A stretch of DNA of 64,000 nt. It comes from Methanomassiliicoccales archaeon (lineage in GTDB: Archaea; Thermoplasmatota; Thermoplasmata; RBG-16-68-12; SOIM01). The position numbers and the translations under genes are program-made. Under the pieces are notes generated by a model, which was not told the DNA's origin, made no database searches, and saw nothing but the letters and a program-made list of their open reading frames with translations. The stretch spans positions 40,463-104,462 of the forward strand of contig JAUVGH010000001.1 of NCBI GenBank assembly GCA_030593885.1, in the 5' to 3' direction. This document shows, in pieces, positions 1 through 64,000 of the stretch (positions are counted from its first letter, which is position 1; each line of letters starts with the position of its first letter).

Positions 1-3000
1 ACACAAGGTTGACCCCGGCCGAAAGGAACTTTGCGAACTTGCCTCCCTGATCCGTGGCCATCCCTCTGTTGGAGTTGGCGTCGATCGCTTCCACGGTGTA
101 GAAGTAATTGCTGGTGTCTCCGTCCCCGTCACCGATCGAGGTGAACGTGGTCTGACCTGCCGAGGCTTGGCCGAGGTAGGTGTAACCCACTCTTCCCTGG
201 TCGTAGACCGTTCCTTTGTAGATCTCATATGCCACAACATCAGCGGCCCCGCCCACTGAGGGATCGTCAGGAGAAAGCCCCCATATTATCCGAACACCCT
301 GGAAGAGACCCCCGACGAGCTCAGCAGAAACGAAGGTCGGTGGTGCAACAGATATGTCCGGGGGTGGTGGGGCGACCGTGAAATCGGCCCAATAGAAAGT
401 GCCCCAGTTCTCGTCACCCGAGGAGGGAACACCGTCCGGGTCGTCCCTTCCGTGGACCCAGAGGGTGTAGTTGCCCAGAGCCTCCCAAGCGCTGCCCGCG
501 ACCGGGCCTTGCCAGTCTACCGCTTCGGTCGGAGAATCGAAGTTGCCGTCCGATGCGACCATGGACACCCCAGTCCCGTAATCTCCGGGTACGGGCTCCG
601 CGGGCTGAACGAAGAACTCAGCCTCTCCCAGTAGGGAATTGCCTTTGAGGGTGTCATCCACTATCGCGCTGAATTGCACCAAGGATACGTTCGTCGTAGG
701 ATTGGAGGATATGACGACGCTTCCCGGTATGGTCATGGGGCCGAGCGTATCGCCGCCAGGTCTGAGGATCGTGAACGTGTTGTCCGAGATGTCGGTTCCG
801 TTGAGGGGCGGTGTGTCGCTGTCCTGAACCACCACCTTGACCATGTAGCGGTCCCCGTTGGGCATGGTCGATATGTCCCAAGTGTAGGAGATCTGTCCGG
901 CAGGGATCGCACCGTCAATAAGTGTCCAGGTCTGTCCTGTATCATGGCTGTAATAGGCCGCCTGCTGTGCAACCGCAGGAATCGCCGTCCTGTTCCAGTG
1001 AATGGTGGCCGTGTTCCCGCTGAACGTTTCGCCGCCGTTGGGATGAGTAAGGTCCACGACCGGGTGGTAATGGTCGTCAAGCAACCAGATTATCGTCTTG
1101 TTGAGCACATCTCCTCTGGTGGCTGAGTCAGATTGGGAGTAATCCATCCCAGTGAACTCGAAGAAGAAACCTGCTATCTTGGAAGGATATCCACCCCATA
1201 CGATGTTCGGGTCAGCCGTGCCGTTGGGAGCCGATGAGACCCATCTTATTCCAACGTTGTCCCTGTTCGCCAGCAGACCGTAGCTCTTCCATGAGTAGTA
1301 CACGTTACCTCCAGCATCAAGTCCCAGTATCTCATCACCGCTGGCACCTTGCCTGTGGTATGCATAGGATATCCTGCTGAACCCGGAGTATGAACCGCTG
1401 ATCGGGTCCCCGACGATACCCTCGACGGCTCCCCATGTATACGGATCCTCCTTCCAATCGACCTTCAGCGTTGATTTCAACCAGGAGTACCTCTCGGGGC
1501 TTGAGAATCCTGAACTGGATTGCGTGGACAAAGCCCAAGCAGTGTCGTGAGATGAGATGTAGAACCTTCCTCCTCCATCTATGTAGTTGGCGATCAAAGG
1601 TCTTTGCGAGTCCTCTATCGGAGGATACTGCTCCAGCCCGGTCTGCCACAGGACAGCCTTGTACTCCTGCAACAGCGCCAGGCTCGGGTCGCCGCTCCTG
1701 TCTATGTACCGGAGGTTGTACGACCATCCTCCCCATTCCAGCGCATCTCTGTAGCTCTGGACCCTGTTGGGCGGGAAGGTCTCATCGCCGATGACGAGCA
1801 ATATCTCGGCCTTCTCGGTTGTTGTGAACGTGTAATGGACTCCACCGAAGTCGTCCAAAGTGGTGTGTCCGAACCGATCGCTCGATTCGACATCGAAGTA
1901 ATACTTCGTTCCGGTCTCCAGCCCTATCAGGTCCACCTCGTGGTAGGTCTCCAGTGTGGGATCGTAATCGATCATCCCGAGGCCTGTTGTGTTGCCCCAG
2001 AACACCCTTGAGTCGCTGGACTCGTCCGTCTGCCAGGTCACCGTCGCGGCAGCGTTGGTGATGTCCTTGACCCGAACATTCGATATGATCGGACCCGCTG
2101 CGTCAACGCGCGCTGTCGCGGTCGAAACATGAACCGGAGAAACGTCGTTGTAAGTGACCGTTATGGTATCTAGGTCCGAGACCTCCAGCATCCCGTTGGG
2201 GAACGGTGCCCAGAAGGAGGTGTCGATCGAACCTCTGAATACCCCGCTTCCGACAGGCGTCAAAGCGACGACCTCTCCCGCAACCTCGGTGTCGCTCGTG
2301 GCTGTCACCGAGACCGATACCGCGTCCGAATCCTGGACCTCTATGTTGATCGTGTCGCTGTCCCCGTAGACGCCCTTGTCGATGTACACCTGACCGAACG
2401 ACCTGTCCAGGTCCCCTGAGATCACTAGGGCGAACGGCTGCGGGCCTGCCGGGATGCCGAATCCGGTGACCCTGACCTTCCAAATCCCCGTCGAAGGGTC
2501 GCCCAGTCTCACACCTTCCAGCGGGTTCTTGGCGTCGAAAAGACCGCCAGGCCTCGACTCACTGATGCCGAACGGTGTGCTGAACACATTACCTCTATAC
2601 ACGGTTCCTATCGGAGATACGACCTCAAGATTCAGGTCGTTGACCAATGCGGTCGGTGCTCCGAGCGTTCCGGGGAAGTCCGTCCATGCCAGCTGGACCC
2701 TGAGTTCCTGCCCCGAGTTGACGAAGTAACTGTACTCCACCCGGTCTCCCGTCAGGAGTCCTCCGGTGTGTTCCACTATCCCCATCTGCCTCGGGTCACC
2801 CGCGAGGTATAGGATCTTGTCCAGGTTGGGTCTGCCCCAACCCTGGGCGTTGTTGGGCCACTTCTGCTCGTTCTTGGAGTCTTTGTAGGACCCGGTCATC
2901 TTCTCCCCGCTTGCTGCCAGAACCGCCTTCATCAGCGCTGCAGATGGATCGAAGCTCTGCGCGAGATCACTTGCTCCCGTCGGGTACCATCCGTCCACGA

Positions 3001-4747
3001 AATACTGCCTTATGATCGCCACCGTGCCTGAAGCGGCCGGTGCGGCGTAGCTCGTCCCCAGCCAGCCGGTCGTTCTTCCCGGCAGGATGCTGGTCCACGG
3101 GTTGCCATCGCTCCTCGAAGAATATCCTTCTCCGACCATAGTGACCGTTGGCTTCAATCGACCGTCGGTCGTCGGTCCCCTGCTGCTGTAGCCCGCAACA
3201 TCGTTCTTGCCCCAGAAGGTCACCGGACTTACACTTCCGGCAGCCCCCGCAGACACGATAGACTTCGCCGTTGCTGGACTTCCCACGTCATACGGATCGC
3301 CAGATGCGGGTCCTCCGTTGCCGTTGGAGTATATGACAAGCATGTCCGGATAGTTCCACATGAACATATCTGTCATCCTTGCCTGAAGATCGTAATTGGA
3401 GTCATGCGTTCCCCAGCTGTTGCTGTGGATCCTTACCCCCGCGTTGTAGGGCTCTATATACATGTAGTAATAATCATCAGGGATGTATCTCAGGCAGTCG
3501 TCCCACGGGTCTCCCGGCTGCGGCCTGCAGACCGTTCCTATGTCCTGCATGAAGATCTGGGTTCCCTTTCCCTGTCCATCGTGAACGCTTGCCCCACCGA
3601 CATCATCGTCCCTGCCGGCGCCGGTTCCCGCCACCATGGTCCCGTGTCCGCTCGTGCCGCCCATGCCGGGTGCGCTGTCCTTGAGGGCCCATTCATCTCC
3701 CCCAGTGAAGGGATCGATTCCCACGTAACCGCTCATGGGGAGGTACCTGACCAGCTTCCTCCTTCCGAGGTCGGTGATATTGTAGATGTCCCCGGTGACT
3801 ATCAGTCCGGCCGATTGCCTGAAGAAGTTATGGTCGAAGTCCAGGCCGGTGTCGGCATATGCAATGATCTGACCGGTCCCGTCCAAACCCACATCCCACA
3901 TCTTCCTGTCGCCGTTCACGTTCGTCTGATGGATCCACTGCATGTTCTGGTTCTCGATCACCGGCTCATAATAGGGCTCGATGTATCTGACGAAATCCAG
4001 TGCAGCGATCTCTAGCAGTCGGTCGCCATCGATCTCCGCCTTCACCAACCCGAAGTCCGCGCCGATGGTCGAGCTGATGACCTGACCCGGTTCCAGCCTT
4101 GCCAGAACGGGATCCACTCCCCCGCCGTCATGTGTGATGATCTCCACTACGGTAGTGCCTTCCCTGTCCATCAGGTCTGGGCGTATCTTGTAGGCAGCGT
4201 GGAACAGTCCTGTCCACTGAACGAAATTGAGCCTTGAAATGCTCTCCTTCTCCTCTGAGTCCATCTTGACGATGAACGCGTTGTTGGGCACGTAATCGCC
4301 CAGTTCCGCTCCGAGGCTCTCGACACGGTTCTTCCATTCTTCCTTTGTCGGTCCAACGAACTGGATGATGTAATGGCCGGCGGCACCCCCTGGGTACTCG
4401 CCCGTCCTTAATTCCTCAGAGATCTTGGGTTCACCATCCCGCGTATCGAACTCATACCCGTTAAGGCCGATCACGTGGAGTCTCGGTTCCTTCTCAACAA
4501 GGTAACCACTGGATTCCAGAATCCCCTTCTCTCTATCTGTCAGCCTTCCAATGGCGAACGTGTCATACAGGCTGACGACCCTGAAACCGTTCAGACCTTC
4601 CTGACCATCTTGGCCGCTGAAGTAGATCCTGTAGTCGTTCCTTTCCGAGTTGTCATTCACAAAAGCATACACCGCCGAAAAAGCGGGTACAATCATAGCA
4701 ATCACTACCAACAAAGCAAGCATGCTCGATGTCTTTTTAGGTCCCAT
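1..4747 (-). CDS. Secreted multi-domain subtilisin-like (peptidase S8) serine protease; the C-terminus runs off the left edge of the window
   Basis: Absent from the supplied ORF track because there is no stop codon in the window. My own minus-strand translation from ATG 4747-4745 (GGAGGAGG at 4754-4761, 6-nt spacer) stays open down to position 2. N-terminus MGPKKTSSMLALLVVIAMIVPAFSAVYAF looks like a signal/anchor. Catalytic motifs: AYADTGLDFDH (Asp codon 3853-3851), GTSGHGTMVAG (His 3646-3644), GTSYAAPAASG (Ser 3052-3050). These are followed by a P-domain-like segment (LAWTDFPG..NDLNLEV) and an FN3-like segment (VTWQTDESSDSRVFWG..TKYYFDVES). None of the short minus-strand ORFs listed in 1-4750 uses this frame. 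Confidence 0.85.
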   Translation of the reverse strand, partial: MGPKKTSSMLALLVVIAMIVPAFSAVYAFVNDNSERNDYRIYFSGQDGQEGLNGFRVVSLYDTFAIGRLTDREKGILESSGYLVEKEPRLHVIGLNGYEFDTRDGEPKISEELRTGEYPGGAAGHYIIQFVGPTKEEWKNRVESLGAELGDYVPNNAFIVKMDSEEKESISRLNFVQWTGLFHAAYKIRPDLMDREGTTVVEIITHDGGGVDPVLARLEPGQVISSTIGADFGLVKAEIDGDRLLEIAALDFVRYIEPYYEPVIENQNMQWIHQTNVNGDRKMWDVGLDGTGQIIAYADTGLDFDHNFFRQSAGLIVTGDIYNITDLGRRKLVRYLPMSGYVGIDPFTGGDEWALKDSAPGMGGTSGHGTMVAGTGAGRDDDVGGASVHDGQGKGTQIFMQDIGTVCRPQPGDPWDDCLRYIPDDYYYMYIEPYNAGVRIHSNSWGTHDSNYDLQARMTDMFMWNYPDMLVIYSNGNGGPASGDPYDVGSPATAKSIVSAGAAGSVSPVTFWGKNDVAGYSSRGPTTDGRLKPTVTMVGEGYSSRSDGNPWTSILPGRTTGWLGTSYAAPAASGTVAIIRQYFVDGWYPTGASDLAQSFDPSAALMKAVLAASGEKMTGSYKDSKNEQKWPNNAQGWGRPNLDKILYLAGDPRQMGIVEHTGGLLTGDRVEYSYFVNSGQELRVQLAWTDFPGTLGAPTALVNDLNLEVVSPIGTVYRGNVFSTPFGISESRPGGLFDAKNPLEGVRLGDPSTGIWKVRVTGFGIPAGPQPFALVISGDLDRSFGQVYIDKGVYGDSDTINIEVQDSDAVSVSVTATSDTEVAGEVVALTPVGSGVFRGSIDTSFWAPFPNGMLEVSDLDTITVTYNDVSPVHVSTATARVDAAGPIISNVRVKDITNAAATVTWQTDESSDSRVFWGNTTGLGMIDYDPTLETYHEVDLIGLETGTKYYFDVESSDRFGHTTLDDFGGVHYTFTTTEKAEILLVIGDETFPPNRVQSYRDALEWGGWSYNLRYIDRSGDPSLALLQEYKAVLWQTGLEQYPPIEDSQRPLIANYIDGGGRFYISSHDTAWALSTQSSSGFSSPERYSWLKSTLKVDWKEDPYTWGAVEGIVGDPISGSYSGFSRISYAYHRQGASGDEILGLDAGGNVYYSWKSYGLLANRDNVGIRWVSSAPNGTADPNIVWGGYPSKIAGFFFEFTGMDYSQSDSATRGDVLNKTIIWLLDDHYHPVVDLTHPNGGETFSGNTATIHWNRTAIPAVAQQAAYYSHDTGQTWTLIDGAIPAGQISYTWDISTMPNGDRYMVKVVVQDSDTPPLNGTDISDNTFTILRPGGDTLGPMTIPGSVVISSNPTTNVSLVQFSAIVDDTLKGNSLLGEAEFFVQPAEPVPGDYGTGVSMVASDGNFDSPTEAVDWQGPVAGSAWEALGNYTLWVHGRDDPDGVPSSGDENWGTFYWADFTVAPPPPDISVAPPTFVSAELVGGLFQGVRIIWGLSPDDPSVGGAADVVAYEIYKGTVYDQGRVGYTYLGQASAGQTTFTSIGDGDGDTSNYFYTVEAIDANSNRGMATDQGGKFAKFLSAGVNLV

Positions 4748-4855
4748 ATCAGACCTCCTCCATTCTCCGATGCAATGTGTAAATATCGGTTCTGCCCACC
4801 AATGAATACACTCTGGACTATTGTATGAATTCTACGGTATAAAAGATTTGTCTAA

Positions 4856-5563
4856 TCATTTGGATAAGACCCTGGTCACCTGGAGGTCGCCCTTCTCAAC
4901 CAGGAGGGTGAAGAAGTCCGTGCTGTGGTCCGTACCCCTCATCTTGACGCACCGGATCCTCCTTTGGATGTTCTCGTCGTTCATCCTCTCCATCTTGGTG
5001 TGGATTATCCCGTCGGAGATGTAGTCCTCGCCGTATTCGCCGTAGTTGTCCGAATTCGCGGCCATCTCGCAGATTATGATGCAGGTCACGTCCAGCCCCC
5101 GAAGCCATTCGAAGAAGTAGAAAAGGTCCTCCCTTGGGTTCGTGAAGCTCGAGAGCACTTCCAGAACGGGCAATGAGTCTATGACCAGGATATCGTACTC
5201 AGTGTTCTTCTTGAGGTTCTCGGCGTACATCTTGAAGATGTCCAGCCAGTTCTTGCTTTCCATCCTCTCCAGGTTCCTTCTGATCAGGCCGAAATCGACT
5301 ATGCTGAGCTTGTCTCCAACCTCTTTCAGGTCCATTCCGAGCCCGGCCATCTGGTTGAGCAAGCTCTCTCGACCTTGTTCAAGGGAGAAGAACGTCCCTC
5401 TGACGTCATCCTCCTTGGCGCTATTGAAGAGTATGTTGTACGCCATCGTCGTCTTCATCGTACCCGGTGGTCCGCAGATCAGGACAAGGCTCCCTTTGGG
5501 GATACCTCCAGCCATGTGCTCGTCGAACCCCTTGATGTACGTCTTTATTCGCCCGTTATCCAT
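4856..5563 (-). CDS. Single-domain KaiC/RadA-like RecA-superfamily ATPase
   Basis: 235-aa ORF. KaiC-type N-terminus IKGFDEHMAGGIPKGSLVLICG, Walker A GPPGTMKTT, Walker B-like ILVIDSL. Confidence 0.8.
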   Translation of the reverse strand: MDNGRIKTYIKGFDEHMAGGIPKGSLVLICGPPGTMKTTMAYNILFNSAKEDDVRGTFFSLEQGRESLLNQMAGLGMDLKEVGDKLSIVDFGLIRRNLERMESKNWLDIFKMYAENLKKNTEYDILVIDSLPVLEVLSSFTNPREDLFYFFEWLRGLDVTCIIICEMAANSDNYGEYGEDYISDGIIHTKMERMNDENIQRRIRCVKMRGTDHSTDFFTLLVEKGDLQVTRVLSK

Positions 5564-5785
5564 ATGGGTTCGAGGGAACTATCTCGTCAGTGCGTCTTAT
5601 ATATTGTTGTTTAATTATCAAAAAATAAAAGGGGGAGTAATCGTGAATGTTAAATCTGTCACAACTCTCCTGAGCCCCGTGCCGTCGTGGTCATTCGACT
5701 GCTGGTTTATAGTCATTTTTGAACTGGGTCTGTTACCGAGAAAAGCTTATTTGTTATCAGGTTGTTTACCAGGTGGGGAGAGGAG

Positions 5786-6373
5786 ATGTTCGTTTCTGAC
5801 AAGAACATGAAGGATCTGATATTTCATTATTTGAAGGAGAAGGAGACATCCATCAGCGGTCTCTCAAGGATGCTGGAGAGGGACGGATACAAGGTTCACC
5901 GGCTGGTTCTCACGGGATACCTGAAAGCCCTGGCCGACGTTGGGATGTTGAAGCAGAAGGAGATACCGCCTTCAAAGGTCTACACGGTCACATCGAACAG
6001 CACCAAGAGCATCTATGATGTGGTGAGGGGGAAGTGCAGATCATTGGAGGTCGATGACAAGGAGGCAGCGACCATCGGCTGTTACATACTTCAGAACCTC
6101 TTCGGAAGACCGATCTTCTTGCAAGAGATCAGGCAGTTCGGTTTCGGGGACACGGTACTGGCAAAGAGGATAACAGGCGAGGAGAGGTCCGAGGCCAGGA
6201 AGAAGCTTACACAGAACGGGTTCAGGCTTCCGATCAACGATCCAGCGTACCTCGTTGACCCGGAAAAGGACTATGAGGAGGTCATGGACTGGGCCCTTCA
6301 CATGATCCTGATCGAGGAGTTCAAGGCTCAAGGACTTCTGATGGGTCCTAAGCAGACAAAACTCGAATTATGA
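5786..6373 (+). CDS. Winged-helix DNA-binding protein of unknown function
   Basis: ATG 5786 is preceded by GGGGAGAGGAG; the track ORF starts upstream at 5762. The N-terminal segment SISGLSRMLERDGYKVHRLVLTGYLKALADVGMLKQKE looks like a wHTH. Divergent from the KaiC-like gene. Confidence 0.55.
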   Translation: MFVSDKNMKDLIFHYLKEKETSISGLSRMLERDGYKVHRLVLTGYLKALADVGMLKQKEIPPSKVYTVTSNSTKSIYDVVRGKCRSLEVDDKEAATIGCYILQNLFGRPIFLQEIRQFGFGDTVLAKRITGEERSEARKKLTQNGFRLPINDPAYLVDPEKDYEEVMDWALHMILIEEFKAQGLLMGPKQTKLEL

Positions 6374-6696
6374 TAGGTCGGTGATAGGCCACCGGGGTAG
6401 CCGCTCAGAACTGGCAAGAGGGAATCCCGAAACATTCTCAACCCCGCTACCCCACGAGCGTTGGTAATACGCGGTAAGGCTGCTCACTTCCGTGCCTGAC
6501 CCGATTCCCGCGATCAAGGCGGTGGCCGTGACCCTCCGGCCAAACCATCCGCCACCTCCAGCCCCGCGGGACAGGATATCATCGTTGTCCCAGGGCCTAT
6601 CACCAGGCTGGTTACGTCGTCCCCGGCTGTCAGCGCCGCCATGACGATTTCGGCTAGTAGAGGACGCCAAGCCCTCCGCTCAAGCCTACCAAGCCC
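6368..6696 (-). ncRNA. ffs: Signal recognition particle RNA (archaeal 7S RNA)
   Basis: The minus-strand read contains the helix-8 signature GGGTCAGGCACGGAAGTGAGCAGCC (~6478-6503). Compare the universal GGUCAGGUCCGGAAGGAAGCAGCC; here the GGAA tetraloop is closed by CAC/GTG. There is a helix-6-like hairpin with a GNAR loop (GGCC-GGAG-GGTC) inside GGTGGCGG..CCACCGCC. An 11-bp long-range pairing joins GGTGATAGGCC (6594-6604) to GGCCTATCACC (6380-6390). The ends pair as TGGTAGG/CCTATCA. A TATA box lies upstream and an oligo-T run lies just past the 3' end. Ends are +/- 10 nt. Confidence 0.85.
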
Positions 6697-6710
6697 AACT
6701 ATGAGATAGA

Positions 6711-6720
6711 TGATATTTAA
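6711..6720 (-). promoter_or_regulatory. TATA-box-like element upstream of the SRP RNA
   Basis: Minus-strand TTAAATATCA lies ~20-25 nt upstream of the G-rich predicted RNA 5' end (GGGCTTGG). Confidence 0.5.
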
Positions 6721-6972
6721 ATCGTTTCGTCTGGTGGCTCGGACGGCAACCGTGTGCCTTCCCCCATCGTCTCGTTCTTGATATTGATAGTGATAACAGA
6801 ACGGTCGCTTTTGTGGAGTACTGGGCCGATCGATCTGCGATTGTGTGGCCTCAGGGAAAGTTTATAGTATCTCAAATGAATACAATCAATAGCACGCTCT
6901 GAAAGAGCAGTGGCATAGGAATACTATCTAGACGATAGAATACAGAGTATCAAGAAGGGGGATATCTCCTCT

Positions 6973-9900
6973 ATGTGGGTCCTGAAAAGGCGAGAGGGGT
7001 CAGTCAATTACATATTTTTCTGGGCAATAATAGCGCTTCTGCTGGCCATTGGTCTTCTCTGCCTGTTCCTGTCGTTTCCACTCGTCTTCGGGAATGCATC
7101 CGCTCTTGTTGTCGATGAGAACATCGCCGTCATCCTCCTCATACTTGGCCTACTCCTTATCACGGTCTCCGGGGCCCTATCCATTCGTCAGGCCCGGCTC
7201 CTTGCACGCTTGAGGCAGCTCACCATGATGAAGGACAACGCCCGGTCCGGCCTGCGTCTCGCCGAGAGCATGGGCATCGACACCCAGAGGGCAGATGTCC
7301 TGTACAAAAGCGCCCAGGCCAACGTTGGATTCAGGAAGATCAAGGAATCAGAAGCGGCCATGACCGACTGCACCGCGATCCTCGAATCACAGCTGACACT
7401 TCACACCGATAAGCTCCTGGAGAAGACCAAGTCCCGAATGGAGCTCAAGAGGGATTCCACCGGGATACTGTTCAAGGACGAGTCGCTCAGACCTATCGAG
7501 GAAGAGCTGGAGAACGGTGACTACTGGGAGGTTTCCCGCCTTCTGCGGGCCCACAGCATTTCATCGGACAGGATAGAAGGGCTCTGGTACACCTTGAAGA
7601 AAGCCAAGAGACTGGGCATCCCGATCGAAGAGGACCTGAAGGACTTGAAGGACATTCTCATAGAGTTCAACAAGGGCAACTTCTCCGATGCCAGGGTGGG
7701 ATCCATCAGAACCAGGGATTCATTGAATGTTCGCATGAAGAGATACGTCCAGCAGAACTACGTCACTCCGGTTTATCGGAAGATCAACTCACTTGGGAAC
7801 AGGGGCATCGTATCCGAGGATGCCCGGGAACTGATGGCCAAAGCGGGCACCAATCTTCTCGCGGCCAATATCGAGAACACGATCAAGATGGCCAGTCTCG
7901 GTGGGTCCAGCATAGATGAGGCTACGAAGGTGGCTATCAACGAGTCCTTCGAGAAGTTGGATGACATCGCAACCCGGGCCGAGAGATTGGGTGTCGACGT
8001 TTCCTCTTATCCCCACCGGACGGACATCGCTAAGAGCGACCTGGAGGAAGGAAGGCTGGAGAAGAGCCTGGACGTTCTCCGGAACGCCGAGATGTCCATG
8101 ACCAAGGAGATGAACTTCGTTGTCGTGGAGCAATTCGTTCCACTCAGGAAGAGCATCGATACCTTGTTCCTTGTACCCGAATCCAGGCTCGAACTTGTCG
8201 AGATCCTGGACGGGGCCGACGGGGAGAGGAAGAAAGGGAACTTCGAAGAAGCGGTCGAGATGGCAGAGAAGCTTGCGGACAAGATCCAGATCGAGAAGAA
8301 AGAGTCCCTCAGGGCGATCAAGAGCTCTGCCAAGAAACTGGGAACCAAGGTGGAAGAGCTCGAAGAGAAAGGCGTCCCCACCAAGAAGATAAAGAAGGCA
8401 ATGAAGATCTCAGAGGAAGCGGCATTGGAAGAGAACTTCGTTGGGGCGATGGAGATACTGCTCAATGTCACTGAGATCGTAAACAAGAACCTGGCTCTGC
8501 ACAAGGATTCTGTCAGGACAATGGAAGAGCTCGCAACCCTGCTTGACAGAACAAAGGACAAAGGGGTCAAGGTGGCCGACCTCAGGAAGAAGATGAAGGC
8601 CCTGGAGAAGGTCACGGACCTGGAGCAGGTGATTTCCAAGGCCAAAAGGATAGAGGAGGTCGCTCTCCAAAGGATGACCGACGCGACAGAGAGGACCACG
8701 GTCAAACTCATGAAGATGAGGGACCAGCTTCACTCGCTGCTGGAACTCGGTGTGGACGTGGGCGAGGTACCCAAGCTCATCGGGGAAGCGGAATCTTCGG
8801 TCGAGAAGCAGAACTTCAAGAAGGCCGAGAAGATCGCCAAGAAGGCCGAGCAACAGCTGGAGGTGGCCATCGATCTTTCCGAGATGTTCGATGATCTCTT
8901 GGGGCAGATCGCGGAGACCTTCACTCTACTGGACACCGCTGGGGTTCCCACAACAGTTTTCGAATCAGACTTGCAGAACATCACGACCGAGAGGAACGCA
9001 GATACCCTAGAAGAACTGACCAGGTTCCTGGACGAGGTTCGTGCGGAGAAGGACAGGATAAGGAGCCAGGCCAGGGACACTTTGGAAGAGGCAGGGACCT
9101 TGGTCCAAGAACACCGAGACATATCGTTCGACGACGAGAATGAGATCATTGCCAAGGCGACCGAGGCCTACGACGATGGAAGGTTCAGCCAGGCGTTCGA
9201 GGTGGCCGTCGAGGCCGTTGGCAGGACGAAGAAGAAGGTGGAGCTTTTCGAGAATTCCACCGAAGCCTGCGAGGCCTTGGGCGAGATCATAAGACGGCTG
9301 AGCGAGGGCGGTTTTGACGCTCATTCACTGGAATCGGACCTCCAGATATGCGAGATGGACAGCGACCCAAGCTCACGAATTGAGAAGATCAGGACCCTTG
9401 AGGCGGAGGTCAAGAGAACCGAGTCCAAGTTGGTTCAGAATATGGACTGGGCGGCGGTCGAGGCGCGGCACGGGATATCCCTCCTTAAGGGGAATGAAGT
9501 CTCATCGGACGACCTGTCCGAGATGCTGACCTCGGCGAATGAGCTCGCAGAGAAGCTCAAATACCGGGATGCTGAGAAGAAGGCGAGGAACGTTCGCGAC
9601 CTGGCCGAAGAGAGGATCCAGCAGTTCAGGGAGGCGAAGGATCGGATGTCATCTCTTGAACATATCGTGAACAGGGCGAAGGAGATGGGCGTGTCTCTGG
9701 ACGAGCTCGAGGAAGATATATCCTGGCTGGAGAGCTCGGATGACTATTCTCACATAATAGAGAAGTCGGGGCTTCTTTTCGATCGGATCAACAACCTGTT
9801 CGAGGGCAATCGGGACGATGTCCGCGATTCATTATCCAGACTGAGAGAGACGGCGGCCGAGATGGAACAAATCGGGATTCGGGCAAAGACCGTCCTTGAG

Positions 9901-11703
9901 TTGATCGAGAAGGCCGAGCTGGAGATGAGTGAAGATAACATCATCGATGCCATGGACACATGCGACCTGGCCGAAGAGAGGATCACGAAGCTCAGAAAGA
10001 TGCATGAAAGATGGACCGGTGTCAAGGTGTCAGTTGATGAGGCCCTTAATGAGGCAACCCGCTTCGGCATCGGGGTCAAGGATTTCGAGACCAGACTGGA
10101 GATGCTTGAAGAATCCCAGGACTACGAATCATCGATACCGGAAATGGACAAGATACTGGACGACCTCAACGCAAGGAAGACAACGATGAGCACCAGAACA
10201 CTGGAGGACATTCAAACCACCCGGGAAAAGCTCGAGGATCTCATCGAGGATGGTGCAGCTGGCGGCGATCTGATGGACCTTCTCAAGAAGGCCGAGAAGG
10301 ATGTTCAGGAAGAGGAATACCTGTCGGCCCGCAAGAACATCATAGAGGCGGGCAGGGCGACCGAGCAGCTCAAGAATGACCACGAGAGTTTCGTTGCAGT
10401 GGTGGAGCAGGTCAAATCCGGGGTCGAAGAGGCTGCCGAGGCAGGCATGGACGTCAACGATGTCCTGGCAGAACTGGAAGATATCAGGAACTCAGAGTAC
10501 GATTACAAATCAAGGATCCAATTGGTGCGCGATCTGGGAGAGAAGTCAGCCGGAACTGCCGAGAGCCTGAGCCAAGAAGCCTCCGAGGCCATCTCCGAAG
10601 CTCGGGACATTCTGGACGACCTGAAAGCCAAGGGATTGACCGTCGGCGATGCCGAAAGCCTCCTGCTGGGGGCCGAGGACATGATGGGCGAGGGAAACAC
10701 CTTCGAGGCGAAAAGACTGGCACTTGAGGCCAAGACCCTGGCAGAGGAATCGTCAAGTCTGGCCGAGGAGAAAGAGGCCGAGATCAAGCGCGCCAGGGAA
10801 GCCATCGAAAAGGCCGCTGTCTGGGGCGTCAGCGTGTCCAATCTGGCGGGCGACCTGCAAGATGCTCTGAGGACCTCTAACGGCGCAGAGGCAATCCGGA
10901 AACTGAGGATGGTTGCCGAGGAGGCGGACAGCCTCAGGATGTCCTTGAGCGAGGATGCTGACGCTGATCTCGATGGCATCCGAATGGAGATCCAGAAACT
11001 GAAAGGGAAAGGTGTCCAAGTATCCAACCTGGAGGCCGTGCTGGCTTCCGCCGAGGAACTTATGTCACACGGAAAGGTGGACGAGGCCAATGAACTCATC
11101 GAGGCTCTGAACAAGGAAAAGTCGGGGCTGGATGAACTGGATTCAGATTTAGCGGATTTGAATGAGTCTCTTGACGAAGAAATGAAGAACATGGAAGTGA
11201 GAAAGAACGACCTGGCATCCATCGAGAGGGAAAGGGCGGAGATACAATCTCTCGGTCTTACCAAGGAAGCGCTGGAGAGGACGGAGGCCTTGCTGACCAT
11301 GGTCGCCACCGTCAAGAGGGAGCTCAGAGAGAGCACCGAGACGAGGCTGGGAGAGGTCCGGGAATTTGTCAACGAGCTCAGCGAGAAGGGCGAAGACGTT
11401 GAAGATGCCGTTTCAGTCCTATATGAGGCCGAAGAGGCACTCGCGGACGACGGATATCTTAAGGCACTGGCCAAGATCAACAGAGCTGCCGAGGTCGGAG
11501 AAAGCATCGACAAGAAGCACACCTTCGACAACTCACTCATGGAGACGGAGGAACTCCTGAAGGTCGCCAACGAAGAGGGCGTGGACGTGAACGACCTGAT
11601 GGAGGATCTTGAGAACCTTCGAGACGGGGACGACTACGCTCAGATGACCGAGACCCTCAAGATAATAGAAGAAGAGACCAACAAGCGCCGGAACGGGACC
11701 TAG
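6973..11703 (+). CDS. Giant (1576 aa) membrane-anchored alpha-helical repeat protein, function unknown
   Basis: Single uninterrupted ORF. Two N-terminal hydrophobic helices (YIFFWAIIALLLAIGLLCLFLSFPLVF and IAVILLILGLLLITVSGAL) are flanked by K/R (KRRE before, RQARLLARLRQL after). The remaining ~1490 aa are E/K/L/A/D-rich with regularly spaced G-[VIL]-x-[VL] turns. No Walker or other catalytic motifs seen. Confidence 0.9.
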   Translation: MWVLKRREGSVNYIFFWAIIALLLAIGLLCLFLSFPLVFGNASALVVDENIAVILLILGLLLITVSGALSIRQARLLARLRQLTMMKDNARSGLRLAESMGIDTQRADVLYKSAQANVGFRKIKESEAAMTDCTAILESQLTLHTDKLLEKTKSRMELKRDSTGILFKDESLRPIEEELENGDYWEVSRLLRAHSISSDRIEGLWYTLKKAKRLGIPIEEDLKDLKDILIEFNKGNFSDARVGSIRTRDSLNVRMKRYVQQNYVTPVYRKINSLGNRGIVSEDARELMAKAGTNLLAANIENTIKMASLGGSSIDEATKVAINESFEKLDDIATRAERLGVDVSSYPHRTDIAKSDLEEGRLEKSLDVLRNAEMSMTKEMNFVVVEQFVPLRKSIDTLFLVPESRLELVEILDGADGERKKGNFEEAVEMAEKLADKIQIEKKESLRAIKSSAKKLGTKVEELEEKGVPTKKIKKAMKISEEAALEENFVGAMEILLNVTEIVNKNLALHKDSVRTMEELATLLDRTKDKGVKVADLRKKMKALEKVTDLEQVISKAKRIEEVALQRMTDATERTTVKLMKMRDQLHSLLELGVDVGEVPKLIGEAESSVEKQNFKKAEKIAKKAEQQLEVAIDLSEMFDDLLGQIAETFTLLDTAGVPTTVFESDLQNITTERNADTLEELTRFLDEVRAEKDRIRSQARDTLEEAGTLVQEHRDISFDDENEIIAKATEAYDDGRFSQAFEVAVEAVGRTKKKVELFENSTEACEALGEIIRRLSEGGFDAHSLESDLQICEMDSDPSSRIEKIRTLEAEVKRTESKLVQNMDWAAVEARHGISLLKGNEVSSDDLSEMLTSANELAEKLKYRDAEKKARNVRDLAEERIQQFREAKDRMSSLEHIVNRAKEMGVSLDELEEDISWLESSDDYSHIIEKSGLLFDRINNLFEGNRDDVRDSLSRLRETAAEMEQIGIRAKTVLELIEKAELEMSEDNIIDAMDTCDLAEERITKLRKMHERWTGVKVSVDEALNEATRFGIGVKDFETRLEMLEESQDYESSIPEMDKILDDLNARKTTMSTRTLEDIQTTREKLEDLIEDGAAGGDLMDLLKKAEKDVQEEEYLSARKNIIEAGRATEQLKNDHESFVAVVEQVKSGVEEAAEAGMDVNDVLAELEDIRNSEYDYKSRIQLVRDLGEKSAGTAESLSQEASEAISEARDILDDLKAKGLTVGDAESLLLGAEDMMGEGNTFEAKRLALEAKTLAEESSSLAEEKEAEIKRAREAIEKAAVWGVSVSNLAGDLQDALRTSNGAEAIRKLRMVAEEADSLRMSLSEDADADLDGIRMEIQKLKGKGVQVSNLEAVLASAEELMSHGKVDEANELIEALNKEKSGLDELDSDLADLNESLDEEMKNMEVRKNDLASIERERAEIQSLGLTKEALERTEALLTMVATVKRELRESTETRLGEVREFVNELSEKGEDVEDAVSVLYEAEEALADDGYLKALAKINRAAEVGESIDKKHTFDNSLMETEELLKVANEEGVDVNDLMEDLENLRDGDDYAQMTETLKIIEEETNKRRNGT

Positions 11704-11807
11704 GAACAGTACTGGCTATCTGATTCTCGATACGGATTCTAACCACAAAACTTTTTAGAACAGAGCTACATATGACTACCCTACACACGCACCATAGGGG
11801 GTAAAAG

Positions 11808-14800
11808 TTGGGCAGAATAATCGGTAAAATGGCTCCCCTTCTCATCGCTGCCCTTTTCCTCGTGGGTTCGTTATCGCCTTTGTTGACACCCGGAAAAGGA
11901 AGCGTCCAGAGCCAACAAACAGAAGAGGCGTTGCAGGAACCGCTTCCTCGGGGTGAATATCTCTTTGGTCCGGTCTCGGGTCAGAGGTATCTCATCGTCA
12001 AGGACATGGTCGAGGAGAGGACCAGCTACCTTGGGGAAAGCATTCTTTTCGAGGACCTTGAATCACTGGCAGAGTATGAACTGGGCCTTGCGGATGGGTC
12101 TTCGTATAAGATCGATGCCAAACTTCTGGAGGCCATGGGTGACGAGAGCTTGCAGAACGAGATCGTTTCCATCGTGGTGGAGATGAGGGAACAGCCTTCC
12201 CACGAGATCAGCCTGAAGACCAGGGCGGAGCACAAGCCTGCGCTCCAGGCACTGATGGACGAGAGGACTGCGATATATCAGGGTGCAAAGGCCAGGATAC
12301 CCGTTGATGCAGTTTCCATCATAGGACTGATCGAGAACACCATGACGTCATCCGAGGTCAGCCACCTGGAGCAGACCAACCTGAAGATCGACCTTAAGAC
12401 GTACGAGATCCGAAAGGAGATATTGGACATCACCGAGGTCGAGAACGCCCTTATCCAGGAAGATCTGTACAGCCGCCTTGGATCATTGGGCTACCGAATG
12501 GGCTATCAGGGGCATCTCTTCAATTCCTTCTCAGCCTGGGTCCCGGTCCACTCGATCGAAGCGATTGCTGATAGACAGGATGTAGGATTCGTCCACGCCA
12601 GTTTCAAGATGTACCCCCACCTGGACCACAGTCCTAACGCGATATACGCCAACGTCATGTGGAACAGCGGAATCGCCGGAGGACCCTGGGACCTAGTTGT
12701 TACCGATACTGGAATCAACGGAACACACCCCAACCTCCGCGAGGAATTCGAGAAGGTCGTTCACGACAACGGCCAGTTCGACCCAAGGTACATAGATAAT
12801 CCACTATCAACAGATGATTTCCACGGCCACGGGACTCACATCGCAGGCATCATCCTGAGCAACGACACCACCTACCAGGGCGTTGCATACGGCATGCGCA
12901 ACCTTATCGACGGCAAGTTCGGATATGACACGAGCGACGGACTGGGCGGAGGAGACTGGGGAGACTTCATGAAGATCACCGATTGGGCGGTCCAGACGGC
13001 CGGCGCTGATATCCTGAGCCTCAGCTACGGAGGCGGAGGCCTTACCAACGGCAACAGCGGACCCTCCAGATTCCTGGACGCGGTAATAGACGACCTCGGC
13101 ATCCCGATCGCCGTTTCAGCCGGCAACTCAGGTCCGGGCTCAGGTACGGTTGGCATTCCTGGTGATGCATTCAACATATTCAGCGTTGGGAGCATGAACG
13201 ATGCCAATTCCGACTCAAGGGTCGGGGACTCCCTCAGCGGTTTCAGCAGCCGGGGTCCTCTGGACGACGGAAGGATCGCACCGACCGTTGTGGCACCTGG
13301 ACAGAACATCATGTCCACAAACAACAAGTGGGCGACCGCGAACGATTTCATCTCCATGTCCGGGACGAGCATGGCAGCACCCCATGTCGCAGCCGCCACC
13401 CTTCTGATGCTGAACTACACCAACGATTCATCTCTTTTCCCCGCCGTGTACAGGGCACTCATGATCAACCATGCCGAGGACTGGGGGGTCGCAGGCGTGG
13501 ACAACGTTACCGGATGGGGCTACATCGACATGGACAAGACGCTCACCTGGATGGACTACCACATCGAAGGATTCGTCAACGATTCCCTCAGGTACAGGTT
13601 CTACAGGGGTTCTGTGGCCGCCGACGACAAGGCGACCCTGGCCTGGCAGAAGCATTCCATCTACATCGGCACCAGCTATCCCTTCCAGCACTGGCCGCCC
13701 AACGATCTCGATCTGTTCGTGTACGAGATGCCCACCAGGAACGAACTGGGACACTCCAGCTACTCTCTGAGCAATGTCGAACAGCTGAATTTCAATTCCG
13801 CCAGGGGAGACATTCTATTCAAGGTGAGGGCCTTCGGGACCATCATGGGTCCTGCGGACGAACCCTTCTCGCTCGCGCACATGGGAAGCTACACCGAGGT
13901 CATCCCTCCATATTACACAGTCGATGTCAGCGCTCCTTCCAACGTTCTCTTCGGGAGCCAGTTCACCGTGTTCGCCAATATCACCAACTTGGGACAGCTC
14001 GAGGGTTGGAACGTGAACGGACGCATCAACCTTCCCGGGGGACTCACCTTGCTCGGAGGTTCGAACCCCTCTCTGATAGGGAATCTTGTCAACGGGGCCA
14101 CCGGCATGGTCTCCTGGCAGGTTAGGGCCGACGCGGTCGGAGCACAGGCGTTCAATGTGGACGGTTATTCCACTTCCCTCGGCGAGACCTTCCTCAACAA
14201 CAGCGGGAACATCATCGTGGATGTCATAGATGTCGAGCTGCCCTTGATCCTGGACGTGAACGCACAGCCCAATCCGCAGGAGGTCTACGGGCTCGTGAAC
14301 ATCTCCTCACTCGTACTGGACAACACAGGCGTGAACAGGGTGGACGTGACCATCACAAAACCCGACCTGACTCCCTTCGGGAACTTCACCATGGGCTTCG
14401 ATGTAGGTTCCGGGAAGTACTTCTATTACGATACATACCCCGACCTGGGGGATTACACGTTCGACATCTGGGCCGAGGACATCAACAGCAACTGGAACAC
14501 ATCAGGTGGGATGTTCACGATACAGGACACCACCCCTCCGGAGTTGAGCAACCTTCTGGCCGTGCCGTCTCCTCAGGAGGTTTTTGGATTTGTCAATATC
14601 TCTTTGGACGTGACGGACAATTTCCTCTTATCCAATGTATGGGTGGAGATCACCGACCCGTTATCGGCCGTGACCAACTTCAGCATGAACAGCGGGTTCT
14701 TCGACAGTTTCTATCATGATGACGCTTACAATGTCCTCGGAACGTTCAACTTCATAGCTTGGGCTGTCGACAGTCTGGGGTTATGGAACTCCACCGGGGG

Positions 14801-17102
14801 GCAGTTCGTCGTTCAGGATTCGACCTTCCCCATTGCCGATGCGGGACCTGATCAATTCAATGTACTTATCGGGACATTGGTCAACTTCGACGGTACTGGA
14901 TCCAGCGACAACTACCAGATCGCATCCTATGTGTGGACCTTCTTCGATGGGGCTCCACAGACCATGATGGGGGTGACTCCCCAATACACATTCCTGACAG
15001 CATTCTGCTATGATGTCGATCTGAACGTTACAGATACAGCCGGCAACTATGCGCTAGACACCATGCGGGTGTGCACCATAGAACGCAATCCGCCTCTCAT
15101 TCAGAACGTGGCCGCTACACCGAACCCGCAGGAGATCTTCGGCTTCGTGAACATCTCAGCAGACGTGTGGGATGATTACGGGTTGGTCGGTGTGTGGATC
15201 AAGGTCGTTGCACCAGACATGACAACCACCAACGTGTCCATGACATCCGGGCCTGGTGACCTCTACTACTACCGCAGGATGTACACCGAGCTGGGAACGT
15301 ATGATTTCACCATCTGGACAATTGATGTATACGACAACTGGAACTCCTCACAGGGTTCGTTCATCATCGACGATTGGACGCCTCCCGAGATGAACAACGT
15401 TGGTATCAATCCAGCAACCCAGCAAATACATGGATCCGTGAACATCACCCTGTTCGTGACCGATAACCATCAGGTGGACCAGGTCCTCATCGACATCACC
15501 GACCCCGACGGCCTTACTCTAACCAACACCTCAATGAGCTTCTTCATCTTGGCACTTCAGCACTTCTACAAGGACTTCTACGACAAACTGGGCACGTACA
15601 ACCTCACCATCTGGGCGAGCGATTTCAGCGGCAACTGGAACAGCTCCAGTGAGTCTTTCGTCATACATGACACCCTTTTCCCGATATTCATCAGCATCGG
15701 TGCCGATCCCAACCCGCAGGAGGTGTTCTTCGAGGTCAACATAACCACGTCCGTTTCGGACAACCACATGGTCATCGGAGCGTGGGTCAACGTCAGCGAC
15801 CCGAGCGGCGGTTTCGTGGGGAACTACTCCATGAACGAGGAAAGCCCTGGGAATTACTGGCTCTCAAGGAGTTACGATCTTCTTGGACGGTTCGACTTCA
15901 TGATATGGGCGTCCGACCTCGTGGGCAACTGGAACTCGCTGGGCAGGCCCTTCAGGATAGAGGACGGTACCAGACCCTCGGTGACGCCGCTTCAAAGCAA
16001 TCCGCAGGTCGAAGTGTACAGCGACCTCAATCTCACCGCGAACGCAACGGACAACTTCGAGCTCGCAGGAGTCTGGGTGATCATCTACACTCCCGCAGGC
16101 AGTCCGATGGGCAACTTCACCATGGTCGAGAATCCGGGAGTCGTGGCCAACTATTATTATGAGCAGCTGTCATTCGGCTCTCTCGGCGAGTTCTCCTACT
16201 TCATGGCCGTCAAGGACACAAGCGGTAACTGGAACGCCTCGTGGGAGACGTTCACTGTGGTTGACCAGACGCCGCCTGTCGCGGATGCGGGTCCGGGACG
16301 AGCTGTCGTGCAGGGGACGGTCGTTTCCTTGGACGGAGGGGGAAGCAGCGACAATTTCGGCAACGTGGATGAGTTCAACTGGACGTTCGATCATGATGGA
16401 AGCCCTGTATTGCTGACGGGGTCCAACCCATTGTATACCTTTGATATTCCTGGCAACTACACAATAACCCTCGAAGTGACCGATTCATCCGGTAACAAGG
16501 ACACGGACACAACATGGGTCGACGTCACCGCCAAGGACAGCGACGGTGACGGTCTGACGGACGATTACGAGAACCAGATAGGGACAGACCCGCTCAAAAG
16601 GGACTCGGACGACGACGGTCTGGATGATGGGGAAGAGATCGCCATCGGGACCGACCCGCTTGACAACGACACCGACGACGACGGGATACTTGACGGACAG
16701 GACGACCTTCCGCTAATACCCAACGAGGATGACGGAACCACTGGGGGGAACTTCCTAGCAGAGTACTGGTGGATTATATTGCTGATGATCCTCTTGATCG
16801 CCATCGCACTTCCAATAATCTTCGCCAGCGGCAGGAAACGGAAGAAGGAAGAGAAAGAGAAACTCAGGGAGAAGAAGAGGAGACAGGCGAGGCTCAGGAA
16901 GAAGAGGGCCGCCCGGAGGGCCAGGATGGAAGCTGAAATGCTCCCACCACCGATGGAAGAAGATTTGGTGCCCGAACCTGACGAACCGCCTCCGCCGCCG
17001 GACAAAGAGGCTCCACCGCCTCCGGATGAGACGCCTGCGCCGCCCGACAAGGAGACGCCCCCGCCTCCTGACGACGAAGCACCGCCGCCACCGACTGATT
17101 AG
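11808..17102 (+). CDS. Giant (1764 aa) secreted, membrane-anchored subtilisin-like (S8) protease with repeat, PKD-like and TSP3-like modules
   Basis: Signal/anchor [15 protein letters not shown]. Triad motifs [14 protein letters not shown] (Asp), [11 protein letters not shown] (His), [13 protein letters not shown] (Ser). Six ~97-aa repeats (..[29 protein letters not shown]). Two PKD-like modules ([15 protein letters not shown] and [15 protein letters not shown]). DxDxDG calcium-type repeats ([30 protein letters not shown]). TM helix [20 protein letters not shown], then a K/R/E-rich stretch and a PPPPD-repeat tail. The start could be TTG 11808 or ATG 11829. Confidence 0.9.
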
Positions 17103-17121
17103 TTCTGAAGAAGACCGAGTT

Positions 17122-17472
17122 CTACCCGCTCATCAACTTAACGATAGCCTCAGCAGGTTCTCCATCGCATTCTTCCAGGGCCTTCTTGGCTTCCTCTTCA
17201 GAGACATTTGCCTTCTCCGCGACCAGCTTTATGTCCTCTAAAGGGATGCTCACGTCCCCGTCCCTCTCGGCCACATCCGCGGTCCCGACTATCTGCCAGG
17301 TCTCCTGCCCTTGAACGGTCGTCCTGGTCACATCCGGGTTCCTGAAAACATACTCATTTGAAACAGTTCTGATGATGACCTCCTCAACTCCCTCTATCTC
17401 CTCGGTCTCGATCCCCATCTGTTTCATCATTCTCTTCATCTGTCTCGGATTCATCCGTCCGCCTGGAATCAT
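17122..17472 (-). CDS. nac: Nascent polypeptide-associated complex protein (archaeal NAC)
   Basis: The 116-aa product starts MIPGGRMNPRQMKRMMKQMGIETEEI.., the typical NAC N-terminus. It has a NAC beta-barrel segment and a UBA-like C-terminus (SEEEAKKALEECDGEPAEAIVKL). The 93-aa upstream extension in the track ORF overlaps the ABCE1 start and is not NAC-like. Confidence 0.85.
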   Translation of the reverse strand: MIPGGRMNPRQMKRMMKQMGIETEEIEGVEEVIIRTVSNEYVFRNPDVTRTTVQGQETWQIVGTADVAERDGDVSIPLEDIKLVAEKANVSEEEAKKALEECDGEPAEAIVKLMSG

Positions 17473-17520
17473 ACGAATCACTTTGGTAATCTGACTCTCT
17501 CTAAAAAAGCGTTGGGATTG

Positions 17521-17528
17521 TTTAAATA
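17521..17528 (+). promoter_or_regulatory. TATA-box-like element for ABCE1 (probably a leaderless transcript)
   Basis: TTTAAATA lies ~24 nt upstream of the GTG at 17552 that yields the canonical ABCE1 N-terminus. Confidence 0.45.
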
Positions 17529-17551
17529 GATTGGTCCTATTGAAAGGGTTC

Positions 17552-19321
17552 GTGAGAATCGCGGTACTTCTGAGGGATAGGTGCCAGTCCAAGAGATGTT
17601 CCCTCGAATGCATCAGATATTGCCCTCCGGTGAGAACGGGTAGCGAAGCGATCGTCTTGGGGGAGGACGGTAGAGCTGTCATATCCGAGGAGCTGTGCGT
17701 CGGGTGCGGCATCTGCGTCAACAAGTGCCCTTTCGACGCCATCAGGATCATAGGCCTTCCCGAGGAATTGGAGGGGGAATTGGTACATCAGTACGGTGAG
17801 AACGGCTTTCAGCTCTACAGACTGCCCTGTCCGAAGAGCGGTATGGTGGTGGGTCTGCTGGGCCCAAACGGGATTGGAAAGACAACCGTCATCTCCATAC
17901 TTTCAGGAAGACTTGTGCCAAATCTGGGGGAATATGACGAGGAACCCGACTGGGAGCCGGTGCTCGAGCATTTCGCCGGGACGGAACTTCACGATTATCT
18001 CGAGAAGATCGCTGAAGGAGAATGGGGGGCGGCAATGAAGCCGCAGTACGTGGACCAGCTCGGAAAGGTGTACAAAGGAGTCGTCTCCGACCTTCTCAAG
18101 AAGGCAGATCACAACGACAAGCTCTCGGATGTTCAGGATGAACTGGAGCTTGCCAGCTTCATGAACAAGGATGTGAAGAAGCTCTCGGGAGGGGAGATGC
18201 AGCGACTGGCCATCGCTGCCACACTGCTCAAAGAGGCGGATGTCTACTTCTTCGACGAGCCTTCATCGTACCTGGATATCTACCAGCGCCTCCAGGTCGC
18301 AAAATCCATCCAGAAGCTCGCCGAGAACAAACCCGCGGTGGTGGTGGAGCACGATCTGGCCGTCTTCGATTTCCTCGCTACCAACGTCTATCTCATGTAC
18401 GGGTCAGAGGGGGCATTCGGCGTTCTTTCCCATCCGCGCCAGGTGAGGTCGGCCATCAACGTCTACCTTGGAGGCTACATGAAGGAGGAGAACGTCCGGT
18501 TCAGGGACACCGAGATCAAGTTCGAGTCCCACCCGCCCAGGAAGGAATGGTCGAAGGTTCCGTTGCTGCACTTTGAGCCGCTTAAGAAGAGGTTCAAGAA
18601 CTTCACCTTGAGCACTGGTGAGGGTAGTATCGGCATTGGAGAGGTCGTTGGGGTGGTCGGTCCCAACGCCACAGGAAAGACCACCTTCGTCAAGATGCTG
18701 GCGGGCGAGTTCAAGCCCACTGCGGGGACGGTTAGCACCGAGGTGAAGGTCAGCTACAAGCCTCAATACCTGGAGACCAAGTTCGCGGGTTCGGTGAAGG
18801 AGCTCTTCATGACAGAGATGTACGAGGAGTTCCAGGAGGACTTCTTCCAGGGCCAGATACTTCAGCCGCTGGGGGTCGCCCCACACCTTGAGAGGGAGTT
18901 GAAGAGTCTATCCGGAGGCGAACTGCAGAGGGTCGCCATCGCTCTGTGTCTCGGAAGGACGGCGGACCTGTACCTCATTGACGAACCTTCTGCCTACCTG
19001 GACTCCAACCAGAGGATGCAGGCGGCCAAGACTATCAGAAGGACCATGGAGAAGAAAGGGCTGAGCGGGCTCATTGTGGACCACGACGTCTATTTCCTGG
19101 ATCTCGTATCGGATTCTCTGATGGTCTTCGGCGGAGAGCCGGGGATTAGTGGCATTGGTGAAGGCCCATTCGGAATGAGGGACGGGATGAACAAGTTCCT
19201 GAAGATGGTGGAGATAACTTTCAGAAGGGACAGCGAGACCAACAGGCCCAGGATCAACAAGTTCGGATCTTCAAAGGACAGGGACCAGAAGGCAAAAGGC
19301 GAATACTACTACTCTTCCTGA
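17552..19321 (+). CDS. abce1: ABCE1 / RNase L inhibitor-type ribosome recycling ATPase
   Basis: From GTG 17552 the product begins (M)RIAVLLRDRCQSKRCSLECIRYCPPVRTG.., which is the N-terminal 2x[4Fe-4S] domain (CVGCGICVNKCP). Two ABC cassettes follow (GLLGPNGIGKTT and GVVGPNATGKTT, each with LSGGE signatures). Confidence 0.92.
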   Translation: MRIAVLLRDRCQSKRCSLECIRYCPPVRTGSEAIVLGEDGRAVISEELCVGCGICVNKCPFDAIRIIGLPEELEGELVHQYGENGFQLYRLPCPKSGMVVGLLGPNGIGKTTVISILSGRLVPNLGEYDEEPDWEPVLEHFAGTELHDYLEKIAEGEWGAAMKPQYVDQLGKVYKGVVSDLLKKADHNDKLSDVQDELELASFMNKDVKKLSGGEMQRLAIAATLLKEADVYFFDEPSSYLDIYQRLQVAKSIQKLAENKPAVVVEHDLAVFDFLATNVYLMYGSEGAFGVLSHPRQVRSAINVYLGGYMKEENVRFRDTEIKFESHPPRKEWSKVPLLHFEPLKKRFKNFTLSTGEGSIGIGEVVGVVGPNATGKTTFVKMLAGEFKPTAGTVSTEVKVSYKPQYLETKFAGSVKELFMTEMYEEFQEDFFQGQILQPLGVAPHLERELKSLSGGELQRVAIALCLGRTADLYLIDEPSAYLDSNQRMQAAKTIRRTMEKKGLSGLIVDHDVYFLDLVSDSLMVFGGEPGISGIGEGPFGMRDGMNKFLKMVEITFRRDSETNRPRINKFGSSKDRDQKAKGEYYYSS

Positions 19322-19935
19322 TTCTTCTTTCTTTTCCAGAGGAAATATGCTACCAGCACCAGCAACAAGCTCAGAAGTACGGCCATATCGAAGTACTCGA
19401 AGGTCTCTGCCAGGCCAAACACCGCATCGCCAAGGAAATAGCCCAGTAGGGCCAGCACCGTGTTCCAGACCATCGCTCCGGCGAACGTGAATATCAGGAA
19501 ATTGCGGAGCTTCATCTTACCTATTCCAGCTGGGAATGAGATGAACGACCTGGTTCCAGGCAGGGAATGCCCGATGAAAATTGCAGCATCACCGTACTTC
19601 TCGAACCAATCCTCAGCTTTGACGATGTGCTCTTCTTTGAGACGGAAGTACTTGCCGTACTTACGGATGAAAGGTCTCCCCAGACTGTAGCCAATGTAAT
19701 ACGCTCCAGTGGAACCAATGACCGCTCCAAGAGAACCCACCAGGATGACGAGGACTATGTTGAACTGGCCCTGGGCCGCCAGGTAACCGGCGAACGGCAT
19801 GATTATCTCGCTGGGAATGGGTGTTACTATGCCCTCGACCAACATCGCCAGGAAGATACCGGGATAGCCGACCGCCTGGATAACTTCCTTGAACCAGGTC
19901 GCAATCGGAAGCAGGAATGAAGCCATTGAGTTCAC
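19309..19935 (-). CDS. DedA/VTT-family membrane protein
   Basis: Typical DedA pattern: GYPGIFLAMLVEGIVTPIPSEII..RPFIRKYGKYF..KAEDWFEKYGDAAIFIGHSLPGTRSFISFPAGIGKM. Its 3' end converges on and overlaps ABCE1 by 13 nt. Confidence 0.8.
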   Translation of the reverse strand: MNSMASFLLPIATWFKEVIQAVGYPGIFLAMLVEGIVTPIPSEIIMPFAGYLAAQGQFNIVLVILVGSLGAVIGSTGAYYIGYSLGRPFIRKYGKYFRLKEEHIVKAEDWFEKYGDAAIFIGHSLPGTRSFISFPAGIGKMKLRNFLIFTFAGAMVWNTVLALLGYFLGDAVFGLAETFEYFDMAVLLSLLLVLVAYFLWKRKKNQEE

Positions 19936-19955
19936 TACGCATACGACAAAAACAG

Positions 19956-21209
19956 TTAAGGTTTTTCATCTCCGAGGACCAGCTTCCCTCTTCCGGTCTC
20001 CTGCGTCTCCCTGTCCTTGGCCACCAGCCTCCCCCTCAGGAACGTGGCCAGTGGAAAGATGCCTTCCCAATTCTCGAAGGGTGTCCATCCGCATTTGGAG
20101 TGAAGGTCATCTCCCCTTATCTTGGTGATGTTGTGCATGTCCACTGCTATGAGGTCCGCGTCCATACCAACCTCGATCCTCCCCTTGTTCAGGCCCATGA
20201 TCTCTGCCGGTCTCTCCATCATCGCGTTTATCAGCCTTTCAATCGTGATGTTCCCTTTCTTCACATATGCCAGCATCACCGGGATCGAGGTCTCGACGCC
20301 TGGGACTCCTGAGGGTGCTGCTTCGAACGACCGCTCCTTCTCCTCCATCGTGTGAGGCGCGTGGTCTGATGCAATGACGTCGATCTTCCCGGACATCAAT
20401 GCCTCCCACATCGCCATCTGGTCGCTCTTGGTTCTGAGAGGCGGATTGGTCTTGCCAAAGCCTTCCAGATCAGAGTTCATGTTGAGCAGAAGATGATGGG
20501 GCGTGACCTCCGAGGTCAGTCTTGGGTTCTCCAGGAGAGGAATGCTCTCCTTGGCGCTCACGTGGCAGATATGGATCTTCCTGTCTGTCGATTTGATGAC
20601 CCTCTTGATGGCGGCTACCTCGGCCTCGCTGGGCCTCACTTTCAGAAAATCCTCCAGGTCCCTCTCACCGGATCCCACCAGGTTCTTGTCCTCGCAGTGG
20701 ATGCCCACGTGCCGGTCCTCTCCCACACCTTCGCATATCTCACCCAGCCTGTCGTACTCGCCGAATCCCAGTCCCGCAGCCGTTCCGGTCATGTAGACCT
20801 TGAACGGGCATCCCAGTTTGGACAGTTCGTCGGTGTGGCTGTTCTCCTTGAGAGCCGTATAGAGGCCGAAGTCAGCGTTCGCCTTGCTTCCCACAATCCT
20901 TCGCTTCTCTTGGTAGGTCCGGGCATCTACTATCGAGGGGTCATTGTTGGGCATGTCGAAGATGGTGGTCACCCCTCCGCACACAGCCCCCGCAGACCCT
21001 GAACGAAAATCCTCCTTGTGCGTCCTGCCAGGCTCCCTGAAATGGACGTGAATGTCAATTCCCGCAGGAAGGATGTAATTGCTCCCGAAATTGTGGCGCT
21101 CATCCCCCTTCAGTATCTTCTTGATATCGGCGATCTTCCCGTTCTCTATGCCGATGCAACACTCCTCAAACCTTCCCCGGAAAAATGCTCTCCCCTCGAC
21201 AACCCGCAT
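19956..21209 (-). CDS. pyrC: Dihydroorotase
   Basis: Amidohydrolase motifs GIDIHVHFREPG, HCED, ASDHAPH. Start chosen at ATG 21209 (MRVVEGRAFFRG..), 1 nt downstream of the AMMECR1 stop codon. The longer track ORF would overlap AMMECR1. Confidence 0.85.
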   Translation of the reverse strand: MRVVEGRAFFRGRFEECCIGIENGKIADIKKILKGDERHNFGSNYILPAGIDIHVHFREPGRTHKEDFRSGSAGAVCGGVTTIFDMPNNDPSIVDARTYQEKRRIVGSKANADFGLYTALKENSHTDELSKLGCPFKVYMTGTAAGLGFGEYDRLGEICEGVGEDRHVGIHCEDKNLVGSGERDLEDFLKVRPSEAEVAAIKRVIKSTDRKIHICHVSAKESIPLLENPRLTSEVTPHHLLLNMNSDLEGFGKTNPPLRTKSDQMAMWEALMSGKIDVIASDHAPHTMEEKERSFEAAPSGVPGVETSIPVMLAYVKKGNITIERLINAMMERPAEIMGLNKGRIEVGMDADLIAVDMHNITKIRGDDLHSKCGWTPFENWEGIFPLATFLRGRLVAKDRETQETGRGKLVLGDEKP

Positions 21210-21210
21210 C

Positions 21211-21810
21211 TCAGCCACCAAGGGTCTTCTCTTCCACCTCGCCCCCAGGGGAGACCTCTCCAAATATCCTTGAATTGAACTTGAAGATCTTGATGTCCTT
21301 GTCGAACCACGCATCCGGAGGAAGACCGGCTTTCATACACGTCTGCGAGAGGAACTCCTCCTCGTTCCAATTCCACTCCACGGCGACTTGGGGCAGGAGA
21401 AGGCCGCGGTAGGGCCCTTTCTCTACAATGAGCCCATCGTTCCCGACATCTATTCTCTTGGGATATTCCGTCGCTTTGCTGACCTCTATCTGCTCCGGAG
21501 AGGTCAGGATGCTGACTTCAACCGTGACCCTCTCCAGCTCTTCGGAAGACAGGCGGGGAAACCTCGGGTCCTCGGTGGAACCTTCGGCAGCTTTCACAAG
21601 CGCTCTCTTGAGCGAGAATATGGGTGATGGGTAGCCAATGCAGCCCCGCAGTTGATCCTCTGGATGGGTGTTGATGGTGACGAAGACTCCGGACTCGGCC
21701 TCGAAACTCTCTGGAAAGTTGAAGTCTGGATACGGCTTCCCCTCCACAAAGCACTCGATGACCTTTCGGGCTATCCTAACTGCAAGGGTTCCCTCCTCAA
21801 GAGAGTACAT
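21211..21810 (-). CDS. AMMECR1-domain protein
   Basis: 199-aa ORF with the AMMECR1 signature LRGCIGYPSP and ..GLLLPQVA.. Confidence 0.8.
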   Translation of the reverse strand: MYSLEEGTLAVRIARKVIECFVEGKPYPDFNFPESFEAESGVFVTINTHPEDQLRGCIGYPSPIFSLKRALVKAAEGSTEDPRFPRLSSEELERVTVEVSILTSPEQIEVSKATEYPKRIDVGNDGLIVEKGPYRGLLLPQVAVEWNWNEEEFLSQTCMKAGLPPDAWFDKDIKIFKFNSRIFGEVSPGGEVEEKTLGG

Positions 21811-21876
21811 CGACCCATTAAATGTGTTCGCTATCTTAAACCCTACGATTCCAATTGTCGGTTCTGAAGAAGAATA

Positions 21877-22143
21877 TCATGTTGGTATCTGATCCGATCC
21901 CATTGTCCTTATGTCGTAATCCAGTTCCAGTTTCCTGAGCGTCAAGCGCACATTCTCTACGCGCGCCATGAGCTCACTGACGTCCTTCCCGTTCGCCTTC
22001 AGAATCCTCTCCCAGGGAAGGACGAATATCGAGTTCTTCCTGACCATCATCCATCCGTGCTTCTTCAGGACTTCCATTAGGTCTGCTGGGATCTTCGCGT
22101 TCTGATCCATGTTGATGACTATGAATGTGGCCAAGTCGTTCAT
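21877..22143 (-). CDS. Small hypothetical protein (88 aa)
   Basis: It is the only sizeable ORF in an otherwise ~480-nt gap and has a protein-like composition. No motif recognised. Confidence 0.4.
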   Translation of the reverse strand: MNDLATFIVINMDQNAKIPADLMEVLKKHGWMMVRKNSIFVLPWERILKANGKDVSELMARVENVRLTLRKLELDYDIRTMGSDQIPT

Positions 22144-22293
22144 ATGGACTACTTACTACGTCTATTCCTGTACGGCGTAAAATCCGTTCCCTTGGGATTA
22201 TCAAATGTGATTTTCATATTGAGTCAGCCACCGATCTGTGAGGGAGAAAAGATTTATCTTCAAAACCTGTTTACTATACGAACGGTGAACTCA

Positions 22294-22827
22294 ATGTACA
22301 GAAAGGTGCCAGTCATGGAGGTTATGACCCGGAATCCGGCGACCATTACGCGAGGCGAGACCGTCTCGGAAGCCGCAACTTTGATGAAGAAAGAGGACGT
22401 CAGCGCTTTGGTCGTTGTTGAGGGGAACAAAGCCATCGGGATAATGACCGACTACGACGTTGTGCAGAAGGTGGTCGCCCAGGATATGCTACCCTCCAAG
22501 CTGAAGGTCTCAGACATAATGACCTCCCCGGTCATATCCGTACATCCGCATGTGAAGGTGGAGGAGGCCGCTCGGAAGATGTCCGAGAAAGGCGTCCGGA
22601 GGCTCGTCGTGACGGAGGACTCGGAACTGCACGGACTGGTGACCGAGAACGACATCCTCAAGCTGTGGCCAGGCCTCATTGAGGTTACCCGGGAGTACCA
22701 GAAGATCGGGATGACCGACGCGGGGATGGAGATAGAAAGCGGATACTGCGAGAGCTGCCGTGCTTTTTCAACATCGTTGGCGGAGCTGGACGGGCAACTT
22801 TTGTGCCCTGAGTGTCGCGAGAGATAA
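22294..22827 (+). CDS. CBS-pair protein with C-terminal zinc ribbon
   Basis: From ATG 22294: MYRKVPVMEVMTRNPATI.. There are two CBS repeats (..VSALVVVEGNKAIGIMTDYDV.., ..VRRLVVTEDSELHGLVTENDI..) and a C-terminal CESC..x16..CPEC. The upstream part of the track ORF is AT-rich and promoter-like. Confidence 0.8.
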   Translation: MYRKVPVMEVMTRNPATITRGETVSEAATLMKKEDVSALVVVEGNKAIGIMTDYDVVQKVVAQDMLPSKLKVSDIMTSPVISVHPHVKVEEAARKMSEKGVRRLVVTEDSELHGLVTENDILKLWPGLIEVTREYQKIGMTDAGMEIESGYCESCRAFSTSLAELDGQLLCPECRER

Positions 22828-22872
22828 TCGGCTCAAAAGGATTATAAATACTGACCCGACTGGCACGAAGGA

Positions 22873-23286
22873 ATGAGATTCGTAAAGGTATCTCAGGATG
22901 AAATAGCGAAGATCAGGAACCTGTACGAAGGCGTCATGTCCTACGCTTCGCACGGGCTATTCTACCGCGAGGGTCTTTTTCTGGGTGAGGAGATGGCCAA
23001 GATAGCGGAGAAGACTCCCGACGAGTTCATCCACGTCATATCGAACGTGCTTGTGGGCAGGGGCTGGGTGGACAGCATTTCATTCGAGAACGACCGAATC
23101 ATCGTCAAGGGCTGCATCGAGGTCTCCAAGGATGACGGCACCGGACTGGAAACATGTCACAGGCTGAGAGGGATCCTCAGCAAGGTGCTGGAGATATTCA
23201 TGCAGCAACAGGTCAGAATCGTCGAGACGGAGTGCGAGACTCTCGGCGCTGAGAACTGCGTGTTCAAGATCGAGAAAGAGGGATAA
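22873..23286 (+). CDS. V4R (4-vinyl reductase-like) domain protein
   Basis: 137-aa ORF with a V4R-like C-terminus: CHRLRGILSKVLEIF..IVETECETLGAENCVFKIEK. Confidence 0.6.
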   Translation: MRFVKVSQDEIAKIRNLYEGVMSYASHGLFYREGLFLGEEMAKIAEKTPDEFIHVISNVLVGRGWVDSISFENDRIIVKGCIEVSKDDGTGLETCHRLRGILSKVLEIFMQQQVRIVETECETLGAENCVFKIEKEG

Positions 23287-23288
23287 TA

Positions 23289-23636
23289 ATGTCATACAAG
23301 GGCTTACTGGCGACTTTGAAGAACGACTGCAATGCGATGGCATCTGCGATTATCAGCAAGGATGGAGCTGTAGTGGACAGTGATATACCCGAGGACGTCT
23401 CCAGAGAGACTTTTGCGATAATGAGTGCAACGATCATGGGCGCTGGCGTTACCGCTGCCATAGAACTCAAGAAGAGCGCTCCGGAGAGGATAGTATTGGA
23501 CTCATCTGATGTAAGGACGGTCATTATGAACGCGGGAAGGAAGAGGATACTTGTTGTCGTTGTACCTCCGGAGACCGATCCCTCTTTGGTCGTGGATTCT
23601 TCCAGAATCTTGCTTGAGTCTTTGAAGGACTCCTGA
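23289..23636 (+). CDS. Roadblock/LC7 (MglB-like) domain protein
   Basis: 115-aa ORF. The pattern ..ASAIISKDGAVVDSDIPEDVSRETFAIMSATIMGAG.. is typical of Roadblock/LC7. The stop of the V4R gene lies 2 nt upstream. Confidence 0.65.
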   Translation: MSYKGLLATLKNDCNAMASAIISKDGAVVDSDIPEDVSRETFAIMSATIMGAGVTAAIELKKSAPERIVLDSSDVRTVIMNAGRKRILVVVVPPETDPSLVVDSSRILLESLKDS

Positions 23637-25475
23637 TCAGAAATCTATGCCAAGCTCATTCAGTTTTTCTCTAGTGGGAACAGAGTTCGGACCCCACCCT
23701 CTGGCGATAAAATAATCCTCCAGCATTCTGTTCATCTCTTCCACCGTCACCAGGTGCCCTTTCGACTCTCCTTCCGGTATGGGTACGCTCGTAATCTTCT
23801 CTGGTAGAACATAATCCTGCCTGGTCATACCCTCCCGCAGGTTGTACAGCTGTTTCAGGTTGTTTATCCTCTCACCCGTCCTGAGCAGCTCTTCTTCGCT
23901 GATCTCCGCTCCAGTCACCGCCTTCAGAACATCCGTGAACCCCTCTGCAAAGAAGTATCCCCTGGAGAACTTGCACACGCCCAAAACGTCGTACAGAACC
24001 ACCAGGTCCTCCATGTCGGTTATCTCTTCGCCCTTTCCCTCGGATGAGAACCTGTCCACATCCTTGAACTTCCAGAACTTCCCGGTGAGCTCGAGCGCAT
24101 ATGCGCACGTCCTCAGATGGCATGCACCCCGTGTCGAGGTCATGAAGGCCAGGGCCATTCCCTTGATCCCCCTTACATCGTAGGCCGGTGGCTCCATTCC
24201 CTTCACGTGGACCGCATACTTGTCGGCGCCCTTTCCGATCCTCTCGGCGGCCCTTTTGACTCCGTCGGCCAGAATGTCACCCAGACCTTCTCTCTTGGCG
24301 ATCATCTCCAGCAACCTAAGCTCAGCATCCGAGTTCCCAAAGTTAAGGTCCAGCCCGCCTGTTTCTTCTCTTGTCAGTATCCCGTTCTCATACAGGTCCA
24401 TGGCGAACCCGATCGCATCTCCGGCCGATATCGTGTCCATGCCTTCGTAGTCGCAGATCTCGTTCCCCTTGGCGACCGTCTCAATGTCACCCGTCCCGCA
24501 CACTCCCCCCAGGGAGTACAAGGTCTCATATTCGATTCCGTCGATTGCCAGTCCCGCGAATCTCCCTTCGTCGATGGTGAACAATCTGCCGCAGGGCTTA
24601 GAACACGAAAAGCAGGCCTTGTTCTTCTTCATGTATATGGGCGCCCAGTGGTAAGGGTCGATCTCCTTTCTCTCGTCGAACATCCCCTCTTTCCAGTTCC
24701 GCGTTGGGAAGACGCCTCGGTCGGCATTGATCCACTCCAAGAACTCCCCAGTCCCGTACTTGGTGTCCGACTCGTATGCGGAGCTCTCGGTCATCTTGTT
24801 GACGTATTCCAGGTTAAGGTCCAGCAAGGCCTTCGGGTCATGCGGAACGAGGTCCTTTGTGCCCCGAACGGCTATCGCCTTGAGATTCTTGGATCCCATC
24901 ACCGCGCCCACACCGGCCCTGCCCGCCTGCCTATCATCACAGTCAACGCATGCGTATCTCACCAGGTTCTCTCCGGCTGGTCCAATGGATGCTACCTTGA
25001 CGTCGCCCTCCTTCTCCTTGACCATCTCGGCCGTAACCGGTACCGTCGACCCCCATAGATCCGATGCATCCTTGATCTCCACATTGTCGTTGTCTATGAG
25101 CAGATATGAGGGCTCCTTGGCTCTGCCAGTGATGACCACCGCGTCATATCCAGCATGTTTGAGCTCCGACCCTATGCTCCCGCCCATGACCGAATCCCCT
25201 ATCAGACCTGTGAGCGGTGATTTTGTGCAGAAGACGACCTTTCCACCCGTTGGCACCCCGAACCCGTCGAAGAGCCCCGGTGTCACTATGAGCGGGTTTG
25301 ATGGGTCGAAGGCGTCATGCTTAGGCCGCGACCTGTCGTAAAGAAGCCTAACAGCGAATCCGGCCCCGCCCAGGTACTTCTGGACCATCTCATCTAACAG
25401 AGCCTCTTTGGAAATCGTGCTCGTGCCCAGGTCCACATGCAGGATGCTTCCACCGTAGCCCTTCAATTCAATCAC
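23637..25475 (-). CDS. aor: Aldehyde:ferredoxin oxidoreductase family (tungstopterin) enzyme
   Basis: AOR N-terminus ..KGYGGSILHVDLGTSTISKE.., a long AOR-like body and ..YDVLGVCKFSRG.. Start is GTG 25475 or TTG 25466, directly after GGGAGG. The track ORF extends upstream into the ferredoxin gene. Confidence 0.85.
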   Translation of the reverse strand: MIELKGYGGSILHVDLGTSTISKEALLDEMVQKYLGGAGFAVRLLYDRSRPKHDAFDPSNPLIVTPGLFDGFGVPTGGKVVFCTKSPLTGLIGDSVMGGSIGSELKHAGYDAVVITGRAKEPSYLLIDNDNVEIKDASDLWGSTVPVTAEMVKEKEGDVKVASIGPAGENLVRYACVDCDDRQAGRAGVGAVMGSKNLKAIAVRGTKDLVPHDPKALLDLNLEYVNKMTESSAYESDTKYGTGEFLEWINADRGVFPTRNWKEGMFDERKEIDPYHWAPIYMKKNKACFSCSKPCGRLFTIDEGRFAGLAIDGIEYETLYSLGGVCGTGDIETVAKGNEICDYEGMDTISAGDAIGFAMDLYENGILTREETGGLDLNFGNSDAELRLLEMIAKREGLGDILADGVKRAAERIGKGADKYAVHVKGMEPPAYDVRGIKGMALAFMTSTRGACHLRTCAYALELTGKFWKFKDVDRFSSEGKGEEITDMEDLVVLYDVLGVCKFSRGYFFAEGFTDVLKAVTGAEISEEELLRTGERINNLKQLYNLREGMTRQDYVLPEKITSVPIPEGESKGHLVTVEEMNRMLEDYFIARGWGPNSVPTREKLNELGIDF

Positions 25476-25929
25476 CTCCCGAGAGGCTTCTGGCCTCTGT
25501 CCATTTCTCGCTCGCTCCCCCTTCCGAACCGTCCAGGTACTGCACAGCTTGTATCGGGCAGAACTTGACGCACATCGGGTCGCCGTGGCACAGGTCGCAC
25601 TTGGTCGCAAAATCGTCCTTCATCCAGATGCAGTCGAAAGGACATGCTTCGATGCACGCCTCGCAGCCGGTGCACTCATCCTCCACCACTTCGATGGCGG
25701 TTCCCTCGACCACTCTGATGCACTCGACCGGACAGACCGCGGCGCATTCCTGCTCACATGCATTCCCCTGGGTGCAGACGATGGGCACGTCCAACCTGAC
25801 CCCCTTCTTAGTGATTCTTATCCTGGATTTCTCCGTATTGAACACGTCCTCATGCCACAGAGAACAGACCATCTCGCACAATCTACAACCCGTACACACT
25901 TCCGGAAAGGGAACAATCGCATGCGCCAT
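25468..25929 (-). CDS. Poly-[4Fe-4S] ferredoxin-like protein, co-transcribed with AOR
   Basis: Motifs CTGCRLCEMVC, C..CEQECAAVCP, CTGCEACIEACP, CDLCHGDPMCVKFCP. Start at ATG 25929 (MAHAIVPF..) or upstream at 25977. Confidence 0.8.
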   Translation of the reverse strand: MAHAIVPFPEVCTGCRLCEMVCSLWHEDVFNTEKSRIRITKKGVRLDVPIVCTQGNACEQECAAVCPVECIRVVEGTAIEVVEDECTGCEACIEACPFDCIWMKDDFATKCDLCHGDPMCVKFCPIQAVQYLDGSEGGASEKWTEARSLSGGD

Positions 25930-25983
25930 CGGAAACCCGGTTAGTGAAACGGAATGGAATAGAAAAGACTTGCTCAACCGGCT

Positions 25984-26607
25984 TCAGAGGTAGTCCCCGA
26001 CCTCCACCTTCCAGGCGTCATGCATCATGCGGGATTTATCCGCATTGGCCGAACTGCGTATGGAGAACTTGATCGCATTTCTGTATTCACCCTTCTCCAT
26101 CTCGGCCCTGGCCTTCTCCAAGAGTTCCAGTGCCTCTTCCACGTTTCCCCCGTGTTCGCTCGCAAGGTTGATCTTCCTCTCGGCTCTCCCCAGTCGAAGG
26201 AGCAAAGCATCGAACTGCCTCGCGATGACCTCGGCTTCTTGACCGCAACGGGAGGCTATCTCCAGCGCCACCGGGTACTCATTCTCCGAAAGCGCGACCT
26301 TTGCCCTCGCCAATAGGGCCTCCGCGGCGGGGAACATGGCACCGTTCCTCTTACCGTTGCCAATGATGGTCATGGCATATGCCATCGCGCCCTCGACTAT
26401 CAGCCTGTACTCACGCGTACGGGGATCCTTCTCCTTGGAAAACTTGGCGGCCTCTTTGACCTTCGAGCCGCACCATGGGCACACGACATCGAGATCTTCG
26501 AGCTGTTCGCTGCAACCCGGACAATGAACAACAGTAATGTAGTGCTCTTTCAAAGCTTCCCACCTATCTCCTCCGTCGAGGCCGTCAACCTCCATCATAT
26601 CTGTCAT
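25984..26607 (-). CDS. Zinc-ribbon protein with helical-repeat C-terminus, function unknown
   Basis: One ribbon (CPGC..x12..CPWC), then helical units PAAEALLARAKVALSENEYPVALEIAS and GGNVEEALELLEKARAEMEKGEYRNAIKFSI. Confidence 0.75.
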   Translation of the reverse strand: MTDMMEVDGLDGGDRWEALKEHYITVVHCPGCSEQLEDLDVVCPWCGSKVKEAAKFSKEKDPRTREYRLIVEGAMAYAMTIIGNGKRNGAMFPAAEALLARAKVALSENEYPVALEIASRCGQEAEVIARQFDALLLRLGRAERKINLASEHGGNVEEALELLEKARAEMEKGEYRNAIKFSIRSSANADKSRMMHDAWKVEVGDYL

Positions 26608-26706
26608 TCAATCAATAAGTATTTTTTGGAACAATTCAATATGATTTTGTCCGATTGAGGGCGATCTCACATTTCTATTAACAAATATCTATCATGGGGT
26701 GATATT

Positions 26707-27702
26707 TCATTCAAGACTGTCAGCATCTATCATTAGAACCGCTTCTTGACCGATAGTTGACTCAGCGAGCACCTTTCCCCTTATGGCCATCTTCAGCGCC
26801 TTTCTGTAGTTGCCTTTCCGGACCTCGTCCTTGGAGCTCTCCAGAAGTTCCATCGCCTTGACCACGTCCCCGCCCTTTTTGTTGACCAGGGTCACTGTAT
26901 TCTCCGCTCTCTGCAGCGCATCAACCAGCAATCTCTTTTGGAACCCCGCGGACCTGGCAAGGTCCAGGCTGAGGGAGGCGCACCTTGATGCTCTTCCGTA
27001 GTCATTCAAGTCCATCGCCTCCCGTGCGACCACCAGGAACTTTATGGCCTTCGAGAGGTCGGAACCAGTCTCTTCCTTCTCGATCTTGATCTGGGTTACC
27101 GCCTCCTCCAACTTGGAAGTGGCCTCCTCTTTGAGGGCGTCCTCATCTCGCATCCATATGTCCGCGCCGCACTTGGCGCATTTCTCGGAATCCTCTTGCG
27201 CAACCTCATCGCACATCGGACACCGGTATTCTTCGATCCTGCGGACCTCTTCCTCCAGGTCCAGCCATATCTTTGCCCCGCATTTCTTACATTGATGATC
27301 GTCGATCTGCATTGTCTCCTGACAGGCTGGACACCTGTAGCTCATCTCCTTCTTCTCTTCCTCCTTTCCTTGAAGGTCGATTTCGCAGAAGGGGCAGACC
27401 GAGGCGTCCTGCTCGATGGGATTCTCACACACCGGACATCGGAACTCAGGTTCGTTCTCCTCTTCTGAAAGAACTGGGCTGTTGCACATGGGGCAGGTGG
27501 CAGAATCATCGTCCTTTATGTGGCCGCACACCTTGCAGCCGCTCTCATCTGTGATCATCATTGTCGGCAGTTGCGATCTGACGGGGATCGGAGTGGTCCC
27601 GGTCTTGGACACACCGTAGAACTCGCCGCACAGAGGACAGGTCGAAGTCTCATCGAGCTCCACGCCGCAATGCCTGCAGGTGTTTTGCCGTTCAATATCC
27701 AT
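26707..27702 (-). CDS. Protein with five tandem zinc ribbons and a helical-repeat C-terminus, function unknown
   Basis: Five CxxC..CxxC pairs (CRHC..CPLC, CKVC..CPMC, CPVC..CPFC, CPAC..CKKC, CPMC..CAKC), then GSDLSKAIKFLVVAREAMDLNDYGRAS and GGDVVKAMELLESSKDEVRKGNYRKALKMAI. Confidence 0.8.
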   Translation of the reverse strand: MDIERQNTCRHCGVELDETSTCPLCGEFYGVSKTGTTPIPVRSQLPTMMITDESGCKVCGHIKDDDSATCPMCNSPVLSEEENEPEFRCPVCENPIEQDASVCPFCEIDLQGKEEEKKEMSYRCPACQETMQIDDHQCKKCGAKIWLDLEEEVRRIEEYRCPMCDEVAQEDSEKCAKCGADIWMRDEDALKEEATSKLEEAVTQIKIEKEETGSDLSKAIKFLVVAREAMDLNDYGRASRCASLSLDLARSAGFQKRLLVDALQRAENTVTLVNKKGGDVVKAMELLESSKDEVRKGNYRKALKMAIRGKVLAESTIGQEAVLMIDADSLE

Positions 27703-27890
27703 CTAGAATCTGCACCCGCCTTCAAATCGTGTACTGGGTACTAATAGATTTGGCTGAGATCTATTTCGACGATGTTCACGCAAAGGCATGGGCCAGCGGA
27801 TTCCTGATGCGTTATAGGAAAGGCTATATATTCTCAAACGTGATTTGAGATTTGCTGTGACCTAAGGAGGTTGTCACGGAGGGAAGAATA

Positions 27891-30800
27891 ATGGGTAGAA
27901 CAAGTGGCCGGCGCCTTCTCGTCTCGGTTCTGAGCTTCTTCATGCTATTCGGCAGTTTCGCCGTGCTCAACTCAGATGAAGTTATTGCCCAAGGAGACGC
28001 CGTATTGGACGTCGGATGCCTAGACGAACCCAAGACCAGGAACATACTCGCTGCAAATGACGTGTGGACCCACAATGTTCTTGATCCAGTTTACGACTCC
28101 GTAACCAAGCCAGATCCCAAGACAGAAGAGGTGAAACCCTACATATTGAAAGGAACGGATGCGGACGGGGACGGCGTTTTCGGTGACAACGAGTACGGAG
28201 TCTTCACGAGCATTCCTGGCAAACCTCTGGAAGTTACGGCCTTCTACGACTTCAACGGCGTCCTGTTCCATGACGGATATCAGGCGACCGTTGAGGATCT
28301 TTTATTCACGTACCACATGGTCGCACTTGACCCAAGGACCATCTCACTGGACGTATTGAAGGACAAGAACAACCTGCCCGGATCGAACTACAGCATCACA
28401 AGATGGCTGCATCTCAATGAGCTGAAAGGGTTCGATCCACTTGACACTCTCAATAATGGGGATTGGGGCATTACGACCAAGGACTACTCTGACCCCGGCT
28501 ACAATACGAGTTTGAGAGCCGCTGTGCATATCAAACAGCAAGCCCCATACTGGGATTTCTTCCGATCTACCCTGTCTCGGACCTTCCTACCCGCCTATCT
28601 CTGGCAGGGAACTGGATGCATCTATGAGAAGGACACCTCAACCTTCAAGTGCGGCATTCACAAGAACAGGGATGGATCCGCCATGGATTCTTTCGGCATT
28701 GCATACGATCCCGATACCGGGAATGGCGTGCCCCAGAGCGACGGCAGGAAGTTCGACTACAGTCTTGCCGAGAGCTGGGACATTCCTGATGAATATGTGA
28801 TCGGAACCGGACCTTTCACATTTGACAGATGGGTGCCAGGACAGTTCGCAAGTCTAGACAGAAACGACGACTATTTCGTTGGCGAATCCTATCTCCACAA
28901 GCCATACATCGAGGGAATGCTCTTCAAGGTGTTCAAGACCACCCAGACAGCCGTCTTCGCCCTCAGGAGCGGGGACATTGACTACATCGCAATGTCGATC
29001 CCACCTGCATTCGTTCCAGAACTTCTCAATGATCACAGCATCAGTATTGTCTCAACGTCACCCAAAGGGTTCTCTTATCTATCTTACAATATGAGAGGTG
29101 AGCCTTTCGGATACCAAGGCGGAGATCCAAGGAATCCTGACGTGGGCAAGAACTTCCGACAGGCTGTTGCCCACCTCATCGACAAGAAGACCATCGTCAC
29201 CAGCCTGCTTCAGAACTACGGTATCGTCGCTGACGGTCCTGTGAGCCCAACGCTGGCCAGATGGTACAACAGCTCACTGCCCCAGCTCCCGTACGACCCA
29301 GGGGCGGCCGACGCTCTTCTTGACACTTATGATGCGTGGGACTCCTCAGACGGTCCATGCACCAACGCTAACCCGAGTGGGTGCAGGACATTCCCGGTGG
29401 TGGGGAACAGCGAGATTGAGATATTGACCCCTAACGCCGACTACGACCCCATCAGGGCTGCCGCAGGTACTCTCATCGCACAAGCAATGAACGAAGCTGG
29501 AATAAACGCCAGATCGGTTCCAACAGCCTTTGGTGAGATCGTAATGAGAATTGACGCGCGAGACTTCCAGATGTTCATCCTCGGATGGAGGATAGGTTCG
29601 GATCCGCCGGACTACTTCCATGCCTTCTTCTACTCAAGGAACGCGGCCCAGGGTCAGAACTATCCCGGATATCAGAGCGACGAGTTCGACGTGCTAAGTC
29701 TTCAGACTCGTCAAGAACTGGACGGGCCCACGCAGGTATCTCTTGTTAAGAAAGCACAAGGTGTTCTAGCCTTCGATAGGCCATATGATGTTCTGTACTT
29801 CAGGACAATCATCGAGGTATACAGATCGGACAGATTTGTCAACTGGACGGTAGGCGCCGCGGGAACCATCTTCAGCTACTGGTCATGGCTGGGCATTCAT
29901 GAACCACCGTCCGACCCCCTTCGAATCACGACTTCAATTCAGACCGATGTGGCGACGGACAGCACAGCTGCTTTCAAAGCAACCGTCACCGACCCCAATG
30001 GGAACGCCCTTTGGGGTGCAACGGTCAGTGTCTATGTTGATCCTTTTTATGGGGAATTCGTGCTTGGTCCTCAGAGGTCGAACCTGGTGAGTGGACAGAC
30101 GGATACGAACGGGGACTTGGTTGTGACCTACGTCCCGCCCACTCTTGCAGCCAACGACACAGCAAGAACAATCTTCGTCTATGCTTGGGCCACTCATCCC
30201 GGACATAATGAATCAAGAAATGCCACAGAGACCATTGTGGTTCATCCAGTTGGCGAGAACTTTCTCTCTTTGTTGATCGATTTGCCCGATGGAGACCTGG
30301 TGCCCGAGGGGAGTTCAGCCTCTATTGAGATTCAGGTTGTTGACCAAGACCAGAACCCGGCCAGTGGTGCGAATGTTTACATTGTTTCAACACCACCGGC
30401 GACGATCAATCCCAGTAACGGGACCACGGACGCAAACGGCTACATCAGTGGCCTGCCGGGCGTTATTTTCTTCTCTCCCAATGTTACCGGTGATACTCAA
30501 CATCTTATATCGATTATCGCCCAGAAGCTAGGCTATGATAGCGCAGTCGAGAGTCTGTTTCTGACCGTCAAGGACAATCGAAAGCCAAATGTGTCAATTA
30601 CTTCCATCTCCCCAGGTCAGGAACTATCTGGAGAGGTTAACATCACAGGGGATGCCAGCGATGAGGATGGGGATGACGATATCATCAGGGTTGAAGTTCG
30701 AATCGATGGTGGCAGTTGGCAGAACGCAACCGGCACATCACGCTGGAGTTTCTTGTTGGACACGTCAGATCTCTCCAACGGAGACCACATGCTCAGCTTC

Positions 30801-31079
30801 AGGGCGTACGATGGCACTGACTATTCGACAACTGTTGAGGTTCCAATCACCGTGGACAATGAAGTTCTTACAGATTGTCCAGATGGGACCGAGTGTGGAG
30901 GAATATTGCCTATCATTGGTTGGCTGGGCTTGATCGCTGTCATCGCAGTCCTGTTGGTCGCTTCTGTTATTTTGTTGGCAAAGGCAAGAAAGAAAACCGA
31001 ATCCGGTGAATCAACTGAAGAGCCAGAATCTTCCGAAGAACCCACAATCTCAACCCCAGAGGAAGAGCACAAGGATTAA
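27891..31079 (+). CDS. ABC transporter substrate-binding protein (family 5, Opp/Dpp type) with C-terminal Ig-like domains and TM anchor; paralog 1
   Basis: 1062 aa. Signal/anchor LLVSVLSFFMLFGSFAV. SBP_bac_5-like core (..FHDGYQATVEDLLFTY.., ..GTGPFTFDRWVPGQ.., ..DFQMFILGWRIGSDPPDYF..). About 300 aa of beta-rich C-terminal domains, then TM ILPIIGWLGLIAVIAVLLVASVILL and an acidic tail. Confidence 0.88.
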   Translation: MGRTSGRRLLVSVLSFFMLFGSFAVLNSDEVIAQGDAVLDVGCLDEPKTRNILAANDVWTHNVLDPVYDSVTKPDPKTEEVKPYILKGTDADGDGVFGDNEYGVFTSIPGKPLEVTAFYDFNGVLFHDGYQATVEDLLFTYHMVALDPRTISLDVLKDKNNLPGSNYSITRWLHLNELKGFDPLDTLNNGDWGITTKDYSDPGYNTSLRAAVHIKQQAPYWDFFRSTLSRTFLPAYLWQGTGCIYEKDTSTFKCGIHKNRDGSAMDSFGIAYDPDTGNGVPQSDGRKFDYSLAESWDIPDEYVIGTGPFTFDRWVPGQFASLDRNDDYFVGESYLHKPYIEGMLFKVFKTTQTAVFALRSGDIDYIAMSIPPAFVPELLNDHSISIVSTSPKGFSYLSYNMRGEPFGYQGGDPRNPDVGKNFRQAVAHLIDKKTIVTSLLQNYGIVADGPVSPTLARWYNSSLPQLPYDPGAADALLDTYDAWDSSDGPCTNANPSGCRTFPVVGNSEIEILTPNADYDPIRAAAGTLIAQAMNEAGINARSVPTAFGEIVMRIDARDFQMFILGWRIGSDPPDYFHAFFYSRNAAQGQNYPGYQSDEFDVLSLQTRQELDGPTQVSLVKKAQGVLAFDRPYDVLYFRTIIEVYRSDRFVNWTVGAAGTIFSYWSWLGIHEPPSDPLRITTSIQTDVATDSTAAFKATVTDPNGNALWGATVSVYVDPFYGEFVLGPQRSNLVSGQTDTNGDLVVTYVPPTLAANDTARTIFVYAWATHPGHNESRNATETIVVHPVGENFLSLLIDLPDGDLVPEGSSASIEIQVVDQDQNPASGANVYIVSTPPATINPSNGTTDANGYISGLPGVIFFSPNVTGDTQHLISIIAQKLGYDSAVESLFLTVKDNRKPNVSITSISPGQELSGEVNITGDASDEDGDDDIIRVEVRIDGGSWQNATGTSRWSFLLDTSDLSNGDHMLSFRAYDGTDYSTTVEVPITVDNEVLTDCPDGTECGGILPIIGWLGLIAVIAVLLVASVILLAKARKKTESGESTEEPESSEEPTISTPEEEHKD
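28245..28432 (+). repeat. Near-identical 188-nt tract shared with the paralogous binding-protein gene (partner at 32821-33008)
   Basis: Hand alignment gives 2 mismatches in 188 nt (28304 a/g, 28422 c/t). The flanks on both sides are clearly more diverged. Confidence 0.85.
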
Positions 31080-31085
31080 ATATCA

Positions 31086-31115
31086 CACAAAAGCACCTAC
31101 AAATGAGCTTATATA
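31086..31115 (+). promoter_or_regulatory. Promoter-like element with TATA box, shared with 32306-32336
   Basis: CACAAAAGCACCTACAAATGAGCTTATATA lies ~36 nt upstream of ATG 31151. The second copy reads CACAAAACCGCTTACAAATTTCCTTATATAT. Confidence 0.4.
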
Positions 31116-31150
31116 GTTCGTAGGACCAATATGTTCTCAGAGAGGAAATA

Positions 31151-32182
31151 ATGCGACCCAACGCGGTCATTCTCACTGTTAGTGTTGCCTTTGTTCTAGC
31201 CCTCTCGCTTTTCTTCATTCCTCAAGAATCCAGTGCTTCCTCGCCTGGATTCATCTCACCCCCCACTCCCGACATCGCCGGAAGCCCGCAAGATTTCTAC
31301 ACCGTGACATTCCTCTCCAATGGTGGAACATTTGAGGCTGGATCGGTCTTCTATCTTGAAGGCCAGGTAGATGGGAACTCCGTTGATGGGCTGCACATAA
31401 CAGTCCTGATGGAAGATCCCTACGGGGCTCAGTATCGCAATCTGACGCGGGCTGAATCCGACGGTATCTGGGTAGCCATGTTCCAGCCGGCCGAAGACGT
31501 TGGTGGCAACTTCACCGTTACCGCCTCTGCCGATGCGATCGATGTGAGCAAGGAGGACGACACCATACAGATTGACGTCGTTGTTCCGCCGCCAGAGGAA
31601 GAAGAAGAGGGAATTCCAGTCGTTTACTTCCAGCTGGGAGCGCTTTTTGCCGCCTTCGCGTCCATGGCCGTCGCGAGCACCGAATCCGCCGGCTTCTCGC
31701 TCTTCAACATCTTCGCCTTCCCGTTGTACTCGAGGATAAAGAAGGACGAGGTCCTGGACCATTTCGTTCGGGGTCAGATCTACGGATACATCGTTTCCAA
31801 CCCGGGCAAGCATTACAATTCGATCAGGCAGAAATTGCAGGTCACCAACGGTACCTTATCCTATCATCTGCGGACATTGGAGGTCCAGGGATTCATCAAA
31901 TCAAGGAAGGAGAGCATCTACAGGCGTTTCTATCCCATAGAGATGAAGTTCCCTCGTGACAAGGGTGTCAAACTGAGCGACATGCAGATAACCATTCTTG
32001 CGGCTCTTAGGCGCAGGCCGGCCCCGACCCAGAAAGACATCGCGTCTGATCTCGGAATAAGTCAGCAGGTGGCCAGTTACAACCTCAGGATACTGACCCA
32101 AAAGGGATTCGTGCTGGTTCGCAAAGAGGGCCGCAAGAGGATCTACTACCAGGATGATTCGGGATCGCCGACCGGATTGTGA
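31151..32182 (+). CDS. Membrane-tethered transcription regulator: extracellular domain, TM segment and two cytoplasmic wHTH domains
   Basis: N-terminal signal/anchor ILTVSVAFVLALSLFFI. About 170-aa beta-rich segment, an acidic linker PPPEEEEEG, and a hydrophobic segment VVYFQLGALFAAFASMAVA..FSLFNIFAFPL. Two ArsR/MarR-like wHTH units follow: GQIYGYIVSNPGKHYNSIRQKLQVTNGTLSYHLRTLEVQGFIKSRKE and ITILAALRRRPAPTQKDIASDLGISQQVASYNLRILTQKGFVLVRKEG. Confidence 0.75.
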   Translation: MRPNAVILTVSVAFVLALSLFFIPQESSASSPGFISPPTPDIAGSPQDFYTVTFLSNGGTFEAGSVFYLEGQVDGNSVDGLHITVLMEDPYGAQYRNLTRAESDGIWVAMFQPAEDVGGNFTVTASADAIDVSKEDDTIQIDVVVPPPEEEEEGIPVVYFQLGALFAAFASMAVASTESAGFSLFNIFAFPLYSRIKKDEVLDHFVRGQIYGYIVSNPGKHYNSIRQKLQVTNGTLSYHLRTLEVQGFIKSRKESIYRRFYPIEMKFPRDKGVKLSDMQITILAALRRRPAPTQKDIASDLGISQQVASYNLRILTQKGFVLVRKEGRKRIYYQDDSGSPTGL

Positions 32183-32305
32183 CCTTTCAGATATGTTCTC
32201 AGGCACAGGCTTATCCTCAAGAGCCTATGCTTCCCAAAGACCGTCACCAACTTCAACAGATACCCAGAAATCCACAAAACCCACAACCACAATGGTTATA
32301 TAATA

Positions 32306-32336
32306 CACAAAACCGCTTACAAATTTCCTTATATAT
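32306..32336 (+). promoter_or_regulatory. Second copy of the shared promoter-like element
   Basis: CACAAAACCGCTTACAAATTTCCTTATATAT lies upstream of the second binding-protein gene. Confidence 0.4.
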
Positions 32337-32451
32337 CCCACCCAGCATAAACAGAAACAGTATATTCAGTTGACAAGAAAAAGTATTTAATGTCAACCCA
32401 ATATGCCACTCTCACTCTGCCTTCTTGGCGGTCAGGAGAGGAGGAATGGAA

Positions 32452-35298
32452 ATGGGCGGAAGAAACAGCCGAAGAGGAATAGCCTCTATTGTGAGCGTAA
32501 TACTTGTGTTCTCCATGTTGCTCGGTTCGTTTCCCCTGTATGTCGCTGGGGACAACACGAGAGGGGACGAAGACGTGATTCTGAGAATAGGAGCACAGGA
32601 CGAACCCAAGACCAGGAACATACTCGCATCTGGCGACGTATGGACCCAGAACGTTCTGGGACCGGTATACGATTCTGTGACCCAGATGAATCCGGAGACC
32701 GAGGAATTGATGCCGTACATCCTGAAAGGTACTGATCTCAACGGAGACGGGATATTCCAGGACAATGAGTACGGGGAATTCAGAAGCATAGAGGGAAAAC
32801 CTAAGGAAGTGACTGCCTTTTACGACTTCAACGGCGTCCTGTTCCATGACGGATATCAGGCGACCGTTGAGGATCTTTTGTTCACGTACCACATGGTCGC
32901 ACTTGACCCAAGGACCATCTCACTGGACGTATTGAAGGACAAGAACAACCTGCCCGGATCGAACTACAGCATCACAAGATGGCTGCATCTCAATGAGTTG
33001 AAAGGGTTTGACACACTTGATGCTCCCATTGGCGATTGGGGCATTACGACCAGGGACTACACTGACCCCAGCTACGACACGAGCCTGAGAGCTGCCGTTC
33101 ATTTCAAGCAACAGGCCCCTTATGCCAACTTCTACAGAGCCACAATGTCTTGGAGTGCATATCCCAGACATATCTGGGAGGGTACTGGTTGCATCTATGA
33201 GAAGGACACCTCGACCTTCAAGTGTGACATTCACAAGAACCCAGACGGATCCGCCATGGACTCCTTCGGCATTGCCTATGATTCCCTTACCGGGAACGGC
33301 GTGCCTGACACCGATTCCAGGAAGTTCGAGTACAGTCTGGCCGAGAGCTGGGACATTCCGGACGAATACGTGATTGGAACCGGCGCGTTCATGTTCGACA
33401 AGTGGGTCCCCGGTCAGTTCTCCAGTCTTACCAGGTTCGAAGATTTCTACACAGGTGAAGGATACATCCACAAGCCGTACATCAACGGGATGCTCTTCAA
33501 GGTGTTCAAGACCACCCAGACAGCGGTCTTCGCCCTCAGGAGCGGGGACGTTGACTACATCGCATGGTCGATCCCACCTGCATTCGTTCCCGAACTGCTC
33601 AACGACGCCAACATCGGCATCACAAGCACGGCCGAAAAGGGTTTCTTCTATCTATCTTACAATATGAGAGAGGAGCCTTTCGGATATCCAGGTGGAGATA
33701 CGACGAACGACCTGGGCAAGAACTTCCGACAGGCCGTTGCGCACTTGATCGACAAGAAGACCATTGTCACGAGCTTGTTGCAGAACTATGGCATCGTCGC
33801 TGACGGTCCTGTGAGCCCGACATTGGCCCGTTGGTACAATAGCTCATTGCCGCAGTTCCCGTTCGATCCAGTCAAAGCTGACACGTTGCTGGATACGTAC
33901 GATCCTTGGGATTCTTCGGACGGTCCATGCAACAAAGATAACCCCGGCCGATGTAGGTCCTTCCCTGTCATTGGGAACAGCCAGATCGAGATTTTGACTC
34001 CGAATGCGGAGTATGATCCAATCAGGGCTGCTGCCGGAACTCTAATCGCGCAGGCAATGAACGATGCGGGGATAAATGCCTACTCTGAGCCTACCGCCTT
34101 CGGTAAGATCGTTACGAGAATTGACGCACGAGACTTCCAGATGTTCATTCTCGGATGGAGGATAGGTTCGGATCCACCGGATTACTTCCACGCTTTCTTC
34201 TACTCAAGGAATGCGGCTCAGGGTCAGAACTATCCTGGATATCAAAGCGACGAGTTCGACCAGCTGATACTTGATGCTAGAGAAGAGCTCAATCCACAGA
34301 AACAAGTCGACCTCATCAAGACGGCACAGGGTGTGCTGGCCTATGACCGACCATACGACGTTCTGTACTTCAGGACCAACATCGAGGCCTACAGGTCTGA
34401 CAAGTTCACCAACTGGACGGTAGGCGCCGCGGGAACCATCTTCAGCTACTGGTCATGGCTGGGCATTCACCGGCCTCCGCCGGATCCGTTGCGAATCACA
34501 TCATCGATCCAGACCGCTGTCAAGACGGACAAGACGGCCAAGCTCATTGCGACCGTTAGGGAACCGGACGGCGATGTTCTTCAAGGGGCCACAGTTGAGG
34601 CATACGTTGCTTCCACGGATGGAGATTTCGTGCTGGGAACGACAGTATCGAACTATGTAACTGGCACCACCGACTTGAATGGGCAATTCAAGGTGACCTA
34701 TCAACCGCCGATCTTAGCGAAAAACGACACTCAACGAACGATGTTCATTTATACAAAGGCAACGCACGTGGACTATCCTGAATCAAGGAACGCTACGATT
34801 ACAATCGTAGTGCATCCGCCCGGCGGTAAGTTCCTATCCATGCTGGTGAACTTGTTGGGTGGAGATTTGGTGGAAGAAGGAAGACCGACGCTGATGAGCG
34901 TCAAGATCACCGATCAGGACGAGAATCCGGTCTATGGCGCGAGCGTTGTCATCAGTTCAGATCCTCCGGCGGAGATCACTCCCAGCAGTGGAACCACCGA
35001 TACGAACGGTTTCATCAACAGCGTCGAGAACATCGAATTCATAGCTCCGGCAGTGGATGACAATCAAGACCATTTGATCACCATTACCGCCACTTTAGCC
35101 GACCACGAACCTACTGACAGGAACTTCACCATGACCGTGGCGGCCGAGCCCCCCCCTCCGGGCGGTGACTTCCCCTGGCTCATTGTCGGAGCGGGGATTG
35201 CCGTTGCTGGCGTGGTGGCGGGCATTGTCGCCTTCATGATGATGAAAGGTGGAAAGAGGAAGAGAAGGCGCAAGATCCAGAAGCTGAAGGAAGGGTAG
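32452..35298 (+). CDS. ABC transporter substrate-binding protein (family 5) with C-terminal Ig-like domains and TM anchor; paralog 2
   Basis: Collinear with paralog 1. ATG 32452 gives MGGRNSRRGIASIV.., matching MGRTSGRRLLVSV.. of paralog 1, and follows GGAGAGGAGG. The track uses TTG 32425. C-terminal TM WLIVGAGIAVAGVVAGIVAFMMM plus a K/R tail. Confidence 0.88.
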   Translation: MGGRNSRRGIASIVSVILVFSMLLGSFPLYVAGDNTRGDEDVILRIGAQDEPKTRNILASGDVWTQNVLGPVYDSVTQMNPETEELMPYILKGTDLNGDGIFQDNEYGEFRSIEGKPKEVTAFYDFNGVLFHDGYQATVEDLLFTYHMVALDPRTISLDVLKDKNNLPGSNYSITRWLHLNELKGFDTLDAPIGDWGITTRDYTDPSYDTSLRAAVHFKQQAPYANFYRATMSWSAYPRHIWEGTGCIYEKDTSTFKCDIHKNPDGSAMDSFGIAYDSLTGNGVPDTDSRKFEYSLAESWDIPDEYVIGTGAFMFDKWVPGQFSSLTRFEDFYTGEGYIHKPYINGMLFKVFKTTQTAVFALRSGDVDYIAWSIPPAFVPELLNDANIGITSTAEKGFFYLSYNMREEPFGYPGGDTTNDLGKNFRQAVAHLIDKKTIVTSLLQNYGIVADGPVSPTLARWYNSSLPQFPFDPVKADTLLDTYDPWDSSDGPCNKDNPGRCRSFPVIGNSQIEILTPNAEYDPIRAAAGTLIAQAMNDAGINAYSEPTAFGKIVTRIDARDFQMFILGWRIGSDPPDYFHAFFYSRNAAQGQNYPGYQSDEFDQLILDAREELNPQKQVDLIKTAQGVLAYDRPYDVLYFRTNIEAYRSDKFTNWTVGAAGTIFSYWSWLGIHRPPPDPLRITSSIQTAVKTDKTAKLIATVREPDGDVLQGATVEAYVASTDGDFVLGTTVSNYVTGTTDLNGQFKVTYQPPILAKNDTQRTMFIYTKATHVDYPESRNATITIVVHPPGGKFLSMLVNLLGGDLVEEGRPTLMSVKITDQDENPVYGASVVISSDPPAEITPSSGTTDTNGFINSVENIEFIAPAVDDNQDHLITITATLADHEPTDRNFTMTVAAEPPPPGGDFPWLIVGAGIAVAGVVAGIVAFMMMKGGKRKRRRKIQKLKEG
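32821..33008 (+). repeat. Partner of the near-identical 188-nt tract at 28245-28432
   Basis: See 28245-28432. Confidence 0.85.
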
Positions 35299-35337
35299 GT
35301 ACTCCCCTTCTCTCAGAAGTAGGCCGGAGATGAACAA

Positions 35338-37068
35338 TTGAGGTTGCGCACATTCCTCTTCAAGAGAGCCATACACACCATAATCACACTGCTGGTCGTA
35401 CTTGTTCTGCTCTTCATAATCTTCCGACTGATGCCCGGAGACCCGACAAGGTTCTTCATCGAGCCCGGTCAGACCCAGGATACGCGAGATAGGCTCCTGG
35501 TGAAGTTCGGTTTCAGGCACTGGGTGGACGCCCCTGGCGATTACCGGGAGGCCTCCATATCTGAGGCAGACCTCCCCGGCGCATATCTGATCACAATCAA
35601 CGTGGTAGATGAAGACGGGAACACTGCCGAGCTTTATGCGACCTACAACGTGCGGTGGCAATATGCCTCAATCAAAGACGATCCTCTCCAGGTCCATGGC
35701 TCTGTTGACCCCTTGCTGGTGAACTTCCTTGAAGACGGAGGTTTGGAGTTCTTCAACGAACCCATGGAGAGGCTTGGGACTGCTGTTGTCGGCGACACTG
35801 TAACGGTCTACGCCAACCTCGATGGCTCACCTCCATCCAATGTGGAAGTTCGGGCGAATGTGACCTACATAAGCCCGACCGGAGCGACCGAGGATTTCAT
35901 GCCTGACGTTCTTTTCACTGCATCTGGGCAGAGGTACTCTTCCGGTCCGATAACACCCGACAAGGCCGGCCACTATGATGTAGCCATCACAGCACGGGAT
36001 CTGGACGGAATTGAATCAATGACGATTCATTACGCATTCGCAGCAAACCTTCCGAATTCTCAGCTTCTACCTTTCTCCTTGATCGCCGATGAAGGCGGGA
36101 TCTTCACCTACCCGGACGAATTCAACGTGGCCTCGGGAAGGGTCAGCATAGCCATTGTGTCCGATGACGCCAAGATCCTGAACACCAACAAAACGGTCGT
36201 CGCAACTGTCGTTCGACCTGACGCAAAGGTGAATGTCGTTGATTTGTATCACCCCGAGGTAACCGCCGAGAGGAACATCTTCGAACAGTTCTGGGTGTAC
36301 TTCACGTCCATGTTGCAGCTGGACTTTGGCAAGTCGTTTTTCTCTCAAAGACCGGTGTGGACCGAAATCCAGGAGAAGGCCCCGCCCACCATCTTGCTCT
36401 TCGGCTCTGCACTGATACTTCAGGCCGTGTTCGGCGTACTGATAGGCGTCCTCCTTGCCTGGAGAAGGGGGACAAGGATGGAGCTGAGTGCCGTCGTTAT
36501 CTCTCTTTTCTTCTACTCGATACCCCTGTTCTGGTTCGGGATTATTCTGATATGGGCCTTCGCTTTCCAGCTGGGCTGGTTCCCGTTCGGAGGCATGGTA
36601 ACCCCGGAGTTAGCGTCTCAAGGATATCCGGACATATGGGCAGAGATTACAGACATAGGCGCTCACATGGTGCTTCCATTAATCACCTTGATGATGGTCG
36701 GTCTCGCTTTCACCATTCTTCTGATGAGGAACTCAATGCTCGAGGTCCTCGGGGAGGATTATATCACCACCGCCAAGGCAAAGGGATTGAGCGAAAGGAA
36801 GGTGATGTACAAACACGCCGGCAGGAACGCGATGCTTCCGGTCGTGACCGTGATTGCGATGTCGGTGGGCAGCGTTGTCAGTGGCGGCGTTCTCACAGAG
36901 ACCATATTCTCCTGGCCGGGCATGGGATTCTACCTCGTCCAATCAACCCTGCAACAGGACTATCCCGCCGTTCAAGGAGTCTTCTTTCTTCTGGCGGTTA
37001 TGACTATTCTTGCTAACGTGGTTGCGGACGTGCTGTACGCCTTTATGGACCCAAGGGTGAGGTTGTAG
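35338..37068 (+). CDS. ABC permease, OppB/DppB type, with a large extracytoplasmic insertion
   Basis: TTG start. OppB-like N-terminus RAIHTIITLLVVLVLLFIIFRLMPGDP. Canonical ..LQLDFGKSFFSQRPVWTEI.. and EAA-loop region (ITTAKAKGLSERKVMYKHAGRNAMLP). About 250 extra residues lie between TM1 and the DFGKS motif. Confidence 0.88.
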   Translation: MRLRTFLFKRAIHTIITLLVVLVLLFIIFRLMPGDPTRFFIEPGQTQDTRDRLLVKFGFRHWVDAPGDYREASISEADLPGAYLITINVVDEDGNTAELYATYNVRWQYASIKDDPLQVHGSVDPLLVNFLEDGGLEFFNEPMERLGTAVVGDTVTVYANLDGSPPSNVEVRANVTYISPTGATEDFMPDVLFTASGQRYSSGPITPDKAGHYDVAITARDLDGIESMTIHYAFAANLPNSQLLPFSLIADEGGIFTYPDEFNVASGRVSIAIVSDDAKILNTNKTVVATVVRPDAKVNVVDLYHPEVTAERNIFEQFWVYFTSMLQLDFGKSFFSQRPVWTEIQEKAPPTILLFGSALILQAVFGVLIGVLLAWRRGTRMELSAVVISLFFYSIPLFWFGIILIWAFAFQLGWFPFGGMVTPELASQGYPDIWAEITDIGAHMVLPLITLMMVGLAFTILLMRNSMLEVLGEDYITTAKAKGLSERKVMYKHAGRNAMLPVVTVIAMSVGSVVSGGVLTETIFSWPGMGFYLVQSTLQQDYPAVQGVFFLLAVMTILANVVADVLYAFMDPRVRL

Positions 37069-40000
37069 ATGGTAGATACTGCCAGGCTCAAAGAGAAGAT
37101 CCGAGCGTATCGGAAGGTCTTCAAGCAGAACTGGGACCTGTTCAAGGCAAGCAAGATCGGCGTGATAGGAGTCATCATCGTGTTCTTCTTCCTCGGAATG
37201 GCCATCATCGCTCCTTTCATGAACCTCAGGGACCCCATCAACTGGAGGGCACCAGATGCAGACATAATCCGGGTGAACTCTTGGTGGGGCGTTGGAAGGA
37301 ACGTTTCACAAACACAATGGAATGCGGGCGAACCTATCAACAAGACCGTGTCCTTCCGGGTAAAACCCGCAGGCGCCCAGGCGCTGGAATCTGACAGGGT
37401 GTACTTCACTTCAGGGAATCGATTATTCTCTTTAAAACCGGGCGATGCTGGATCCTATTGGACCGATTGGGACACTCCTGAGAACTTTGATTTCAGGCAC
37501 ATCACCGATGCCCACTTTTCCACTGACGTCGTGGTGGCCAACTTTGGGAACCAGTACGATTCGGCCGAGGTGGATTACCTCCTCGGAGTGGGTACAAACG
37601 ACGGTTACATCTACATAATAGAGGACTACGATGGCGGCCCGACCATTCTCAAGGAATCGACTCCGTCGGTGGCGAACGGACGCGTGTACTACGAGCAGCT
37701 GGACAGTGCGATAACATCTACGGCCCTCTACAGCAATCCGGGGTCTGGAAGGAGCCCCGTGGAGAAGTACTTCTTTGGGACCGAGGGCGGATGGCTTTAT
37801 GCATATTCGGTGACCAAGTTCGACAATGAGAATTGGGTTTTCGGCTCGGGAAACTGGTCCACGATGCCTCTGGGAGAAGGTGAGATCAGGCCGTCCCCGA
37901 GGACCAACTTCAGCATGGTCTACGATTCCATCAATGACAAGATGGTGCTGTTCGGAGGTAACGATGGGCTCCTCAACGATGAGACCTGGATATACGATCC
38001 GGTGACACAGGTTTGGACCAGGATTGAGACAGACTGGCATCCCTCGGCCAGATACGGTCACTCCATGGCCTTTGATTCCAGCACCGAGAAGGTCGTACTG
38101 TTCGGAGGCGTCATCGACAACTCGGCCAATCCATGGAGCAATGAAACCTGGATTTTCGACGTGGATGCAAGCAATTGGACCCAGGTGAGCATCCCACCAG
38201 GTCTTTGGGGAAGGGCCTTCTCCGCAATGGCCTTCGACGAGGGTACTGGTATGACGGTGATGTACGGTGGAGATCATTGGTCCAATGAGACATGGACTTA
38301 TTCTGACGGACTGGGATGGATAAACAGAACGTCGGGCATTTTCCCCACTGGCAGATATGGACACGCAATGACATATGACAGCATCAGCGGTCGAGTTGTC
38401 ATGGTCGGTGGAAGCGACGGCGGCAACGAGACCTGGACTTACAATTCATCTACTCACGTATGGTCAGACCTGATCCCGCCCGCTGGACCGTCCCCGAGGA
38501 TGTTCCACGACATTGTTTTCGACGTTGCCAACAACCGCACTCTGATGTTCGGTGGGGATACTGGTTGGGATGAGACCTGGGCCTTTGATGGTGGTGCCTG
38601 GACCGAAATCACTCCTATATCAAACCTCTCGGGAAGGACCGGGCACTCGATGGTCTACGACTCGAACAGGAGTGAGATATTTCTCTTCGGCGGCGACGAC
38701 CGGACCTTCAGCATGCTGTGGTACCGGCAGTTGAGCACAGAGGATCCCATATTGATGGCGGGTTTCCCTCTTAGCACACCCACAGACCCCAATTACTCCC
38801 CATCACTGAACGCCAATGGGACCATGATCTTTGTCAACGATGGAGGACTTCATGCGATCAACGCATTCGACGGTACTGATGCATGGGGCACACCATCCCT
38901 TGACATGGGTCCGGAATGGACCAACACCCCGGTAGTGGCTGTCCCAGGTCTGATAGGAACCGATTTCACGGAGGCCGTTTACGCGACGACCGATCACGGC
39001 TGGATATATGCCCGGTATGCGGACAACGGCAGTTCCCTTGCATCTTGGGAGGATCGGGGACTGGACGACAATATGACCGCCACCGATGGAGGAATCCCGG
39101 TAATGATCGACCTGGTGACGTTCGACGGTGGCGTCCTCACAACACCGGACTTCTTTGGGGACCTCATTTATCTGGGCTCGAGCTCAGGTCATCTTTACGC
39201 GATCCGCAGGGACCCGTTGCCAGGCTTTCCCGCTGGGTCCACGGTTTGGATCTACTCCGATAGGATTTTTATCAACGCCGGCTTCGCCTACACCGGGGGT
39301 GTGAGATTCGTAAGAGAATCGCGGTTACTGTTCGCCGTTGGCTATGAGGGATATACCACTCCAGGGAATTTGGATGATGATATAGGGACTCTGTTCATCC
39401 TCGGAGAGGACGGTAGCCTCTCCTGGAGGAAGACCGTCGATGGCAGGATCGGAGGTACGCCCACGATCTGGAAGGACAATGTGGGAACCCATCCGACACC
39501 CAGCGTCTGGTTCGGAACGAGTAAGGGCATCGCAAACGCATATTCTTCCACTGGCGAGAACATGGCGCCTCTTCCGCCAGGATGTTACGATTCCGGTAAT
39601 TGCTACACACTTGGGACGGACTCACAAGGCAGGGACATCTTCAGCCAGTTGATGTGGGGGTCGCAGGTCGCTCTCACGGTCGGACTTCTGGCAGCTGGAG
39701 GCTCCATAGGTATCGGCACGATCATTGGTTTGGTATCCGGATACTCGGGCGGTAGGATCGATTCGGTTCTGATGAGGTTCACTGATGTCATTCTGGTTCT
39801 ACCCGGTTTGCCCTTCCTCATCATTCTCGCCGCAGTGCTCGGTCCGAGCTACTGGAACATCATCTTCGTGCTGACCATCATTGGGTGGCCAGGTACTGCA
39901 AGGGTCATTCGTTCGGAGGTCCTTTCTTTGAAGGAAAGGCCTTTCATCGATTCCGCAAGGGTCACGGGTGCAAGCAACATCCGCATAATGTTCAAACATC

Positions 40001-40275
40001 TGGCACCCAACGTGATGCCCCTGGCCTTCCTGTACATGACTCTCGCGGTGAGCGGATCCATCCTCGCGGAGGCGGCGCTGAGCTTCCTTGGTCTTGGAGA
40101 TGTGAACACCGCCAGCTGGGGCCTGATGCTCCAGGCGGTCCAGACCGAGAACGTGCTTGCAGCGTGGTGGTGGTTGATGCCGCCCGGTATCGCTATCACA
40201 TTCATCTCATTGGCATTCTATCTCATCGGCAGGGCATTCGAACAGATCGTCAACCCGCGTCTGAGGAAGAGGTGA
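37069..40275 (+). CDS. ABC permease, OppC/DppC type, with a ~790-aa Kelch/PQQ-like beta-propeller ectodomain inserted after TM1
   Basis: ATG immediately follows the OppB stop. TM1 is IGVIGVIIVFFFLGMAIIAPF. Six Kelch-like blades (e.g. RYGHSMAFDSSTEKVVLFGG, GRYGHAMTYDSISGRVVMVGG, GRTGHSMVYDSNRSEIFLFGG). The canonical OppC core starts at LGTDSQGRDIFSQLMWG (39610 onward), with the EAA region SARVTGASNIRIMFKHLAPNV. Confidence 0.88.
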   Translation: MVDTARLKEKIRAYRKVFKQNWDLFKASKIGVIGVIIVFFFLGMAIIAPFMNLRDPINWRAPDADIIRVNSWWGVGRNVSQTQWNAGEPINKTVSFRVKPAGAQALESDRVYFTSGNRLFSLKPGDAGSYWTDWDTPENFDFRHITDAHFSTDVVVANFGNQYDSAEVDYLLGVGTNDGYIYIIEDYDGGPTILKESTPSVANGRVYYEQLDSAITSTALYSNPGSGRSPVEKYFFGTEGGWLYAYSVTKFDNENWVFGSGNWSTMPLGEGEIRPSPRTNFSMVYDSINDKMVLFGGNDGLLNDETWIYDPVTQVWTRIETDWHPSARYGHSMAFDSSTEKVVLFGGVIDNSANPWSNETWIFDVDASNWTQVSIPPGLWGRAFSAMAFDEGTGMTVMYGGDHWSNETWTYSDGLGWINRTSGIFPTGRYGHAMTYDSISGRVVMVGGSDGGNETWTYNSSTHVWSDLIPPAGPSPRMFHDIVFDVANNRTLMFGGDTGWDETWAFDGGAWTEITPISNLSGRTGHSMVYDSNRSEIFLFGGDDRTFSMLWYRQLSTEDPILMAGFPLSTPTDPNYSPSLNANGTMIFVNDGGLHAINAFDGTDAWGTPSLDMGPEWTNTPVVAVPGLIGTDFTEAVYATTDHGWIYARYADNGSSLASWEDRGLDDNMTATDGGIPVMIDLVTFDGGVLTTPDFFGDLIYLGSSSGHLYAIRRDPLPGFPAGSTVWIYSDRIFINAGFAYTGGVRFVRESRLLFAVGYEGYTTPGNLDDDIGTLFILGEDGSLSWRKTVDGRIGGTPTIWKDNVGTHPTPSVWFGTSKGIANAYSSTGENMAPLPPGCYDSGNCYTLGTDSQGRDIFSQLMWGSQVALTVGLLAAGGSIGIGTIIGLVSGYSGGRIDSVLMRFTDVILVLPGLPFLIILAAVLGPSYWNIIFVLTIIGWPGTARVIRSEVLSLKERPFIDSARVTGASNIRIMFKHLAPNVMPLAFLYMTLAVSGSILAEAALSFLGLGDVNTASWGLMLQAVQTENVLAAWWWLMPPGIAITFISLAFYLIGRAFEQIVNPRLRKR

Positions 40276-40284
40276 TCAGAGAAT

Positions 40285-41568
40285 ATGGTGATGCTGGACA
40301 TAAGGAACCTGAGAGTTTACTTCGAGATCCTGAAGGGCAAGGTGAAGGCCGTTGACGGAGTCTCGTTCCAGTTGGACCGAGGTGAGACGATGGGCCTGGT
40401 CGGCGAGAGCGGGTGCGGGAAGACGACCACAGCATTCGCAATCACCCGGCTGCTCCCCTTCAACGGACATGTCGTCGGTGGAGAGATATTGTTCAACGAC
40501 ATGGTGCTGGCAAGGGCGGACATGGCCACCGAGATGCTGGAGCTCTTGGAGCGCGAGAGATGGCTGCCCCGGGTCGAGACCCTCTTCGAGAGAAGGCAGA
40601 ACGCAATGCAGGTCCTCAAGGAGAAGGGACTCGGCGAGATGCCGGGGGAATCAGAGATCCTCCTTGCCGAGGAAGAGATTTTCCTGGAGGAGGTCGGTGA
40701 TATCCTAGCTATTAAGGATAGGGTTGCACCTGAAGAGCTAAAAGAGATGCTCTCTAAGGCCGGCAAGGCCGAGACAACCGGGTTCTTCGCCGATAGGAGA
40801 AAGAGGAAGATAGAGAAGGAGATTGAGGCAAAAATGACCGCCATCAGGTGGTCAGAGATTTCCATGATTTTCCAGAGTGCTATGAATGCGTTCAATCCTG
40901 TTTACCGCGTCGGTGATCAGATCGCGGAAGCACTTCTCACTCACGAGGACATGTCAAAGGACGAGGCCCACCAGAAGGTACTTGAACTGTTCGATCTCGT
41001 TGGACTTAAGCCCGACAGGGTCACTGGATACCCGCACGAGTTCAGCGGAGGAATGAGGCAAAGAGCCATCATCGCCATGGCACTGGCACTGAACCCACAG
41101 TTGATAATCGCCGATGAGCCCACAACTGCTCTGGACGTAATTATGCAGGACCGAATACTCGCCGAGATACGCGACCTGCAGAAGGAGATGCACATGGCCA
41201 TGATAATCATCACTCACGACATATCCGTGGTCGCGGAGGTCTCTGAGAAGATCGCAATCATGTACGGCGGGAAGTTGTTCGAGCAGGGGGACATAGTCTC
41301 AATATTCGAGAACCCGGCCAATCCTTACACCATCGGCCTCACTGGCGCCTTCCCGAGCATCAAGGGGAAGAAGAAGAGACTGAAGTCTATACCAGGTTCC
41401 CCTCCGGACCTTGCGAATCCCCCGCTTGGATGCGTGTTCCACCCCCGGTGCAAGCTGGCGCAGGACATCTGCAAGGAGAAGATGCCCCCGACCATCGAGG
41501 TCGCAAAGAATCACAGATCATATTGTCATTTCGCAGAGGAGATATACACTGGAAAGATGAAGGTCTAG
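40285..41568 (+). CDS. ABC ATPase, OppD/DppD type, with a ~100-aa helical insertion
   Basis: Walker A GESGCGKTT, signature FSGGMRQR, Walker B LIIADEPTTALD, and the oligopeptide-ATPase C-terminal motif CVFHPRC..C. The extra charged segment is ARADMATEMLELLERERW..RRKRKIEKEIEAKMTA. Confidence 0.88.
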   Translation: MVMLDIRNLRVYFEILKGKVKAVDGVSFQLDRGETMGLVGESGCGKTTTAFAITRLLPFNGHVVGGEILFNDMVLARADMATEMLELLERERWLPRVETLFERRQNAMQVLKEKGLGEMPGESEILLAEEEIFLEEVGDILAIKDRVAPEELKEMLSKAGKAETTGFFADRRKRKIEKEIEAKMTAIRWSEISMIFQSAMNAFNPVYRVGDQIAEALLTHEDMSKDEAHQKVLELFDLVGLKPDRVTGYPHEFSGGMRQRAIIAMALALNPQLIIADEPTTALDVIMQDRILAEIRDLQKEMHMAMIIITHDISVVAEVSEKIAIMYGGKLFEQGDIVSIFENPANPYTIGLTGAFPSIKGKKKRLKSIPGSPPDLANPPLGCVFHPRCKLAQDICKEKMPPTIEVAKNHRSYCHFAEEIYTGKMKV

Positions 41569-41570
41569 AC

Positions 41571-42773
41571 ATGGAAGCAGAAGTCACGGATGCTACAACC
41601 GAGGAAGTCGAGAAGGAACCCGGAGTAGTCTGGGAGGTGAAGAACCTCACCAAACTGTTCCCCATAAAGGCAGGCTTCATCGCATCCCTTATGGGCAAGG
41701 AGGTGCACGTCCACGCGGTCAACGACGTGGAATTCAAGATCTATGACAGGGAGATCCTTGGCATCGTGGGTGAGAGCGGGTGCGGCAAGACGACGTGCGG
41801 AAGGCTTTTGGTCCGTCTCGAGACACCTACAAGGGGCACCATGCAGTTCAACGGTCAGGAGATCGGCGGGCTCAAGGGGAGGGAGCTGAAGAGATTCAGA
41901 AGGAGCGTCCAGATGATCTTCCAGGACCCGTATGAATCCCTCAACCCCAGGCTCTCTGTCTTTGCCACCATCGCAGAGCCTCTAATAGTCCACGGCGTCG
42001 GCGACACCATCGAGGATAGGGAGGAGCTCGTTCGGAAGGCGCTTGAATATGCGGAGCTCAAACCCCCGGAGGAGTTCATGTACAGGTTTCCGCACGAACT
42101 CAGCGGCGGCCAGAGACAGCGCGTTGCCATTGCCCGAACACTGGTGCTGAGGCCCCAGTTCATAGTCGCGGACGAACCGGTCAGCATGCTTGATGTTTCC
42201 ATCAGGGCCGGGATCATGAACCTCATGCTCAACCTTCGGGAGGAGTACGGTATCCCCTTCATGTTCATCAGCCACGACGTCTCGGTGACGAGATACATGA
42301 GCGACAGGATAGGCGTCATGTATCTGGGAGATTTCGCGGAACTGGCCGGGTCAGAAGATATCATCAAGAACCCGATGCATCCGTATACCGAGGCGCTCCT
42401 ATCCGCCGTTCCCGTTCCCGACCCGACCGCAAAGCATGGTAGAGTGAAGATCAAAGGAGACCTGCCCAGTCCTATCAACCTGCCACCCGGCTGCACCTTC
42501 CATCCGAGATGCTTGTACAAGAAGGACATCTGCAAGTCCCAGGCCCCTGAGTTCAAGGAGGTCGAACCGGGCCATTTCGTTCACTGTCACTTTGCCGGTG
42601 AGCTGCCCATTGTGAAGCCTGACGACGAGTACGTTACCGAGGAGTTATGCAAGTACTGCAACGCCACCATAAAGAAAGGCATGGCCTCGGTACAGCATCC
42701 TTGTGGAGCCAACTATCATGAGGAATGTGCGGACCGGGTGAAGGCATGCACGGTCTGCGGTAAGAAATTCTAG
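41571..42773 (+). CDS. ABC ATPase, OppF/DppF type, with a C-terminal Cys/His-rich extension
   Basis: ATG 41571 lies 2 nt after the OppD stop; the track start at 41430 overlaps OppD. Walker A GESGCGKTT, LSGGQRQR, FIVADEPVSMLD, CTFHPRC..C..HFVHC. The extra C-terminus is CKYC..x13..C..H..EC..x6..CTVC. Confidence 0.88.
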   Translation: MEAEVTDATTEEVEKEPGVVWEVKNLTKLFPIKAGFIASLMGKEVHVHAVNDVEFKIYDREILGIVGESGCGKTTCGRLLVRLETPTRGTMQFNGQEIGGLKGRELKRFRRSVQMIFQDPYESLNPRLSVFATIAEPLIVHGVGDTIEDREELVRKALEYAELKPPEEFMYRFPHELSGGQRQRVAIARTLVLRPQFIVADEPVSMLDVSIRAGIMNLMLNLREEYGIPFMFISHDVSVTRYMSDRIGVMYLGDFAELAGSEDIIKNPMHPYTEALLSAVPVPDPTAKHGRVKIKGDLPSPINLPPGCTFHPRCLYKKDICKSQAPEFKEVEPGHFVHCHFAGELPIVKPDDEYVTEELCKYCNATIKKGMASVQHPCGANYHEECADRVKACTVCGKKF

Positions 42774-42781
42774 GTGTTCGC

Positions 42782-43348
42782 GTGAACAAACTCGTTCGTT
42801 TAATCGGCATCTCCTTCATAATCATCTCATTGCTCTCATTCGGGCTTCTATACGTCACTTCGGTCAACTACCTGAACTACACCGAGACCGCTTCAGAGAT
42901 CCCGCAGAACATAGAGATATCCGAGGTCCGCATTCCGCTCATCACTGACGAGTTGCAGGACCAGATCGTGGAGGTCCTTTTTACAGTCTCTAATCCGTCC
43001 AGTCTGACCATTTACGTTACCAGCATCGAGGCATATGTCTACATGGACAACTATTCCGATATCCGCCCCTTCCTGGAGAAGATGAATGAGATACTCGTTG
43101 GCATAGGCCAGTTCAGTTTCCAGAAGGCCGATTCCCACATCATCCGTCCGGGAGAGTCGATGACCATTCCCGTCCGCATGACTGTCAGCGGTGGCTCAGT
43201 CTTCATGTCGATTCTCAACACCACTTCTGACGGGAAATACTATCCATATGTCTTCGGGACCATGTGGTACACATTTGAGTACATAGATCTGATCGAAGTA
43301 GTAAGAGGAGTGTCATTCCTTGGAAGAGCTGGAGTCGAGCCCTATTGA
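42782..43348 (+). CDS. TM-anchored beta-sandwich protein, possibly LEA14/WHy-like; function unknown
   Basis: GTG start. N-terminal TM LIGISFIIISLLSFGLLYV, then a beta-rich body (VEVLFTVSNPSSLTIYVTSIEAYVYMDN). The family call is tentative. Confidence 0.5.
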   Translation: MNKLVRLIGISFIIISLLSFGLLYVTSVNYLNYTETASEIPQNIEISEVRIPLITDELQDQIVEVLFTVSNPSSLTIYVTSIEAYVYMDNYSDIRPFLEKMNEILVGIGQFSFQKADSHIIRPGESMTIPVRMTVSGGSVFMSILNTTSDGKYYPYVFGTMWYTFEYIDLIEVVRGVSFLGRAGVEPY

Positions 43349-43382
43349 ATTGAAACCCGTTAAGAGGTCCTACGTTGTCCTC

Positions 43383-43922
43383 ATGGTCCTGGGTTGGACC
43401 CTAGCTTCAGCTGTGATCATAACGTACTTCTTCTTCTCCACCTTCTTCCCAGAGTTCTCGCCCATCGACCCGGGAGATGCCGGCCTTGCCTTCCTTGTCG
43501 TTCCAGGTTTCTGCGGCTTCGTTACAGGGGCGATGCTCAGCGAGTTTGATGAGAAGGTCGCCGTTTACGGCTCGTTCATCCTTACTGGCATGGCAATTGG
43601 CCTGATATTCGTCGTACTGTTCCTCCCTCTGATCACTGGCACTGTCCAGGATATGACCCAGCTGGGATCCACTGACGAGGAGAGGCAATCGATCGTCCTT
43701 TCCTCAATCTTCCTCCTTCCAATATCCCTCATTGGCACCATTGCAGGGAAGGCATTCGGAGAGGTGTACCTGCCTAGCGAAGAGGAGAAGATCACGAGAG
43801 AGCTTCTGATCAAGGACACCAAGAGATGGCATGACATGCTCCAGTCCTACGTTCGCGAGAAGATGAGGAAAGATGAAGAAGAGATCAAGGAGCCAGAAGA
43901 GGAACCCAAGGAAGAGGACTAG
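43383..43922 (+). CDS. Small polytopic membrane protein with a charged C-terminal tail, function unknown
   Basis: About four hydrophobic helices, then ..KMRKDEEEIKEPEEEPKEED. The start is uncertain: ATG 43383, TTG 43350 or TTG 43320. Confidence 0.5.
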   Translation: MVLGWTLASAVIITYFFFSTFFPEFSPIDPGDAGLAFLVVPGFCGFVTGAMLSEFDEKVAVYGSFILTGMAIGLIFVVLFLPLITGTVQDMTQLGSTDEERQSIVLSSIFLLPISLIGTIAGKAFGEVYLPSEEEKITRELLIKDTKRWHDMLQSYVREKMRKDEEEIKEPEEEPKEED

Positions 43923-44923
43923 TTCTCTTCGAGCGTCACGTGGTTGATCGCTATCTCGCAGATATTGGTCGAGTAGGACGCCACTCTTTCTATGCTGTCG
44001 CTGATGAAAGCCAGGGCCACGGCAACTGTGGAATCCGCCTTGGGTATGTTCCTAGCCAGTTTCTTTCTGAATGTTGCTCCCTCTTCCGCAACGTCCATGG
44101 TTTCGTTGGCAAGCTTGAGGTCCTTCCCGTAGAAGGATTTCATCGATTTGTCGAACAGGTCGGCCGAGAAGGACGAGTACTCATCGATGAGCTTCAACGT
44201 CTTCGGTGCGACATCCTCCTTCTTGAGTTCTGCGGAGTTGGCCGCGATCTTGCACGCGTGGTCCGCTATCCTCTCTATCGTCCTGGCGACCGCTCTGAAG
44301 TTCATGCACTGGGGGCTCGTCAGGCCCATCTTTGATGCAAGTATGGGGTCGTTGAGGACCATGTTGAACTGCTTTGAGACCAGCCAGTATAGACGATCTA
44401 CCTCATCATCTCTCGACTGCACGTCCTTTGCCAGGTCTATGTTGTTGTCCATGACCGATATGATGCTGTCCGTGAACATGGATGATGCCATGACGACCAT
44501 CCGGCGAACCGTCTTATCCAACGGAAGATCGCTTGGGTCCAGGAAATCCTGTATCAGGACGAAATCGCTGGACTCCTCTATGATCTCCGTGCCGACGGCT
44601 CGTTTTGTGAGCTCCTTTATCGCTTTCCGGGTCTTCTGGCTCATCCTGTTCTCGGTCCTCAGCTTCATCTGGCGGTGGCCCGCCATGTAGAGTCCTATGA
44701 GCCTTCTGAGCAGGTGTGTCGGCGGCTCTTCTGAGAGTATTATCTCTTCCGTCTTCTTCTTCGAAATGGTCCTGGGTTCAACAATGAGATGACCATCGTC
44801 CCTGGGCCAGAGCGTCAGGCTGTCCCCCTTCTGTATCTTGCTGCTCTCCGCCCAGCTCTTGGGGAGTGAGATGATGTAGGTCGATCCTCCGGTGACTTGC
44901 ACTTTCCTCGTTTCCGGGTTCAT
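43919..44923 (-). CDS. phoU: PhoU-family regulator with an N-terminal AbrB/SpoVT-like domain
   Basis: N-terminus VQVTGGSTYIISLPKSWAESSKIQKGDSLTLWPRDDGHLIVEP is an AbrB-like swapped hairpin. Two PhoU-like helical repeats follow (..DDEVDRLYWLV.., ..ARTIERIADHACKIA.., ..ISDSIERVASYSTNICE..). Confidence 0.8.
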   Translation of the reverse strand: MNPETRKVQVTGGSTYIISLPKSWAESSKIQKGDSLTLWPRDDGHLIVEPRTISKKKTEEIILSEEPPTHLLRRLIGLYMAGHRQMKLRTENRMSQKTRKAIKELTKRAVGTEIIEESSDFVLIQDFLDPSDLPLDKTVRRMVVMASSMFTDSIISVMDNNIDLAKDVQSRDDEVDRLYWLVSKQFNMVLNDPILASKMGLTSPQCMNFRAVARTIERIADHACKIAANSAELKKEDVAPKTLKLIDEYSSFSADLFDKSMKSFYGKDLKLANETMDVAEEGATFRKKLARNIPKADSTVAVALAFISDSIERVASYSTNICEIAINHVTLEEN

Positions 44924-45113
44924 GGGTGCCTCAATTCGTGCTTTCTATATAGTGTTTTCTTACTGTGCCTTCAATGAAGCCAGACTACAGAATTTATTCA
45001 ATCTCCGATGGCTACTCTGAATCTCTATTTAGATGTATAGAGAACCTGTCGCTTGTAGCTCGATACCCGCTGAGCAAGCTTTAATAAACTGGGGACTTTA
45101 GCAGAGAGAACCG

Positions 45114-46343
45114 ATGAACAAAGAAATGAGAACCGTGCTGGTACTTTCCATCATCATTTATCTGGTTATGACCGGCGTTACAATCATATCTCCCATCCTG
45201 CCGGCATATGCTGGGGATTTTGGCGCCGACTGGGTGATGATTGGAGCTCTGATGGGCAGTTTCGCCGCTGCCAGGGTTTTCCTCTCATTGCCCGCAGGAA
45301 TCATCGGGGATCGAATCGGAAACAAGACCGCAATGTCGATCGGACTCGTCATAATCATCGTGGCCTCCATCATCGCATACTTCGCATACGACATTCACGA
45401 GGTCTTTGGCAATGGATACCAGGTCCTGCTCTTGGCCAGGATATTTGAGGGCATCGGATCGGCTTTCTATTCGACCATGTCCACCTCCTACCTGGCGAAG
45501 AACACCCAGATCCGGAGAAGAGGCTTCTATATGAGCATCTTCGTGGGTGCGCTGCTCCTGGGAATGGTCACAGGACCTGGGATTGGAGGGGTCGTTGCGG
45601 TGAACTTCGGGAACGCTGCACCGTTCCTTGCCTATGCCATCATGACCTCCATCGGATTCGGGATCCATGTCGCTCTGATCAAGAAAGATGAAGGTGTCCC
45701 AAAGGAGGAACTCGCCCAGAGGGACGTGAAGGCCGAGGTCAAGAAGGTCATGTCCAATCGTTCCTTCCTCATCGTGAATTCTGGCACCCTGGCCGCTTTC
45801 TTTGCCAGGGGAGGGATCATTGGAACCATCTTCCCCATCATGGCCTTCCAGAACTTCGGATATGACGCTGGCATCATAGGTCTTGTTTTGACCGGTGTCG
45901 CACTGACCTCTCTTATGACGATCGTGCCTGCGGGGATAATAGCGGACAAATACGGAAGGAAGTTACCATTCACGACAAGCTTGATATTGGGTGGCGTGTC
46001 CTGTCTCTTCATACCTTTGGCCCGGGATCTCACCGGCCTGGTCGCCGCCATGCTCGTCTTCGGCCTAAGCCTGGGACTTACTGGCCCAATGGCCGCTTGG
46101 GCGGCGGATCTTTCTGACCAAAAGACCATGGGAACCGCCATGGGGTTGTACCGCACAATTGGAGATGCAGGTTTTGTCCTTGGACCCCTTATTCTGACCG
46201 CTGTCGCTACGTTCGCCGATCCCGATAGGATAACCGCGTTGCCGTTCGTGGTCTGCTTTTTCTGGCTGGTCATAACAGGGCTCTTTTTGCTCAAGGCTGA
46301 GGATCCGGCCGGTAGGAAACATGGCGTTGGTCCTGTAGTTTAG
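45114..46343 (+). CDS. MFS transporter
   Basis: 409 aa with ~12 hydrophobic helices. MFS motif-A-like GIIGDRIGNK and GIIADKYGRK. Confidence 0.8.
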   Translation: MNKEMRTVLVLSIIIYLVMTGVTIISPILPAYAGDFGADWVMIGALMGSFAAARVFLSLPAGIIGDRIGNKTAMSIGLVIIIVASIIAYFAYDIHEVFGNGYQVLLLARIFEGIGSAFYSTMSTSYLAKNTQIRRRGFYMSIFVGALLLGMVTGPGIGGVVAVNFGNAAPFLAYAIMTSIGFGIHVALIKKDEGVPKEELAQRDVKAEVKKVMSNRSFLIVNSGTLAAFFARGGIIGTIFPIMAFQNFGYDAGIIGLVLTGVALTSLMTIVPAGIIADKYGRKLPFTTSLILGGVSCLFIPLARDLTGLVAAMLVFGLSLGLTGPMAAWAADLSDQKTMGTAMGLYRTIGDAGFVLGPLILTAVATFADPDRITALPFVVCFFWLVITGLFLLKAEDPAGRKHGVGPVV

Positions 46344-46397
46344 GATCGGAGAATGATTCGAGACTATCCAAGACTACTGTAAGGGGCACGTGTTCTT

Positions 46398-47825
46398 TCA
46401 CAACACTTCTTCAACATCCCCAACCTTGGGTGGCTTGTCTATCACCGCCTTCTTCCATCTGCCCAAGGATACCCATGCCAGGGCCGCCGCTGCGCTAGTG
46501 ACGTTGCTTAACGCCATCCCCCACCAAAGACCTTCAATCCCATATCCAAATTGGAACGCCAGCAGGAAAGAGAGGGGAATCCTCATCAACCAGAGCCTGA
46601 CGAACCCAAGGATCATCGTCGGTACTGTCTGGCCGGACCCCTGAAATGCCGAGAGTGAACTTGCATAGACGCCAAAGAATACCGTGGACAGGCCGAATAT
46701 AGTGAGATACGTCCCTCCTTGTTCTATCACCACTGCGTCATCAATGAAGACTCCATATATCTCCGCGCGGAAGACGAAGAACGTTAAGGTGCACACGAAG
46801 AGTATCAGCATGGCCGATAAGATCGTCATGCGCAGGGTCTTCGCTGCTCTATCCGGTTTACCAGCTCCCAGGTTCTGCCCGATCATGGTTATGGCAGCGC
46901 CGGTGAGGCCCCCGATTATGACGAAAATGATGTTGATTATCCTGGTTCCGATGCCGTAGGCAGCGATTATCTCCTTCCCCATCATCGCGTCTGCTCCCGC
47001 CCTGGCAACGAACCCGACCATGACCACGAAACCGAATGCGACCAGCGCCTGCCCAATGGATGCCGGGATCCCTATCTTGAATATCTGTTTCGCCTTCTCC
47101 TTCTCGACCTTGAGGTCGGATCTGGATATGCTCAGGGTCTTCTTTGCGTTGAACAGCAGATAAAGGGCCAGCAGACCTCCCACTGTTCGGGAAATGAATG
47201 TCGCGACCGCCGCTCCGGTCACGCCCATGGACGGTATCAGACCCGGAACTCCAAATATCATAACAGGGTCCAGGATGATGTTCAAACCCACACTCAGAGC
47301 AGAGATGTACATGGGCGTCCTCGTGTCTCCCCAACCACGGAGAATGAAGGAATAGGACATTATGACGAACATCCAGGGCATGCTGGCGAAGATTATCTTG
47401 ATGTACGGTGACGCGAGGTCCATGACCTCCTGTTCTGCTCCGATGAATTGAAGGATAGAGTCGCTTGCCAGTATTCCCAGCATAGACACGATCACACCGA
47501 CAATTGTGAGTAGCGTGATCACCTGACCAGCTGACTTCTTGACCTCCTTCTCGTCGTTGGCACCAACGTACTGCGAGACAAGCGCCACGCCGGCGACCGA
47601 TAGTCCTCCGGCGACAGATATCAACAGGAATACCATCGGCCATGCGAGCGTTGGTGCCGCAACCGCTTCAACGCTGACCCTTCCAAGCCAATAGGTGTCT
47701 ATCAGGTTGTAGGCTATCTGGAAGAAATGCATCGCCATGATGGGCCAGCTGAGCATGAAGAGGGTCTTTAGAATGGGACCGCTGACAATCTTCTTCTGCA
47801 TCTCTTCAGTCACTTTGTTCTTCAT
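46398..47825 (-). CDS. MATE-family efflux transporter
   Basis: 475 aa with 12 TM segments. MATE-like N-terminus ILKTLFMLSWPIMAMHFFQIAYNLIDTYWLGR and an internal repeat ..IFKIGIPASIGQALVAFGF.. Confidence 0.85.
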   Translation of the reverse strand: MKNKVTEEMQKKIVSGPILKTLFMLSWPIMAMHFFQIAYNLIDTYWLGRVSVEAVAAPTLAWPMVFLLISVAGGLSVAGVALVSQYVGANDEKEVKKSAGQVITLLTIVGVIVSMLGILASDSILQFIGAEQEVMDLASPYIKIIFASMPWMFVIMSYSFILRGWGDTRTPMYISALSVGLNIILDPVMIFGVPGLIPSMGVTGAAVATFISRTVGGLLALYLLFNAKKTLSISRSDLKVEKEKAKQIFKIGIPASIGQALVAFGFVVMVGFVARAGADAMMGKEIIAAYGIGTRIINIIFVIIGGLTGAAITMIGQNLGAGKPDRAAKTLRMTILSAMLILFVCTLTFFVFRAEIYGVFIDDAVVIEQGGTYLTIFGLSTVFFGVYASSLSAFQGSGQTVPTMILGFVRLWLMRIPLSFLLAFQFGYGIEGLWWGMALSNVTSAAAALAWVSLGRWKKAVIDKPPKVGDVEEVL

Positions 47826-47880
47826 TTGTTCCGCCTGATCAAAATCTCTAATCGTTTAAAAGACGAGCCTTCAAAATGGC

Positions 47881-48444
47881 TCACTTCGGCTGAAGGAACA
47901 TTCCCTTCTTCTCTTTCTTTATCTTCTCCCTCAGCTGGATGAAACCGTCTATTAGGGCTTCAGGCCTTACCGGGCACCCTGGTATGTAGACGTCGACTGG
48001 CACCACTTTTTCCACGCCTTCCAGTATGTTGTAGGAATCGTAGTACGGGCCTCCGCATATGGCGCACTCTCCCATGGCGATCACCCATTTAGGCTCGGGA
48101 ATCTGCTCGTACAATCTTCTTATTGACGGAGCCACCTTGCGGCTCACCGGGCCGTTAACCAGGAGGATGTCAACCTGTCTAGGTGTCGACCTGAACAAAA
48201 CTCCAAACCTCTCAATATCATACCTGGGAGAGAAAGCAGCCGCCATCTCTATGGAACAGCACATCAACCCCCAGTGCAACGGCCACAGGCTGTTCCTCCG
48301 GCTCCAGTTCCACAGCCTCTCCGTCAGGAAGTTAACGAAATCCTTCAGTCTTGTCTTCTCCATCGCCTTCCCGAAACCGTTCCCAATCCATTCCATGAGC
48401 TCTTCGGAGTTGATCCCGGCGATGCCCGTCTTCTCCTCGTTCAA
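47881..48444 (-). CDS. nuoB: NADH-quinone oxidoreductase / Fpo-like complex subunit B
   Basis: SLWPLHWGLMCCSIEM.., ..VIAMGECAICGGPY.., ..VYIPGCPVRPEAL carry the N2 cluster cysteines. The TTG start overlaps the nuoA stop (TTGA). A downstream ATG start is possible. Confidence 0.9.
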   Translation of the reverse strand: MNEEKTGIAGINSEELMEWIGNGFGKAMEKTRLKDFVNFLTERLWNWSRRNSLWPLHWGLMCCSIEMAAAFSPRYDIERFGVLFRSTPRQVDILLVNGPVSRKVAPSIRRLYEQIPEPKWVIAMGECAICGGPYYDSYNILEGVEKVVPVDVYIPGCPVRPEALIDGFIQLREKIKKEKKGMFLQPK

Positions 48445-48803
48445 ATCAAGACCTCTTTCTCTTTCTTGAGGGAGACTCCCACTGCCGTTCCGACCAGGAG
48501 GACGAAGAGGGCCACCGATGCGAGCGCCACGTAGCTCATGCTACTGTCGAACACCAGCGCCCAGAGAACAAGGAAGACGACCACGACATCAAATGCCACG
48601 AAGAGTATCGCGTACATGTAGTACTGGAAGGTGAATTGGATGTGCGCCGTCCCTATCGGGACCTCCCCGCATTCGTAGGTGGAGTCCTTCAAAGGAGTCT
48701 TCTTCGTCGGACGGAACAGTCTGTTTAGAAAATACGTTACCGGTGGAAAGATGATGCATATTACCGCGAAGATAAGTACGGGCAGATAGTCTTCCAGGAG
48801 CAT
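48441..48803 (-). CDS. nuoA: Nuo/Fpo-like complex subunit A
   Basis: 120 aa with 3 TM segments and the YECGEVPIG motif. Confidence 0.88.
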   Translation of the reverse strand: MLLEDYLPVLIFAVICIIFPPVTYFLNRLFRPTKKTPLKDSTYECGEVPIGTAHIQFTFQYYMYAILFVAFDVVVVFLVLWALVFDSSMSYVALASVALFVLLVGTAVGVSLKKEKEVLI

Positions 48804-48996
48804 CGGAGGAGGAATCAGAAGATAGTTATAAAAAGTATTCTACCCCTCAAGAATCACCGAATTGCATGCGAATGTCAGATTATGGGAAAATAGTGTGCCA
48901 GACTTACGAAAATCGCCCCTGGGATTATGTGAAACGCCACGTAATTTCATTACAATTATATAGAACCGGTTTGCTAGAGTATAACGTCGTGTTACC

Positions 48997-49320
48997 ATGA
49001 CACAACCATGCGAGATTGACTCGCACAAAGTTCTCCCGACCATCAGGAGAGGTCTCACAAAGATATTGATGGAAGAAGCAGGGAAGAACCAGACAGAGGT
49101 CTCGGAGATTCTTGGGATAAGCCAAGCCGCGGTGAGTCATTATTTCAGTGACAAGCGAGGTGACGCAACCATCGTTGATCGACATCCCGACATCGAGAAG
49201 AAGATTCGGGCTCTGGGGGAGGATATGACCAACGGGATTTCCACCTCGGCCAGAATCGATAGAATGTGCGTCATCTGCAAGCAGCTCCGGGCCCATGTCC
49301 TAGACGAACAAGATCGTTAG
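48997..49320 (+). CDS. Small HTH (Cro/XRE-like) regulator with a C-terminal CxxC
   Basis: The HTH is NQTEVSEILGISQAAVSHYFSDKRG, and the C-terminal part contains MCVICKQL. It lies in the gap between the divergent nuoAB and nuoC-N genes. Confidence 0.65.
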   Translation: MTQPCEIDSHKVLPTIRRGLTKILMEEAGKNQTEVSEILGISQAAVSHYFSDKRGDATIVDRHPDIEKKIRALGEDMTNGISTSARIDRMCVICKQLRAHVLDEQDR

Positions 49321-49555
49321 TCCTAGCCGTGTTATCGGGGCCGTCCCGGCAATCCGGCATATTTCTTGGACTCTCTTACATTACTCTATGCATTGAGGTT
49401 TGGCGTCGATAGCCAGTCTTTAGATGTCGATAATCGGACACGAGGCATTATTACATCGACATATTCAGCATCCAAACTCCCCACGACAGACAAAATGAAC
49501 ATATATCAAAACGAATATCCATCGAACCTTTCCGAGCGGACAATCATCGGGGCTA

Positions 49556-50011
49556 GTGAGGATGAAGGGGACTGAAGTTGCGGGAGCGCTCAGGGAACAT
49601 TTCGGAGACCTGGTCAGCGACATCGTGTTCCCAAGAGAGGATCTTGTCAGGGTCTCGGTCCCCAGGGATTCCATCTTTCCGTTCTGTAAGTTCTTGAGGG
49701 ACGAGCTTCACTGCGAACACCTCAATCTTGTGTCCGCTCTTGACTGGCCCGAGAATTTTGAGTGCGTCTACCACCTCACATCATATCTCGAGGAATACAT
49801 GGTCGAGCTGCACGTCAAGGTCCCCAAGGATGACCCCAAGATCGCTTCCCTGAGCGAAATCTGGAGAGCGGCCGACTTCCCCGAGAGAGAGGCCTACGAC
49901 ATGATGGGCATCACATTCGAAGGTCATCCAGATCTCAGGCGCATTCTACTGCCAGATGATGTTGACTATTATCCGTTGAGAAAGGACTTCGAGGGTCAAT
50001 CCGATGAGTGA
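49556..50011 (+). CDS. nuoC: Nuo/Fpo-like complex subunit C
   Basis: ..IWRAADFPEREAYDMMGITFEGHPDLRRILLPDD.. Start at GTG 49556 or ATG 49562. Confidence 0.88.
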   Translation: MRMKGTEVAGALREHFGDLVSDIVFPREDLVRVSVPRDSIFPFCKFLRDELHCEHLNLVSALDWPENFECVYHLTSYLEEYMVELHVKVPKDDPKIASLSEIWRAADFPEREAYDMMGITFEGHPDLRRILLPDDVDYYPLRKDFEGQSDE

Positions 50012-51083
50012 TATGTGGATAAATATGGGTCCGCAACATCCCATGAACCATGGGCTCTGGAACCTGAAGGTGCGTGTGGATGGTGAGATCGTGGTTGAAT
50101 CCATACCCGTTCTGGGATACTTGCACAGAGGTGTGGAGAAGCTGTGCGAGAAGAGGGACTACAACCAGATAATCCCGCTGATGGACAGGCTCTGCTACGT
50201 TTCTTCCTTAACTTGGTCACATGCTTACTGCATCTCCGCCGAGGAGATGATGGGGCTCGAGATTCCAGATAGGGCGAAGTATCTCAGGGTCATAGCACTG
50301 GAACTCCAGAGGGTCGCTTCCCACCTCATGTGGCTGGCGGCCTTCGCCCCGGACCTGGGTATGTTCTCGGCATACCTGTACTCGATGAGGGAGAGGGAGC
50401 ACTTCCTTGATATGCTTCAATGGCTGACCGGCGCAAGGATGAATCAGAACTACCCCCGGATCGGCGGTGTCAGGAACGACATGCCCGCTGGGTTCCCGGA
50501 CAGGTGCATCAAGGAACTGGACTACTTCGAGAAGAAGCTGGAGCAGTACAAGCAGCTGTTTGACGATAACAAGCTCTTCCGGATGAGGACGGAGGGAGTG
50601 GGTGTCCTGAGCAAGAAGGACGCTTTGGACCTTGGCGTTACCGGACCCGCCCTGAGGGGGAGCAACTGCCCGATCGACATGAGGACGCACGACCCCTACG
50701 AGGTATACGGCGAGCTGGACTGGGAGGTTCAGGTGGGGAAGGGAGGTGACGTCTTCTCGCGCTATGCCGTGAGAATGGGAGAGATGAGGGAGAGCTGCAG
50801 GATAATTCGTGACGCCCTCAAGAAGATCCCCGATGGCCCGGTGAGGGTCAAGGCTCCCTTGAGACCAACTGGACAAGGCTTCAGAAGGACCGAGGACTCC
50901 CGGGGAGAGGCGCTGATATACGTCGTCGGTCAAGGCGAGGAGTCCCCGTACAGGCTGAAGATCAGAAGCCCCATATTCGCCATCATGAGGGCGTTGCCAG
51001 TAATGTTGAAAGGCACCTCGATTGCCGACCTGCTCGCGATAATGGGAAGCGTGGATATTTGCATAGGAGACACTGACAAATGA
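50004..51083 (+). CDS. nuoD: Nuo/Fpo-like complex subunit D
   Basis: MGPQHPMNHGLWNLKVRVDGEIV.., ..GYLHRGVEKL.., C-terminus ..MGSVDICIGDTDK. Overlaps nuoC by 8 nt. Confidence 0.9.
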   Translation: MSDMWINMGPQHPMNHGLWNLKVRVDGEIVVESIPVLGYLHRGVEKLCEKRDYNQIIPLMDRLCYVSSLTWSHAYCISAEEMMGLEIPDRAKYLRVIALELQRVASHLMWLAAFAPDLGMFSAYLYSMREREHFLDMLQWLTGARMNQNYPRIGGVRNDMPAGFPDRCIKELDYFEKKLEQYKQLFDDNKLFRMRTEGVGVLSKKDALDLGVTGPALRGSNCPIDMRTHDPYEVYGELDWEVQVGKGGDVFSRYAVRMGEMRESCRIIRDALKKIPDGPVRVKAPLRPTGQGFRRTEDSRGEALIYVVGQGEESPYRLKIRSPIFAIMRALPVMLKGTSIADLLAIMGSVDICIGDTDK

Positions 51084-52222
51084 GCTCGTGGATAAACCTG
51101 TACAACATCAGCTACGCGATCGGCGAGTTCCTGATGGGTATAGTAGCAGCCATCCTCAACTTCTTCGGTCAGTGGATCGGTCCTCTTTCTGATTTCGCCG
51201 ACTGGCTGATGTCTGTCAACGTGCTGAACCTTGTTGCCATACTCATTGGTGGAGTGGTGGTGATGGTCTTTGTTTCCATAATCAACCTCTTCATCATCAT
51301 GTGGATCGAGAGGAAGATGTACGGCAGGATCCACGACCGCCGTGGCATCATGCTTCCAGGACCGTGGAAGAAGACCCACAAGGGCACCGGATTCCTGCAG
51401 AACCTGGCCGACGGTATGAAGCTCATTCAGAAAGAGCTGATCGTCCCGAAGAACGCGGACAAGTGGATGTACGACATTGCACCGGCCATAATCGCCACCA
51501 CCTCGATACTGGCCTTCGTTGCCATTCCTTTCAGCGAGACGTTCTATGTCGCCAACATCAACGGCGGTCTCATATTCATTCTGGCAATATTGGCCATCGC
51601 ACCCTTCGCGGTCGTGCTGGCTGGCTGGTCCAGTAATAACAAGTTCACTCTGATTGGCGGATTGCGCGGTGCGGCATTGATGTTGAGCTACGAGATCCCG
51701 CTGATTCTGTCCGTCATCGGCGTCATACTCCTTTCCGGCTCTCTGAATCCCATTGAGATAGTGCAGGCCCAGCAGCAGACATCGGTCCTTGGCGTTGAGA
51801 ACTGGTACATCATTCCCCTGTTCCCTGCCGTTATCGTGTTCATGGTGGCTCTGTTCGCGGAGCTTGAAAGGCTGCCCTTCGACCTCCCCGAGGCTGAGGC
51901 CGAGCTCGTTGAGGGCTGGCTCACCGAATACTCAGGGATGAGGTTCGGACTGGTTTTTGTGTCCAAGTGGGTTAGGACATACGCGGGGGCGGCATTGATT
52001 ACGATATTATTCTTAGGTGGCTGGTCCGGCCCTGTGTTGCCAGGAGAGCTGTGGTTCATCATCAAATCCTACATCGTCTTCGTCATCATCGTTTGGGCGA
52101 CCTGGTCCTTCCCGAGGTCACGTATCGATCAGATCGTGAGGATCGGCTGGAACTGGTTGATCCCCATCGCCATAATCTCTATTGTGATCGCGGCTGCTTT
52201 CAAATGGGTGGGGTGGTTCTGA
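51080..52222 (+). CDS. nuoH: Nuo/Fpo-like complex subunit H
   Basis: ..ERLPFDLPEAEAELVEGWLTEYSGMRFGLVF..LFLGGW.. ATGA overlap with nuoD. Confidence 0.9.
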   Translation: MSSWINLYNISYAIGEFLMGIVAAILNFFGQWIGPLSDFADWLMSVNVLNLVAILIGGVVVMVFVSIINLFIIMWIERKMYGRIHDRRGIMLPGPWKKTHKGTGFLQNLADGMKLIQKELIVPKNADKWMYDIAPAIIATTSILAFVAIPFSETFYVANINGGLIFILAILAIAPFAVVLAGWSSNNKFTLIGGLRGAALMLSYEIPLILSVIGVILLSGSLNPIEIVQAQQQTSVLGVENWYIIPLFPAVIVFMVALFAELERLPFDLPEAEAELVEGWLTEYSGMRFGLVFVSKWVRTYAGAALITILFLGGWSGPVLPGELWFIIKSYIVFVIIVWATWSFPRSRIDQIVRIGWNWLIPIAIISIVIAAAFKWVGWF

Positions 52223-52929
52223 TGGCCAAGAAGAAGAGAGGTTTCAAGGGATGGATCATCCAGCCCATGAGGTTCACAGCACGTGAGTTGCGTGGTGCCC
52301 TGCTCAAACCGTCCACCATCCTCTATCCCCTTGAGAAGGAGAGGGACAAATGGGAAGCTCTGCGGGAGAACTTCCGCGGTCATCACGAGATCGATTGGCT
52401 GAAATGCATCGGCTGCAGGCTGTGTTCCAGGGTGTGCCCCAACCAGTGCATCACTATGGAGGACATCGAGGTCGACGAGAAGTACAAGGGACCACGCCGA
52501 TCCCACATGTCGGAAAGAAAGAAGATCATTCACCGACCCGGCGTGGACATTGGAAGATGCCTATTCTGCGGGAACTGCGGCGAGTACTGCCCCACCGATG
52601 CCTGGACCCAGACCATATTGGTCGAACTCACAACTTTCGAGAGGGAAGCATTGGTCTATTCCGCCGAGCAGGTCAAGACCGAAGGAGAACCCAGCAAGAA
52701 GCTCGTAAACAAGATACTGGAGAATCCCAAGCTGGATGTGGAGACCTGCATCGGATGCAAGCGTTGCTTCAACGAGTGTCCTACCCAGTGCATTACCATG
52801 ATCCCAGGGCCCAAGATGAGGAAGGACAAGCCGATCGAGATCCCGGAATTCGACTACTCGAAGTGCATCGGATGCAGCACATGTTGCGATGTCTGCAAGC
52901 CTGAATCGCTGACAATGGAGGAGATCTGA
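52222..52929 (+). CDS. nuoI: Nuo/Fpo-like complex subunit I, extended form with four [4Fe-4S]-type motifs
   Basis: ATG 52222 overlaps the nuoH TGA by 1 nt (TGATG) and gives MAKKKRGFKG.. Motifs: CIGCRLCSRVCP, CLFCGNCGEYCP, CIGCKRCFNECP, CIGCSTCCDVCKP. Confidence 0.88.
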   Translation: MAKKKRGFKGWIIQPMRFTARELRGALLKPSTILYPLEKERDKWEALRENFRGHHEIDWLKCIGCRLCSRVCPNQCITMEDIEVDEKYKGPRRSHMSERKKIIHRPGVDIGRCLFCGNCGEYCPTDAWTQTILVELTTFEREALVYSAEQVKTEGEPSKKLVNKILENPKLDVETCIGCKRCFNECPTQCITMIPGPKMRKDKPIEIPEFDYSKCIGCSTCCDVCKPESLTMEEI

Positions 52930-53202
52930 ATGGTTGAATGGGACCTTGTGATGTTCATTACGCTTTCCGTCGTTGAGATTGTCGCCAGCATCTTGGTCGT
53001 CACATCAAAGAAGCTCGTTCACAGCGCATTCTGGCTGGCTATTACCCTGATCACCATGGGTGGAATCTACATACTTCTGCGGTCCGAGTTCGTGGCCGTT
53101 GTCCAGATCCTTGTTTATGCGGGTGCGGTGCCCGTGCTGTTCGTCTTCGGCATCGTTCTCACTAGAAGGCGAATCATGGAGGAGCCAGATGAAGGAGAAT
53201 AG
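52930..53202 (+). CDS. nuoJ: Nuo/Fpo-like complex subunit J, N-terminal part (split J)
   Basis: 90 aa with 3 TM segments (..AVVQILVYAGAVPVLFVFGI..). A stop at 53200-53202 separates it from the following part. Confidence 0.8.
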   Translation: MVEWDLVMFITLSVVEIVASILVVTSKKLVHSAFWLAITLITMGGIYILLRSEFVAVVQILVYAGAVPVLFVFGIVLTRRRIMEEPDEGE

Positions 53203-53437
53203 TGAGGCAACGTTGGTCATAGTGGTGACGGCCGCCGTCCTTCTAGGCTACATGATGGCTTTGTCCCTGATCTCTTCAGAAGCATGGGAGACGACCGATA
53301 TCAACGAGGTCCCTATGGAAGATGTGGCCCACTCCCTGTTTGACGATTACTCGTTCGCTTTGGTCATCCTCGGTATGCTGCTGTCCGCTTCTGTGCTGGG
53401 CGGCATCTACCTGGCGAGGAAGGAGGTGAAGGATTGA
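53189..53437 (+). CDS. nuoJ: Nuo/Fpo-like complex subunit J, C-terminal part (split J)
   Basis: ATG 53189 gives MKENSEATLVIVVTAAVLLGYMM..FALVILGMLLSASVLGGIYLARKE. It overlaps the first J part by 14 nt. As I recall, the Methanosarcina fpo operon is written fpoABCDHIJJKLMNO, i.e. with J in two genes. Confidence 0.75.
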   Translation: MKENSEATLVIVVTAAVLLGYMMALSLISSEAWETTDINEVPMEDVAHSLFDDYSFALVILGMLLSASVLGGIYLARKEVKD

Positions 53438-53745
53438 TAGCCCTCGAATATGAGCTGGTCCTTTCGGCCGTCCTGTTCGCCATTGGCATCTACGGCATCC
53501 TGAGGAGGAAGAACGCCATCGTCGTGCTGATGTCCGTGGAGATAATCCTGAACGCAGCCGTGATGAACTTCGTGGCATTCTCGTCCTACGCCGAGAACGG
53601 TGGGAATGCTGCCGGCCAGGTCTTCGCCCTGTTCGCCATTGCGGTTGCCGCTGCTGAGGCGGCTATAGGACTTGCGATGTTCATCGTCTTCTACCGGACG
53701 TTCAACACGATCGATCTGGACAAAGGGAAGATGCTGAGGTGGTAA
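53434..53745 (+). CDS. nuoK: Nuo/Fpo-like complex subunit K
   Basis: TTG start. ..LFAIGIYGILRRKNAIVVLMSVEIILNA..AAAEAAIGLA.. Confidence 0.88.
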   Translation: MIALEYELVLSAVLFAIGIYGILRRKNAIVVLMSVEIILNAAVMNFVAFSSYAENGGNAAGQVFALFAIAVAAAEAAIGLAMFIVFYRTFNTIDLDKGKMLRW

Positions 53746-53785
53746 TCTGTACGAGTATGCTTGGCTGATCATCATCTCGCCCCTG

Positions 53786-55753
53786 GTGGCGTTCCTCTTA
53801 TCCATACTGTTCGGCAAGAAGGTGTGGGAGGGTGGTGCGCCTTTCACCATTGGTGCTATCGGGTTCTCGTTTGTCGTTTCCCTTTATCTGTTCATCGACG
53901 TCCTGGGTCAGGGTGCTTTGGGCGGCGGAGTGCAAGTAGAGATCATCGCGTTCGAGTGGATACCCGGCATCGAGATCGGACTGCTGATAGACAACCTCAG
54001 CGCATTATTGCTCCTGCTGGTCTCTTTCCTGTGTCTTCTGATAGCCATCTATTCGGCGGGTTACATGCACGATGAGGATGGGAAGCCCCGCTACTATGCC
54101 GAGATAGCCCTCTTCACCGCTGGAATGCTTGGAACCGTCAGCGCTAACAACTTCTTCCAGCTGCTGATCTTCTGGGAGGTAATGGGCGTCTGTTCATACC
54201 TTCTCATCGGATTCTGGTACAAGAAGCCCGAGGCGGCCAGTGCCGCGAAGAAGGCGTTTCTGGTCACCAGGATCGGGGACATCCTGTTCTTGATTGGCAT
54301 CATCGTTCTCTTCGTCACGTTCAACACATTCAACATACTGGAGATCCAGGAGAGCGCAGATCAGATACCCGTTCACTTGGTTGCGATTGTGCCTTTGCTG
54401 CTGTTTGGCGGGGCCGTCGGCAAATCCGCTCAGTTCCCGTTACACGTATGGCTGCCGGATGCCATGGAAGGTCCCACTACGGTGAGTGCTCTCATTCACG
54501 CAGCGACGATGGTCAAGGCCGGGGTCTACCTCACAGCTCGCAGCTTCCCTCTGATCGCTAATTCGCCAGATGCTACATTAGTTGTTGCCGTCATCGGCGG
54601 CTTCACGGCCTTCTTTGCCGCCACCATGGCCCTGGTTGCGATGGACATCAAACGGGTTCTTGCATATTCCACCATCAGCCAGATAGGCTACATGATGCTC
54701 GGATTAGGCGCGGGTGCGTACCTGTACCACCACGGACATGAGGCTCTGGGCTACACCTTTGCCATCTTCCACCTGGTAAATCATGCATTCTTCAAGGCCT
54801 TATTGTTCCTGGGTAGCGGTAGCGTTATTCACTCGGTCGGCACCAACGACATGCGGCAAATGGGAGGCCTTCACAAACACATGAAGATAACCTCGTTCAC
54901 AATGCTCATAGGTGCTCTCTCCATCGCCGGCATTCCACCATTAAGCGGGTTCTGGAGCAAGGATGGTATTCTTGAAGTCGCATTCGAAGCAGGAATGAAT
55001 GACCCCTCCTTCCTCATCATCTGGATACTCGGCATCATCACCGCGTTCATGACCGCATTCTACATGTTCAGGCTGTGGTTCTTCACCTTCACTGGAGAGA
55101 AAAGATCGCCCGGCGAGCCTCACAAATCCCCCAAATCCATGACAATTCCGCTGATTATCCTCGCTGCGTTCGCACTCATATCCGGGATCCTCACCTTCTT
55201 CATGGACGGGTTCGGTCAGCTGGTTTTCTTTGAGCAGGCGCATGGACACGCCGTGGAGGAGATCATCCACGTGTTCACCAATCCGTTGACCTTCCTCTCC
55301 ATCGGCATGGCCGGTCTGGGTATCGGGCTTGCATACTTGATTTACAGTAAGCGAAGCATCTCGTCAAACGTTTTCGTCTCATCCAAGGGAACGAAGGCCA
55401 TCCACAACATGCTCGTGAAGAGATACGGAATGGACTGGGCCTACAGGATGTTCGGACTGAAGATCGCCTATGGGTTCGCCAAGGTCGCGGACTTCTTCGA
55501 CCGAAAGGTCATCGACGGTGTTGTGAACGGAACCGCCAAAGGCGGTTTGCTTGTGGGCAAGGCTAGCGGGTTCTTCGACCAGAAGGGGATAGACGGCGCA
55601 GTCAACGGAATCAGTCGTGGGATCGTGGGAGGCGGCAGAAGTCTCAGGAGGAGCCAAACCGGGAACATACAGGGTTACCTGGCGGCTGTCGTGCTCGGCA
55701 TATGCTTCGTGATCGCCTTCGCCTGGATCTACATCAAGATTACGGGAGGATAG
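53786..55753 (+). CDS. nuoL: Nuo/Fpo-like complex subunit L (antiporter-like, with a duplicated C-terminal repeat)
   Basis: LLIFWEVMGVCSYLLIGFW, HAATMVKAGVYL, and a C-terminal amphipathic region followed by the last TM. The first canonical start is GTG 53786, but the open frame continues upstream with NuoL-like sequence (YEYAWLIIISPL), so the true start may be non-canonical near 53747. Confidence 0.88.
   Translation: MAFLLSILFGKKVWEGGAPFTIGAIGFSFVVSLYLFIDVLGQGALGGGVQVEIIAFEWIPGIEIGLLIDNLSALLLLLVSFLCLLIAIYSAGYMHDEDGKPRYYAEIALFTAGMLGTVSANNFFQLLIFWEVMGVCSYLLIGFWYKKPEAASAAKKAFLVTRIGDILFLIGIIVLFVTFNTFNILEIQESADQIPVHLVAIVPLLLFGGAVGKSAQFPLHVWLPDAMEGPTTVSALIHAATMVKAGVYLTARSFPLIANSPDATLVVAVIGGFTAFFAATMALVAMDIKRVLAYSTISQIGYMMLGLGAGAYLYHHGHEALGYTFAIFHLVNHAFFKALLFLGSGSVIHSVGTNDMRQMGGLHKHMKITSFTMLIGALSIAGIPPLSGFWSKDGILEVAFEAGMNDPSFLIIWILGIITAFMTAFYMFRLWFFTFTGEKRSPGEPHKSPKSMTIPLIILAAFALISGILTFFMDGFGQLVFFEQAHGHAVEEIIHVFTNPLTFLSIGMAGLGIGLAYLIYSKRSISSNVFVSSKGTKAIHNMLVKRYGMDWAYRMFGLKIAYGFAKVADFFDRKVIDGVVNGTAKGGLLVGKASGFFDQKGIDGAVNGISRGIVGGGRSLRRSQTGNIQGYLAAVVLGICFVIAFAWIYIKITGG
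55493..55648 (+). repeat. In-frame tandem duplication (2 x 78 nt = 2 x 26 codons) in the C-terminal region of nuoL
   Basis: Copy 1 (55493-55570) encodes FFDRKVIDGVVNGTAKGGLLVGKASG. Copy 2 (55571-55648) encodes FFDQKGIDGAVNGISRGIVGGGRSLR. Both begin with the identical ttcttcgacc. Confidence 0.8.
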
Positions 55754-55754
55754 A

Positions 55755-57281
55755 ATGGACGTGCCTTTGCTTTCCCTGATGTTGGTCATCCCACTGGTCG
55801 GGACGGTTATCACATTCCTTCTCCCCAGGGACAGCACCAAGGCGAAGTGGATATGTCTCATCGCATCGCTGGCTAACCTCATCGTCTCGTTCATTCTGGT
55901 CTTTGCTTATGTCTGGGAGGTACCCTTTGCTCTCGTCGGAGATCCTGTCACTGGCAGTTTCAAGGCGTATGAGAACGCTGACTGGGTGCCAACTCTGGGC
56001 ATGAGCTACACCCTGGGCGTTGACGGGCTTTCTATTCCACTTATCCTGCTCACTCATCTTCTGGTGGCTTTGGGGATAGTCTTCTCATGGAAGGAAGGGA
56101 AGAGGACCAAGGAGTTCTTCGCTCTGTTGCTCCTGATGGACCTGGCGATCACCGGAGTCTTCGTCTCGCTGGACCTTTTCCTCTTCTTCATCTTCTGGGA
56201 GTTTGTGCTGATACCCATGTACTTCCTCATCGGGATATGGGGGGGCCCGAACAAACACTATGCCGCGATCAAGTTCCTCATCTACACCCACGTGGGCAGC
56301 ATCATAATGTTGCTGGGAATATTCGCCTTGTACTTCACAGCGTCCCCCGCCCTCACTGGTGGGAACACCTTCAACCTGATCGTGCTCGCCAACGAGGCCG
56401 GGCAGGACCCGACATATCTGGGCGCTGCATTCCAAATGCCGGTCTTCATTGCCATGTTCTTCGGATTCGGGGTCAAGATGCCCATGGTGCCGTTCCACAC
56501 CTGGCTCCCTGATGCTCACGTCGAGGCCCCGACCGCTGGTTCGGTCATACTTGCCGGCCTGCTGCTGAAGATGGGCGGTTACGGGTTGTTCCGAGTTGGA
56601 TTGACCATGTTCCCGTTAGCTGCCGTTGAACTGTGGTGGGTCCTCGCTTCGTTCGGGATCGTGAGCATGGTGTACGCCGCGTTCGTGTGTTTAGCTCAGA
56701 CGGACCTGAAGAGATTGATAGCATATTCCAGCGTGAGCCATATGGGATTCGTTCTGCTGGGGGCCGCCAGCCTTTCGACCATCGGTATCATGGGCGGCAT
56801 ATACCAGATGTTCACCCATGGGCTGATAACCGCAGTGTTGTTCATGTTGGCCGGGGTCGCCAAAAGGGCCTGTCACACGAGGGAAATACCAAAGCTCACA
56901 GGTCTCATCAATAAGATGCCCAAGTTCTCCCTGATACTCATGCTGGGCTTCTTCGCCTCCTTAGGACTTCCGGGGCTGGCATCCTTCGTCAGCGAGTTCA
57001 TGGTCTTCGTGGGGGCGTTCGGGACCTTCGGGAAGTATCTCATCATTCCCTTGCTGGCCATCATCATTACGGGGGCTTACTACATCTGGACGATGCACAA
57101 GGTCTTATTCGGGAAGTTCAACGAATCCTTAGGTAAGGTGAGGGACCTGACCAGGTATGAACTGATTCCTCTTGCCATACTCATCTTCTTCATCATATTC
57201 TTCGGATTGTACCCGGCTCCGGTGGTGCAGTTCATCGAACCTTATGCCGAGGGGCTGTCAACATTATTGGGAGGTATCTGA
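55755..57281 (+). CDS. nuoM: Nuo/Fpo-like complex subunit M, copy 1
   Basis: FFIFWEFVLIPMYFLIGIWGGPNKHYAAIKF, HTWLPDAHVEAPTAGSVILAGLLLKMGGYGL. Confidence 0.9.
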   Translation: MDVPLLSLMLVIPLVGTVITFLLPRDSTKAKWICLIASLANLIVSFILVFAYVWEVPFALVGDPVTGSFKAYENADWVPTLGMSYTLGVDGLSIPLILLTHLLVALGIVFSWKEGKRTKEFFALLLLMDLAITGVFVSLDLFLFFIFWEFVLIPMYFLIGIWGGPNKHYAAIKFLIYTHVGSIIMLLGIFALYFTASPALTGGNTFNLIVLANEAGQDPTYLGAAFQMPVFIAMFFGFGVKMPMVPFHTWLPDAHVEAPTAGSVILAGLLLKMGGYGLFRVGLTMFPLAAVELWWVLASFGIVSMVYAAFVCLAQTDLKRLIAYSSVSHMGFVLLGAASLSTIGIMGGIYQMFTHGLITAVLFMLAGVAKRACHTREIPKLTGLINKMPKFSLILMLGFFASLGLPGLASFVSEFMVFVGAFGTFGKYLIIPLLAIIITGAYYIWTMHKVLFGKFNESLGKVRDLTRYELIPLAILIFFIIFFGLYPAPVVQFIEPYAEGLSTLLGGI

Positions 57282-57284
57282 TAA

Positions 57285-58766
57285 ATGGCGCTTGAGATCC
57301 ACCTGATATCGCTCATCCTCGTCTTCCCGATAGTCGGCGCGTTGCTGACCTACATCCTCCCGCTCAAGAACAGGGACACGAAGATAGTGGCCGTGGTCAT
57401 GTCCATCATACCCCTGATACTGTCCACGATGCTCATTCTGGGCGTTCTAACTGACTTCGTCGATCTTACCCAGGAAGGCGATTTCTTTGCGGTCGAGAAG
57501 GCTGAATGGATACCCCAGGTGGGCATAAACTACCACATCGGTGCGGACGCCCTTTCTGCAGTACTGGTATTCCTGACATCTCTTTTGGTCACACTGGCAC
57601 TGATTCATTCTTGGGATGAGACCCATCGCCACAGGGAATTCAACGCGATGCTGCTGTTCATGCAAACCACAATCATCGGGGTGTTCGTCTCTCTCGATTC
57701 CTTCCTCTTCTTCATGTTCTGGGAGGTCGGTCTTGTACCGATGTACTTCCTGATCGCCATCTGGGGCGGTCCCAACAAGAAGTATGCGGCCATCAAGTTC
57801 TTCCTGTTCACTCAAGCGGCCAGCATTTTGGTGCTGATAGGGATCTTCGCGTTCTGGTTCTCCTCCGACCCGCACACGTTCAGCATGGTCGCTTTCATCG
57901 AGAACAATCCGATAGGAGCTGCTTCTCAGGACCTGCTGTTCATCGTCATGATGTTCGGGTTCGGAACCAAGTTACCCATGGTGCCAGTGCATACGTGGTT
58001 ACCTGATGCGCATGTCGAAGCGCCTACCGCTGGGTCTGTACTTCTTGCCGGCGTTTTGCTGAAGATGGGCGGCTACGGTCTCATTAGGTTCAACGTCCAG
58101 ATGTTCGATTCGGTGTCCGACTGGGTCTGGGTGATGTTCGGTGCCATTGGTGTAATAAGCATGGTGTACGGCGCGTTCGTCTGCCTCGCTCAGGACGACC
58201 TGAAGAGGATGATCGCCTTCTCCAGCATCAGCCACATGGGCATAGTGATGTTGGGGATATCAACCTGGGCTTTGGGCGGAAGCCAAATCGGAATGGCGGG
58301 CGCGATATTCCAGCTGTTTGCACACGGCCTCATCTCAGCGGCGTTGTTCATGATCGCAGGTTCTGTTGGACACAACCTTGGAACCAGGAACATATCTGAG
58401 TTAGGGGGGATTGCTCCAAAGGTTCCAAAGACAGCAGGGTTCATGATGGTGGCGTTCCTGGCGTCTTTAGGCTTACCTGGTCTGGTAGGGTTCGTAGCGG
58501 AGCTGAGCGTCTTCGTGGGAACCTGGGAGGCGTTCGGCCTGTGGATATTCTTCCCGATAATCTCTATCGCATTGACGGCTGGATACTACCTCTTCGCCAT
58601 GCAAAGGGCCATCTTCGGTCCGTACAATGAGACGTTGGAGGATCCAAAGGACCTCAGGACCTTCGAGACCGTTCCGTTGGCCGTGCTGACATTCACATTC
58701 GTCCTCTTCGGCATCCTTCCGATTCTGCTCATGGATAAGATATTCGAGTGGGTGGCCGCCTTATGA
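57285..58766 (+). CDS. nuoM: Nuo/Fpo-like complex subunit M, copy 2 (tandem paralog)
   Basis: FFMFWEVGLVPMYFLIAIWGGPNKKYAAIKF, HTWLPDAHVEAPTAGSVLLAGVLLKMGGYGL. Confidence 0.9.
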   Translation: MALEIHLISLILVFPIVGALLTYILPLKNRDTKIVAVVMSIIPLILSTMLILGVLTDFVDLTQEGDFFAVEKAEWIPQVGINYHIGADALSAVLVFLTSLLVTLALIHSWDETHRHREFNAMLLFMQTTIIGVFVSLDSFLFFMFWEVGLVPMYFLIAIWGGPNKKYAAIKFFLFTQAASILVLIGIFAFWFSSDPHTFSMVAFIENNPIGAASQDLLFIVMMFGFGTKLPMVPVHTWLPDAHVEAPTAGSVLLAGVLLKMGGYGLIRFNVQMFDSVSDWVWVMFGAIGVISMVYGAFVCLAQDDLKRMIAFSSISHMGIVMLGISTWALGGSQIGMAGAIFQLFAHGLISAALFMIAGSVGHNLGTRNISELGGIAPKVPKTAGFMMVAFLASLGLPGLVGFVAELSVFVGTWEAFGLWIFFPIISIALTAGYYLFAMQRAIFGPYNETLEDPKDLRTFETVPLAVLTFTFVLFGILPILLMDKIFEWVAAL

Positions 58767-60295
58767 CCTACTCAGTTCTGTCCCCGATATTCATCCTCCT
58801 GGCGTTCTCCTTTGCGATAATGATCTTGAGCGTCTTCGTGAAGAGCCAGCGGAGATACTTCGCCTACATGACGCTTGTCGGGTTGATAGTTGCGCTGTTC
58901 TTGGTCTTGGACATGGCGGGACTTTCTTTCACGAGCGCGATGGGTCTGGATCTTTGGTCTGCCCCCGTTGACGTGTACTTCTCGGATCTGAAGATCAAGG
59001 TGGATTCGTTCTCTCTGTTCCTGTACATGATATTCATCTTCGTTGGGATCCTGGTCACGATCGGGTCCATCTCGTACATCGATAAGGAGGAGAAATACAG
59101 GGCGGAATACTTCTCTTTGATGCTGCTGGCCTTGGTCGGCATGATGCTCATTGCATCTGCGACGGATTTGTTCGTGTTATATCTCTCGTTCGAGTTAGCT
59201 AGCATTTCCACATATGCCTTGGCGGCGTTCCAGAGGAAGGACAAGGCATCCGCGGAGGCTGGATTGAAGTTCTTCTTGATGGGTGCGGTTTCGTCTGCGA
59301 TCGCTCTGTTCGGCATCTCGATCATCTATGGTGTAACGGCATTTGCAGGTGGAGCTACCACCGACCTCGCTGGGATCTCTGATGCGCTGGCCGTTGGCCT
59401 GACCATGGAAGGAATGACCATCCCGATTATCTTGGGGATTGTTCTTCTGATCGCTGGCTTTGGATTCAAGATAGCAGTGGTCCCGTTCCATATGTGGGCG
59501 CCCGACGTTTATCAAGGCAGTCCCACGACGATATCTGCCCTCCTTGCAGCTGGTTCGAAGAAAGGCGGTTTCGCGGCGTTCTTCAAGATATTCCTGTTAG
59601 GGCTGATCGCAGCCAGAATGGAATGGGTGTTCCTTGTCGCGGTCCTCGCAGTTGTCACCATGGTGGTTGGTAATGTTTTAGCGATTGTCCAGACCGACCT
59701 GAAGAGGATGTTGGCATATTCCAGCATTGCGCATGCGGGTTACATTCTAATCGCCGTTTGCGTAGGCACGTTGGCGGCGGACCCGGCGACTCTCAGTATC
59801 GCCCAATACGGTCTTGCTGGCGGTCTTTACCACATGCTTACCCACGCTTTGATGACGGGCGGGGCGTTCTTGGTCGTTGCTTTGACCGCGATGGCGAAGA
59901 TAGGTGACAATCTCAATGACTACAAAGGACTGTACAAACGGATGCCTATTGTCGCGTTCTGCATGATGGTGCTACTTCTGGCGCTGGCCGGTATTCCACC
60001 GTTGGGAGGATTCTTCAGCAAGTTCGTTCTGTTCTCTTCTGCGGTGAACGCCGGGGATTGGTTCGTCTGGTTGGCGGTCGCCGGTGTGTTGAACAGTGCT
60101 ATCTCCTTGTACTATTACGCCCGGGTGATCAAGTACATGTACATACTGGAAGGACCGGACGAGACGAAGGTGAAGGCACCAACTGGTCTTTACATCGCTG
60201 TGATACTCGCGACGGTTGGGATCGTGATCACTGGTCTACTTGCAGAGCCAATAATCAGGTTCGCTCAGGATGCGGCGGCTGCCTTGCTCGGTTAG
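58763..60295 (+). CDS. nuoN: Nuo/Fpo-like complex subunit N
   Basis: ATG 58763 forms an ATGA overlap with the nuoM2 stop; the track uses GTG 58748. ..LYLSFELASISTYALA.., ..PFHMWAPDVYQGSPT.., ..KRMLAYSSIAHAGY.. Confidence 0.9.
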   Translation: MTYSVLSPIFILLAFSFAIMILSVFVKSQRRYFAYMTLVGLIVALFLVLDMAGLSFTSAMGLDLWSAPVDVYFSDLKIKVDSFSLFLYMIFIFVGILVTIGSISYIDKEEKYRAEYFSLMLLALVGMMLIASATDLFVLYLSFELASISTYALAAFQRKDKASAEAGLKFFLMGAVSSAIALFGISIIYGVTAFAGGATTDLAGISDALAVGLTMEGMTIPIILGIVLLIAGFGFKIAVVPFHMWAPDVYQGSPTTISALLAAGSKKGGFAAFFKIFLLGLIAARMEWVFLVAVLAVVTMVVGNVLAIVQTDLKRMLAYSSIAHAGYILIAVCVGTLAADPATLSIAQYGLAGGLYHMLTHALMTGGAFLVVALTAMAKIGDNLNDYKGLYKRMPIVAFCMMVLLLALAGIPPLGGFFSKFVLFSSAVNAGDWFVWLAVAGVLNSAISLYYYARVIKYMYILEGPDETKVKAPTGLYIAVILATVGIVITGLLAEPIIRFAQDAAAALLG

Positions 60296-60349
60296 TTCTT
60301 GTGGGTGGACAGAAAGGTTTTTTTGGGCTGTCGTTGATTGCTGACGAAA

Positions 60350-60438
60350 GGGCCTGTGGTCTAGTGGCCTATGACGTCACCCTTACAATCTCCGGATGAG
60401 AAAGGTGAATATCGGCGGTTCAAATCCGCCCAGGCCCA
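60350..60438 (+). tRNA. tRNA-Val (anticodon TAC) with a ~15-nt intron at the canonical 37/38 position
   Basis: Hand fold, in order:
- acceptor stem GGGCCTG/CAGGCCC with discriminator A
- D arm GTCT-AGTGGCCTA-TGAC
- anticodon stem TCACC/GGTGA, interrupted after CTTACA(A) by ATCTCCGGATGAGAA (~60388-60402); anticodon TAC at 60384-60386
- variable loop ATATC
- T arm GGCGG-TTCAAAT-CCGCC
No encoded CCA. Confidence 0.85.
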
Positions 60439-60551
60439 TCTACTACGTCTTCCCAGACAATCGAACGAAGAAACCTACTTATATCCTCGAATTGATTTGA
60501 CTTCCGTCCAGTTGAGGGATCTTACAGCATCTTTCAGGCAGAGGGATTGTA

Positions 60552-62999
60552 TTGGACGTTGGAACAGGGATTGAGCCTTCACAGGAGAAGCCTCCACCGC
60601 ATCCAAACCGAAAGTTCATGTACGGTCTTGGAGGTCTTGTCGCAGGGCTTGTCGCAGTGACTCTCATTCTATCTGTCGTATTGTCTCCGTTAGTCCCGGG
60701 ACCAAAGGAAGACAAAGGAGAAGACATTGGAGAGGCCACCATGTATTGGTCTCTCGACACGGAACTTCCCAACATAGGCGCAGGAGATCCGATCAAGCAC
60801 AACATCGCATTTCGGGTTAAGGCCGCAGGCGCTCAGGCTCTAGTATCCGACAGGATTTACGTTCCGTCCGGAAACAAGCTCTTGGCGCTCAGATCCTCAG
60901 ATGGCCAACCCGCGTGGTATGTGGGCTCCGGGCAAATCCCTGCCCCTTACTTTGAGACCGCATCCGAGATCAGTGCAGACCCGATATCGGTCAATCTCGG
61001 CAATCAATACGATCCCCACGATTCAGAATTCATGGTTTACGTAGGAACAAACGATGGAACGGTGTACTTCATCCGCGAGTCTCAGGAGATTCACCCGATA
61101 CAAATGACCTCGCCGTTTCCCGAAGATGTCATCGAAGTTCTTGGACAGGGTTCCATAACCTCGCTGGCGGTTTACACCGACGCATCATATGGAAATCACC
61201 CATCTGAGAGAGTCTTCTTCGGCACATCCGATGGATGGTTGTACGCATATCCCGCTGAGATCGACTTCGTCTCCCGAAATGACGATACCTGGTTCTATGA
61301 TTTTGCCAGTGATGAATGGGTAAAGGGCTCTTCCGATGAAAACCCCTTCAGGAGGATTGGCCATTCTCTGGTTTATGATTCTGCCAGAGACCGAGTCCTA
61401 CTCTTTGGTGGCGAAGGATCTGGCACGAACACAGAGATGTGGTTTCTCGATCCAGCTTCGAATTGGAGGACAGTGGAAGCCCCTTTCGATACTGTCCCCA
61501 TCCCAGTGGACAATCCAGCCGCAGTCTATTATGAGGCAACTGATTCCATTCTCCTTTTCGGAGGAGAGAGCGCTCTTGGCGACAGCTATCAACCTCTTAT
61601 GTTGAACCTCACTCTAATGGAATTGGTACGCCTCTCACCCAGTCCCCCGCCATCGGGAAGACACGGTCATCAGATGGTATACAACTCTCAAGATCACATC
61701 GCCTTCCTATTTGGGGGGTTCAGTAACACTCCGTCCTCGGATTTCACCAAACTTTACAGCATGGATAATGATACTTGGTGGCTGTCGGATGCTCCTGACC
61801 CAGACCGGAGGTTCGATCATTCTATGACTTATGATTCCAGCAATAATAGAGCGGTTCTTTTTGGCGGCTCGGACGAGAGCCAACTGTTCAACGACACCTG
61901 GGTGTACAATTTCCAGAATTACTCTTGGGATCAGATAATCACCGATCCCTCCCCTTCAGCTAGAAAGAACCATTCCATGGCGTTTGATCCCTCGTCCGGT
62001 TCCGTGCTCTTGTTCGGTGGTGAGGGCGACGCTAGCCGATATGACGACACATGGATCTTCGATGTCTCGACTCAAGAATGGCAGAAGATGAATCCCTCCA
62101 CAACGCCCTCCGCAAGGTTTGGACACAGTATCACCGTGGATGAATCTACAGGCAAAGCCGTTCTTTTCGGTGGGGACGATGGAATATCTGGCGAGATCTG
62201 GAAGCGAAAACTGGGGAACTCACCAATCAGAATGGCCGGAGTCCCACTCGAATCCCCGACCGACCCGAACTTCTCCCCCGCGGTAAACAACAATGGAACC
62301 ATCCTTGTTGTCAATGTTGGGAGTCTCCGAGCAGTGTGGACGCAGAATGGCTTGGATGCATGGGGTGAACGGTCGGACGCCCCTCACATACAATCCGGCG
62401 CAGTGAACATCGGTGGGAACTGGAGCTCCGAGCCTGCTATAATCCCCCCAAGTATGTACGAGGGTCAATTCCTCGATCTGACACTTGTCGGATCCGGGGA
62501 TGGTTGGCTTTATGCTTTCTCGACCTGGGACGGAACCGTTCTCAACCATTGGAAGAGAATGGGGAAGCTGAATCCCGACACCTACATCCACGGAATTCAC
62601 CTGAGAAAAATGTCAGGCAAATATGATGATGGCGCTCTCGGTAGACCCGTGGCGTTTGGAGACTGGATCTTTGTCAGCTCCGCATCTAAATTGGTCTACT
62701 GCTTGAATGTTGGCGAGTCTGAGTTCGGCAAGATTGTCTGGAAAGTGGACACATTCGGGGCGGTCTCTGGCAACATTTACTTTGTCCGCCAGCAAAGGGC
62801 GCTTCATTTTGTCGACCAAACGGGCAGGCTTTACGGTATAACGGATGATGGCACGATTGTTTACAGGGTGTTTCTCGGAACCACTGTATCAAGCGGAGTC
62901 TCGGTTTGGAAAGACAATGATAGTTCTCGTCCCACGCCAGCGGTGTGGGTTGGGGGCGATGATGGATTGATCCATAGCTATTCTTCTCCACCCTATTGA
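60552..62999 (+). CDS. TM-anchored Kelch/PQQ-like beta-propeller ectodomain protein, paralog of the OppC-like permease insertion
   Basis: TTG 60552, or ATG 60618 giving MYGLGGLVAGLVAVTLILSVVL (TM). Six Kelch-like blades (RRIGHSLVYDSARDRVLLFGG, GRHGHQMVYNSQDHIAFLFGG, RRFDHSMTYDSSNNRAVLFGG, ARKNHSMAFDPSSGSVLLFGG, ARFGHSITVDESTGKAVLFGG and others). Collinear motif matches to 37069-39600. Confidence 0.85.
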   Translation: MDVGTGIEPSQEKPPPHPNRKFMYGLGGLVAGLVAVTLILSVVLSPLVPGPKEDKGEDIGEATMYWSLDTELPNIGAGDPIKHNIAFRVKAAGAQALVSDRIYVPSGNKLLALRSSDGQPAWYVGSGQIPAPYFETASEISADPISVNLGNQYDPHDSEFMVYVGTNDGTVYFIRESQEIHPIQMTSPFPEDVIEVLGQGSITSLAVYTDASYGNHPSERVFFGTSDGWLYAYPAEIDFVSRNDDTWFYDFASDEWVKGSSDENPFRRIGHSLVYDSARDRVLLFGGEGSGTNTEMWFLDPASNWRTVEAPFDTVPIPVDNPAAVYYEATDSILLFGGESALGDSYQPLMLNLTLMELVRLSPSPPPSGRHGHQMVYNSQDHIAFLFGGFSNTPSSDFTKLYSMDNDTWWLSDAPDPDRRFDHSMTYDSSNNRAVLFGGSDESQLFNDTWVYNFQNYSWDQIITDPSPSARKNHSMAFDPSSGSVLLFGGEGDASRYDDTWIFDVSTQEWQKMNPSTTPSARFGHSITVDESTGKAVLFGGDDGISGEIWKRKLGNSPIRMAGVPLESPTDPNFSPAVNNNGTILVVNVGSLRAVWTQNGLDAWGERSDAPHIQSGAVNIGGNWSSEPAIIPPSMYEGQFLDLTLVGSGDGWLYAFSTWDGTVLNHWKRMGKLNPDTYIHGIHLRKMSGKYDDGALGRPVAFGDWIFVSSASKLVYCLNVGESEFGKIVWKVDTFGAVSGNIYFVRQQRALHFVDQTGRLYGITDDGTIVYRVFLGTTVSSGVSVWKDNDSSRPTPAVWVGGDDGLIHSYSSPPY

Positions 63000-63120
63000 T
63001 GTCGATGGTTTGGATGAGCGCTTTCGGCCATAGCCAAATTCCCATCATCCAAATCATGTGAAGGTTCTACAGAGTTCCCACTGAACGGTCTTGAATCCAA
63101 CCTGCCAACAACAAACGGTT

Positions 63121-64000
63121 CTAGACAGCTTCCATCGTGCTCGGTGGCTTGGGCGTGATATTGTAAGTGACGCTCACGACATCAGGCACTTCGTTGACCA
63201 ATCTCTCCGCGATCCTTTCCAGATTCTCATGCGGAACCCTCGTCGGAGTGGCAACTCTCGCATCCACGCTGTCCCAGCATCGAACCTCGATCTGCTGACC
63301 GTACTCCCTCTTCCCGTCTCTCATTCCCGGCACCCTGCTGTCGTGCAGGATCGCCATGTACTGGAACGCCCCGGAGTCAGCCAGTTCCTCTTCAACTATC
63401 ACCGTCGCCTTCTTGATGGTCGCCACTTTCTCCGGTGTAACTTCACCGATTATCCTCCCGGCCAATGCAGGTCCCAAGAAAGGCATCCTGTTGTAGATCT
63501 CTTCCGGCAGGCCCAAAGCGGCGGCCAACTTCCTGACCCCGTCCTTCCTGAGATGTATCAGCGGCTCCACGACGTTGTAACCGAACTCCTGCTCTGTATC
63601 GATGCCCACCTGAGTGAGGATGTTATGCTGCCTCTTGATGCCAGCGACCGTCTCGTCCACGTCCGTCAGGATCGTCCCTTGCATCAGGTGCTTTGCACCA
63701 CTGTCCCTCACCAGCTTCCCGAAGACATCCTTGTAGAACGTCCTGGTTATGGCCTCTCTCTTCTCCTCCGGGTCAGTAAGACCCTTCAAAGCTCCGTAGA
63801 ACTCCGCCTTCGCATCTATGATCTGGACATCCACGCCGAGGTTCTTGAAAACATCCCGTACGTGCTCCGGCTCCCCTTCCCTCATCATTCCGTGGTCTAT
63901 GAAGACCGTTTTGAGGTTGTCGCCCATGGCTCTGTGCCCGATCAAGGTGACAGCCGATGAATCGACCCCGCCTGAAAGGGCATTGATGCCTATTCCTTCT
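63121..64000 (-). CDS. guaA: GMP synthase, ATP-pyrophosphatase/dimerisation part; the N-terminus runs off the right edge
   Basis: The minus-strand frame is open to the window edge: ..GINALSGGVDSSAVTLIGHRAMGDNLKTVFIDHGMMREGE.. contains the SGGVDS P-loop. The C-terminus is ..VTYNITPKPPSTMEAV. The track lists only the part from an internal Met (63945). Confidence 0.88.
   Translation of the reverse strand, partial: EGIGINALSGGVDSSAVTLIGHRAMGDNLKTVFIDHGMMREGEPEHVRDVFKNLGVDVQIIDAKAEFYGALKGLTDPEEKREAITRTFYKDVFGKLVRDSGAKHLMQGTILTDVDETVAGIKRQHNILTQVGIDTEQEFGYNVVEPLIHLRKDGVRKLAAALGLPEEIYNRMPFLGPALAGRIIGEVTPEKVATIKKATVIVEEELADSGAFQYMAILHDSRVPGMRDGKREYGQQIEVRCWDSVDARVATPTRVPHENLERIAERLVNEVPDVVSVTYNITPKPPSTMEAV

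Follow-up and report, generated by a model that had tools for sequence, protein, structure and literature searches.

The open reading frame at 6973..11703 (+) of the window, the 64,000-nucleotide stretch of a Methanomassiliicoccales archaeon analyzed here, starts with ATG and encodes a giant protein of 1576 residues, in which a short membrane-anchoring region is followed by a very long helical rod that alternates two types of units, A and B. As judged from sequence comparisons, the 126-residue A/B repeat is a new superfamily of the Thermoplasmatota, which we define here. This architecture of the giant protein is well supported. As to its function, we infer that the protein is anchored in the membrane and serves in the cytoplasm as a scaffold or a spacer whose length is fixed, a reading to which we assign a probability of about 50%. 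The scaffold or docking idea derives from the invariance of the length, the patchy conservation of polar residues, and the gene neighborhood. The features are compiled in Table 1.

Table 1. Positions in the window of the gene for the giant protein, its parts, and the neighboring S8 gene
Feature	Position (nt)	Strand	Basis and remarks
Whole gene	6973..11703	+	1576 codons plus stop; ORF list; 17 full-length orthologues, 48-94% identity
N-terminal peptide, aa 1-12, MWVLKRREGSVN, predicted cytoplasmic	6973..7008	+	Conserved; net positive
Transmembrane helix 1, ~aa 13-37	7009..7083	+	Hydropathy peak 2.94; AlphaFold2 helix 2-39
Short acidic loop, ~aa 38-50, predicted outside	7084..7122	+	D48, E49, without K/R
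Transmembrane helix 2, ~aa 51-70	7123..7182	+	Hydropathy peak 2.86; AlphaFold2 single helix 49-99
Membrane-proximal module, aa 71-444, with six diverged short-helix/long-helix units of ~63 aa	7183..8304	+	Unit register, AlphaFold2 helices
A/B double unit 1, aa 445-570	8305..8682	+	HHalign up to 96%; HMM E 2.5e-30
A/B double unit 2, aa 571-697	8683..9063	+	HHalign, HMM
A/B double unit 3, aa 698-820	9064..9432	+	HHalign, HMM
A/B double unit 4, aa 821-945	9433..9807	+	HHalign; best-conserved rod stretch
A/B double unit 5, aa 946-1072	9808..10188	+	HHalign, HMM
A/B double unit 6, aa 1073-1198	10189..10566	+	HHalign, HMM
A/B double unit 7, aa 1199-1324	10567..10944	+	HHalign, AlphaFold2, HMM
A/B double unit 8, aa 1325-1450	10945..11322	+	HHalign, AlphaFold2; least conserved (spacer-like)
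A/B double unit 9, aa 1451-1576, C-terminal rod end	11323..11700	+	HHalign, AlphaFold2, HMM
S8 subtilase gene, 1764 aa, PKD and TSP3 repeats	11808..17102	+	Pfam; possible partner
S8 C-terminal membrane helix	~16764-16826	+	Within 11808..17102
S8 basic plus polyproline-acidic tail, predicted cytoplasmic	~16827-17099	+	Conserved in six orthologues

Beyond the membrane helices, the protein is rich in E, L, A, K, and D, nearly devoid of proline, and has a net charge of -110; by DSSP assignment of the AlphaFold2 models, this region is predicted to be nearly all helix. The charge is roughly neutral at aa 79-633, and most units from aa 635 on carry -7 to -11 each. The outer two-thirds of the rod are strongly acidic.

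An earlier note on this DNA had proposed alternating A/B units, and the periodicity proved significant: when the diagonals of a self-comparison were scored with BLOSUM62, the mean for an offset of 126 residues stood out from 20 shuffles at z = 7.6. Harmonics were seen near 252, 378, 504, and 630, and there was a half-period at 62 (z = 4). With HHalign, nine double units of 126 residues (aa 445-1576, nt 8305-11700) aligned in register at 83-97%, with E-values down to 1e-11. The repeat-enriched alignment was made from non-overlapping blocks, and the three non-overlapping blocks of 378 residues aligned almost without gaps. Profiles of 63 columns separated type A units (G-turns at aa 467, 593, 968, 1095, 1221, 1347, and 1473) from type B units (G-turns at aa 531, 657, 780, 1032, 1158, 1285, and 1536), and when A profiles were compared with B profiles, the probabilities were mostly near 0 and never exceeded 26%. 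The consensus of type A is G..ve..e.LleaAE.v..Egnf.eA and that of type B is GVdVsdLesdLe.Le.S.Dy, which agrees with the two motifs described earlier; all seven peptides quoted for them lie in units of the respective type. Only the start of the array, previously placed near nt 8380, has to be seen in a more differentiated way. The 63-residue spacing already begins at aa ~79 and continues to the C-terminus, which corresponds to 24 units, but the six membrane-proximal units (G-turns at aa 101, 164, 215, 278, 340, and ~404, charge roughly neutral) were too diverged to score as A/B repeats in HHalign comparisons with the distal repeats.

AlphaFold2 predicted aa 1199-1576 with a pLDDT of 89.7 and aa 1-570 with a pLDDT of 87.1, and both models, for which the pTM was only 0.54-0.57, had the same alternation of short and long helices. 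Within each unit, a short helix (12-19 residues) is followed by a turn of three residues, a long helix (about 40 residues), and the five-residue G-[VIL]-x-[VL] turn. We complemented this with mean-field direct coupling analysis (DCA) of 611 double-unit instances (Neff 522). The contacts of a staggered three-helix bundle accounted for 9 of the 10, 15 of the 20, and 21 of the 30 top-ranked couplings, with 1.9, 3.7, and 5.6 expected by chance (p = 2e-6 to 9e-10), for contact classes that were drawn with wide tolerance from the AlphaFold2 secondary structure, so that 18.5% of all pairs qualify. The class of antiparallel long-helix contacts overlaps the parallel class and does not discriminate between the two arrangements. 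The view that the long helices pack in parallel rests on the short connectors and a roughly constant sequence offset. The AlphaFold2 secondary structure and the DCA contacts agree on a rod in which three-helix bundles follow one another in a staggered manner and are linked through uninterrupted long helices, an architecture that is well supported. From the covariation offset, which corresponds to about 3.2-3.4 nm per unit, we estimate that the rod would be about 70-80 nm long if it is straight, with straightness and rigidity as the assumptions behind this value.

We found 17 orthologues in Thermoplasmata, with identities of 48-94% and lengths of 1573-1587 residues. All source organisms, including that of the giant protein itself, are uncultured. 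Between aa 45 and 1509, the whole alignment contains a single indel, which is one residue long, and from these sequences we conclude that the length and register of the rod are under very strong constraint. Invariant polar residues are bunched in certain units, with poorly conserved units in between: there are 29 in aa 821-946 versus 1 in aa 1388-1450. The best-conserved double unit 4 is a candidate docking site.

An exhaustive profile search with the 126-position double-unit profile yielded 128 representatives at E <= 1e-3, and most full-length proteins among the 126 independent relatives contained 8-27 double-unit matches each. The window protein had nine such matches (E 1e-25 to 1e-36), which is circular, as its own units had seeded the profile. 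When the repeat profile was instead used in a word-indexed search for homologues, only two fragments were obtained. Besides the window protein, the repeat makes up more than 100 further archaeal giants, with ends of the FHA, RING, or GCS2-like type. An association of the giant with the zinc-ribbon proteins encoded at 25984-27702 had been considered in the earlier note, and this link stands as a common repeat, of which these proteins carry about two units; co-occurrence was traced within three near-identical genomes only. The small zinc-ribbon relative gave TPR matches, all of which were below threshold.

The closest paralogues, P0019, P0020, and P0022, have the same N-terminal module as the giant and end in an FHA domain and a double zinc ribbon. 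Two more FHA genes follow that of P0019, and a Ser/Thr kinase and a VWA protein are encoded upstream of the orthologue in locus L003. These observations would fit a docking platform for Ser/Thr phospho-signaling, in which the rod brings FHA-domain proteins, kinases, or related regulators to the membrane, with the conserved patches as phospho-dependent sites of binding. We nevertheless consider this rather unlikely, as the window protein contains no FHA, kinase, or phosphatase domain recognizable with Pfam or NCBIfam, and no kinase or FHA gene adjoins the giant gene in the window or in loci L001, L002, L005, L006, or L007.

Searches for known families and folds gave no significant match to the giant protein in Pfam, NCBIfam, PDB sequences, or Foldseek. 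With Pfam, NCBIfam, and PADLOC, only sub-threshold noise was detected (Apolipoprotein, DUF2096_N, MamH, and Cas11e), and with respect to anti-phage defense, PADLOC remained at chance level, with Cas11e at E 0.008 and no stretch passing. When 30 repeat blocks were scanned, 130 different families appeared, and no single family was shared by more than 7 blocks. The single sequence had no match in the PDB; the profile matched only de novo designed toroid repeats (E 2e-6), which we interpret as likeness to idealized helices and not as homology. In Foldseek, both AlphaFold2 models were compared with the PDB and one of them also with viral structures, and nothing reached E <= 1e-3; the weak matches were other helical rods, namely EbhA, PRC1, EzrA, spectrin, and tape-measure proteins. 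Neither the whole protein nor the 30 repeat blocks matched the spectrin repeat PF00435 at E <= 1, Pfam detected no FIVAR or GA modules, and there was no PDB sequence match to EbhA. Models for TPR and MIT (at E <= 1) and for DUF4398 had no match in the giant either. The resemblance of type A to MIT and TPR bundles stays at the level of the motif, as it had been put before. The short helix of type A ends with G-[ND]-[YF], followed by x-x-A-x-x-x-A, which we take to resemble the inter-helix turn of TPR; however, the second helix of the giant has about 40 residues and, unlike the helices of TPR and MIT, extends across two bundles.

In the literature searched, no archaeal counterpart of the spectrin, Ebh, and EzrA rods has been described. 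A close likeness is to the FIVAR-GA repeats of Ebh and Embp of Staphylococcus (crystal structure 2dgj; Tanaka et al., 2008, summarized in PMC4330918). These share with the giant a 126-residue repeat that comprises two different three-helix bundles, the placement of these bundles on continuous long helices, the elongated rod, and the nature of a giant membrane-anchored protein. EbhA was among the top, albeit non-significant, Foldseek matches (TM-score 0.31-0.37 normalized to the target; 2dgj at E 2-3). There is no sequence relationship, and Ebh is bacterial, extracellular, and cell-wall associated with a repeat number that varies by strain, whereas the giant is archaeal, predicted to be cytoplasmic, and fixed at 24 units. 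Spectrin likewise consists of tandem three-helix bundles in which the last helix continues into the first helix of the next repeat, and the spectrin-fold rod of PRC1 gave the best query-normalized TM-score (0.39). However, spectrin repeats have about 106 residues and three helices of similar length, in contrast to the giant, where 63/126 residues form the repeat and a short helix alternates with a long one. Unlike spectrin, the giant has membrane helices of its own as a direct anchor. The spectrin-like character proposed earlier is therefore retained for the tandem three-helix-bundle architecture and dropped for family membership, by sequence as well as by fold; functionally, the analogy would suggest a membrane-skeleton or spacer role. 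The concept of length-conserved coiled-coil spacers and rulers, such as golgins and phage tape-measure proteins (PMC5082667), also applies: the giant resembles them as a long helical protein whose length is kept more strictly than its sequence, with one end anchored and the other projecting into the cytoplasm, and in the library of viral structures, tape-measure proteins ranked first, although without significance. In contrast to these dimeric or trimeric coiled coils, the giant was modeled as bundles strung along a single chain; homology was not detected.

EzrA of Firmicutes has the same overall design, with an N-terminal membrane anchor and a cytoplasmic array of helical-bundle repeats, and the giant could in principle be a comparable regulator of division or the cytoskeleton that organizes FtsZ or another filament beneath the membrane. 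EzrA chains were found among the weak fold matches, and in locus L001 a gene of the tubulin/FtsZ family is located about 10 kb from the giant gene. We regard this as unlikely, since the Foldseek matches were not significant (E 7.4-9.9), no sequence match to the EzrA family was obtained, the giant differs in its two membrane helices and 1576 residues from EzrA with its single membrane helix and about 560 residues, and division genes adjoin the giant gene in no locus.

The giant protein has two hydrophobic stretches, at ~aa 13-37 and ~51-70. K5, R6, and R7 precede the first membrane helix, and R72, R75, R79, and R81 follow the second; K5, E8, G9, S10, and Y13 are invariant across the 17 orthologues. 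In the loop between the helices, aa 40-48 were non-helical with low pLDDT in AlphaFold2, and apart from the termini this loop is the only indel-prone site of the orthologue alignment. Because K/R residues are found at the outer flanks and the loop is acidic, we predict a two-helix membrane hairpin with N-in/C-in topology and a cytoplasmic rod, as the earlier note had done. The frequency of N-glycosylation sequons, which is not enriched in the giant (8 versus 7.1 expected) and is enriched in the extracellular S8 neighbor (32 versus 15.6), and the paralogue P0019, which has the N-terminal module at 47% identity with one gap and ends in FHA and zinc ribbons, also support a repeat region inside the cell. 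FHA domains and zinc ribbons are domain types that are mostly cytoplasmic.

An extracellular stalk or adhesin, with the repeats outside the cell, would be the opposite arrangement. Ebh is extracellular (PMC4330918), surface proteins of Thermococcus use a related repeat, and the distant relatives P0057, P0081, P0075, and P0092 carry repeats between a signal peptide with LamG, PEGA, or beta-propeller domains and a C-terminal membrane anchor. The giant, however, has no signal peptide, and with the flanking charges, the sequon count, and the paralogue ends pointing inward, a surface location such as that of Ebh is very improbable. The distant extracellular relatives of the repeat match DUF4398. 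As the same repeat is extracellular in some distant relatives, its location is not an intrinsic property of the repeat.

Another function of amphipathic helices would be the binding or remodeling of membranes, as in apolipoproteins or PspA/Vipp1. This is highly implausible for the giant: the apolipoprotein matches were weak (Pfam E 0.0027, PDB profile E 0.02-0.09), the 17.9 bits obtained fall far short of the family cut-off of 90 bits, the helices are confidently predicted to be bundled, and the net charge disfavors membrane binding. An SMC/Rad50/SbcC-type ATPase, as suggested by the JGI name 'DNA repair exonuclease SbcCD ATPase subunit' for P0005 and P0006, is ruled out by the absence of a nucleotide-binding motif (no Walker A, G-x4-G-K-[ST], in the giant protein), and the absence of SMC_N or AAA matches in Pfam and NCBIfam, the modeled short hairpin bundles in place of a long antiparallel coiled coil, and the membrane anchor likewise speak against it, in line with the earlier note.

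According to the scaffold or spacer reading, the membrane hairpin would leave the N-terminus as well as the C-terminus on the cytoplasmic side, and the second membrane helix, which runs unbroken into the first long cytoplasmic helix in the AlphaFold2 model, would directly continue as the rod. A small three-helix bundle would form wherever the end of one long helix packs with the short helix that follows and with the beginning of the subsequent long helix, so that the bundles would be threaded on continuous helices as in Ebh and spectrin. Such a rod would hold partners at set distances from the membrane.

A candidate partner, named with low confidence, is the very basic and proline-rich tail, predicted to be cytoplasmic, of the neighboring giant S8 surface protease. 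The S8 gene is located immediately 3' of the giant gene in 11 of 11 distinct loci, and the adjacency is also kept in one lineage with an altered upstream context. This sample represents one order-level clade, and the adjacency may reflect inherited gene order rather than functional linkage. The intergenic gap varies from 61 to 355 nt and a TATA-like element precedes the S8 gene, so that the two genes would not necessarily be co-transcribed. It is a long shot that the rod is coupled across the membrane to the S8/PKD surface protein with its tail anchor, in which case arrays of acidic rods of about 75 nm would hang from the membrane and bind the basic, proline-rich S8 tails. On the other side of the giant gene, a conserved 'gap' of about 600 bp was ruled out as a regulatory element, as it is the SRP RNA gene, and the 203-residue protein encoded upstream had no family or structure match.

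The rods of spectrin, Ebh, and EzrA set distances and organize membranes in eukaryotes and bacteria, and the family of the giant protein seems to have arrived at an Ebh-like architecture with an unrelated sequence. To the residue, the length stays constant even where orthologues share only 48% identity, and more than 100 archaeal giants with signaling (FHA), RING-finger, or ligase-like ends are built with the repeat as well. The idealized, indel-free unit of 63/126 residues may serve as a natural template for the design of rigid protein spacers. If the coupling to the S8 protein were true, these Thermoplasmata would possess a cortical skeleton of defined depth that is tied to the surface coat, and thus an archaeal counterpart of the spectrin membrane skeleton made from an unrelated repeat. 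Should the rod indeed connect a partner with the membrane across a fixed distance, this would offer a first handle on the sub-membrane organization of uncultured Thermoplasmata.

The repeats in the giant protein are real. When its sequence was compared with itself, the mean BLOSUM62 score along the diagonals had its top peak at an offset of 126 residues (z = 7.6 against 20 shuffles), with further peaks near 252, 378, 504, and 630 and a lower one (z = 4.0) at 62. G-[VIL]-x-[VL] turns (G-turns) are spaced about 63 residues apart between residues 101 and 1536, and a single register accommodates all 24 units. From the 17-orthologue alignment, we prepared 63-column profiles and ran HHalign between them, which gave probabilities of up to 94% within class A or class B, but mostly near 0 and at most 26% between the two classes. 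The nine double units (A plus B, 126 residues) of residues 445-1576 matched each other in register with 83-97% probability and E-values down to 1.4e-11, and three blocks that do not overlap, each comprising three double units and with 15-21% mutual identity, gave an almost gapless alignment (30 sequences, 386 columns). The six units nearest to the membrane (residues 79-444) kept the spacing and the helix pattern; their similarity to the distal units was not significant in HHalign. The alternating A/B architecture proposed in the earlier note is supported by the HHalign classes and the in-register double units, the latter also bearing out its periodicity together with the self-comparison, and its type A and type B motifs were recovered in the consensus sequence of each unit type.

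Features of the giant protein, its relatives, and its gene neighborhood (nt, window positions; aa, residues of the giant protein)
Feature	Position	Strand	Details
203-residue protein	farther upstream of giant gene than SRP RNA gene		no family match
Single-domain KaiC-like ATPase	farther upstream of giant gene than SRP RNA gene
Archaeal signal recognition particle (SRP, 7S) RNA gene	nt 6382-6691	minus	Rfam RF01857, 179 bits, E 3e-42
Giant gene	nt 6973-11703	plus	1576 residues, ATG start, no earlier in-frame start
S8 subtilase	nt 11808-17102	plus	1764 residues, 104 nt downstream of giant gene; PKD and TSP3 repeats, C-terminal membrane helix
NAC and ABCE1 genes	after S8 protease gene
Zinc-ribbon protein, 207 aa	nt 25984-26607	minus	about two C-terminal repeat units, double-unit HMM E 4e-10
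Zinc-ribbon protein, 331 aa	nt 26707-27702	minus	about two C-terminal repeat units, double-unit HMM E 2e-7
Hydrophobic stretch 1	aa ~13-37		Kyte-Doolittle peak near 2.9; preceded by K5, R6, R7
Hydrophobic stretch 2	aa ~51-70		Kyte-Doolittle peak near 2.9; followed by R72, R75, R79, R81
Class A units (HHalign of 63-column profiles)	G-turns at aa 467, 593, 968, 1095, 1221, 1347, 1473
Class B units (HHalign of 63-column profiles)	G-turns at aa 531, 657, 780, 1032, 1158, 1285, 1536
Unit	aa 821-883		15 invariant polar residues
Unit	aa 884-946		14 invariant polar residues
Unit	aa 79-141		12 invariant polar residues
Unit	aa 509-571		12 invariant polar residues
Unit	aa 256-318		1 invariant polar residue
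Three units	aa 1263-1450		1-3 invariant polar residues each
Relatives P0019, P0020, P0022			2700-2770 residues; two-helix anchor like that of the giant protein, C-terminal FHA and zinc ribbons
Relatives P0024, P0025, P0034, P0040			2232-3551 residues; GCS2-like C-terminus (glutamate-cysteine ligase family 2; carboxylate-amine ligase family)
Relatives P0041, P0031, P0037			1450-1620 residues, without membrane helix; CARDB and prokaryotic RING finger C-terminus, ~180 aa

E, L, A, K, and D are abundant in the giant protein, which has a net charge of -110 and contains 12 prolines and 5 cysteines. Its two hydrophobic stretches are connected by a short loop with D48 and E49 and zero basic residues. 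As the basic flanks of membrane helices face the cytoplasm (positive-inside rule), this charge pattern predicts that both termini are cytoplasmic. N-X-S/T sequons occur at chance level (8 observed vs 7.1 expected), those of the adjoining extracellular S8 protease number 32 (15.6 expected), and no signal peptide was found in the giant protein. The first 441 residues of the paralogue P0019 are 47% identical to the giant protein with a single gap, and its C-terminus carries an FHA domain and a double zinc ribbon, both domain types that are usually intracellular. The sequon counts, the absent signal peptide, and this paralogue all agree with the predicted cytoplasmic termini and, together with the flank charges, support the N-in/C-in topology of the earlier note. 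Antisense frames of up to 355 codons with a Ser/Leu-rich low-complexity translation lie inside the gene (e.g., 8007-8711 and 10503-11570 of the window, minus strand); most likely, they are not genes but arise from the GAR-rich codons used on the sense strand.

AlphaFold2 models of residues 1-570 (mean pLDDT 87.1, pTM 0.54; alignment of 11 orthologues) and 1199-1576 (mean pLDDT 89.7, pTM 0.57; alignment rows including other repeat blocks) share one pattern: short helices (12-19 residues) and long ones (30-45 residues) alternate, with a turn of three residues after the short helix and one of five after the long helix. One unbroken helix (residues 49-99) is predicted to comprise both the second membrane helix and the first long helix on the cytoplasmic side. 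The packing was examined by mean-field direct-coupling analysis, for which the orthologues and the wider superfamily supplied 611 distinct double-unit instances (effective number 522). In the strongest couplings, the short helix pairs antiparallel both with the end of the long helix before it (positions 13-37 and 20-30) and with the start of the long helix after it (29-55 and 36-55), and the long helices pair in parallel with each other at a near-constant offset of ~42 residues (12-52 and 19-59; in the B bundle, 72-114 and 76-113). Contact classes of a three-helix bundle contained 9 of the 10, 15 of the 20, and 21 of the 30 top-ranked couplings, against 1.9, 3.7, and 5.6 expected (p = 2e-6 to 9e-10); as these classes are broad (18.5% of all pairs fit) and drawn from the AlphaFold2 helices, the couplings support rather than prove the predicted model of a rod in which continuous long helices run through a series of small three-helix bundles. 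An offset of 40-42 in a 63-residue unit implies a helix rise of ~21-23 residues per unit, which would correspond to ~3.2-3.4 nm per unit and, if the rod is straight, to ~70-80 nm for 24 units.

Pfam, NCBIfam, and PADLOC scans of the giant protein gave only sub-threshold noise, PDB sequence searches matched no natural protein, and Foldseek found no match at E <= 1e-3 in the PDB and viral models. Only elongated helical proteins appeared among the weak top Foldseek matches (vinculin and catenin, PRC1, EbhA, spectrin, EzrA, and phage tape-measure proteins). Ebh of Staphylococcus offers the best analogy to the rod, but a sequence relationship is undetectable, and we therefore read the Ebh-like architecture as convergence or very remote kinship and not as family membership. 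One source labels the orthologues P0005 and P0006 'DNA repair exonuclease SbcCD ATPase subunit'; a Walker motif and an SMC-type domain are absent in the family, and the label looks like a misannotation driven by the helical, charged composition. The most fitting description of the giant protein is that of a new repeat family with an Ebh/spectrin-like rod that is membrane-anchored, cytoplasmic, and of fixed length.

An exhaustive profile search with residues 1-1198 against 1.84 billion representatives yielded 128 proteins at E <= 1e-3, 55 of them at E <= 1e-10, and most full-length relatives contained 8-27 matches to a 126-position double-unit model. All named organisms among the stronger matches are Thermoplasmatota. 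The rod is a reusable module that bears different end domains across this superfamily. In the four proteins with GCS2-like ends, the C-terminal ~780 residues contain beta-rich domains behind the GCS2-like domain, and only P0024 has N-terminal hydrophobic stretches. P0019 (2759 residues; 10001-18280 of its locus L013) shares the N-terminal module and two-helix anchor of the giant protein, and its gene is preceded by an S8, KaiC-like, and 195-aa gene set as in the window and followed by two more FHA genes; one MAG (locus tags ACE5KV) encodes both the giant-protein type and the FHA-ended P0019 type. The two zinc-ribbon proteins of the window contain near-canonical type A motifs, GGNVEEALELLEKARAEMEKGEYRNA and GGDVVKAMELLESSKDEVRKGNYRKA. 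Weaker relatives from Thermococcus sp. and metagenomes (P0057, P0081, P0075, and P0092), some of which match Pfam DUF4398, are surface proteins with a related helical repeat between a signal peptide plus LamG/PEGA/beta-propeller domains and a C-terminal membrane anchor, and because of this position the repeat appears to serve as a stalk outside the cell.

The conserved 'intergenic gap' of 570-630 bp 5' of the giant gene (loci L001, L002, L005, L006, and L007 of related genomes) exists because the SRP RNA gene lies there. The S8 gene directly follows the giant gene in 11 of the 11 distinct loci examined, and this adjacency persists in the L003 lineage, where the upstream genes are replaced; as all loci come from one clade, inherited gene order is a possible account. 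At its C-terminus (16764-17099, plus strand), the S8 protease has a membrane helix followed by ~45 very basic residues and P4-5-[DE] repeats (PPPP[DE]), a cytoplasmic tail that six orthologues share, the 48%-identity lineage included. It is an attractive idea that this basic tail may be a ligand of the acidic rod, in an electrostatic or motif-based contact. A further open frame (2-4831, minus strand; at least 1610 codons) extends beyond the left border of the window and has a signal-peptide-like start, MGPKKTSSMLALLVVIAMIVPAFSAVYA; given its synteny with L002, L005, L006, and L013, this frame probably encodes a further giant S8 protease. The NAC-domain frame (17122-17751, minus strand) has 209 codons mechanically, with the domain at residues 102-159, and its true start is probably an internal codon, as called orthologues have only 102-116 residues; this would also abolish the overlap with the ABCE1 frame at 17531.

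All 18 close relatives of the giant protein, 17 of them full length, come from uncultured Thermoplasmata or Methanomassiliicoccales-like genomes. The orthologues are 48-94% identical and 1573-1587 residues long, with no unit gained or lost and only one indel between residues 45 and 1509, a single residue in 1 of the 17 aligned sequences. Identity at orthologous positions (mean 71%) far exceeds that between repeats, which means that every unit has a conserved character of its own. The units differ widely in how many invariant polar residues they carry; up to residue 633 they have a net charge of about +3 to -5 each, and after it most have -7 to -11. The architecture and topology put forward in the earlier note are supported, and the function is one that we infer. 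The idea of length-conserved helical rods as spacers has been reviewed (PMC5082667), and the length constancy, the patchy polar conservation, and the charge pattern would be in keeping with a scaffold or spacer that offers separate docking sites, each at a fixed distance from the membrane.

Follow-up and report, generated by a model that had tools for sequence, protein, structure and literature searches.

We found that positions 27891-43922 (+ strand) of the window, the whole 64,000-nucleotide stretch of DNA analysed, hold an operon for an Opp/Dpp-type (PepT-family) ABC importer, with Pfam and NCBIfam matches for all parts, and that it represents a family of loci sharing a conserved cassette of eight genes. 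Sequence, models and comparison between loci define one tightly packed unit with two OppB/OppC-type permeases, two OppD/OppF-type ATPases and family-5 substrate-binding proteins (SBPs), and the same unit also holds a membrane-tethered protein with a double winged helix (wHTH) and two small membrane proteins. Among solved structures, the nearest are those of E. coli DppBCDF (8z1v) and OppBCDF (8z21) and of M. tuberculosis OppABCD (8j5q) and DppABCD (8wd9). A first-pass annotation had described a complete Opp/Dpp-type importer locus, which the domain scans of all parts confirm: its seven ORFs are all present on the + strand, with the domains and, save for one start codon (see below), the coordinates that it gave. 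The core cassette comprises eight genes rather than six or seven, the genes dn1 and dn2 having been overlooked. Our best explanation, tentative and as a whole falling slightly short of an even chance, is that the locus encodes a lineage-specific version of the type I Opp/Dpp importer in uncultured Thermoplasmata archaea, a peptide importer whose ectodomains would form a scaffold for SBP docking on a cell without a periplasm.

The cassette runs in the order membrane wHTH regulator, stalked and TM-anchored SBP, long OppB, long OppC, OppD with an insertion, OppF and the two small membrane proteins, and is kept in all ten loci examined (the window, L001, L002, L006, L007, L008, L009, L010, L093 and L094), each independently assembled. 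Their named sources are Thermoplasmata, Methanomassiliicoccales or Methanobacteriota metagenome-assembled genomes (MAGs) and one 'Geothermarchaeales' MAG. As the window itself comes from a metagenome-assembled genome, it is legitimate to ask whether the long genes are artefacts of misjoined contigs or fused ORFs. We found no support for this. Comparison returned identical architecture and junctions, at 45-93% identity, for ten loci that differ in sample, assembler and database of origin (NCBI, ENA, JGI and Logan), the ORFs are uninterrupted and the insertions fold confidently in AF2 models; we therefore reject a chimera or frameshift, whose probability is negligible, and regard the modules as real.

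The decorated architecture was not found described in domain libraries, public annotation or searches of open-access papers, in agreement with the earlier suggestion that the full set is new, and the same literature searches returned no description of the conserved eight-gene cassette; the base transporter is of a known type. Names in public annotation go no further than 'ABC transporter permease subunit' or 'peptide/nickel transport system permease'. The window is not the sole carrier, however: its locus is one of a lineage-specific family with ~50 dn1 clusters.

The OppB-like permease (35338..37068, + strand; 576 aa, TTG start; Pfam and NCBIfam) consists of TM1, conserved scoop helices (36-40 and 47-56), an insertion and the standard five-helix BPD_transp_1 core. 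The insertion, previously described as a beta-rich loop of ~250 aa, occupies residues 58-312 (35509..36273, + strand) and is borne out by alignment to its PDB homologs, since E. coli DppB (8z1v) and M. tuberculosis OppB (8j5q) align only from residue ~300, as well as by the AF2 model, in which it forms outward-facing tandem Ig-like beta-sandwich domains. In this model DSSP assigns TM1 to 3-31, helices to 36-40 and 47-56, beta domains to 60-311 and a helix to 314-326. The insertion is all-beta, its pLDDT exceeds 80 for the most part and 90 in many blocks of ten residues, and Foldseek pairs it with sandwiches of the Ig, macroglobulin, BIg and cupredoxin-like types. The long form of OppB recurs in at least 120 clusters, which measure 530-580 aa. 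Between the window and L006 the insertion is 35% identical, against 84-88% for the flanking TMD and 88% for the TM1-plus-scoop segment. In E. coli DppB the scoop motif (residues 32-62, between TM1 and alpha3) seals the SBP cleft (PMC12136057), and the Ig tandem directly follows the counterpart of this cleft-plugging element.

In the OppC-like permease (37069..40275, + strand; 1068 aa; Pfam and NCBIfam), an ectodomain of ~790 aa lies in the TM1-TM2 loop, between TM1 of OppC_N (30-48) and a BPD_transp_1 core at ~845-1068. Pfam places OppC_N at 19-52, Kelch at ~263-555 and BPD_transp_1 at 883-1067, with a weak PQQ_2 match, and the alignment with E. coli DppC begins only at residue 835; together with the AF2 model, these data uphold the propeller ectodomain proposed earlier. 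In the model, the ectodomain (residues ~55-845; 37231..39603, + strand) comprises an outer propeller that houses a Kelch propeller between blades three and four. Grouping of the DSSP strands suggests ~8 blades for the outer propeller, whose two parts are residues 55-262 and 556-840. Over ~170-830 most pLDDT values exceed 80, and the TMD, with values below 50, is of low confidence. Among 1.84 billion proteins, the ectodomain is found in ~15 representative clusters at E <= 1e-10, and full-length OppC homologs likewise form ~15 clusters.

The six-blade Kelch propeller (OppC ~263-555; 37855..38733, + strand; Pfam Kelch families, E 7e-35) has Kelch propellers, among them MKLN1, LZTR1 and Keap1, as its top Foldseek matches (target TM-score ~0.75). 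It is an accessory of K-type loci only: in P-type loci the halves of the outer propeller abut, and comparison with L007, L008, L009 and L094 shows Kelch as a clean indel. Also conserved in K-type loci, namely at L006 and L010 as in the window, is a neighbouring gene in divergent orientation (26707..27702, - strand) for a double-zinc-ribbon protein (Pfam DZR), whose membership of the system is uncertain.

Outside the operon, the window encodes a free-standing, N-terminally anchored paralog of the OppC ectodomain (60552..62999, + strand; 815 aa) that is 31% identical to OppC residues 32-827 (BLASTP, E 6e-108) and carries Kelch and PQQ_2 domains together with a weak NANM match. Orthologs are P0034 in L012, which shares a Nuo-like neighbourhood, and P0039 in L011. 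The paralog is informative on how the ectodomain module arose and on how far it is autonomous: a double propeller that can function without a transporter counts against the docking proposal.

Next we consider the binding proteins. SBP1 (27891..31079, + strand; 1062 aa), of family 5 (Opp/Dpp class), contains a signal/TM segment, an SBP core at ~30-670, two Big_1-like Ig domains, Big_7, a TM anchor (1012-1030 by hydropathy) and an acidic tail; Pfam matches are SBP_bac_5 at 123-584 (E 2e-46), Big_1 at ~809-852 and Big_7 at 899-968. It is a paralogous additional copy upstream of the regulator gene, as found also in L001 and L006. The core binding-protein gene of the family is that of SBP2 (32446..35298, + strand, within an ORF from 32425), which probably starts at the ATG at 32446, downstream of a GGAGG. 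SBP2 is 71% identical to SBP1, is collinear with the single SBP of all other loci and has an SBP core, two Ig-like stalk domains and a C-terminal TM at 919-937 (ORF numbering from 32425), without Big_7. Thus the Ig stalks and TM anchors previously assigned to both proteins are present, but the stalk of SBP2 measures only ~225 aa instead of the ~300 aa claimed. A C-terminal TM anchor is usual on Opp-class binding proteins in archaea and so belongs to the ordinary part of the decoration. SBP length and domain order are unchanged between Kelch-plus and Kelch-minus subtypes, so that nothing in the SBP obviously co-varies with the Kelch propeller.

Between the two SBP genes lies, as first annotated and now confirmed by Pfam, hydropathy and coordinates, the gene for the membrane-tethered double-wHTH regulator (31151..32182, + strand; 343 aa), and a regulator gene adjoins the SBP gene also in L001, L006, L008, L009, L010 and L094. 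The protein has an N-terminal signal/TM segment, an extracellular Ig-like domain at ~30-150, an acidic linker, a TM and two cytoplasmic winged-helix domains, with hydrophobic segments at 5-23 and 157-175 (hydropathy). The first winged helix matches PF24266 (HTH_HVO_0163_N) at 207-265 (48.5 bits, cut-off 31) and the second, at 275-330, is of MarR/ArsR type. Profile comparison shows the ectodomain to be homologous to the Ig domain of the SBP stalk (hhalign probability 94%, E 2e-7). We infer that the regulator may control the operon and that its Ig-like ectodomain may sense the state of the surface assembly.

The ATPases are modified on the cytoplasmic side. The OppD-like ATPase (40285..41568, + strand; 427 aa) has Walker A, signature, Walker B and oligo_HPY, and the predicted charged helical insertion of ~100 aa holds up as 102 residues (82-183; 40528..40833, + strand), 43% charged and presumably helical, located just N-terminal of the Q-loop strand. 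M. tuberculosis Rv1281c lacks exactly this segment, its chain running from residue 82 straight to 83. The insertion was found in all loci aligned and is 55% identical, against 84-86% for the core. The OppF-like ATPase (41571..42773, + strand; 400 aa) carries oligo_HPY, a 4-Cys motif of [4Fe-4S] type and a C-terminal finger. The start at 41430 in the first-pass annotation is not correct. The resulting ORF overlaps OppD by 139 nt; the true start is M48 at 41571, two nt past the OppD stop, and the 400-aa form is called in public data. That every component bears an extra module was therefore right in that each has one, but part of the decoration is ordinary: judged by sequence, the C-x6-C-x7-C-x18-C motif of both ATPases corresponds to the normal Opp/Dpp [4Fe-4S] site (PMC12136057). 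In OppD, the Cys (C383/C389/C396/C414) are invariant in the alignment of loci and their 6/7/18 spacing equals that of the E. coli DppD site, where C284/C290/C297/C315 binds [4Fe-4S] (PMC12136057).

The Cys/His finger reported for OppF is real: linker and finger (42606..42770, + strand) hold eight RING/PHD-like ligands (CxxC-x12-[HC]xC-x4-HxxC-x6-CxxC), with a match to Prok-RING_1 (E 3e-5, 24.2 bits) under the Pfam cut-off of 29.1. The finger is conserved in most loci read, being kept in the window, L001, L002, L004, L006, L007, L010 and L093 and absent from L008, L009 and L094. The operon ends with dn1 and dn2, which are conserved in every related locus. dn1 (42782..43348, + strand; 188 aa), directly 3′ of OppF in every locus examined, has one N-terminal TM and a beta-rich ectodomain of ~150 aa; it forms an orphan family, with no match in a Pfam scan, and is a marker of the cassette. 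Its profile search returned 52 clusters, all 'hypothetical' and of 182-197 aa except two shorter ones (163 and 103 aa), with named sources only in Thermoplasmata and one Geothermarchaeales MAG. dn2 (43320..43922, + strand; ~200 aa) has four TM segments, and its charged tail, which is cytoplasmic, bears the motif LPSEEE...TKRWHDML. Tail and finger co-occur wherever both were read (window, L001, L006, L007, L010 and L093) and are both absent from L008, L009 and L094, a co-variation that spans only ~four deep lineages and suggests that the OppD insertion, the OppF finger and the dn2 tail may form an extra cytoplasmic layer for regulation or assembly.

We propose that, for want of a closed periplasm, the cell would keep its SBPs anchored to the membrane by stalks of two Ig domains, and that the OppB Ig tandem and the OppC propeller(s), the latter predicted to occupy the TM1-TM2 loop equivalent to the OppB insertion site, would form an extracellular docking bay that recruits the tethered SBP and holds it over the pore. 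Such a bay could be an enlarged analogue of MalF-P2, an Ig-like permease loop that binds MalE (PMC6906923). Between the window and L006 and L010, accessory modules are 29-57% identical against 69-90% for the cores, and thus evolve two to three times faster, with the OppB Ig tandem fastest. Such rates suit an exposed spacer or shield at least as well as a precise docking interface. Under that alternative, ectodomains and stalks only lift or protect the transporter where a wall-less archaeon has a thick glycocalyx or an S-layer-like surface, with no specific docking or substrate role, and evolve fast because they are exposed, to viruses for instance; archaeal surface proteins indeed often contain Ig and propeller folds, and one Ig type is reused in SBP stalk and regulator. 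We nevertheless consider it unlikely: the insertion points are non-random, both in the TM1-TM2 loop and that of OppB right after the scoop motif, both insertions are retained in every family member down to ~45% overall identity, and a surface shield leaves the decorated cytoplasmic subunits unexplained.

An equally improbable account, close to the first-pass idea that the ectodomains capture or process polymers, is that a polymeric substrate or a partner enzyme, with a surface subtilase as candidate, is bound or processed at the cell surface by the double propeller of OppC, perhaps also by the Ig tandem of OppB, and that degradation products pass directly to the tethered SBPs and the pore. The entire ectodomain also occurs by itself as an anchored surface protein, both in this genome and in relatives, and so has an independent function, propellers of Kelch and PQQ type (Foldseek matches) typically serve to bind ligands or proteins, and giant S8 proteases lie in the neighbourhood. 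Pfam scans, however, detected no catalytic or carbohydrate-binding family in any insertion, Kelch is absent from the whole P-type subtype with all else kept, and the protease genes lie outside the conserved cassette; the polymer-processing idea thus has no direct support.

As for the substrate, archaeal Opp-class systems often carry sugars, and the transporter could import oligosaccharides or another organic solute by otherwise the same mechanism, as do several archaeal and Thermotoga Opp-class systems. Consistent with this, the two DppA residues that bind peptide termini, R383 and D436, lack clearly conserved equivalents, every NCBIfam equivalog score falls far short of its cut-off, Kelch domains are known in sugar-active proteins and the free-standing paralog has a weak NANM match. 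We regard a non-peptide substrate as having a low probability, because the nearest solved SBP relatives, AppA (1xoc) and DppA, are peptide binders, the conserved neighbourhood is without a glycoside hydrolase and the context is proteolytic and amino-acid fermenting: the window encodes an S8 subtilase of 1764 aa (11808-17102) and an AFOR (23637-25610), L008 has an S8 protease of >2100 aa directly 3′ of the cassette and L010 an AFOR near it. Taken together, context and solved relatives make peptides the most likely substrate of the proposed docking importer, which would take up oligopeptides released by giant surface subtilases and thereby feed amino-acid fermentation.

Nine closely spaced open reading frames on the + strand of the window (27891-43922), identified from the ORF listing with Pfam and NCBIfam domain scans, make up a decorated Opp/Dpp-type ABC importer operon that we refer to as the cassette. 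It opens with the gene of a family-5 substrate-binding protein, SBP1 (27891-31079, +), followed by that of a 343-aa membrane protein with two winged-helix domains at its C-terminal end (the wHTH protein; 31151-32182, +) and by a second binding protein, SBP2 (ORF 32425-35298, +), which likely starts at ATG 32446, with a GGAGG just ahead. An OppB-type permease (35338-37068, +), an OppC-type permease (37069-40275, +), an OppD-type ATPase (40285-41568, +) and an OppF-type ATPase come next, and the genes of two small membrane proteins, dn1 (42782-43348, +) and dn2 (43320-43922, +, TTG start used), close the operon. Going downstream of OppB the intergenic gaps are 0, 9, 2 and 8 nt, and dn1 then overlaps dn2 by at most 29 nt, counted from the TTG start. 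Read from its listed start at 41430, the OppF ORF shares 139 nt with OppD; we place its start at M48 (41571, +), because this codon fits the OppD stop 2 nt away and the resulting 400-aa form is a product found in public collections. The first-pass annotation thus had the coordinates and the gene list right except for the OppF and SBP2 starts, and had missed two genes, dn1 and dn2. Furthermore, the NCBI call of the identical OppB (P0121, 545 aa) begins at M32 and is 31 residues short, losing TM1 (window 35338-35430); this deposited call is probably truncated, because homologs span all 576 aa from the TTG start.

The transport core has all elements of the Opp/Dpp architecture, namely the binding-protein family, two permease types, two oligo_HPY ATPases and a four-cysteine motif. 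PF00496 SBP_bac_5 scores 159 bits in SBP1 and 157 bits in SBP2 (cut-off 32.4), and both proteins have PDB sequence matches to AppA and DppA. PF00528 (BPD_transp_1) scores 141 and 101 bits in OppB and OppC, respectively, the top NCBIfam models are Opp2B/Opp4B/DppB for OppB and Opp4C/Opp2C/NikC for OppC, the two permeases also match DppB and DppC structures, and the EAA-type motifs EDYITTAKAKG and ERPFIDSARVTG are present in their sequences. The OppC_N model falls just under its cut-off in OppC (21.4 vs 23.9 bits) and the OppB N-terminal model is over it (26.4 vs 23.8). PF00005 and PF08352 oligo_HPY (cut-off 27.1) are found in both ATPases, the latter with 69 and 73 bits. Their sequences also show the Walker A motif GESGCGKT, the signature motif as SGGMRQR / SGGQRQR and the Walker B motif as ADEPT / ADEPV, together with a C-x6-C-x7-C-x18-C pattern. 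In E. coli DppD, C284/C290/C297/C315 hold a [4Fe-4S] cluster (PMC12136057); the spacing is identical in the window's OppD (C383/C389/C396/C414, 6/7/18, invariant in the alignment), which makes this a putative [4Fe-4S] site, whereas E. coli DppF has a spacing of 6/7/17 against 6/7/18 in the window's OppF. We regard the four-cysteine motif of both ATPases as a family trait and not as a decoration. At the level of sequence, the core is a PepT-family (TC 3.A.1.5-type) type I importer with complete catalytic and coupling motifs.

Both permeases carry large insertions in their TM1-TM2 loops. For OppB, the alignments with E. coli DppB (8z1v) and M. tuberculosis OppB (8j5q) start only at residue ~300. 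An AF2 model built with 44 homologs places TM1 at residues 3-31, short helices at 36-40 and 47-56, an all-beta region at 60-311 (pLDDT mostly >80) and then the usual helical core; in Foldseek the core retrieves DppB and OppB, and the insertion retrieves Ig, macroglobulin and BIg sandwiches. The insertion comes immediately after the scoop helices; in E. coli DppB, these helices plug the cleft of the binding protein and seal the outward-facing cavity (PMC12136057). The scoop segment is 88% identical between the window and the homologous locus L006. Homology of the OppB Ig insertion to the SBP stalk or to the regulator ectodomain is undetectable (hhalign probability <=3%).

In OppC, the alignment with E. 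coli DppC sets in only at residue 835, and the AF2 model (17 sequences) is confident and all-beta over ~170-830; the TMD is poorly predicted, and no claims rest on that part. Six four-strand groups assigned by DSSP at ~263-555 correspond to the blades of a Kelch propeller, and Pfam, AF2 and Foldseek agree on this fold: PF24681 scores 121 bits (cut-off 50; Pfam E 7e-35), Kelch_3 and Kelch_6 also match, and the target TM-score is ~0.75 to Keap1, LZTR1 and MKLN1. Outside the Kelch region, DSSP gives ~3 blades ahead (83-259) and five behind (586-833), and from the model we infer that the Kelch propeller is nested in an outer propeller of 8 blades. PQQ_2 (PF13360) reaches 23.6 bits in OppC, under its cut-off of 27.6, and is also listed, in some cases faintly, in relatives. 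The C-terminal half of the outer propeller was found in ~15 representative clusters (E <= 1e-10) of 1.84 billion proteins searched, most of them 760-1180 aa long, that is, OppC fusions.

The ATPases are enlarged as well. In the alignment of OppD with M. tuberculosis Rv1281c, the query jumps from residue 81 to 184 while the target moves from 82 to 83, a clean 102-aa insertion just ahead of the Q-loop strand in which 43% of residues are charged. The first-pass annotation had described a ~250-aa beta-rich loop insertion in OppB, a ~790-aa propeller ectodomain in OppC and a ~100-aa charged insertion in OppD; all three are real, the first as a 255-aa Ig tandem with a confident all-beta model, the second by its Kelch membership and AF2 strand groups and the third by the length and charge of the segment that Rv1281c lacks.

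In OppF, a linker behind the normal C-terminal domain leads to CxxC-x12-[HC]xC-x4-HxxC-x6-CxxC, an eight-ligand Cys/His pattern (the finger) that is conserved in eight loci and matches Prok-RING_1 PF14446 with E 3e-5 and 24.2 bits, under the 29.1 cut-off. In all six finger-bearing loci in which we read dn2 (window, L001, L006, L007, L010 and L093), its product carries a terminal cytoplasmic tail that contains the motif L(P/T)xEEE...(K/R)xWH(D/E/A)xL, and this tail is missing in every locus where the OppF finger is missing. Because finger and tail co-vary, a contact between OppF and dn2 is suggested, with few deep lineages behind the co-variation. The other small protein, dn1, is an orphan marker of the cassette, because a profile search returned 52 clusters (182-197 aa except two shorter ones), none with a Pfam domain or a name, and a sharp break in E-value from 1e-45 to 1e-11. 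Both dn1 and dn2 may be additional subunits of the transporter complex.

The wHTH protein matches PF24266 HTH_HVO_0163_N at residues 207-265 (48.5 bits, cut-off 31) with a second MarR/ArsR-type winged helix behind it, and the profile of its ectodomain matches the second SBP-stalk Ig domain (hhalign probability 94%, E 2e-7). We consider it a putative membrane-tethered regulator of the operon. A palindrome, GTTGACA-N15-TGTCAAC (32369-32397; 0.02 expected by chance), is found upstream of the SBP2 start, behind a TATA-like box (32329-32338). It is exact in the close relative L002 only, has one mismatch in L001 and is missing in L006; with exact conservation limited to this close relative, we do not claim it as an operator. 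Divergent from the operon, 26707-27702 (-) encodes a 331-aa double-zinc-ribbon protein, which may belong to the Kelch-bearing form of the system, because its position is conserved in L006 and L010.

SBP1 and SBP2 are paralogs with 71% identity. Each has an N-terminal hydrophobic signal, a ~640-aa core, two Big_1-like Ig domains and a C-terminal TM segment, with an extra Big_7 domain in SBP1; archaea commonly anchor their Opp-class binding proteins at the C-terminus in this way. In the clade of the window the SBP gene has been duplicated to a site upstream of the regulator, with the same duplication in L001 and L006. A stretch of 66 residues (VTAFYDFNG...NELKGF; 28236-28433 and 32812-33009) is identical in the two proteins and marks a surface or interface of the N-lobe that is under strong constraint. 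Recent gene conversion was rejected as its origin, since the identical residues are encoded by DNA that is only ~79% identical, which points to purifying selection. A comparison of the SBPs across loci found no indel that tracks Kelch presence.

An OppC-ectodomain paralog is also encoded on its own. Directly following a Nuo-like membrane-arm gene set (53786-60295), the gene at 60552-62999 (+) specifies an 815-aa protein with one N-terminal TM segment, which aligns to OppC residues 32-827 (31% identity, E 6e-108) with the same nested Kelch arrangement and stops exactly at the point matching the onset of OppC TM2. Its orthologs, found via weaker OppC matches, are P0034 (in L012, same Nuo-like context) and P0039 (in L011). 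Because this anchored copy is free-standing, the double propeller is an autonomous surface module in these genomes, and OppC is either a fusion that gained the double propeller or else the source of the truncated copy.

Next we considered how widely the cassette occurs. Full-length Kelch-bearing OppC homologs form ~15 clusters (61-93% identity) and long OppB homologs of 530-580 aa at least 120 (44-100% identity); named sources are Thermoplasmata, Thermoplasmatota, Methanomassiliicoccales, Methanobacteriota and Euryarchaeota MAGs together with one 'Ca. Geothermarchaeales' MAG. Ten loci drawn from NCBI, ENA, JGI and Logan assemblies (window, L001, L002, L006, L007, L008, L009, L010, L093 and L094) all show the same gene order, the upstream genes being only partly seen in L007, L093 and L094, which are cut at the 5' end. 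The order is wHTH protein (~330 aa), SBP (900-1150 aa), OppB (544-576 aa), OppC, OppD (422-462 aa), OppF, dn1 (~190 aa) and dn2 (155-205 aa). The agreement of ten loci from separate assembly sources rules out misassembly at the insertion borders and so answers the concern, raised in the first-pass annotation, that the insertions are chimeric; by the same count, together with the long-OppB clusters, the transporter is not unique. Neither permease-borne propellers nor the cassette are described in the open-access literature that we searched, in line with the earlier statement that no described transporter with the full decorated set was known, and public annotation of the cassette genes is generic (permeases or hypothetical proteins). 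A tblastn check of 80 loci (L013-L092) picked by the generic OppD patterns VGESGCGK and [IV]SMIFQ[SG]A found none that carries any of seven cassette-specific modules.

The cassettes fall into two subtypes. In the K-type (window, L001, L002, L006, L010 and L093), OppC is 1066-1106 aa long with the Kelch propeller and OppF is 400-403 aa long with the finger; in the P-type (L008, L009 and L094), OppC is 751-756 aa long without the Kelch propeller, so that the outer-propeller halves abut, and OppF is 346 aa long without the finger. L007 is intermediate, with a P-type OppC, a finger-bearing OppF and an additional Zn-ribbon-like insert in OppD: this 462-aa protein has, at locus ~4900-5050, a second insertion of ~40 aa (CPIC...CPVH) in the helical subdomain, besides the shared charged one. 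The accessory modules are kept in all loci, but their rate of evolution is two to three times that of the cores. Between the window and L006, identity is 84-88% in the OppB core and 35% in its Ig insertion, 90% in the OppC TMD and 48-57% in its ectodomain, and 84-86% in the OppD core and 55% in its insertion.

Two related loci add to this picture. L003 (CP070767.1, the complete chromosome of Methanobacteriota archaeon bin24) encodes at 9968-12826 a 712-aa OppC truncated at its N-terminus and an OppD fragment of 234 aa, with no SBP, OppF, dn1 or dn2 nearby and the long OppB of the same genome (P0138) located elsewhere; the locus resembles a copy of the cassette that has been rearranged or is decaying. 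In L008, an ordinary-sized Opp operon (1-3943; 344, 319, 323 and 495 aa) lies a few kb upstream of the decorated cassette, and therefore the decorated system coexists with a standard Opp and does not replace it. The window itself also encodes an ABCE1/RLI-type protein with Fer4_RLI and two ABC domains (17531-19321, +), which, along with the HVO_-type HTH domains and the AFOR, confirms the archaeal nature of this DNA.

Compared with E. coli DppABCDF/OppABCDF and M. tuberculosis OppABCD/DppABCD (8z1v, 8z21, 8j5q, 8wd9), the window shares the subunit set and the order A, B, C, D, F, the BPD_transp_1 cores, EAA-type coupling loops and OppC_N TM1, as well as the oligo_HPY domains, the 4-Cys motif and the scoop helices after OppB TM1. 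It differs by the Ig tandem of OppB and the 790-aa double propeller of OppC in the TM1-TM2 loops, the OppD insertion, the putative Zn finger of OppF, the Ig-stalked and TM-anchored binding proteins, and two extra membrane proteins and a membrane-tethered regulator in the operon. To our knowledge, MalF-P2 is the only well-studied precedent of a decorated importer TMD. Like the OppB insertion it is an Ig-like domain, folded and extracytoplasmic, within the permease of a type I importer, and in E. coli MalFGK2-E it reaches ~3 nm and stays bound to the binding protein through the whole cycle (PMC6906923). It belongs, however, to another ABC subfamily, consists of one ~180-aa domain in the TM3-TM4 loop, not the TM1-TM2 loop, and has no sequence relation to the OppB insertion; its binding protein is soluble, and the MalF system has neither a propeller nor such decoration of the partner TMD or the ATPases. 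Because loop, subfamily and fold content differ, the window's ectodomains are analogues of MalF-P2 and not members of its group.

The Opp system of the wall-less Mollicutes (NCBIfam MMSYN1_0165-0168) similarly has long OppB, OppD and OppF, with an OppD insertion between Walker A and Q-loop as in the window, and the match to its OppD model begins inside the window insertion (residues 125-412 vs model 248-530). However, it has no propeller or Ig ectodomains, its accessory genes are not in common with the window, and membership was rejected with scores far under the equivalog cut-offs (OppB 106 vs 350 bits, OppC 131 vs 370, OppD 280 vs 740 and OppF 272 vs 800); the enlarged subunits and the shared OppD hot-spot are at most convergent. 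As in ToxR/CadC-type regulators, a TM segment of the wHTH protein joins the winged helix to an extracytoplasmic sensor, but the topology is reversed, with the sensor N-terminal and the wHTH part C-terminal, the winged-helix domain is present twice, and the sensor part consists of an Ig domain with homology to the SBP stalk. Its score places it over the gathering score of the archaeal HVO_0163-like HTH proteins (PF24266), for which no described function of any member was found in the open-access literature searched.

The most plausible substrate is peptides, because S8 proteases and AFOR lie nearby and the closest solved binding proteins are peptide binders. In the window these neighbours are a 1764-aa S8 subtilase (11808-17102, +), which contains PKD and TSP3 repeats, and an AFOR (23637-25610); among relatives, L008 has a giant S8 protease behind the cassette and L010 has an AFOR close to the cassette. 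The main alternative is a non-peptide substrate. Equivalog-level assignment by NCBIfam fails, with all peptide, nickel or opine scores far under their cut-offs (for example, 87 bits for SBP1 vs Opp4A, cut-off 650, and 248 for OppB vs Opp2B, cut-off 350), and a call from SBP residues was dropped because DppA R383 and D436 align ambiguously. The subtilase ORF adjoins a 1576-aa giant ORF (6973-11703, +) with no Pfam match at E <= 1e-4, and both are probably surface proteins. Giant S8 genes comparable to the window's are that of L008 and another near the free propeller gene in L011.

By analogy with MalF-P2, and from the position of the OppB insertion beside the scoop motif, the ectodomains would form a docking bay for the tethered binding protein, in an enlarged version of that arrangement. 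So precise a role fits somewhat less well with the autonomous paralog and with how fast the modules evolve, and the main alternatives are that the propellers directly capture a polymer or a partner enzyme, or that the ectodomains serve as a passive spacer or shield. A far-reaching extension of the capture idea is an unrecognised class of importer supercomplex, in which OppBCDF, dn1/dn2, the stalked binding proteins and the membrane-tethered transcription factor would form one assembly: the double propeller and the Ig tower would catch a surface macromolecule or partner enzyme and pass products to the pore, and the OppF finger, the dn2 tail and the OppD insertion would signal activity to the wHTH regulator. 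We consider this unlikely; if true, surface capture, uptake and gene control would be coupled in one machine on a cell that has no periplasm.

Function can here only be inferred, and the system is of interest mainly to specialists in ABC transporters and archaeal cell surfaces. For annotation, the gain is the correction of generic or hypothetical labels and of an OppB call without TM1; dn1 provides a marker gene for locating the system, and the cassette is a well-defined target for structural work. The permeases of type I ABC importers have short outward loops only, with MalF-P2 as the known exception. Here, both permeases carry large folded ectodomains, of ~250 and 790 residues, both ATPases carry extras, and two orphan membrane proteins and a membrane-tethered regulator always accompany the decorated transporter. 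Should the tethered binding protein dock on the ectodomains, the cassette shows how import that depends on such a protein is arranged without a periplasm. If they instead bind substrate or enzymes, extracellular proteolysis would be linked directly to uptake in sediment Thermoplasmata, archaea that are implicated in protein degradation.

Follow-up and report, generated by a model that had tools for sequence, protein, structure and literature searches.

In the textbook picture, the permeases of ABC importers are compact membrane proteins and the substrate is captured by separate binding proteins; in type I importers, these substrate-binding proteins (SBPs) dock at the outward loop side. A folded domain within a permease loop is known from MalF of MalFGK2, where the P2 domain, Ig-like and of ~180 residues, lies on the docking face for the binding protein. 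Of the two propeller folds that matter here, the eight-blade PQQ-motif propeller occurs in BamB, in YxaL of Bacillus and in the archaeal protein 3HXJ, and BamB and YxaL are scaffolds without enzyme activity. Kelch domains are generic protein-protein modules; their fold and motifs are found in KLHDC2, LZTR1, Keap1, bacterial NanM and proteins of the galactose oxidase type. Propellers can also receive insertions, and the guests of integrins and sialidases are vWA-type or lectin-like domains rather than propellers. The integrin alpha I-domain and the bacterial sialidase inserts are domains inserted into beta-propellers (10.1101/2023.11.05.565221, PMC11525138), with a guest whose adjacent termini sit in a propeller loop and which adds ligand-binding capacity.

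Here we analyse a window (the whole stretch of DNA under study, 64,000 nucleotides) from an uncultured Thermoplasmata archaeon. One of its genes encodes the OppC-type permease subunit of an ABC importer that belongs to the PepT (Opp/Dpp/Nik) family. Its ectodomain consists of a BamB-like propeller (the host) that holds a Kelch propeller (the guest) within one of its blades, and our analysis confirms that this nested double propeller is a real, conserved design.

Layout of the permease and its nested propellers

The permease runs from TM1 through a 794-residue loop to an ordinary five-helix BPD_transp_1 core. The features of the gene are as follows; mean identities refer to the 14 full-length orthologues.

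37069..40275, + strand: whole gene, 1068 aa plus stop, for the OppC-type permease whose ectodomain is a nested double propeller (ORF, Pfam, NCBIfam, AlphaFold2 model)
37069..37152, + strand: cytoplasmic N-terminal helix, residues 1-28, 8 K/R (charge count; AlphaFold2 helix 4-26)
37153..37221, + strand: TM1, probably of OppC_N type, residues 29-51 (hydropathy 2.95 at residues 30-48; AlphaFold2 helix 29-50; OppC_N E 2.4e-4, slightly under the cut-off)
37222..37350, + strand: conserved post-TM1 linker, residues 52-94, 'LRDPINWRAPDADII' (76% mean identity)
37351..37830, + strand: N-terminal part of the host propeller, blades 1 and 2 plus the A, B and C strands of blade 3, residues 95-254 (AlphaFold2 strands 95-247; profile matches to 3hxj and BamB; aligns with residues ~90-225 of the Kelch-less orthologue P0019)
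37831..38709, + strand: guest six-blade Kelch propeller, residues 255-547, 293 aa (Pfam Kelch; 24 AlphaFold2 strands; Foldseek; missing from P0019 and its relatives)
38710..39558, + strand: C-terminal part of the host propeller, strand D of blade 3 ('LWYRQL', residues 549-554) and blades 4-8, residues 548-830 (AlphaFold2 strands 549-826; PQQ_2 at residues 550-714)
39559..39636, + strand: membrane-proximal stalk with LGTDSQGRD, residues 831-856 (88% mean identity)
39637..40272, + strand: permease core, TM2-TM6 and EAA coupling helix, residues 857-1068 (BPD_transp_1 E 9.6e-29; Opp4C E 5.7e-69; Foldseek DppC; 95% mean identity)

The core is that of the known Opp/Dpp importers. BPD_transp_1 (PF00528) matches residues 883-1067, and the core with its EAA helix is shared with E. 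coli DppBCDF and OppBCDF and with subunit C of M. tuberculosis OppABCD (8z1w_B, 8z21_B, 8j5r_C). In Foldseek, these chains match at TM 0.69-0.71 and 31-38% identity over ~225-240 residues (DppC 8z1w_B: TM 0.69, 38% identity). At the N terminus, OppC_N (PF12911) matches residues 19-52 with 21.4 bits against a cut-off of 23.9, and the orthologue P0003 carries a precomputed PF12911 match. None of the specific equivalogs (OppC, DppC, NikC etc.) was reached in NCBIfam, where the best match was Opp4C with 232.5 against 350 bits. Whereas the matched OppC/DppC chains measure 273-289 residues in total and have a short TM1-TM2 loop, the loop of the window permease alone has 794 residues and holds two propellers.

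Three lines of evidence place this loop outside the cell, as the sequence-only reading had proposed, and cytoplasmic placement was not borne out. TM1 is preceded by 8 K/R within 28 residues, which follows the positive-inside rule, and in the AlphaFold2 helix order three helices lie between the loop and the cytoplasmic EAA coupling helix. Counting helix parity from the EAA loop and applying the positive-inside rule both put the loop on the extracellular side. In agreement with this, all 17 of the 17 NxS/T sequons fall inside the loop (7.5 expected; a fraction of 0.0002 of shuffles reach 17), and the 794-residue ectodomain is probably N-glycosylated, judging from these motifs. The linker residues P56, D65 and W73 are near-invariant throughout the family, and C839 and C845 in the stalk are the only two cysteines of the permease.

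That reading had placed two kinds of propeller motif, apparently nested, at positions 37228-39605, which correspond to residues ~54-846, i.e. the loop from TM1 to LGTDSQGRD (residues 848-857). All motif strings that it quoted are found in the translation of ORF 37069..40275 (+ strand). The AlphaFold2 model of the 1068-aa permease (mean pLDDT 81.5, pTM 0.72) places 24 Kelch strands between the outer strands 242-247 and 549-554, and thus the nesting is recovered. Its six Kelch blades were also recovered; its list of seven PQQ-like blades was not, and we count eight from the strand pattern and the BamB-length structural matches.

The guest is clearly recognized as Kelch, with profiles well above their curated cut-offs: PF24681 scores 120.8 bits with a cut-off of 50 (E 6.7e-35), Kelch_3 scores 100.3 bits with a cut-off of 22 (E 4.8e-29), and Kelch_6, Kelch_2, Kelch_4 and Kelch_1 each exceed their cut-off as well. 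Its 24 strands, at residues 255-540, are modelled with pLDDT mostly >85, and it matches the six-blade domains of LZTR1, KLHDC2 and Keap1 at TM 0.70-0.79 (Foldseek). A search of a viral fold library returned only generic Kelch and WD matches. The ring appears to close in a 2+2 manner, with strands 255-259 and 262-266 pairing with 527-531 and 536-540, as read off the strand order rather than the coordinates. The chain begins and finishes in this one closing blade, which lets the guest occupy a tight turn and leave the host undisturbed. The turn in question is the C-D hairpin of host blade 3, which maps to residue 225 of P0019. Loops on the top face of the Kelch ring are more conserved, which is a mild signal; as the same loops hold the structural GG and R-x-GH motifs, we draw no conclusion on a binding site from their conservation.

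The host gives a weak sequence signal in the window permease alone, where PQQ_2 scores E 4.6e-5 (23.6 bits, under the 27.6 cut-off). A profile built from the ectodomains after removal of Kelch matches 3hxj, a natural PQQ-like propeller, at E 3e-12, BamB at ~4e-4 and designer propellers (the Cake series and relatives) down to E 7e-36. BamB-named proteins were also matched, at E 1e-10. The complete fold is seen in the model of P0019, which has a tight hairpin at residues 216-232 and aligns with full-length BamB at TM 0.72-0.77 (~465 columns) and with YxaL at TM 0.64-0.67. To set the guest boundaries, guests were explicitly deleted and the proteins realigned to P0019. The guest-deleted proteins align with P0019 end to end, with 46-65% identity and a largest gap of <=14, and through this alignment the eight-blade fold is carried over to the window permease. 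The models thus show the host as an eight-blade PQQ/BamB-like propeller formed by residues ~95-254 and 548-830.

Two more specific identities for the host were rejected. It shows no sign of being a quinoprotein enzyme, as there is no PF01011 match and there are no vicinal cysteines; when TM is normalised to the target, BamB, which is covered over more of its length, reaches 0.72-0.77 and PedH 0.45-0.47, and the quinohemoprotein alcohol dehydrogenase 1kv9 matches the host profile at only E 0.007. The host appears to be non-enzymatic. Nor is it BamB proper, the BAM complex subunit and lipoprotein that partners BamA in a diderm outer membrane: in the archaeon, the domain makes up a loop of a permease in the inner membrane, and the likeness is one of fold only. 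E. coli BamB works within the BAM complex, whereas the organism of the window has no BAM machinery.

Operon, relatives and history of the guests

The permease gene shares its operon with genes for an OppB-type permease, a family-5 SBP and two ATPases that carry an oligo_HPY tail, which is the Opp/Dpp logic of B, C, D and F plus a family-5 SBP. The neighbours, and a paralogue further downstream, are listed below.

27891..31079, + strand: second family-5 SBP, 1062 aa, with Ig-like domains (domain search)
32425..35298, + strand: family-5 SBP, 957 aa, TM-anchored and with Ig-like domains at its C terminus (SBP_bac_5 E 1.2e-45)
35338..37068, + strand: partner permease of OppB type, 576 aa; an extracellular insert of its own, ~260 aa long, follows TM1 (Pfam, NCBIfam)
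40285..41568, + strand: OppD-type ATPase, 427 aa, whose ABC_tran domain is split by an insert of ~120 aa (domain search)
41571..42773, + strand: OppF-type ATPase, 400 aa (ATG at 41571), with a Cys-rich C-terminal tail (domain search)
42782..43348, + strand: small protein with a TM anchor, 188 aa, which is conserved on the downstream side of these operons (the Kelch-less locus L010 has a 191-aa counterpart with 32% identity, E 6e-27)
60618..62999, + strand: free-standing paralogue, 793 aa, a TM anchor with a nested BamB-like[Kelch] ectodomain and no permease core (translation, Pfam)

The survey for OppC homologues with this insertion yielded 14 full-length orthologue clusters (61-93% identity) from four sources (JGI, ENA, NCBI and Logan), and syntenic operons are present in two GTDB Thermoplasmata MAGs. 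In addition, there are Kelch-less orthologues of ~760 aa in the same kind of operon. The family is very small. An exhaustive search of 1.84 billion cluster representatives found 15 relatives at E<=1e-10, and a scan of GTDB genomes with the host profile found four archaeal loci only; some 25 lineages have the domain fused into a permease loop, and their operon is conserved. Matches in Gaiellaceae (E 4e-6) and Aestuariivivens (E 9e-5) were set aside as generic PQQ-like proteins outside the family.

These data bear on whether the architecture is an artefact, be it a chimeric assembly, a mis-joined ORF or one irregular propeller over-read as two. The window PQQ_2 score lies below the Pfam cut-off, and we otherwise found no support for such an error. 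Orthologues from four sources and syntenic operons in independent MAGs argue against a chimera, as does a collinear paralogue within the same window, and the two distinct fold matches (Kelch and BamB) and the natural Kelch-less variants argue against a single propeller. We consider an artefact extremely improbable.

The paralogue is collinear with residues 32-827 of the OppC-type permease (31% identity, E 2e-108), reaches 34.3 bits with PQQ_2 and is near-identical to P0034. Free-standing copies adjoin respiratory-complex genes (Proton_antipo_M, in three loci) and not transporter genes, and thus the double propeller can work without an importer. One free-standing relative, P0153, carries CBM56 and fn3 domains.

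Kelch is not the only guest. The sister lineages P0156 and P0149 have a GH130/DUF377-like five-blade guest, and the sister lineage P0152 has a guest of seven ~48-aa repeats, for which a PDB sequence search gave no match. These non-Kelch guests sit 23 residues upstream of the Kelch site, in the A-B loop of the same blade (P0019 residues 202-203). In neighbour-joining trees, the Kelch permeases group in a single clade with the free-standing copies as sister group, and the Kelch-less forms branch deeply as a paraphyletic set. The comparison shows that permeases with the host alone are older and more diverse, that the Kelch guest was acquired once, that the TM-anchored copy without a permease core branched off after Kelch entry, and that other lineages independently inserted different guests into the neighbouring A-B loop. 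Among the full-length orthologues, the Kelch guest averages 60% identity, the host 69-70% and the transmembrane domain 95%. We regard architecture and history together as very well established.

Possible roles of the ectodomain

The sequence-only reading had suggested that the ectodomain could act as a built-in receptor or processing platform; such a role is plausible, and the glycoside-hydrolase-like guests of sister lineages lend it a little indirect support. We tentatively propose that the host ring would form a rigid pedestal fixed above the outside of the transporter, at the place where both membrane-tethered binding proteins have to dock, and that the guest would be an exchangeable binding head on this pedestal. 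The guest may capture a polymeric or oligomeric ligand, most likely a glycan or glycopeptide and possibly a partner protein, and by keeping it beside the binding proteins it would raise the local supply of substrate. We infer this mechanism from indirect evidence, and it is possible but falls short of being probable. In its favour, we count the GH130/DUF377-like guests of P0156 and P0149, the CBM56 and fn3 domains of P0153, the guest being the fastest-evolving part, the two tethered binding proteins in the locus and the precedent of BamB and YxaL as non-enzymatic scaffolds. Against it counts that the nearest solved relatives of the 957-aa SBP, AppA and DppA, bind peptides and not sugars, and that no CAZyme genes flank the operon. 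Furthermore, as Kelch is a generic protein-protein module, a glycan ligand is just one option. The constant SBP and OppB architecture, which leaves the guest with no evident co-evolving partner among the operon proteins, and the free-standing copies beside respiratory-complex genes also speak against this mechanism. A rather doubtful extension is that blade 3 would be a socket for interchangeable guests (Kelch, GH130/DUF377-like, 7-repeat), each of which might set the polymer that is captured or even trimmed. Taken as a whole, with architecture, history and mechanism blended, the explanation presented here is somewhat favoured.

The position of the insert also fits a role as a docking platform, similar to MalF P2, in which the ectodomain would only guide the two tethered SBPs and Kelch would be an extra protein contact without binding substrate. 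The insert belongs to the TM1-TM2 loop, on the outward side at which SBPs dock, the BamB-like host is a scaffold fold, two tethered SBPs are encoded upstream, and OppB bears a large ectodomain too. The OppB insert is also present in the Kelch-less operon (45% identity over the full length) and found nothing below E 0.1 in a PDB sequence search; the SBP of the Kelch-less operon shares the architecture of the 957-aa SBP. The SBP and OppB architecture is thus equal with and without Kelch, and the guest has no obvious co-evolving operon partner. For a docking platform, it is difficult to see why unrelated guests occupy one blade while SBP and OppB stay constant, and free-standing copies occur away from transporter genes. 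We therefore consider docking alone rather unlikely.

The free-standing copies point to yet another role, in the cell envelope, where the ectodomain would be a spacer or anchor that links the transporter, and in the form of the paralogue other membrane sites, to the glycocalyx or S-layer, or would be an adhesion device, with no direct part in substrate delivery. Dense sequons restricted to the ectodomain, the TM-anchored paralogue next to Proton_antipo_M genes, the fast evolution of the distal domain and the fn3 and CBM56 domains of P0153 are consistent with this role. However, it leaves the recurrent permease-loop fusion with a conserved operon unexplained, and the host and linker are well conserved. 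We consider an envelope role improbable.

Comparison with known insertions and significance

The window permease resembles MalF in having a folded extracytoplasmic domain within a permease loop of a type I ABC importer. The MalF domain connects other helices, in a permease of another family, whereas the insert described here is a 794-residue double propeller whose contact with the SBP is putative. BamB and YxaL are free lipoproteins or secreted proteins, whereas the host is part of an archaeal ABC permease loop with a second propeller in blade 3. Similarly, the Kelch guest differs from known Kelch domains in that it has no BTB/BACK or enzyme context and is extracellular, sequon-rich and located inside another propeller. 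Unlike the integrin and sialidase inserts, the Kelch guest is a propeller in its own right, and one blade is shared by three guest repeat types that are unrelated to each other. Full-text phrase searches of the literature found no described case of a propeller within a propeller, and searches outside the Opp/Dpp cryo-EM papers found no literature on OppC with a propeller, nested propellers or Kelch permeases of Thermoplasmata. The double-propeller OppC family is thus apparently undescribed.

Three unrelated guests in two loops, 23 residues apart in one blade, amount to a clean natural experiment on how domains are inserted, and the nested propeller could be a template for engineered host-guest propellers. 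If the modular socket is true, it would be a natural case of recurrent propeller-in-propeller domain grafting, and it would give an ABC importer permease a built-in device for substrate capture or processing, which, as far as we have seen, has not been described. In this importer, the permease bears a large folded machine at the surface, and so does its partner OppB. Should substrate be bound or processed by the guest, the permease itself would gain a further layer of substrate selection, which would be relevant to polymer scavenging by uncultured archaea of sediments and the subsurface.

A nested double propeller in the permease loop

The OppC-type permease is encoded by the third of five genes of a PepT-type ABC importer operon.

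Features of the operon and its surroundings
6973-11703 (+): 1576-aa protein, adjoining the S8 subtilase
11808-17102 (+): S8 subtilase, 1764 aa, with PKD and TSP3 repeats, 15 kb upstream of the operon
27891-31079 (+): second family-5 binding protein, 1062 aa, with Ig-like domains after the SBP fold, just upstream of the operon
31151-32182 (+): double-wHTH regulator, between the two paralogous family-5 binding proteins
32425..35298 (+): family-5 binding protein, 957 aa, with Ig-like domains at the C-terminal side, then a TM anchor
35338..37068 (+): OppB-type permease, operon member
37069..40275 (+): OppC-type permease, 1068 aa
40285..41568 (+): OppD-type ATPase, operon member
from 41571, most likely start ATG (+): OppF-type ATPase; the listed ORF start at 41430 overlaps OppD
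42782-43348 and 43320-43922 (+): two small membrane proteins, 188 and 200 aa, 3' of the operon
60618..62999 (+): free-standing paralogue, 793 aa, with an N-terminal TM anchor and the order host-Kelch-host, lacking the permease core

A sequence-only reading had proposed a Kelch propeller nested in a PQQ/BamB-like one at 37228-39605, which corresponds to residues ~54-846 of OppC, and all peptide strings quoted there were found in the translation of 37069..40275. Profile scans recovered both propellers. Kelch models match residues ~252-560 well beyond the Pfam cut-offs (PF24681, E 6.7e-35), next to BPD_transp_1 at residues 883-1067 (E 9.6e-29) and OppC_N at residues 19-52, the latter scoring slightly below its cut-off. 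For the protein alone, the PQQ_2/BamB model gave a weak match under the cut-off (residues 550-714, E 4.6e-5). The BamB-like part was recognized with a host profile built from the ectodomains of five family members after removal of Kelch, which found the natural archaeal PQQ-like propeller 3hxj (E 3e-12), designer propellers of the Cake series and their relatives (E down to 7e-36) and BamB (E about 4e-4); metagenomic proteins annotated as BamB match it at E 1e-10.

We modelled the full protein with AlphaFold2 and a 31-sequence family alignment (mean pLDDT 81.5, pTM 0.72, ectodomain mostly >85). A helix (4-26) and TM1 (29-50) are followed by outer-propeller strands (95-247), 24 evenly spaced Kelch strands (255-540), further outer-propeller strands (549-826) and the C-terminal membrane helices (857-1067). 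Judged from strand order, strands 255-259 and 262-266 would pair with 527-531 and 536-540 as two halves of a single closing blade, and the guest chain would therefore enter and exit at the same point. Guest orientation and inter-domain contacts are likewise inferred. A Foldseek search of the PDB returned the six-blade Kelch domains of LZTR1, KLHDC2, Keap1 and the designed SAKe6 (TM 0.70-0.79), DppC (8z1w_B, TM 0.69) and, at low TM, tandem double-propeller proteins.

The homologue search also yielded Kelch-less permeases of 750-768 aa (P0019, P0123-P0130, P0136), which carry PQQ_2/PQQ_3 and BPD_transp_1. In the AlphaFold2 model of the orthologue P0019 (pLDDT 79), blade 3 has a plain hairpin of strand C (216-221), a five-residue turn and strand D (227-232). 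Against whole BamB the ectodomain of P0019 scores TM 0.72-0.77 over ~465 columns, against YxaL 0.64-0.67 and against the quinoprotein PedH 0.45-0.47. After removal of residues 255-547, the window protein aligns with P0019 end to end (47% identity, largest gap 10), and the last residue before the Kelch junction falls on P0019 residue 225, within the C-D hairpin turn of blade 3. It follows that the host is by itself a full eight-blade propeller of BamB-like type. The proposed nesting thus holds in strand order, Foldseek matches, the Kelch-less P0019 and the guest-deletion alignment, and the natural variants confirm Kelch as a true domain-in-domain insertion.

The insertion had also been placed on the outer face. 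The EAA coupling helix touches the ATPases and must therefore lie in the cytoplasm. In OppC it spans residues 958-965, and in the model three membrane helices separate it from the large loop, which therefore lies outside. The eight K/R within 28 residues ahead of TM1 agree with this placement, as do the RLRKR at the C-terminal end and the confinement of all 17 NxS/T sequons to the loop. Shuffling gave 7.5 +/- 2.4 sequons, and a fraction of 0.0002 of shuffles reached 17. Eleven of the 17 lie in the Kelch guest (37831-38709); three of these belong to an NETW that recurs in the third blade strand, which makes the glycosylation sequon part of the repeat consensus itself. Such a sequon pattern suits a surface domain N-glycosylated in the archaeal manner. 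The only cysteines, C839 and C845, are in the membrane-proximal stalk.

Operon layout and neighbouring genes

Kelch-less permeases share the operon layout of a ~545-aa OppB, OppC, a long OppD, OppF and small downstream proteins. In OppB (35338-37068), TM1 is followed by an extracellular insert of ~260 aa (residues ~45-300), which is kept in Kelch-less operons (45% identity overall) and shows faint Ig/PKD-like hints (InlK_D3, E 5.6e-4); all its matches among PDB sequences have E>0.1. A ~120-aa charged, helical-looking insert in OppD (40285-41568, residues ~60-180) splits the ABC_tran match into two stretches, and OppD genes of Kelch-less operons are likewise long (422-462 aa). OppF has a C-terminal tail rich in Cys (42650-42773, +; CKYC...C...HEEC...CTVC), which matches Prok-RING_1 weakly (E 0.005). 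The 188-aa protein, for which the Pfam scan found no family, has a counterpart on the 3' side of Kelch-less operon L010 (32% identity, E 6e-27) and may be an accessory subunit. Further upstream, the 1576-aa protein (no Pfam match whatever) and the S8 subtilase are large and predicted to be secreted or surface-exposed, as would fit an organism that lives by degrading polymers.

Family history and other guests of blade 3

Full-length orthologues form 14 clusters (61-93% identity, 1066-1085 aa) from JGI, ENA, NCBI and Logan assemblies, and two GTDB representatives, Thermoplasmata archaeon RS_5_45 and 'Methanomassiliicoccales' archaeon CSMAG_404, have the same operon and flanking genes. These four sources and two genomes rule out an assembly chimera, a concern attached to the original proposal. 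The family is rare: among 1.84 billion cluster representatives, searched exhaustively by phmmer with residues 549-845, only 15 proteins reached E<=1e-10.

The free-standing paralogue aligns collinearly with OppC residues 32-827 (31% identity, E 2e-108). It directly follows four Proton_antipo_M genes (nuoL/M/N- or Mrp-like, 53786-60295), a neighbourhood shared by its relatives on two other contigs (L001 and L009). In neighbour-joining trees from host columns and from the membrane core, midpoint-rooted and weak as a method, the Kelch-bearing permeases form one clade whose sister is the free-standing Kelch-bearing proteins, with several deep Kelch-less lineages outside. On this rooting, the most parsimonious history would be a single Kelch insertion into an ancestral host-only permease; the free-standing form would stem from a later partial duplication in which the permease core was lost.

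Further long permeases emerged when the matches of the exhaustive search were scanned with Pfam. P0156 (1052 aa; locus L011, 1896-5054) matches Glyco_hydro_32N and Glyco_hydro_130 at residues 222-478; this guest has five YRMYY-type repeats and finds GH130 enzymes among PDB sequences (4onz, E 1e-5), and relatives of P0156 are labelled GH43/DUF377 hydrolases. P0149 (1083 aa) carries an insert related to this GH130/DUF377-like five-repeat domain. The guest of P0152 (1183 aa) consists of seven IAYYD-type repeats (7 x ~48 aa, spacing 46-56 residues) with no match in PDB sequences or Pfam. After guest deletion, each of the three aligns with P0019 end to end, which places the junctions at P0019 residues 202-203, again in blade 3, within its A-B loop (195-206). 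P0156 and P0019 derive from one metagenome, and P0156 is part of an OppB-OppC operon. With 65% identity to P0019 across its host part, P0156 gained its guest independently of the Kelch insertion. Because four-stranded up-down blades have their A-B and C-D connections on one axial face, the guests should all emerge on a single side of the host.

The membrane core is an ordinary OppC/DppC and the guest an ordinary six-blade Kelch, whereas the host belongs to the PQQ-motif/BamB-like fold family but is neither BamB nor a quinoprotein. What is new is the joining of these three parts, the siting of the propeller pair in a permease loop and the repeated use of a single blade as a kind of socket for unrelated guests. 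To our knowledge, guests in insertions of the integrin alpha I-domain or sialidase type are non-propeller domains. Passages of published work describe these insertions into propellers, namely the integrin alpha I-domain and the inserted domains of sialidases (10.1101/2023.11.05.565221; PMC11525138). Full-text searches, in which subscription journals are thinly covered so that absence is not proof, turned up neither a propeller-bearing OppC nor one propeller inside another.

Possible role of the ectodomain

From the architecture, sidedness and modular history shown by these comparisons, we infer a working model in which the host would be a pedestal on the importer and the guest an exchangeable binding head. 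Several points count against a binding head. The closest solved relatives of the SBP are peptide binders, SBP and OppB architecture is constant whatever the guest, and no CAZyme genes flank the operon, the large S8 subtilase lying upstream instead. Kelch domains are, moreover, generic interaction modules. Two rivals remain live: the ectodomain could serve purely in SBP docking, like the P2 loop of MalF, or in envelope anchoring.

Other evidence favours the pedestal and binding head. Mean conservation among orthologues falls from 95% in the membrane core to 88% in the stalk, 69-70% in the host and 60% in Kelch, as expected if a fixed pedestal bears a distal head that is freer to evolve. BamB and YxaL serve as scaffolds, not enzymes, and Pfam, cysteine positions and profile search showed no quinoprotein features in the host. 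The guests of carbohydrate-active folds in sister lineages and the CBM on P0153, a more distant free-standing relative with additional CBM56 and fn3 domains, would also speak for a binding head. Archaeal and thermophile PepT-family transporters import oligosaccharides as well as peptides. Given the conservation gradient, the scaffold-type host, the carbohydrate-linked relatives and this oligosaccharide import, we therefore prefer the pedestal with an exchangeable binding head, which would concentrate a polymer-derived ligand beside the tethered binding proteins.
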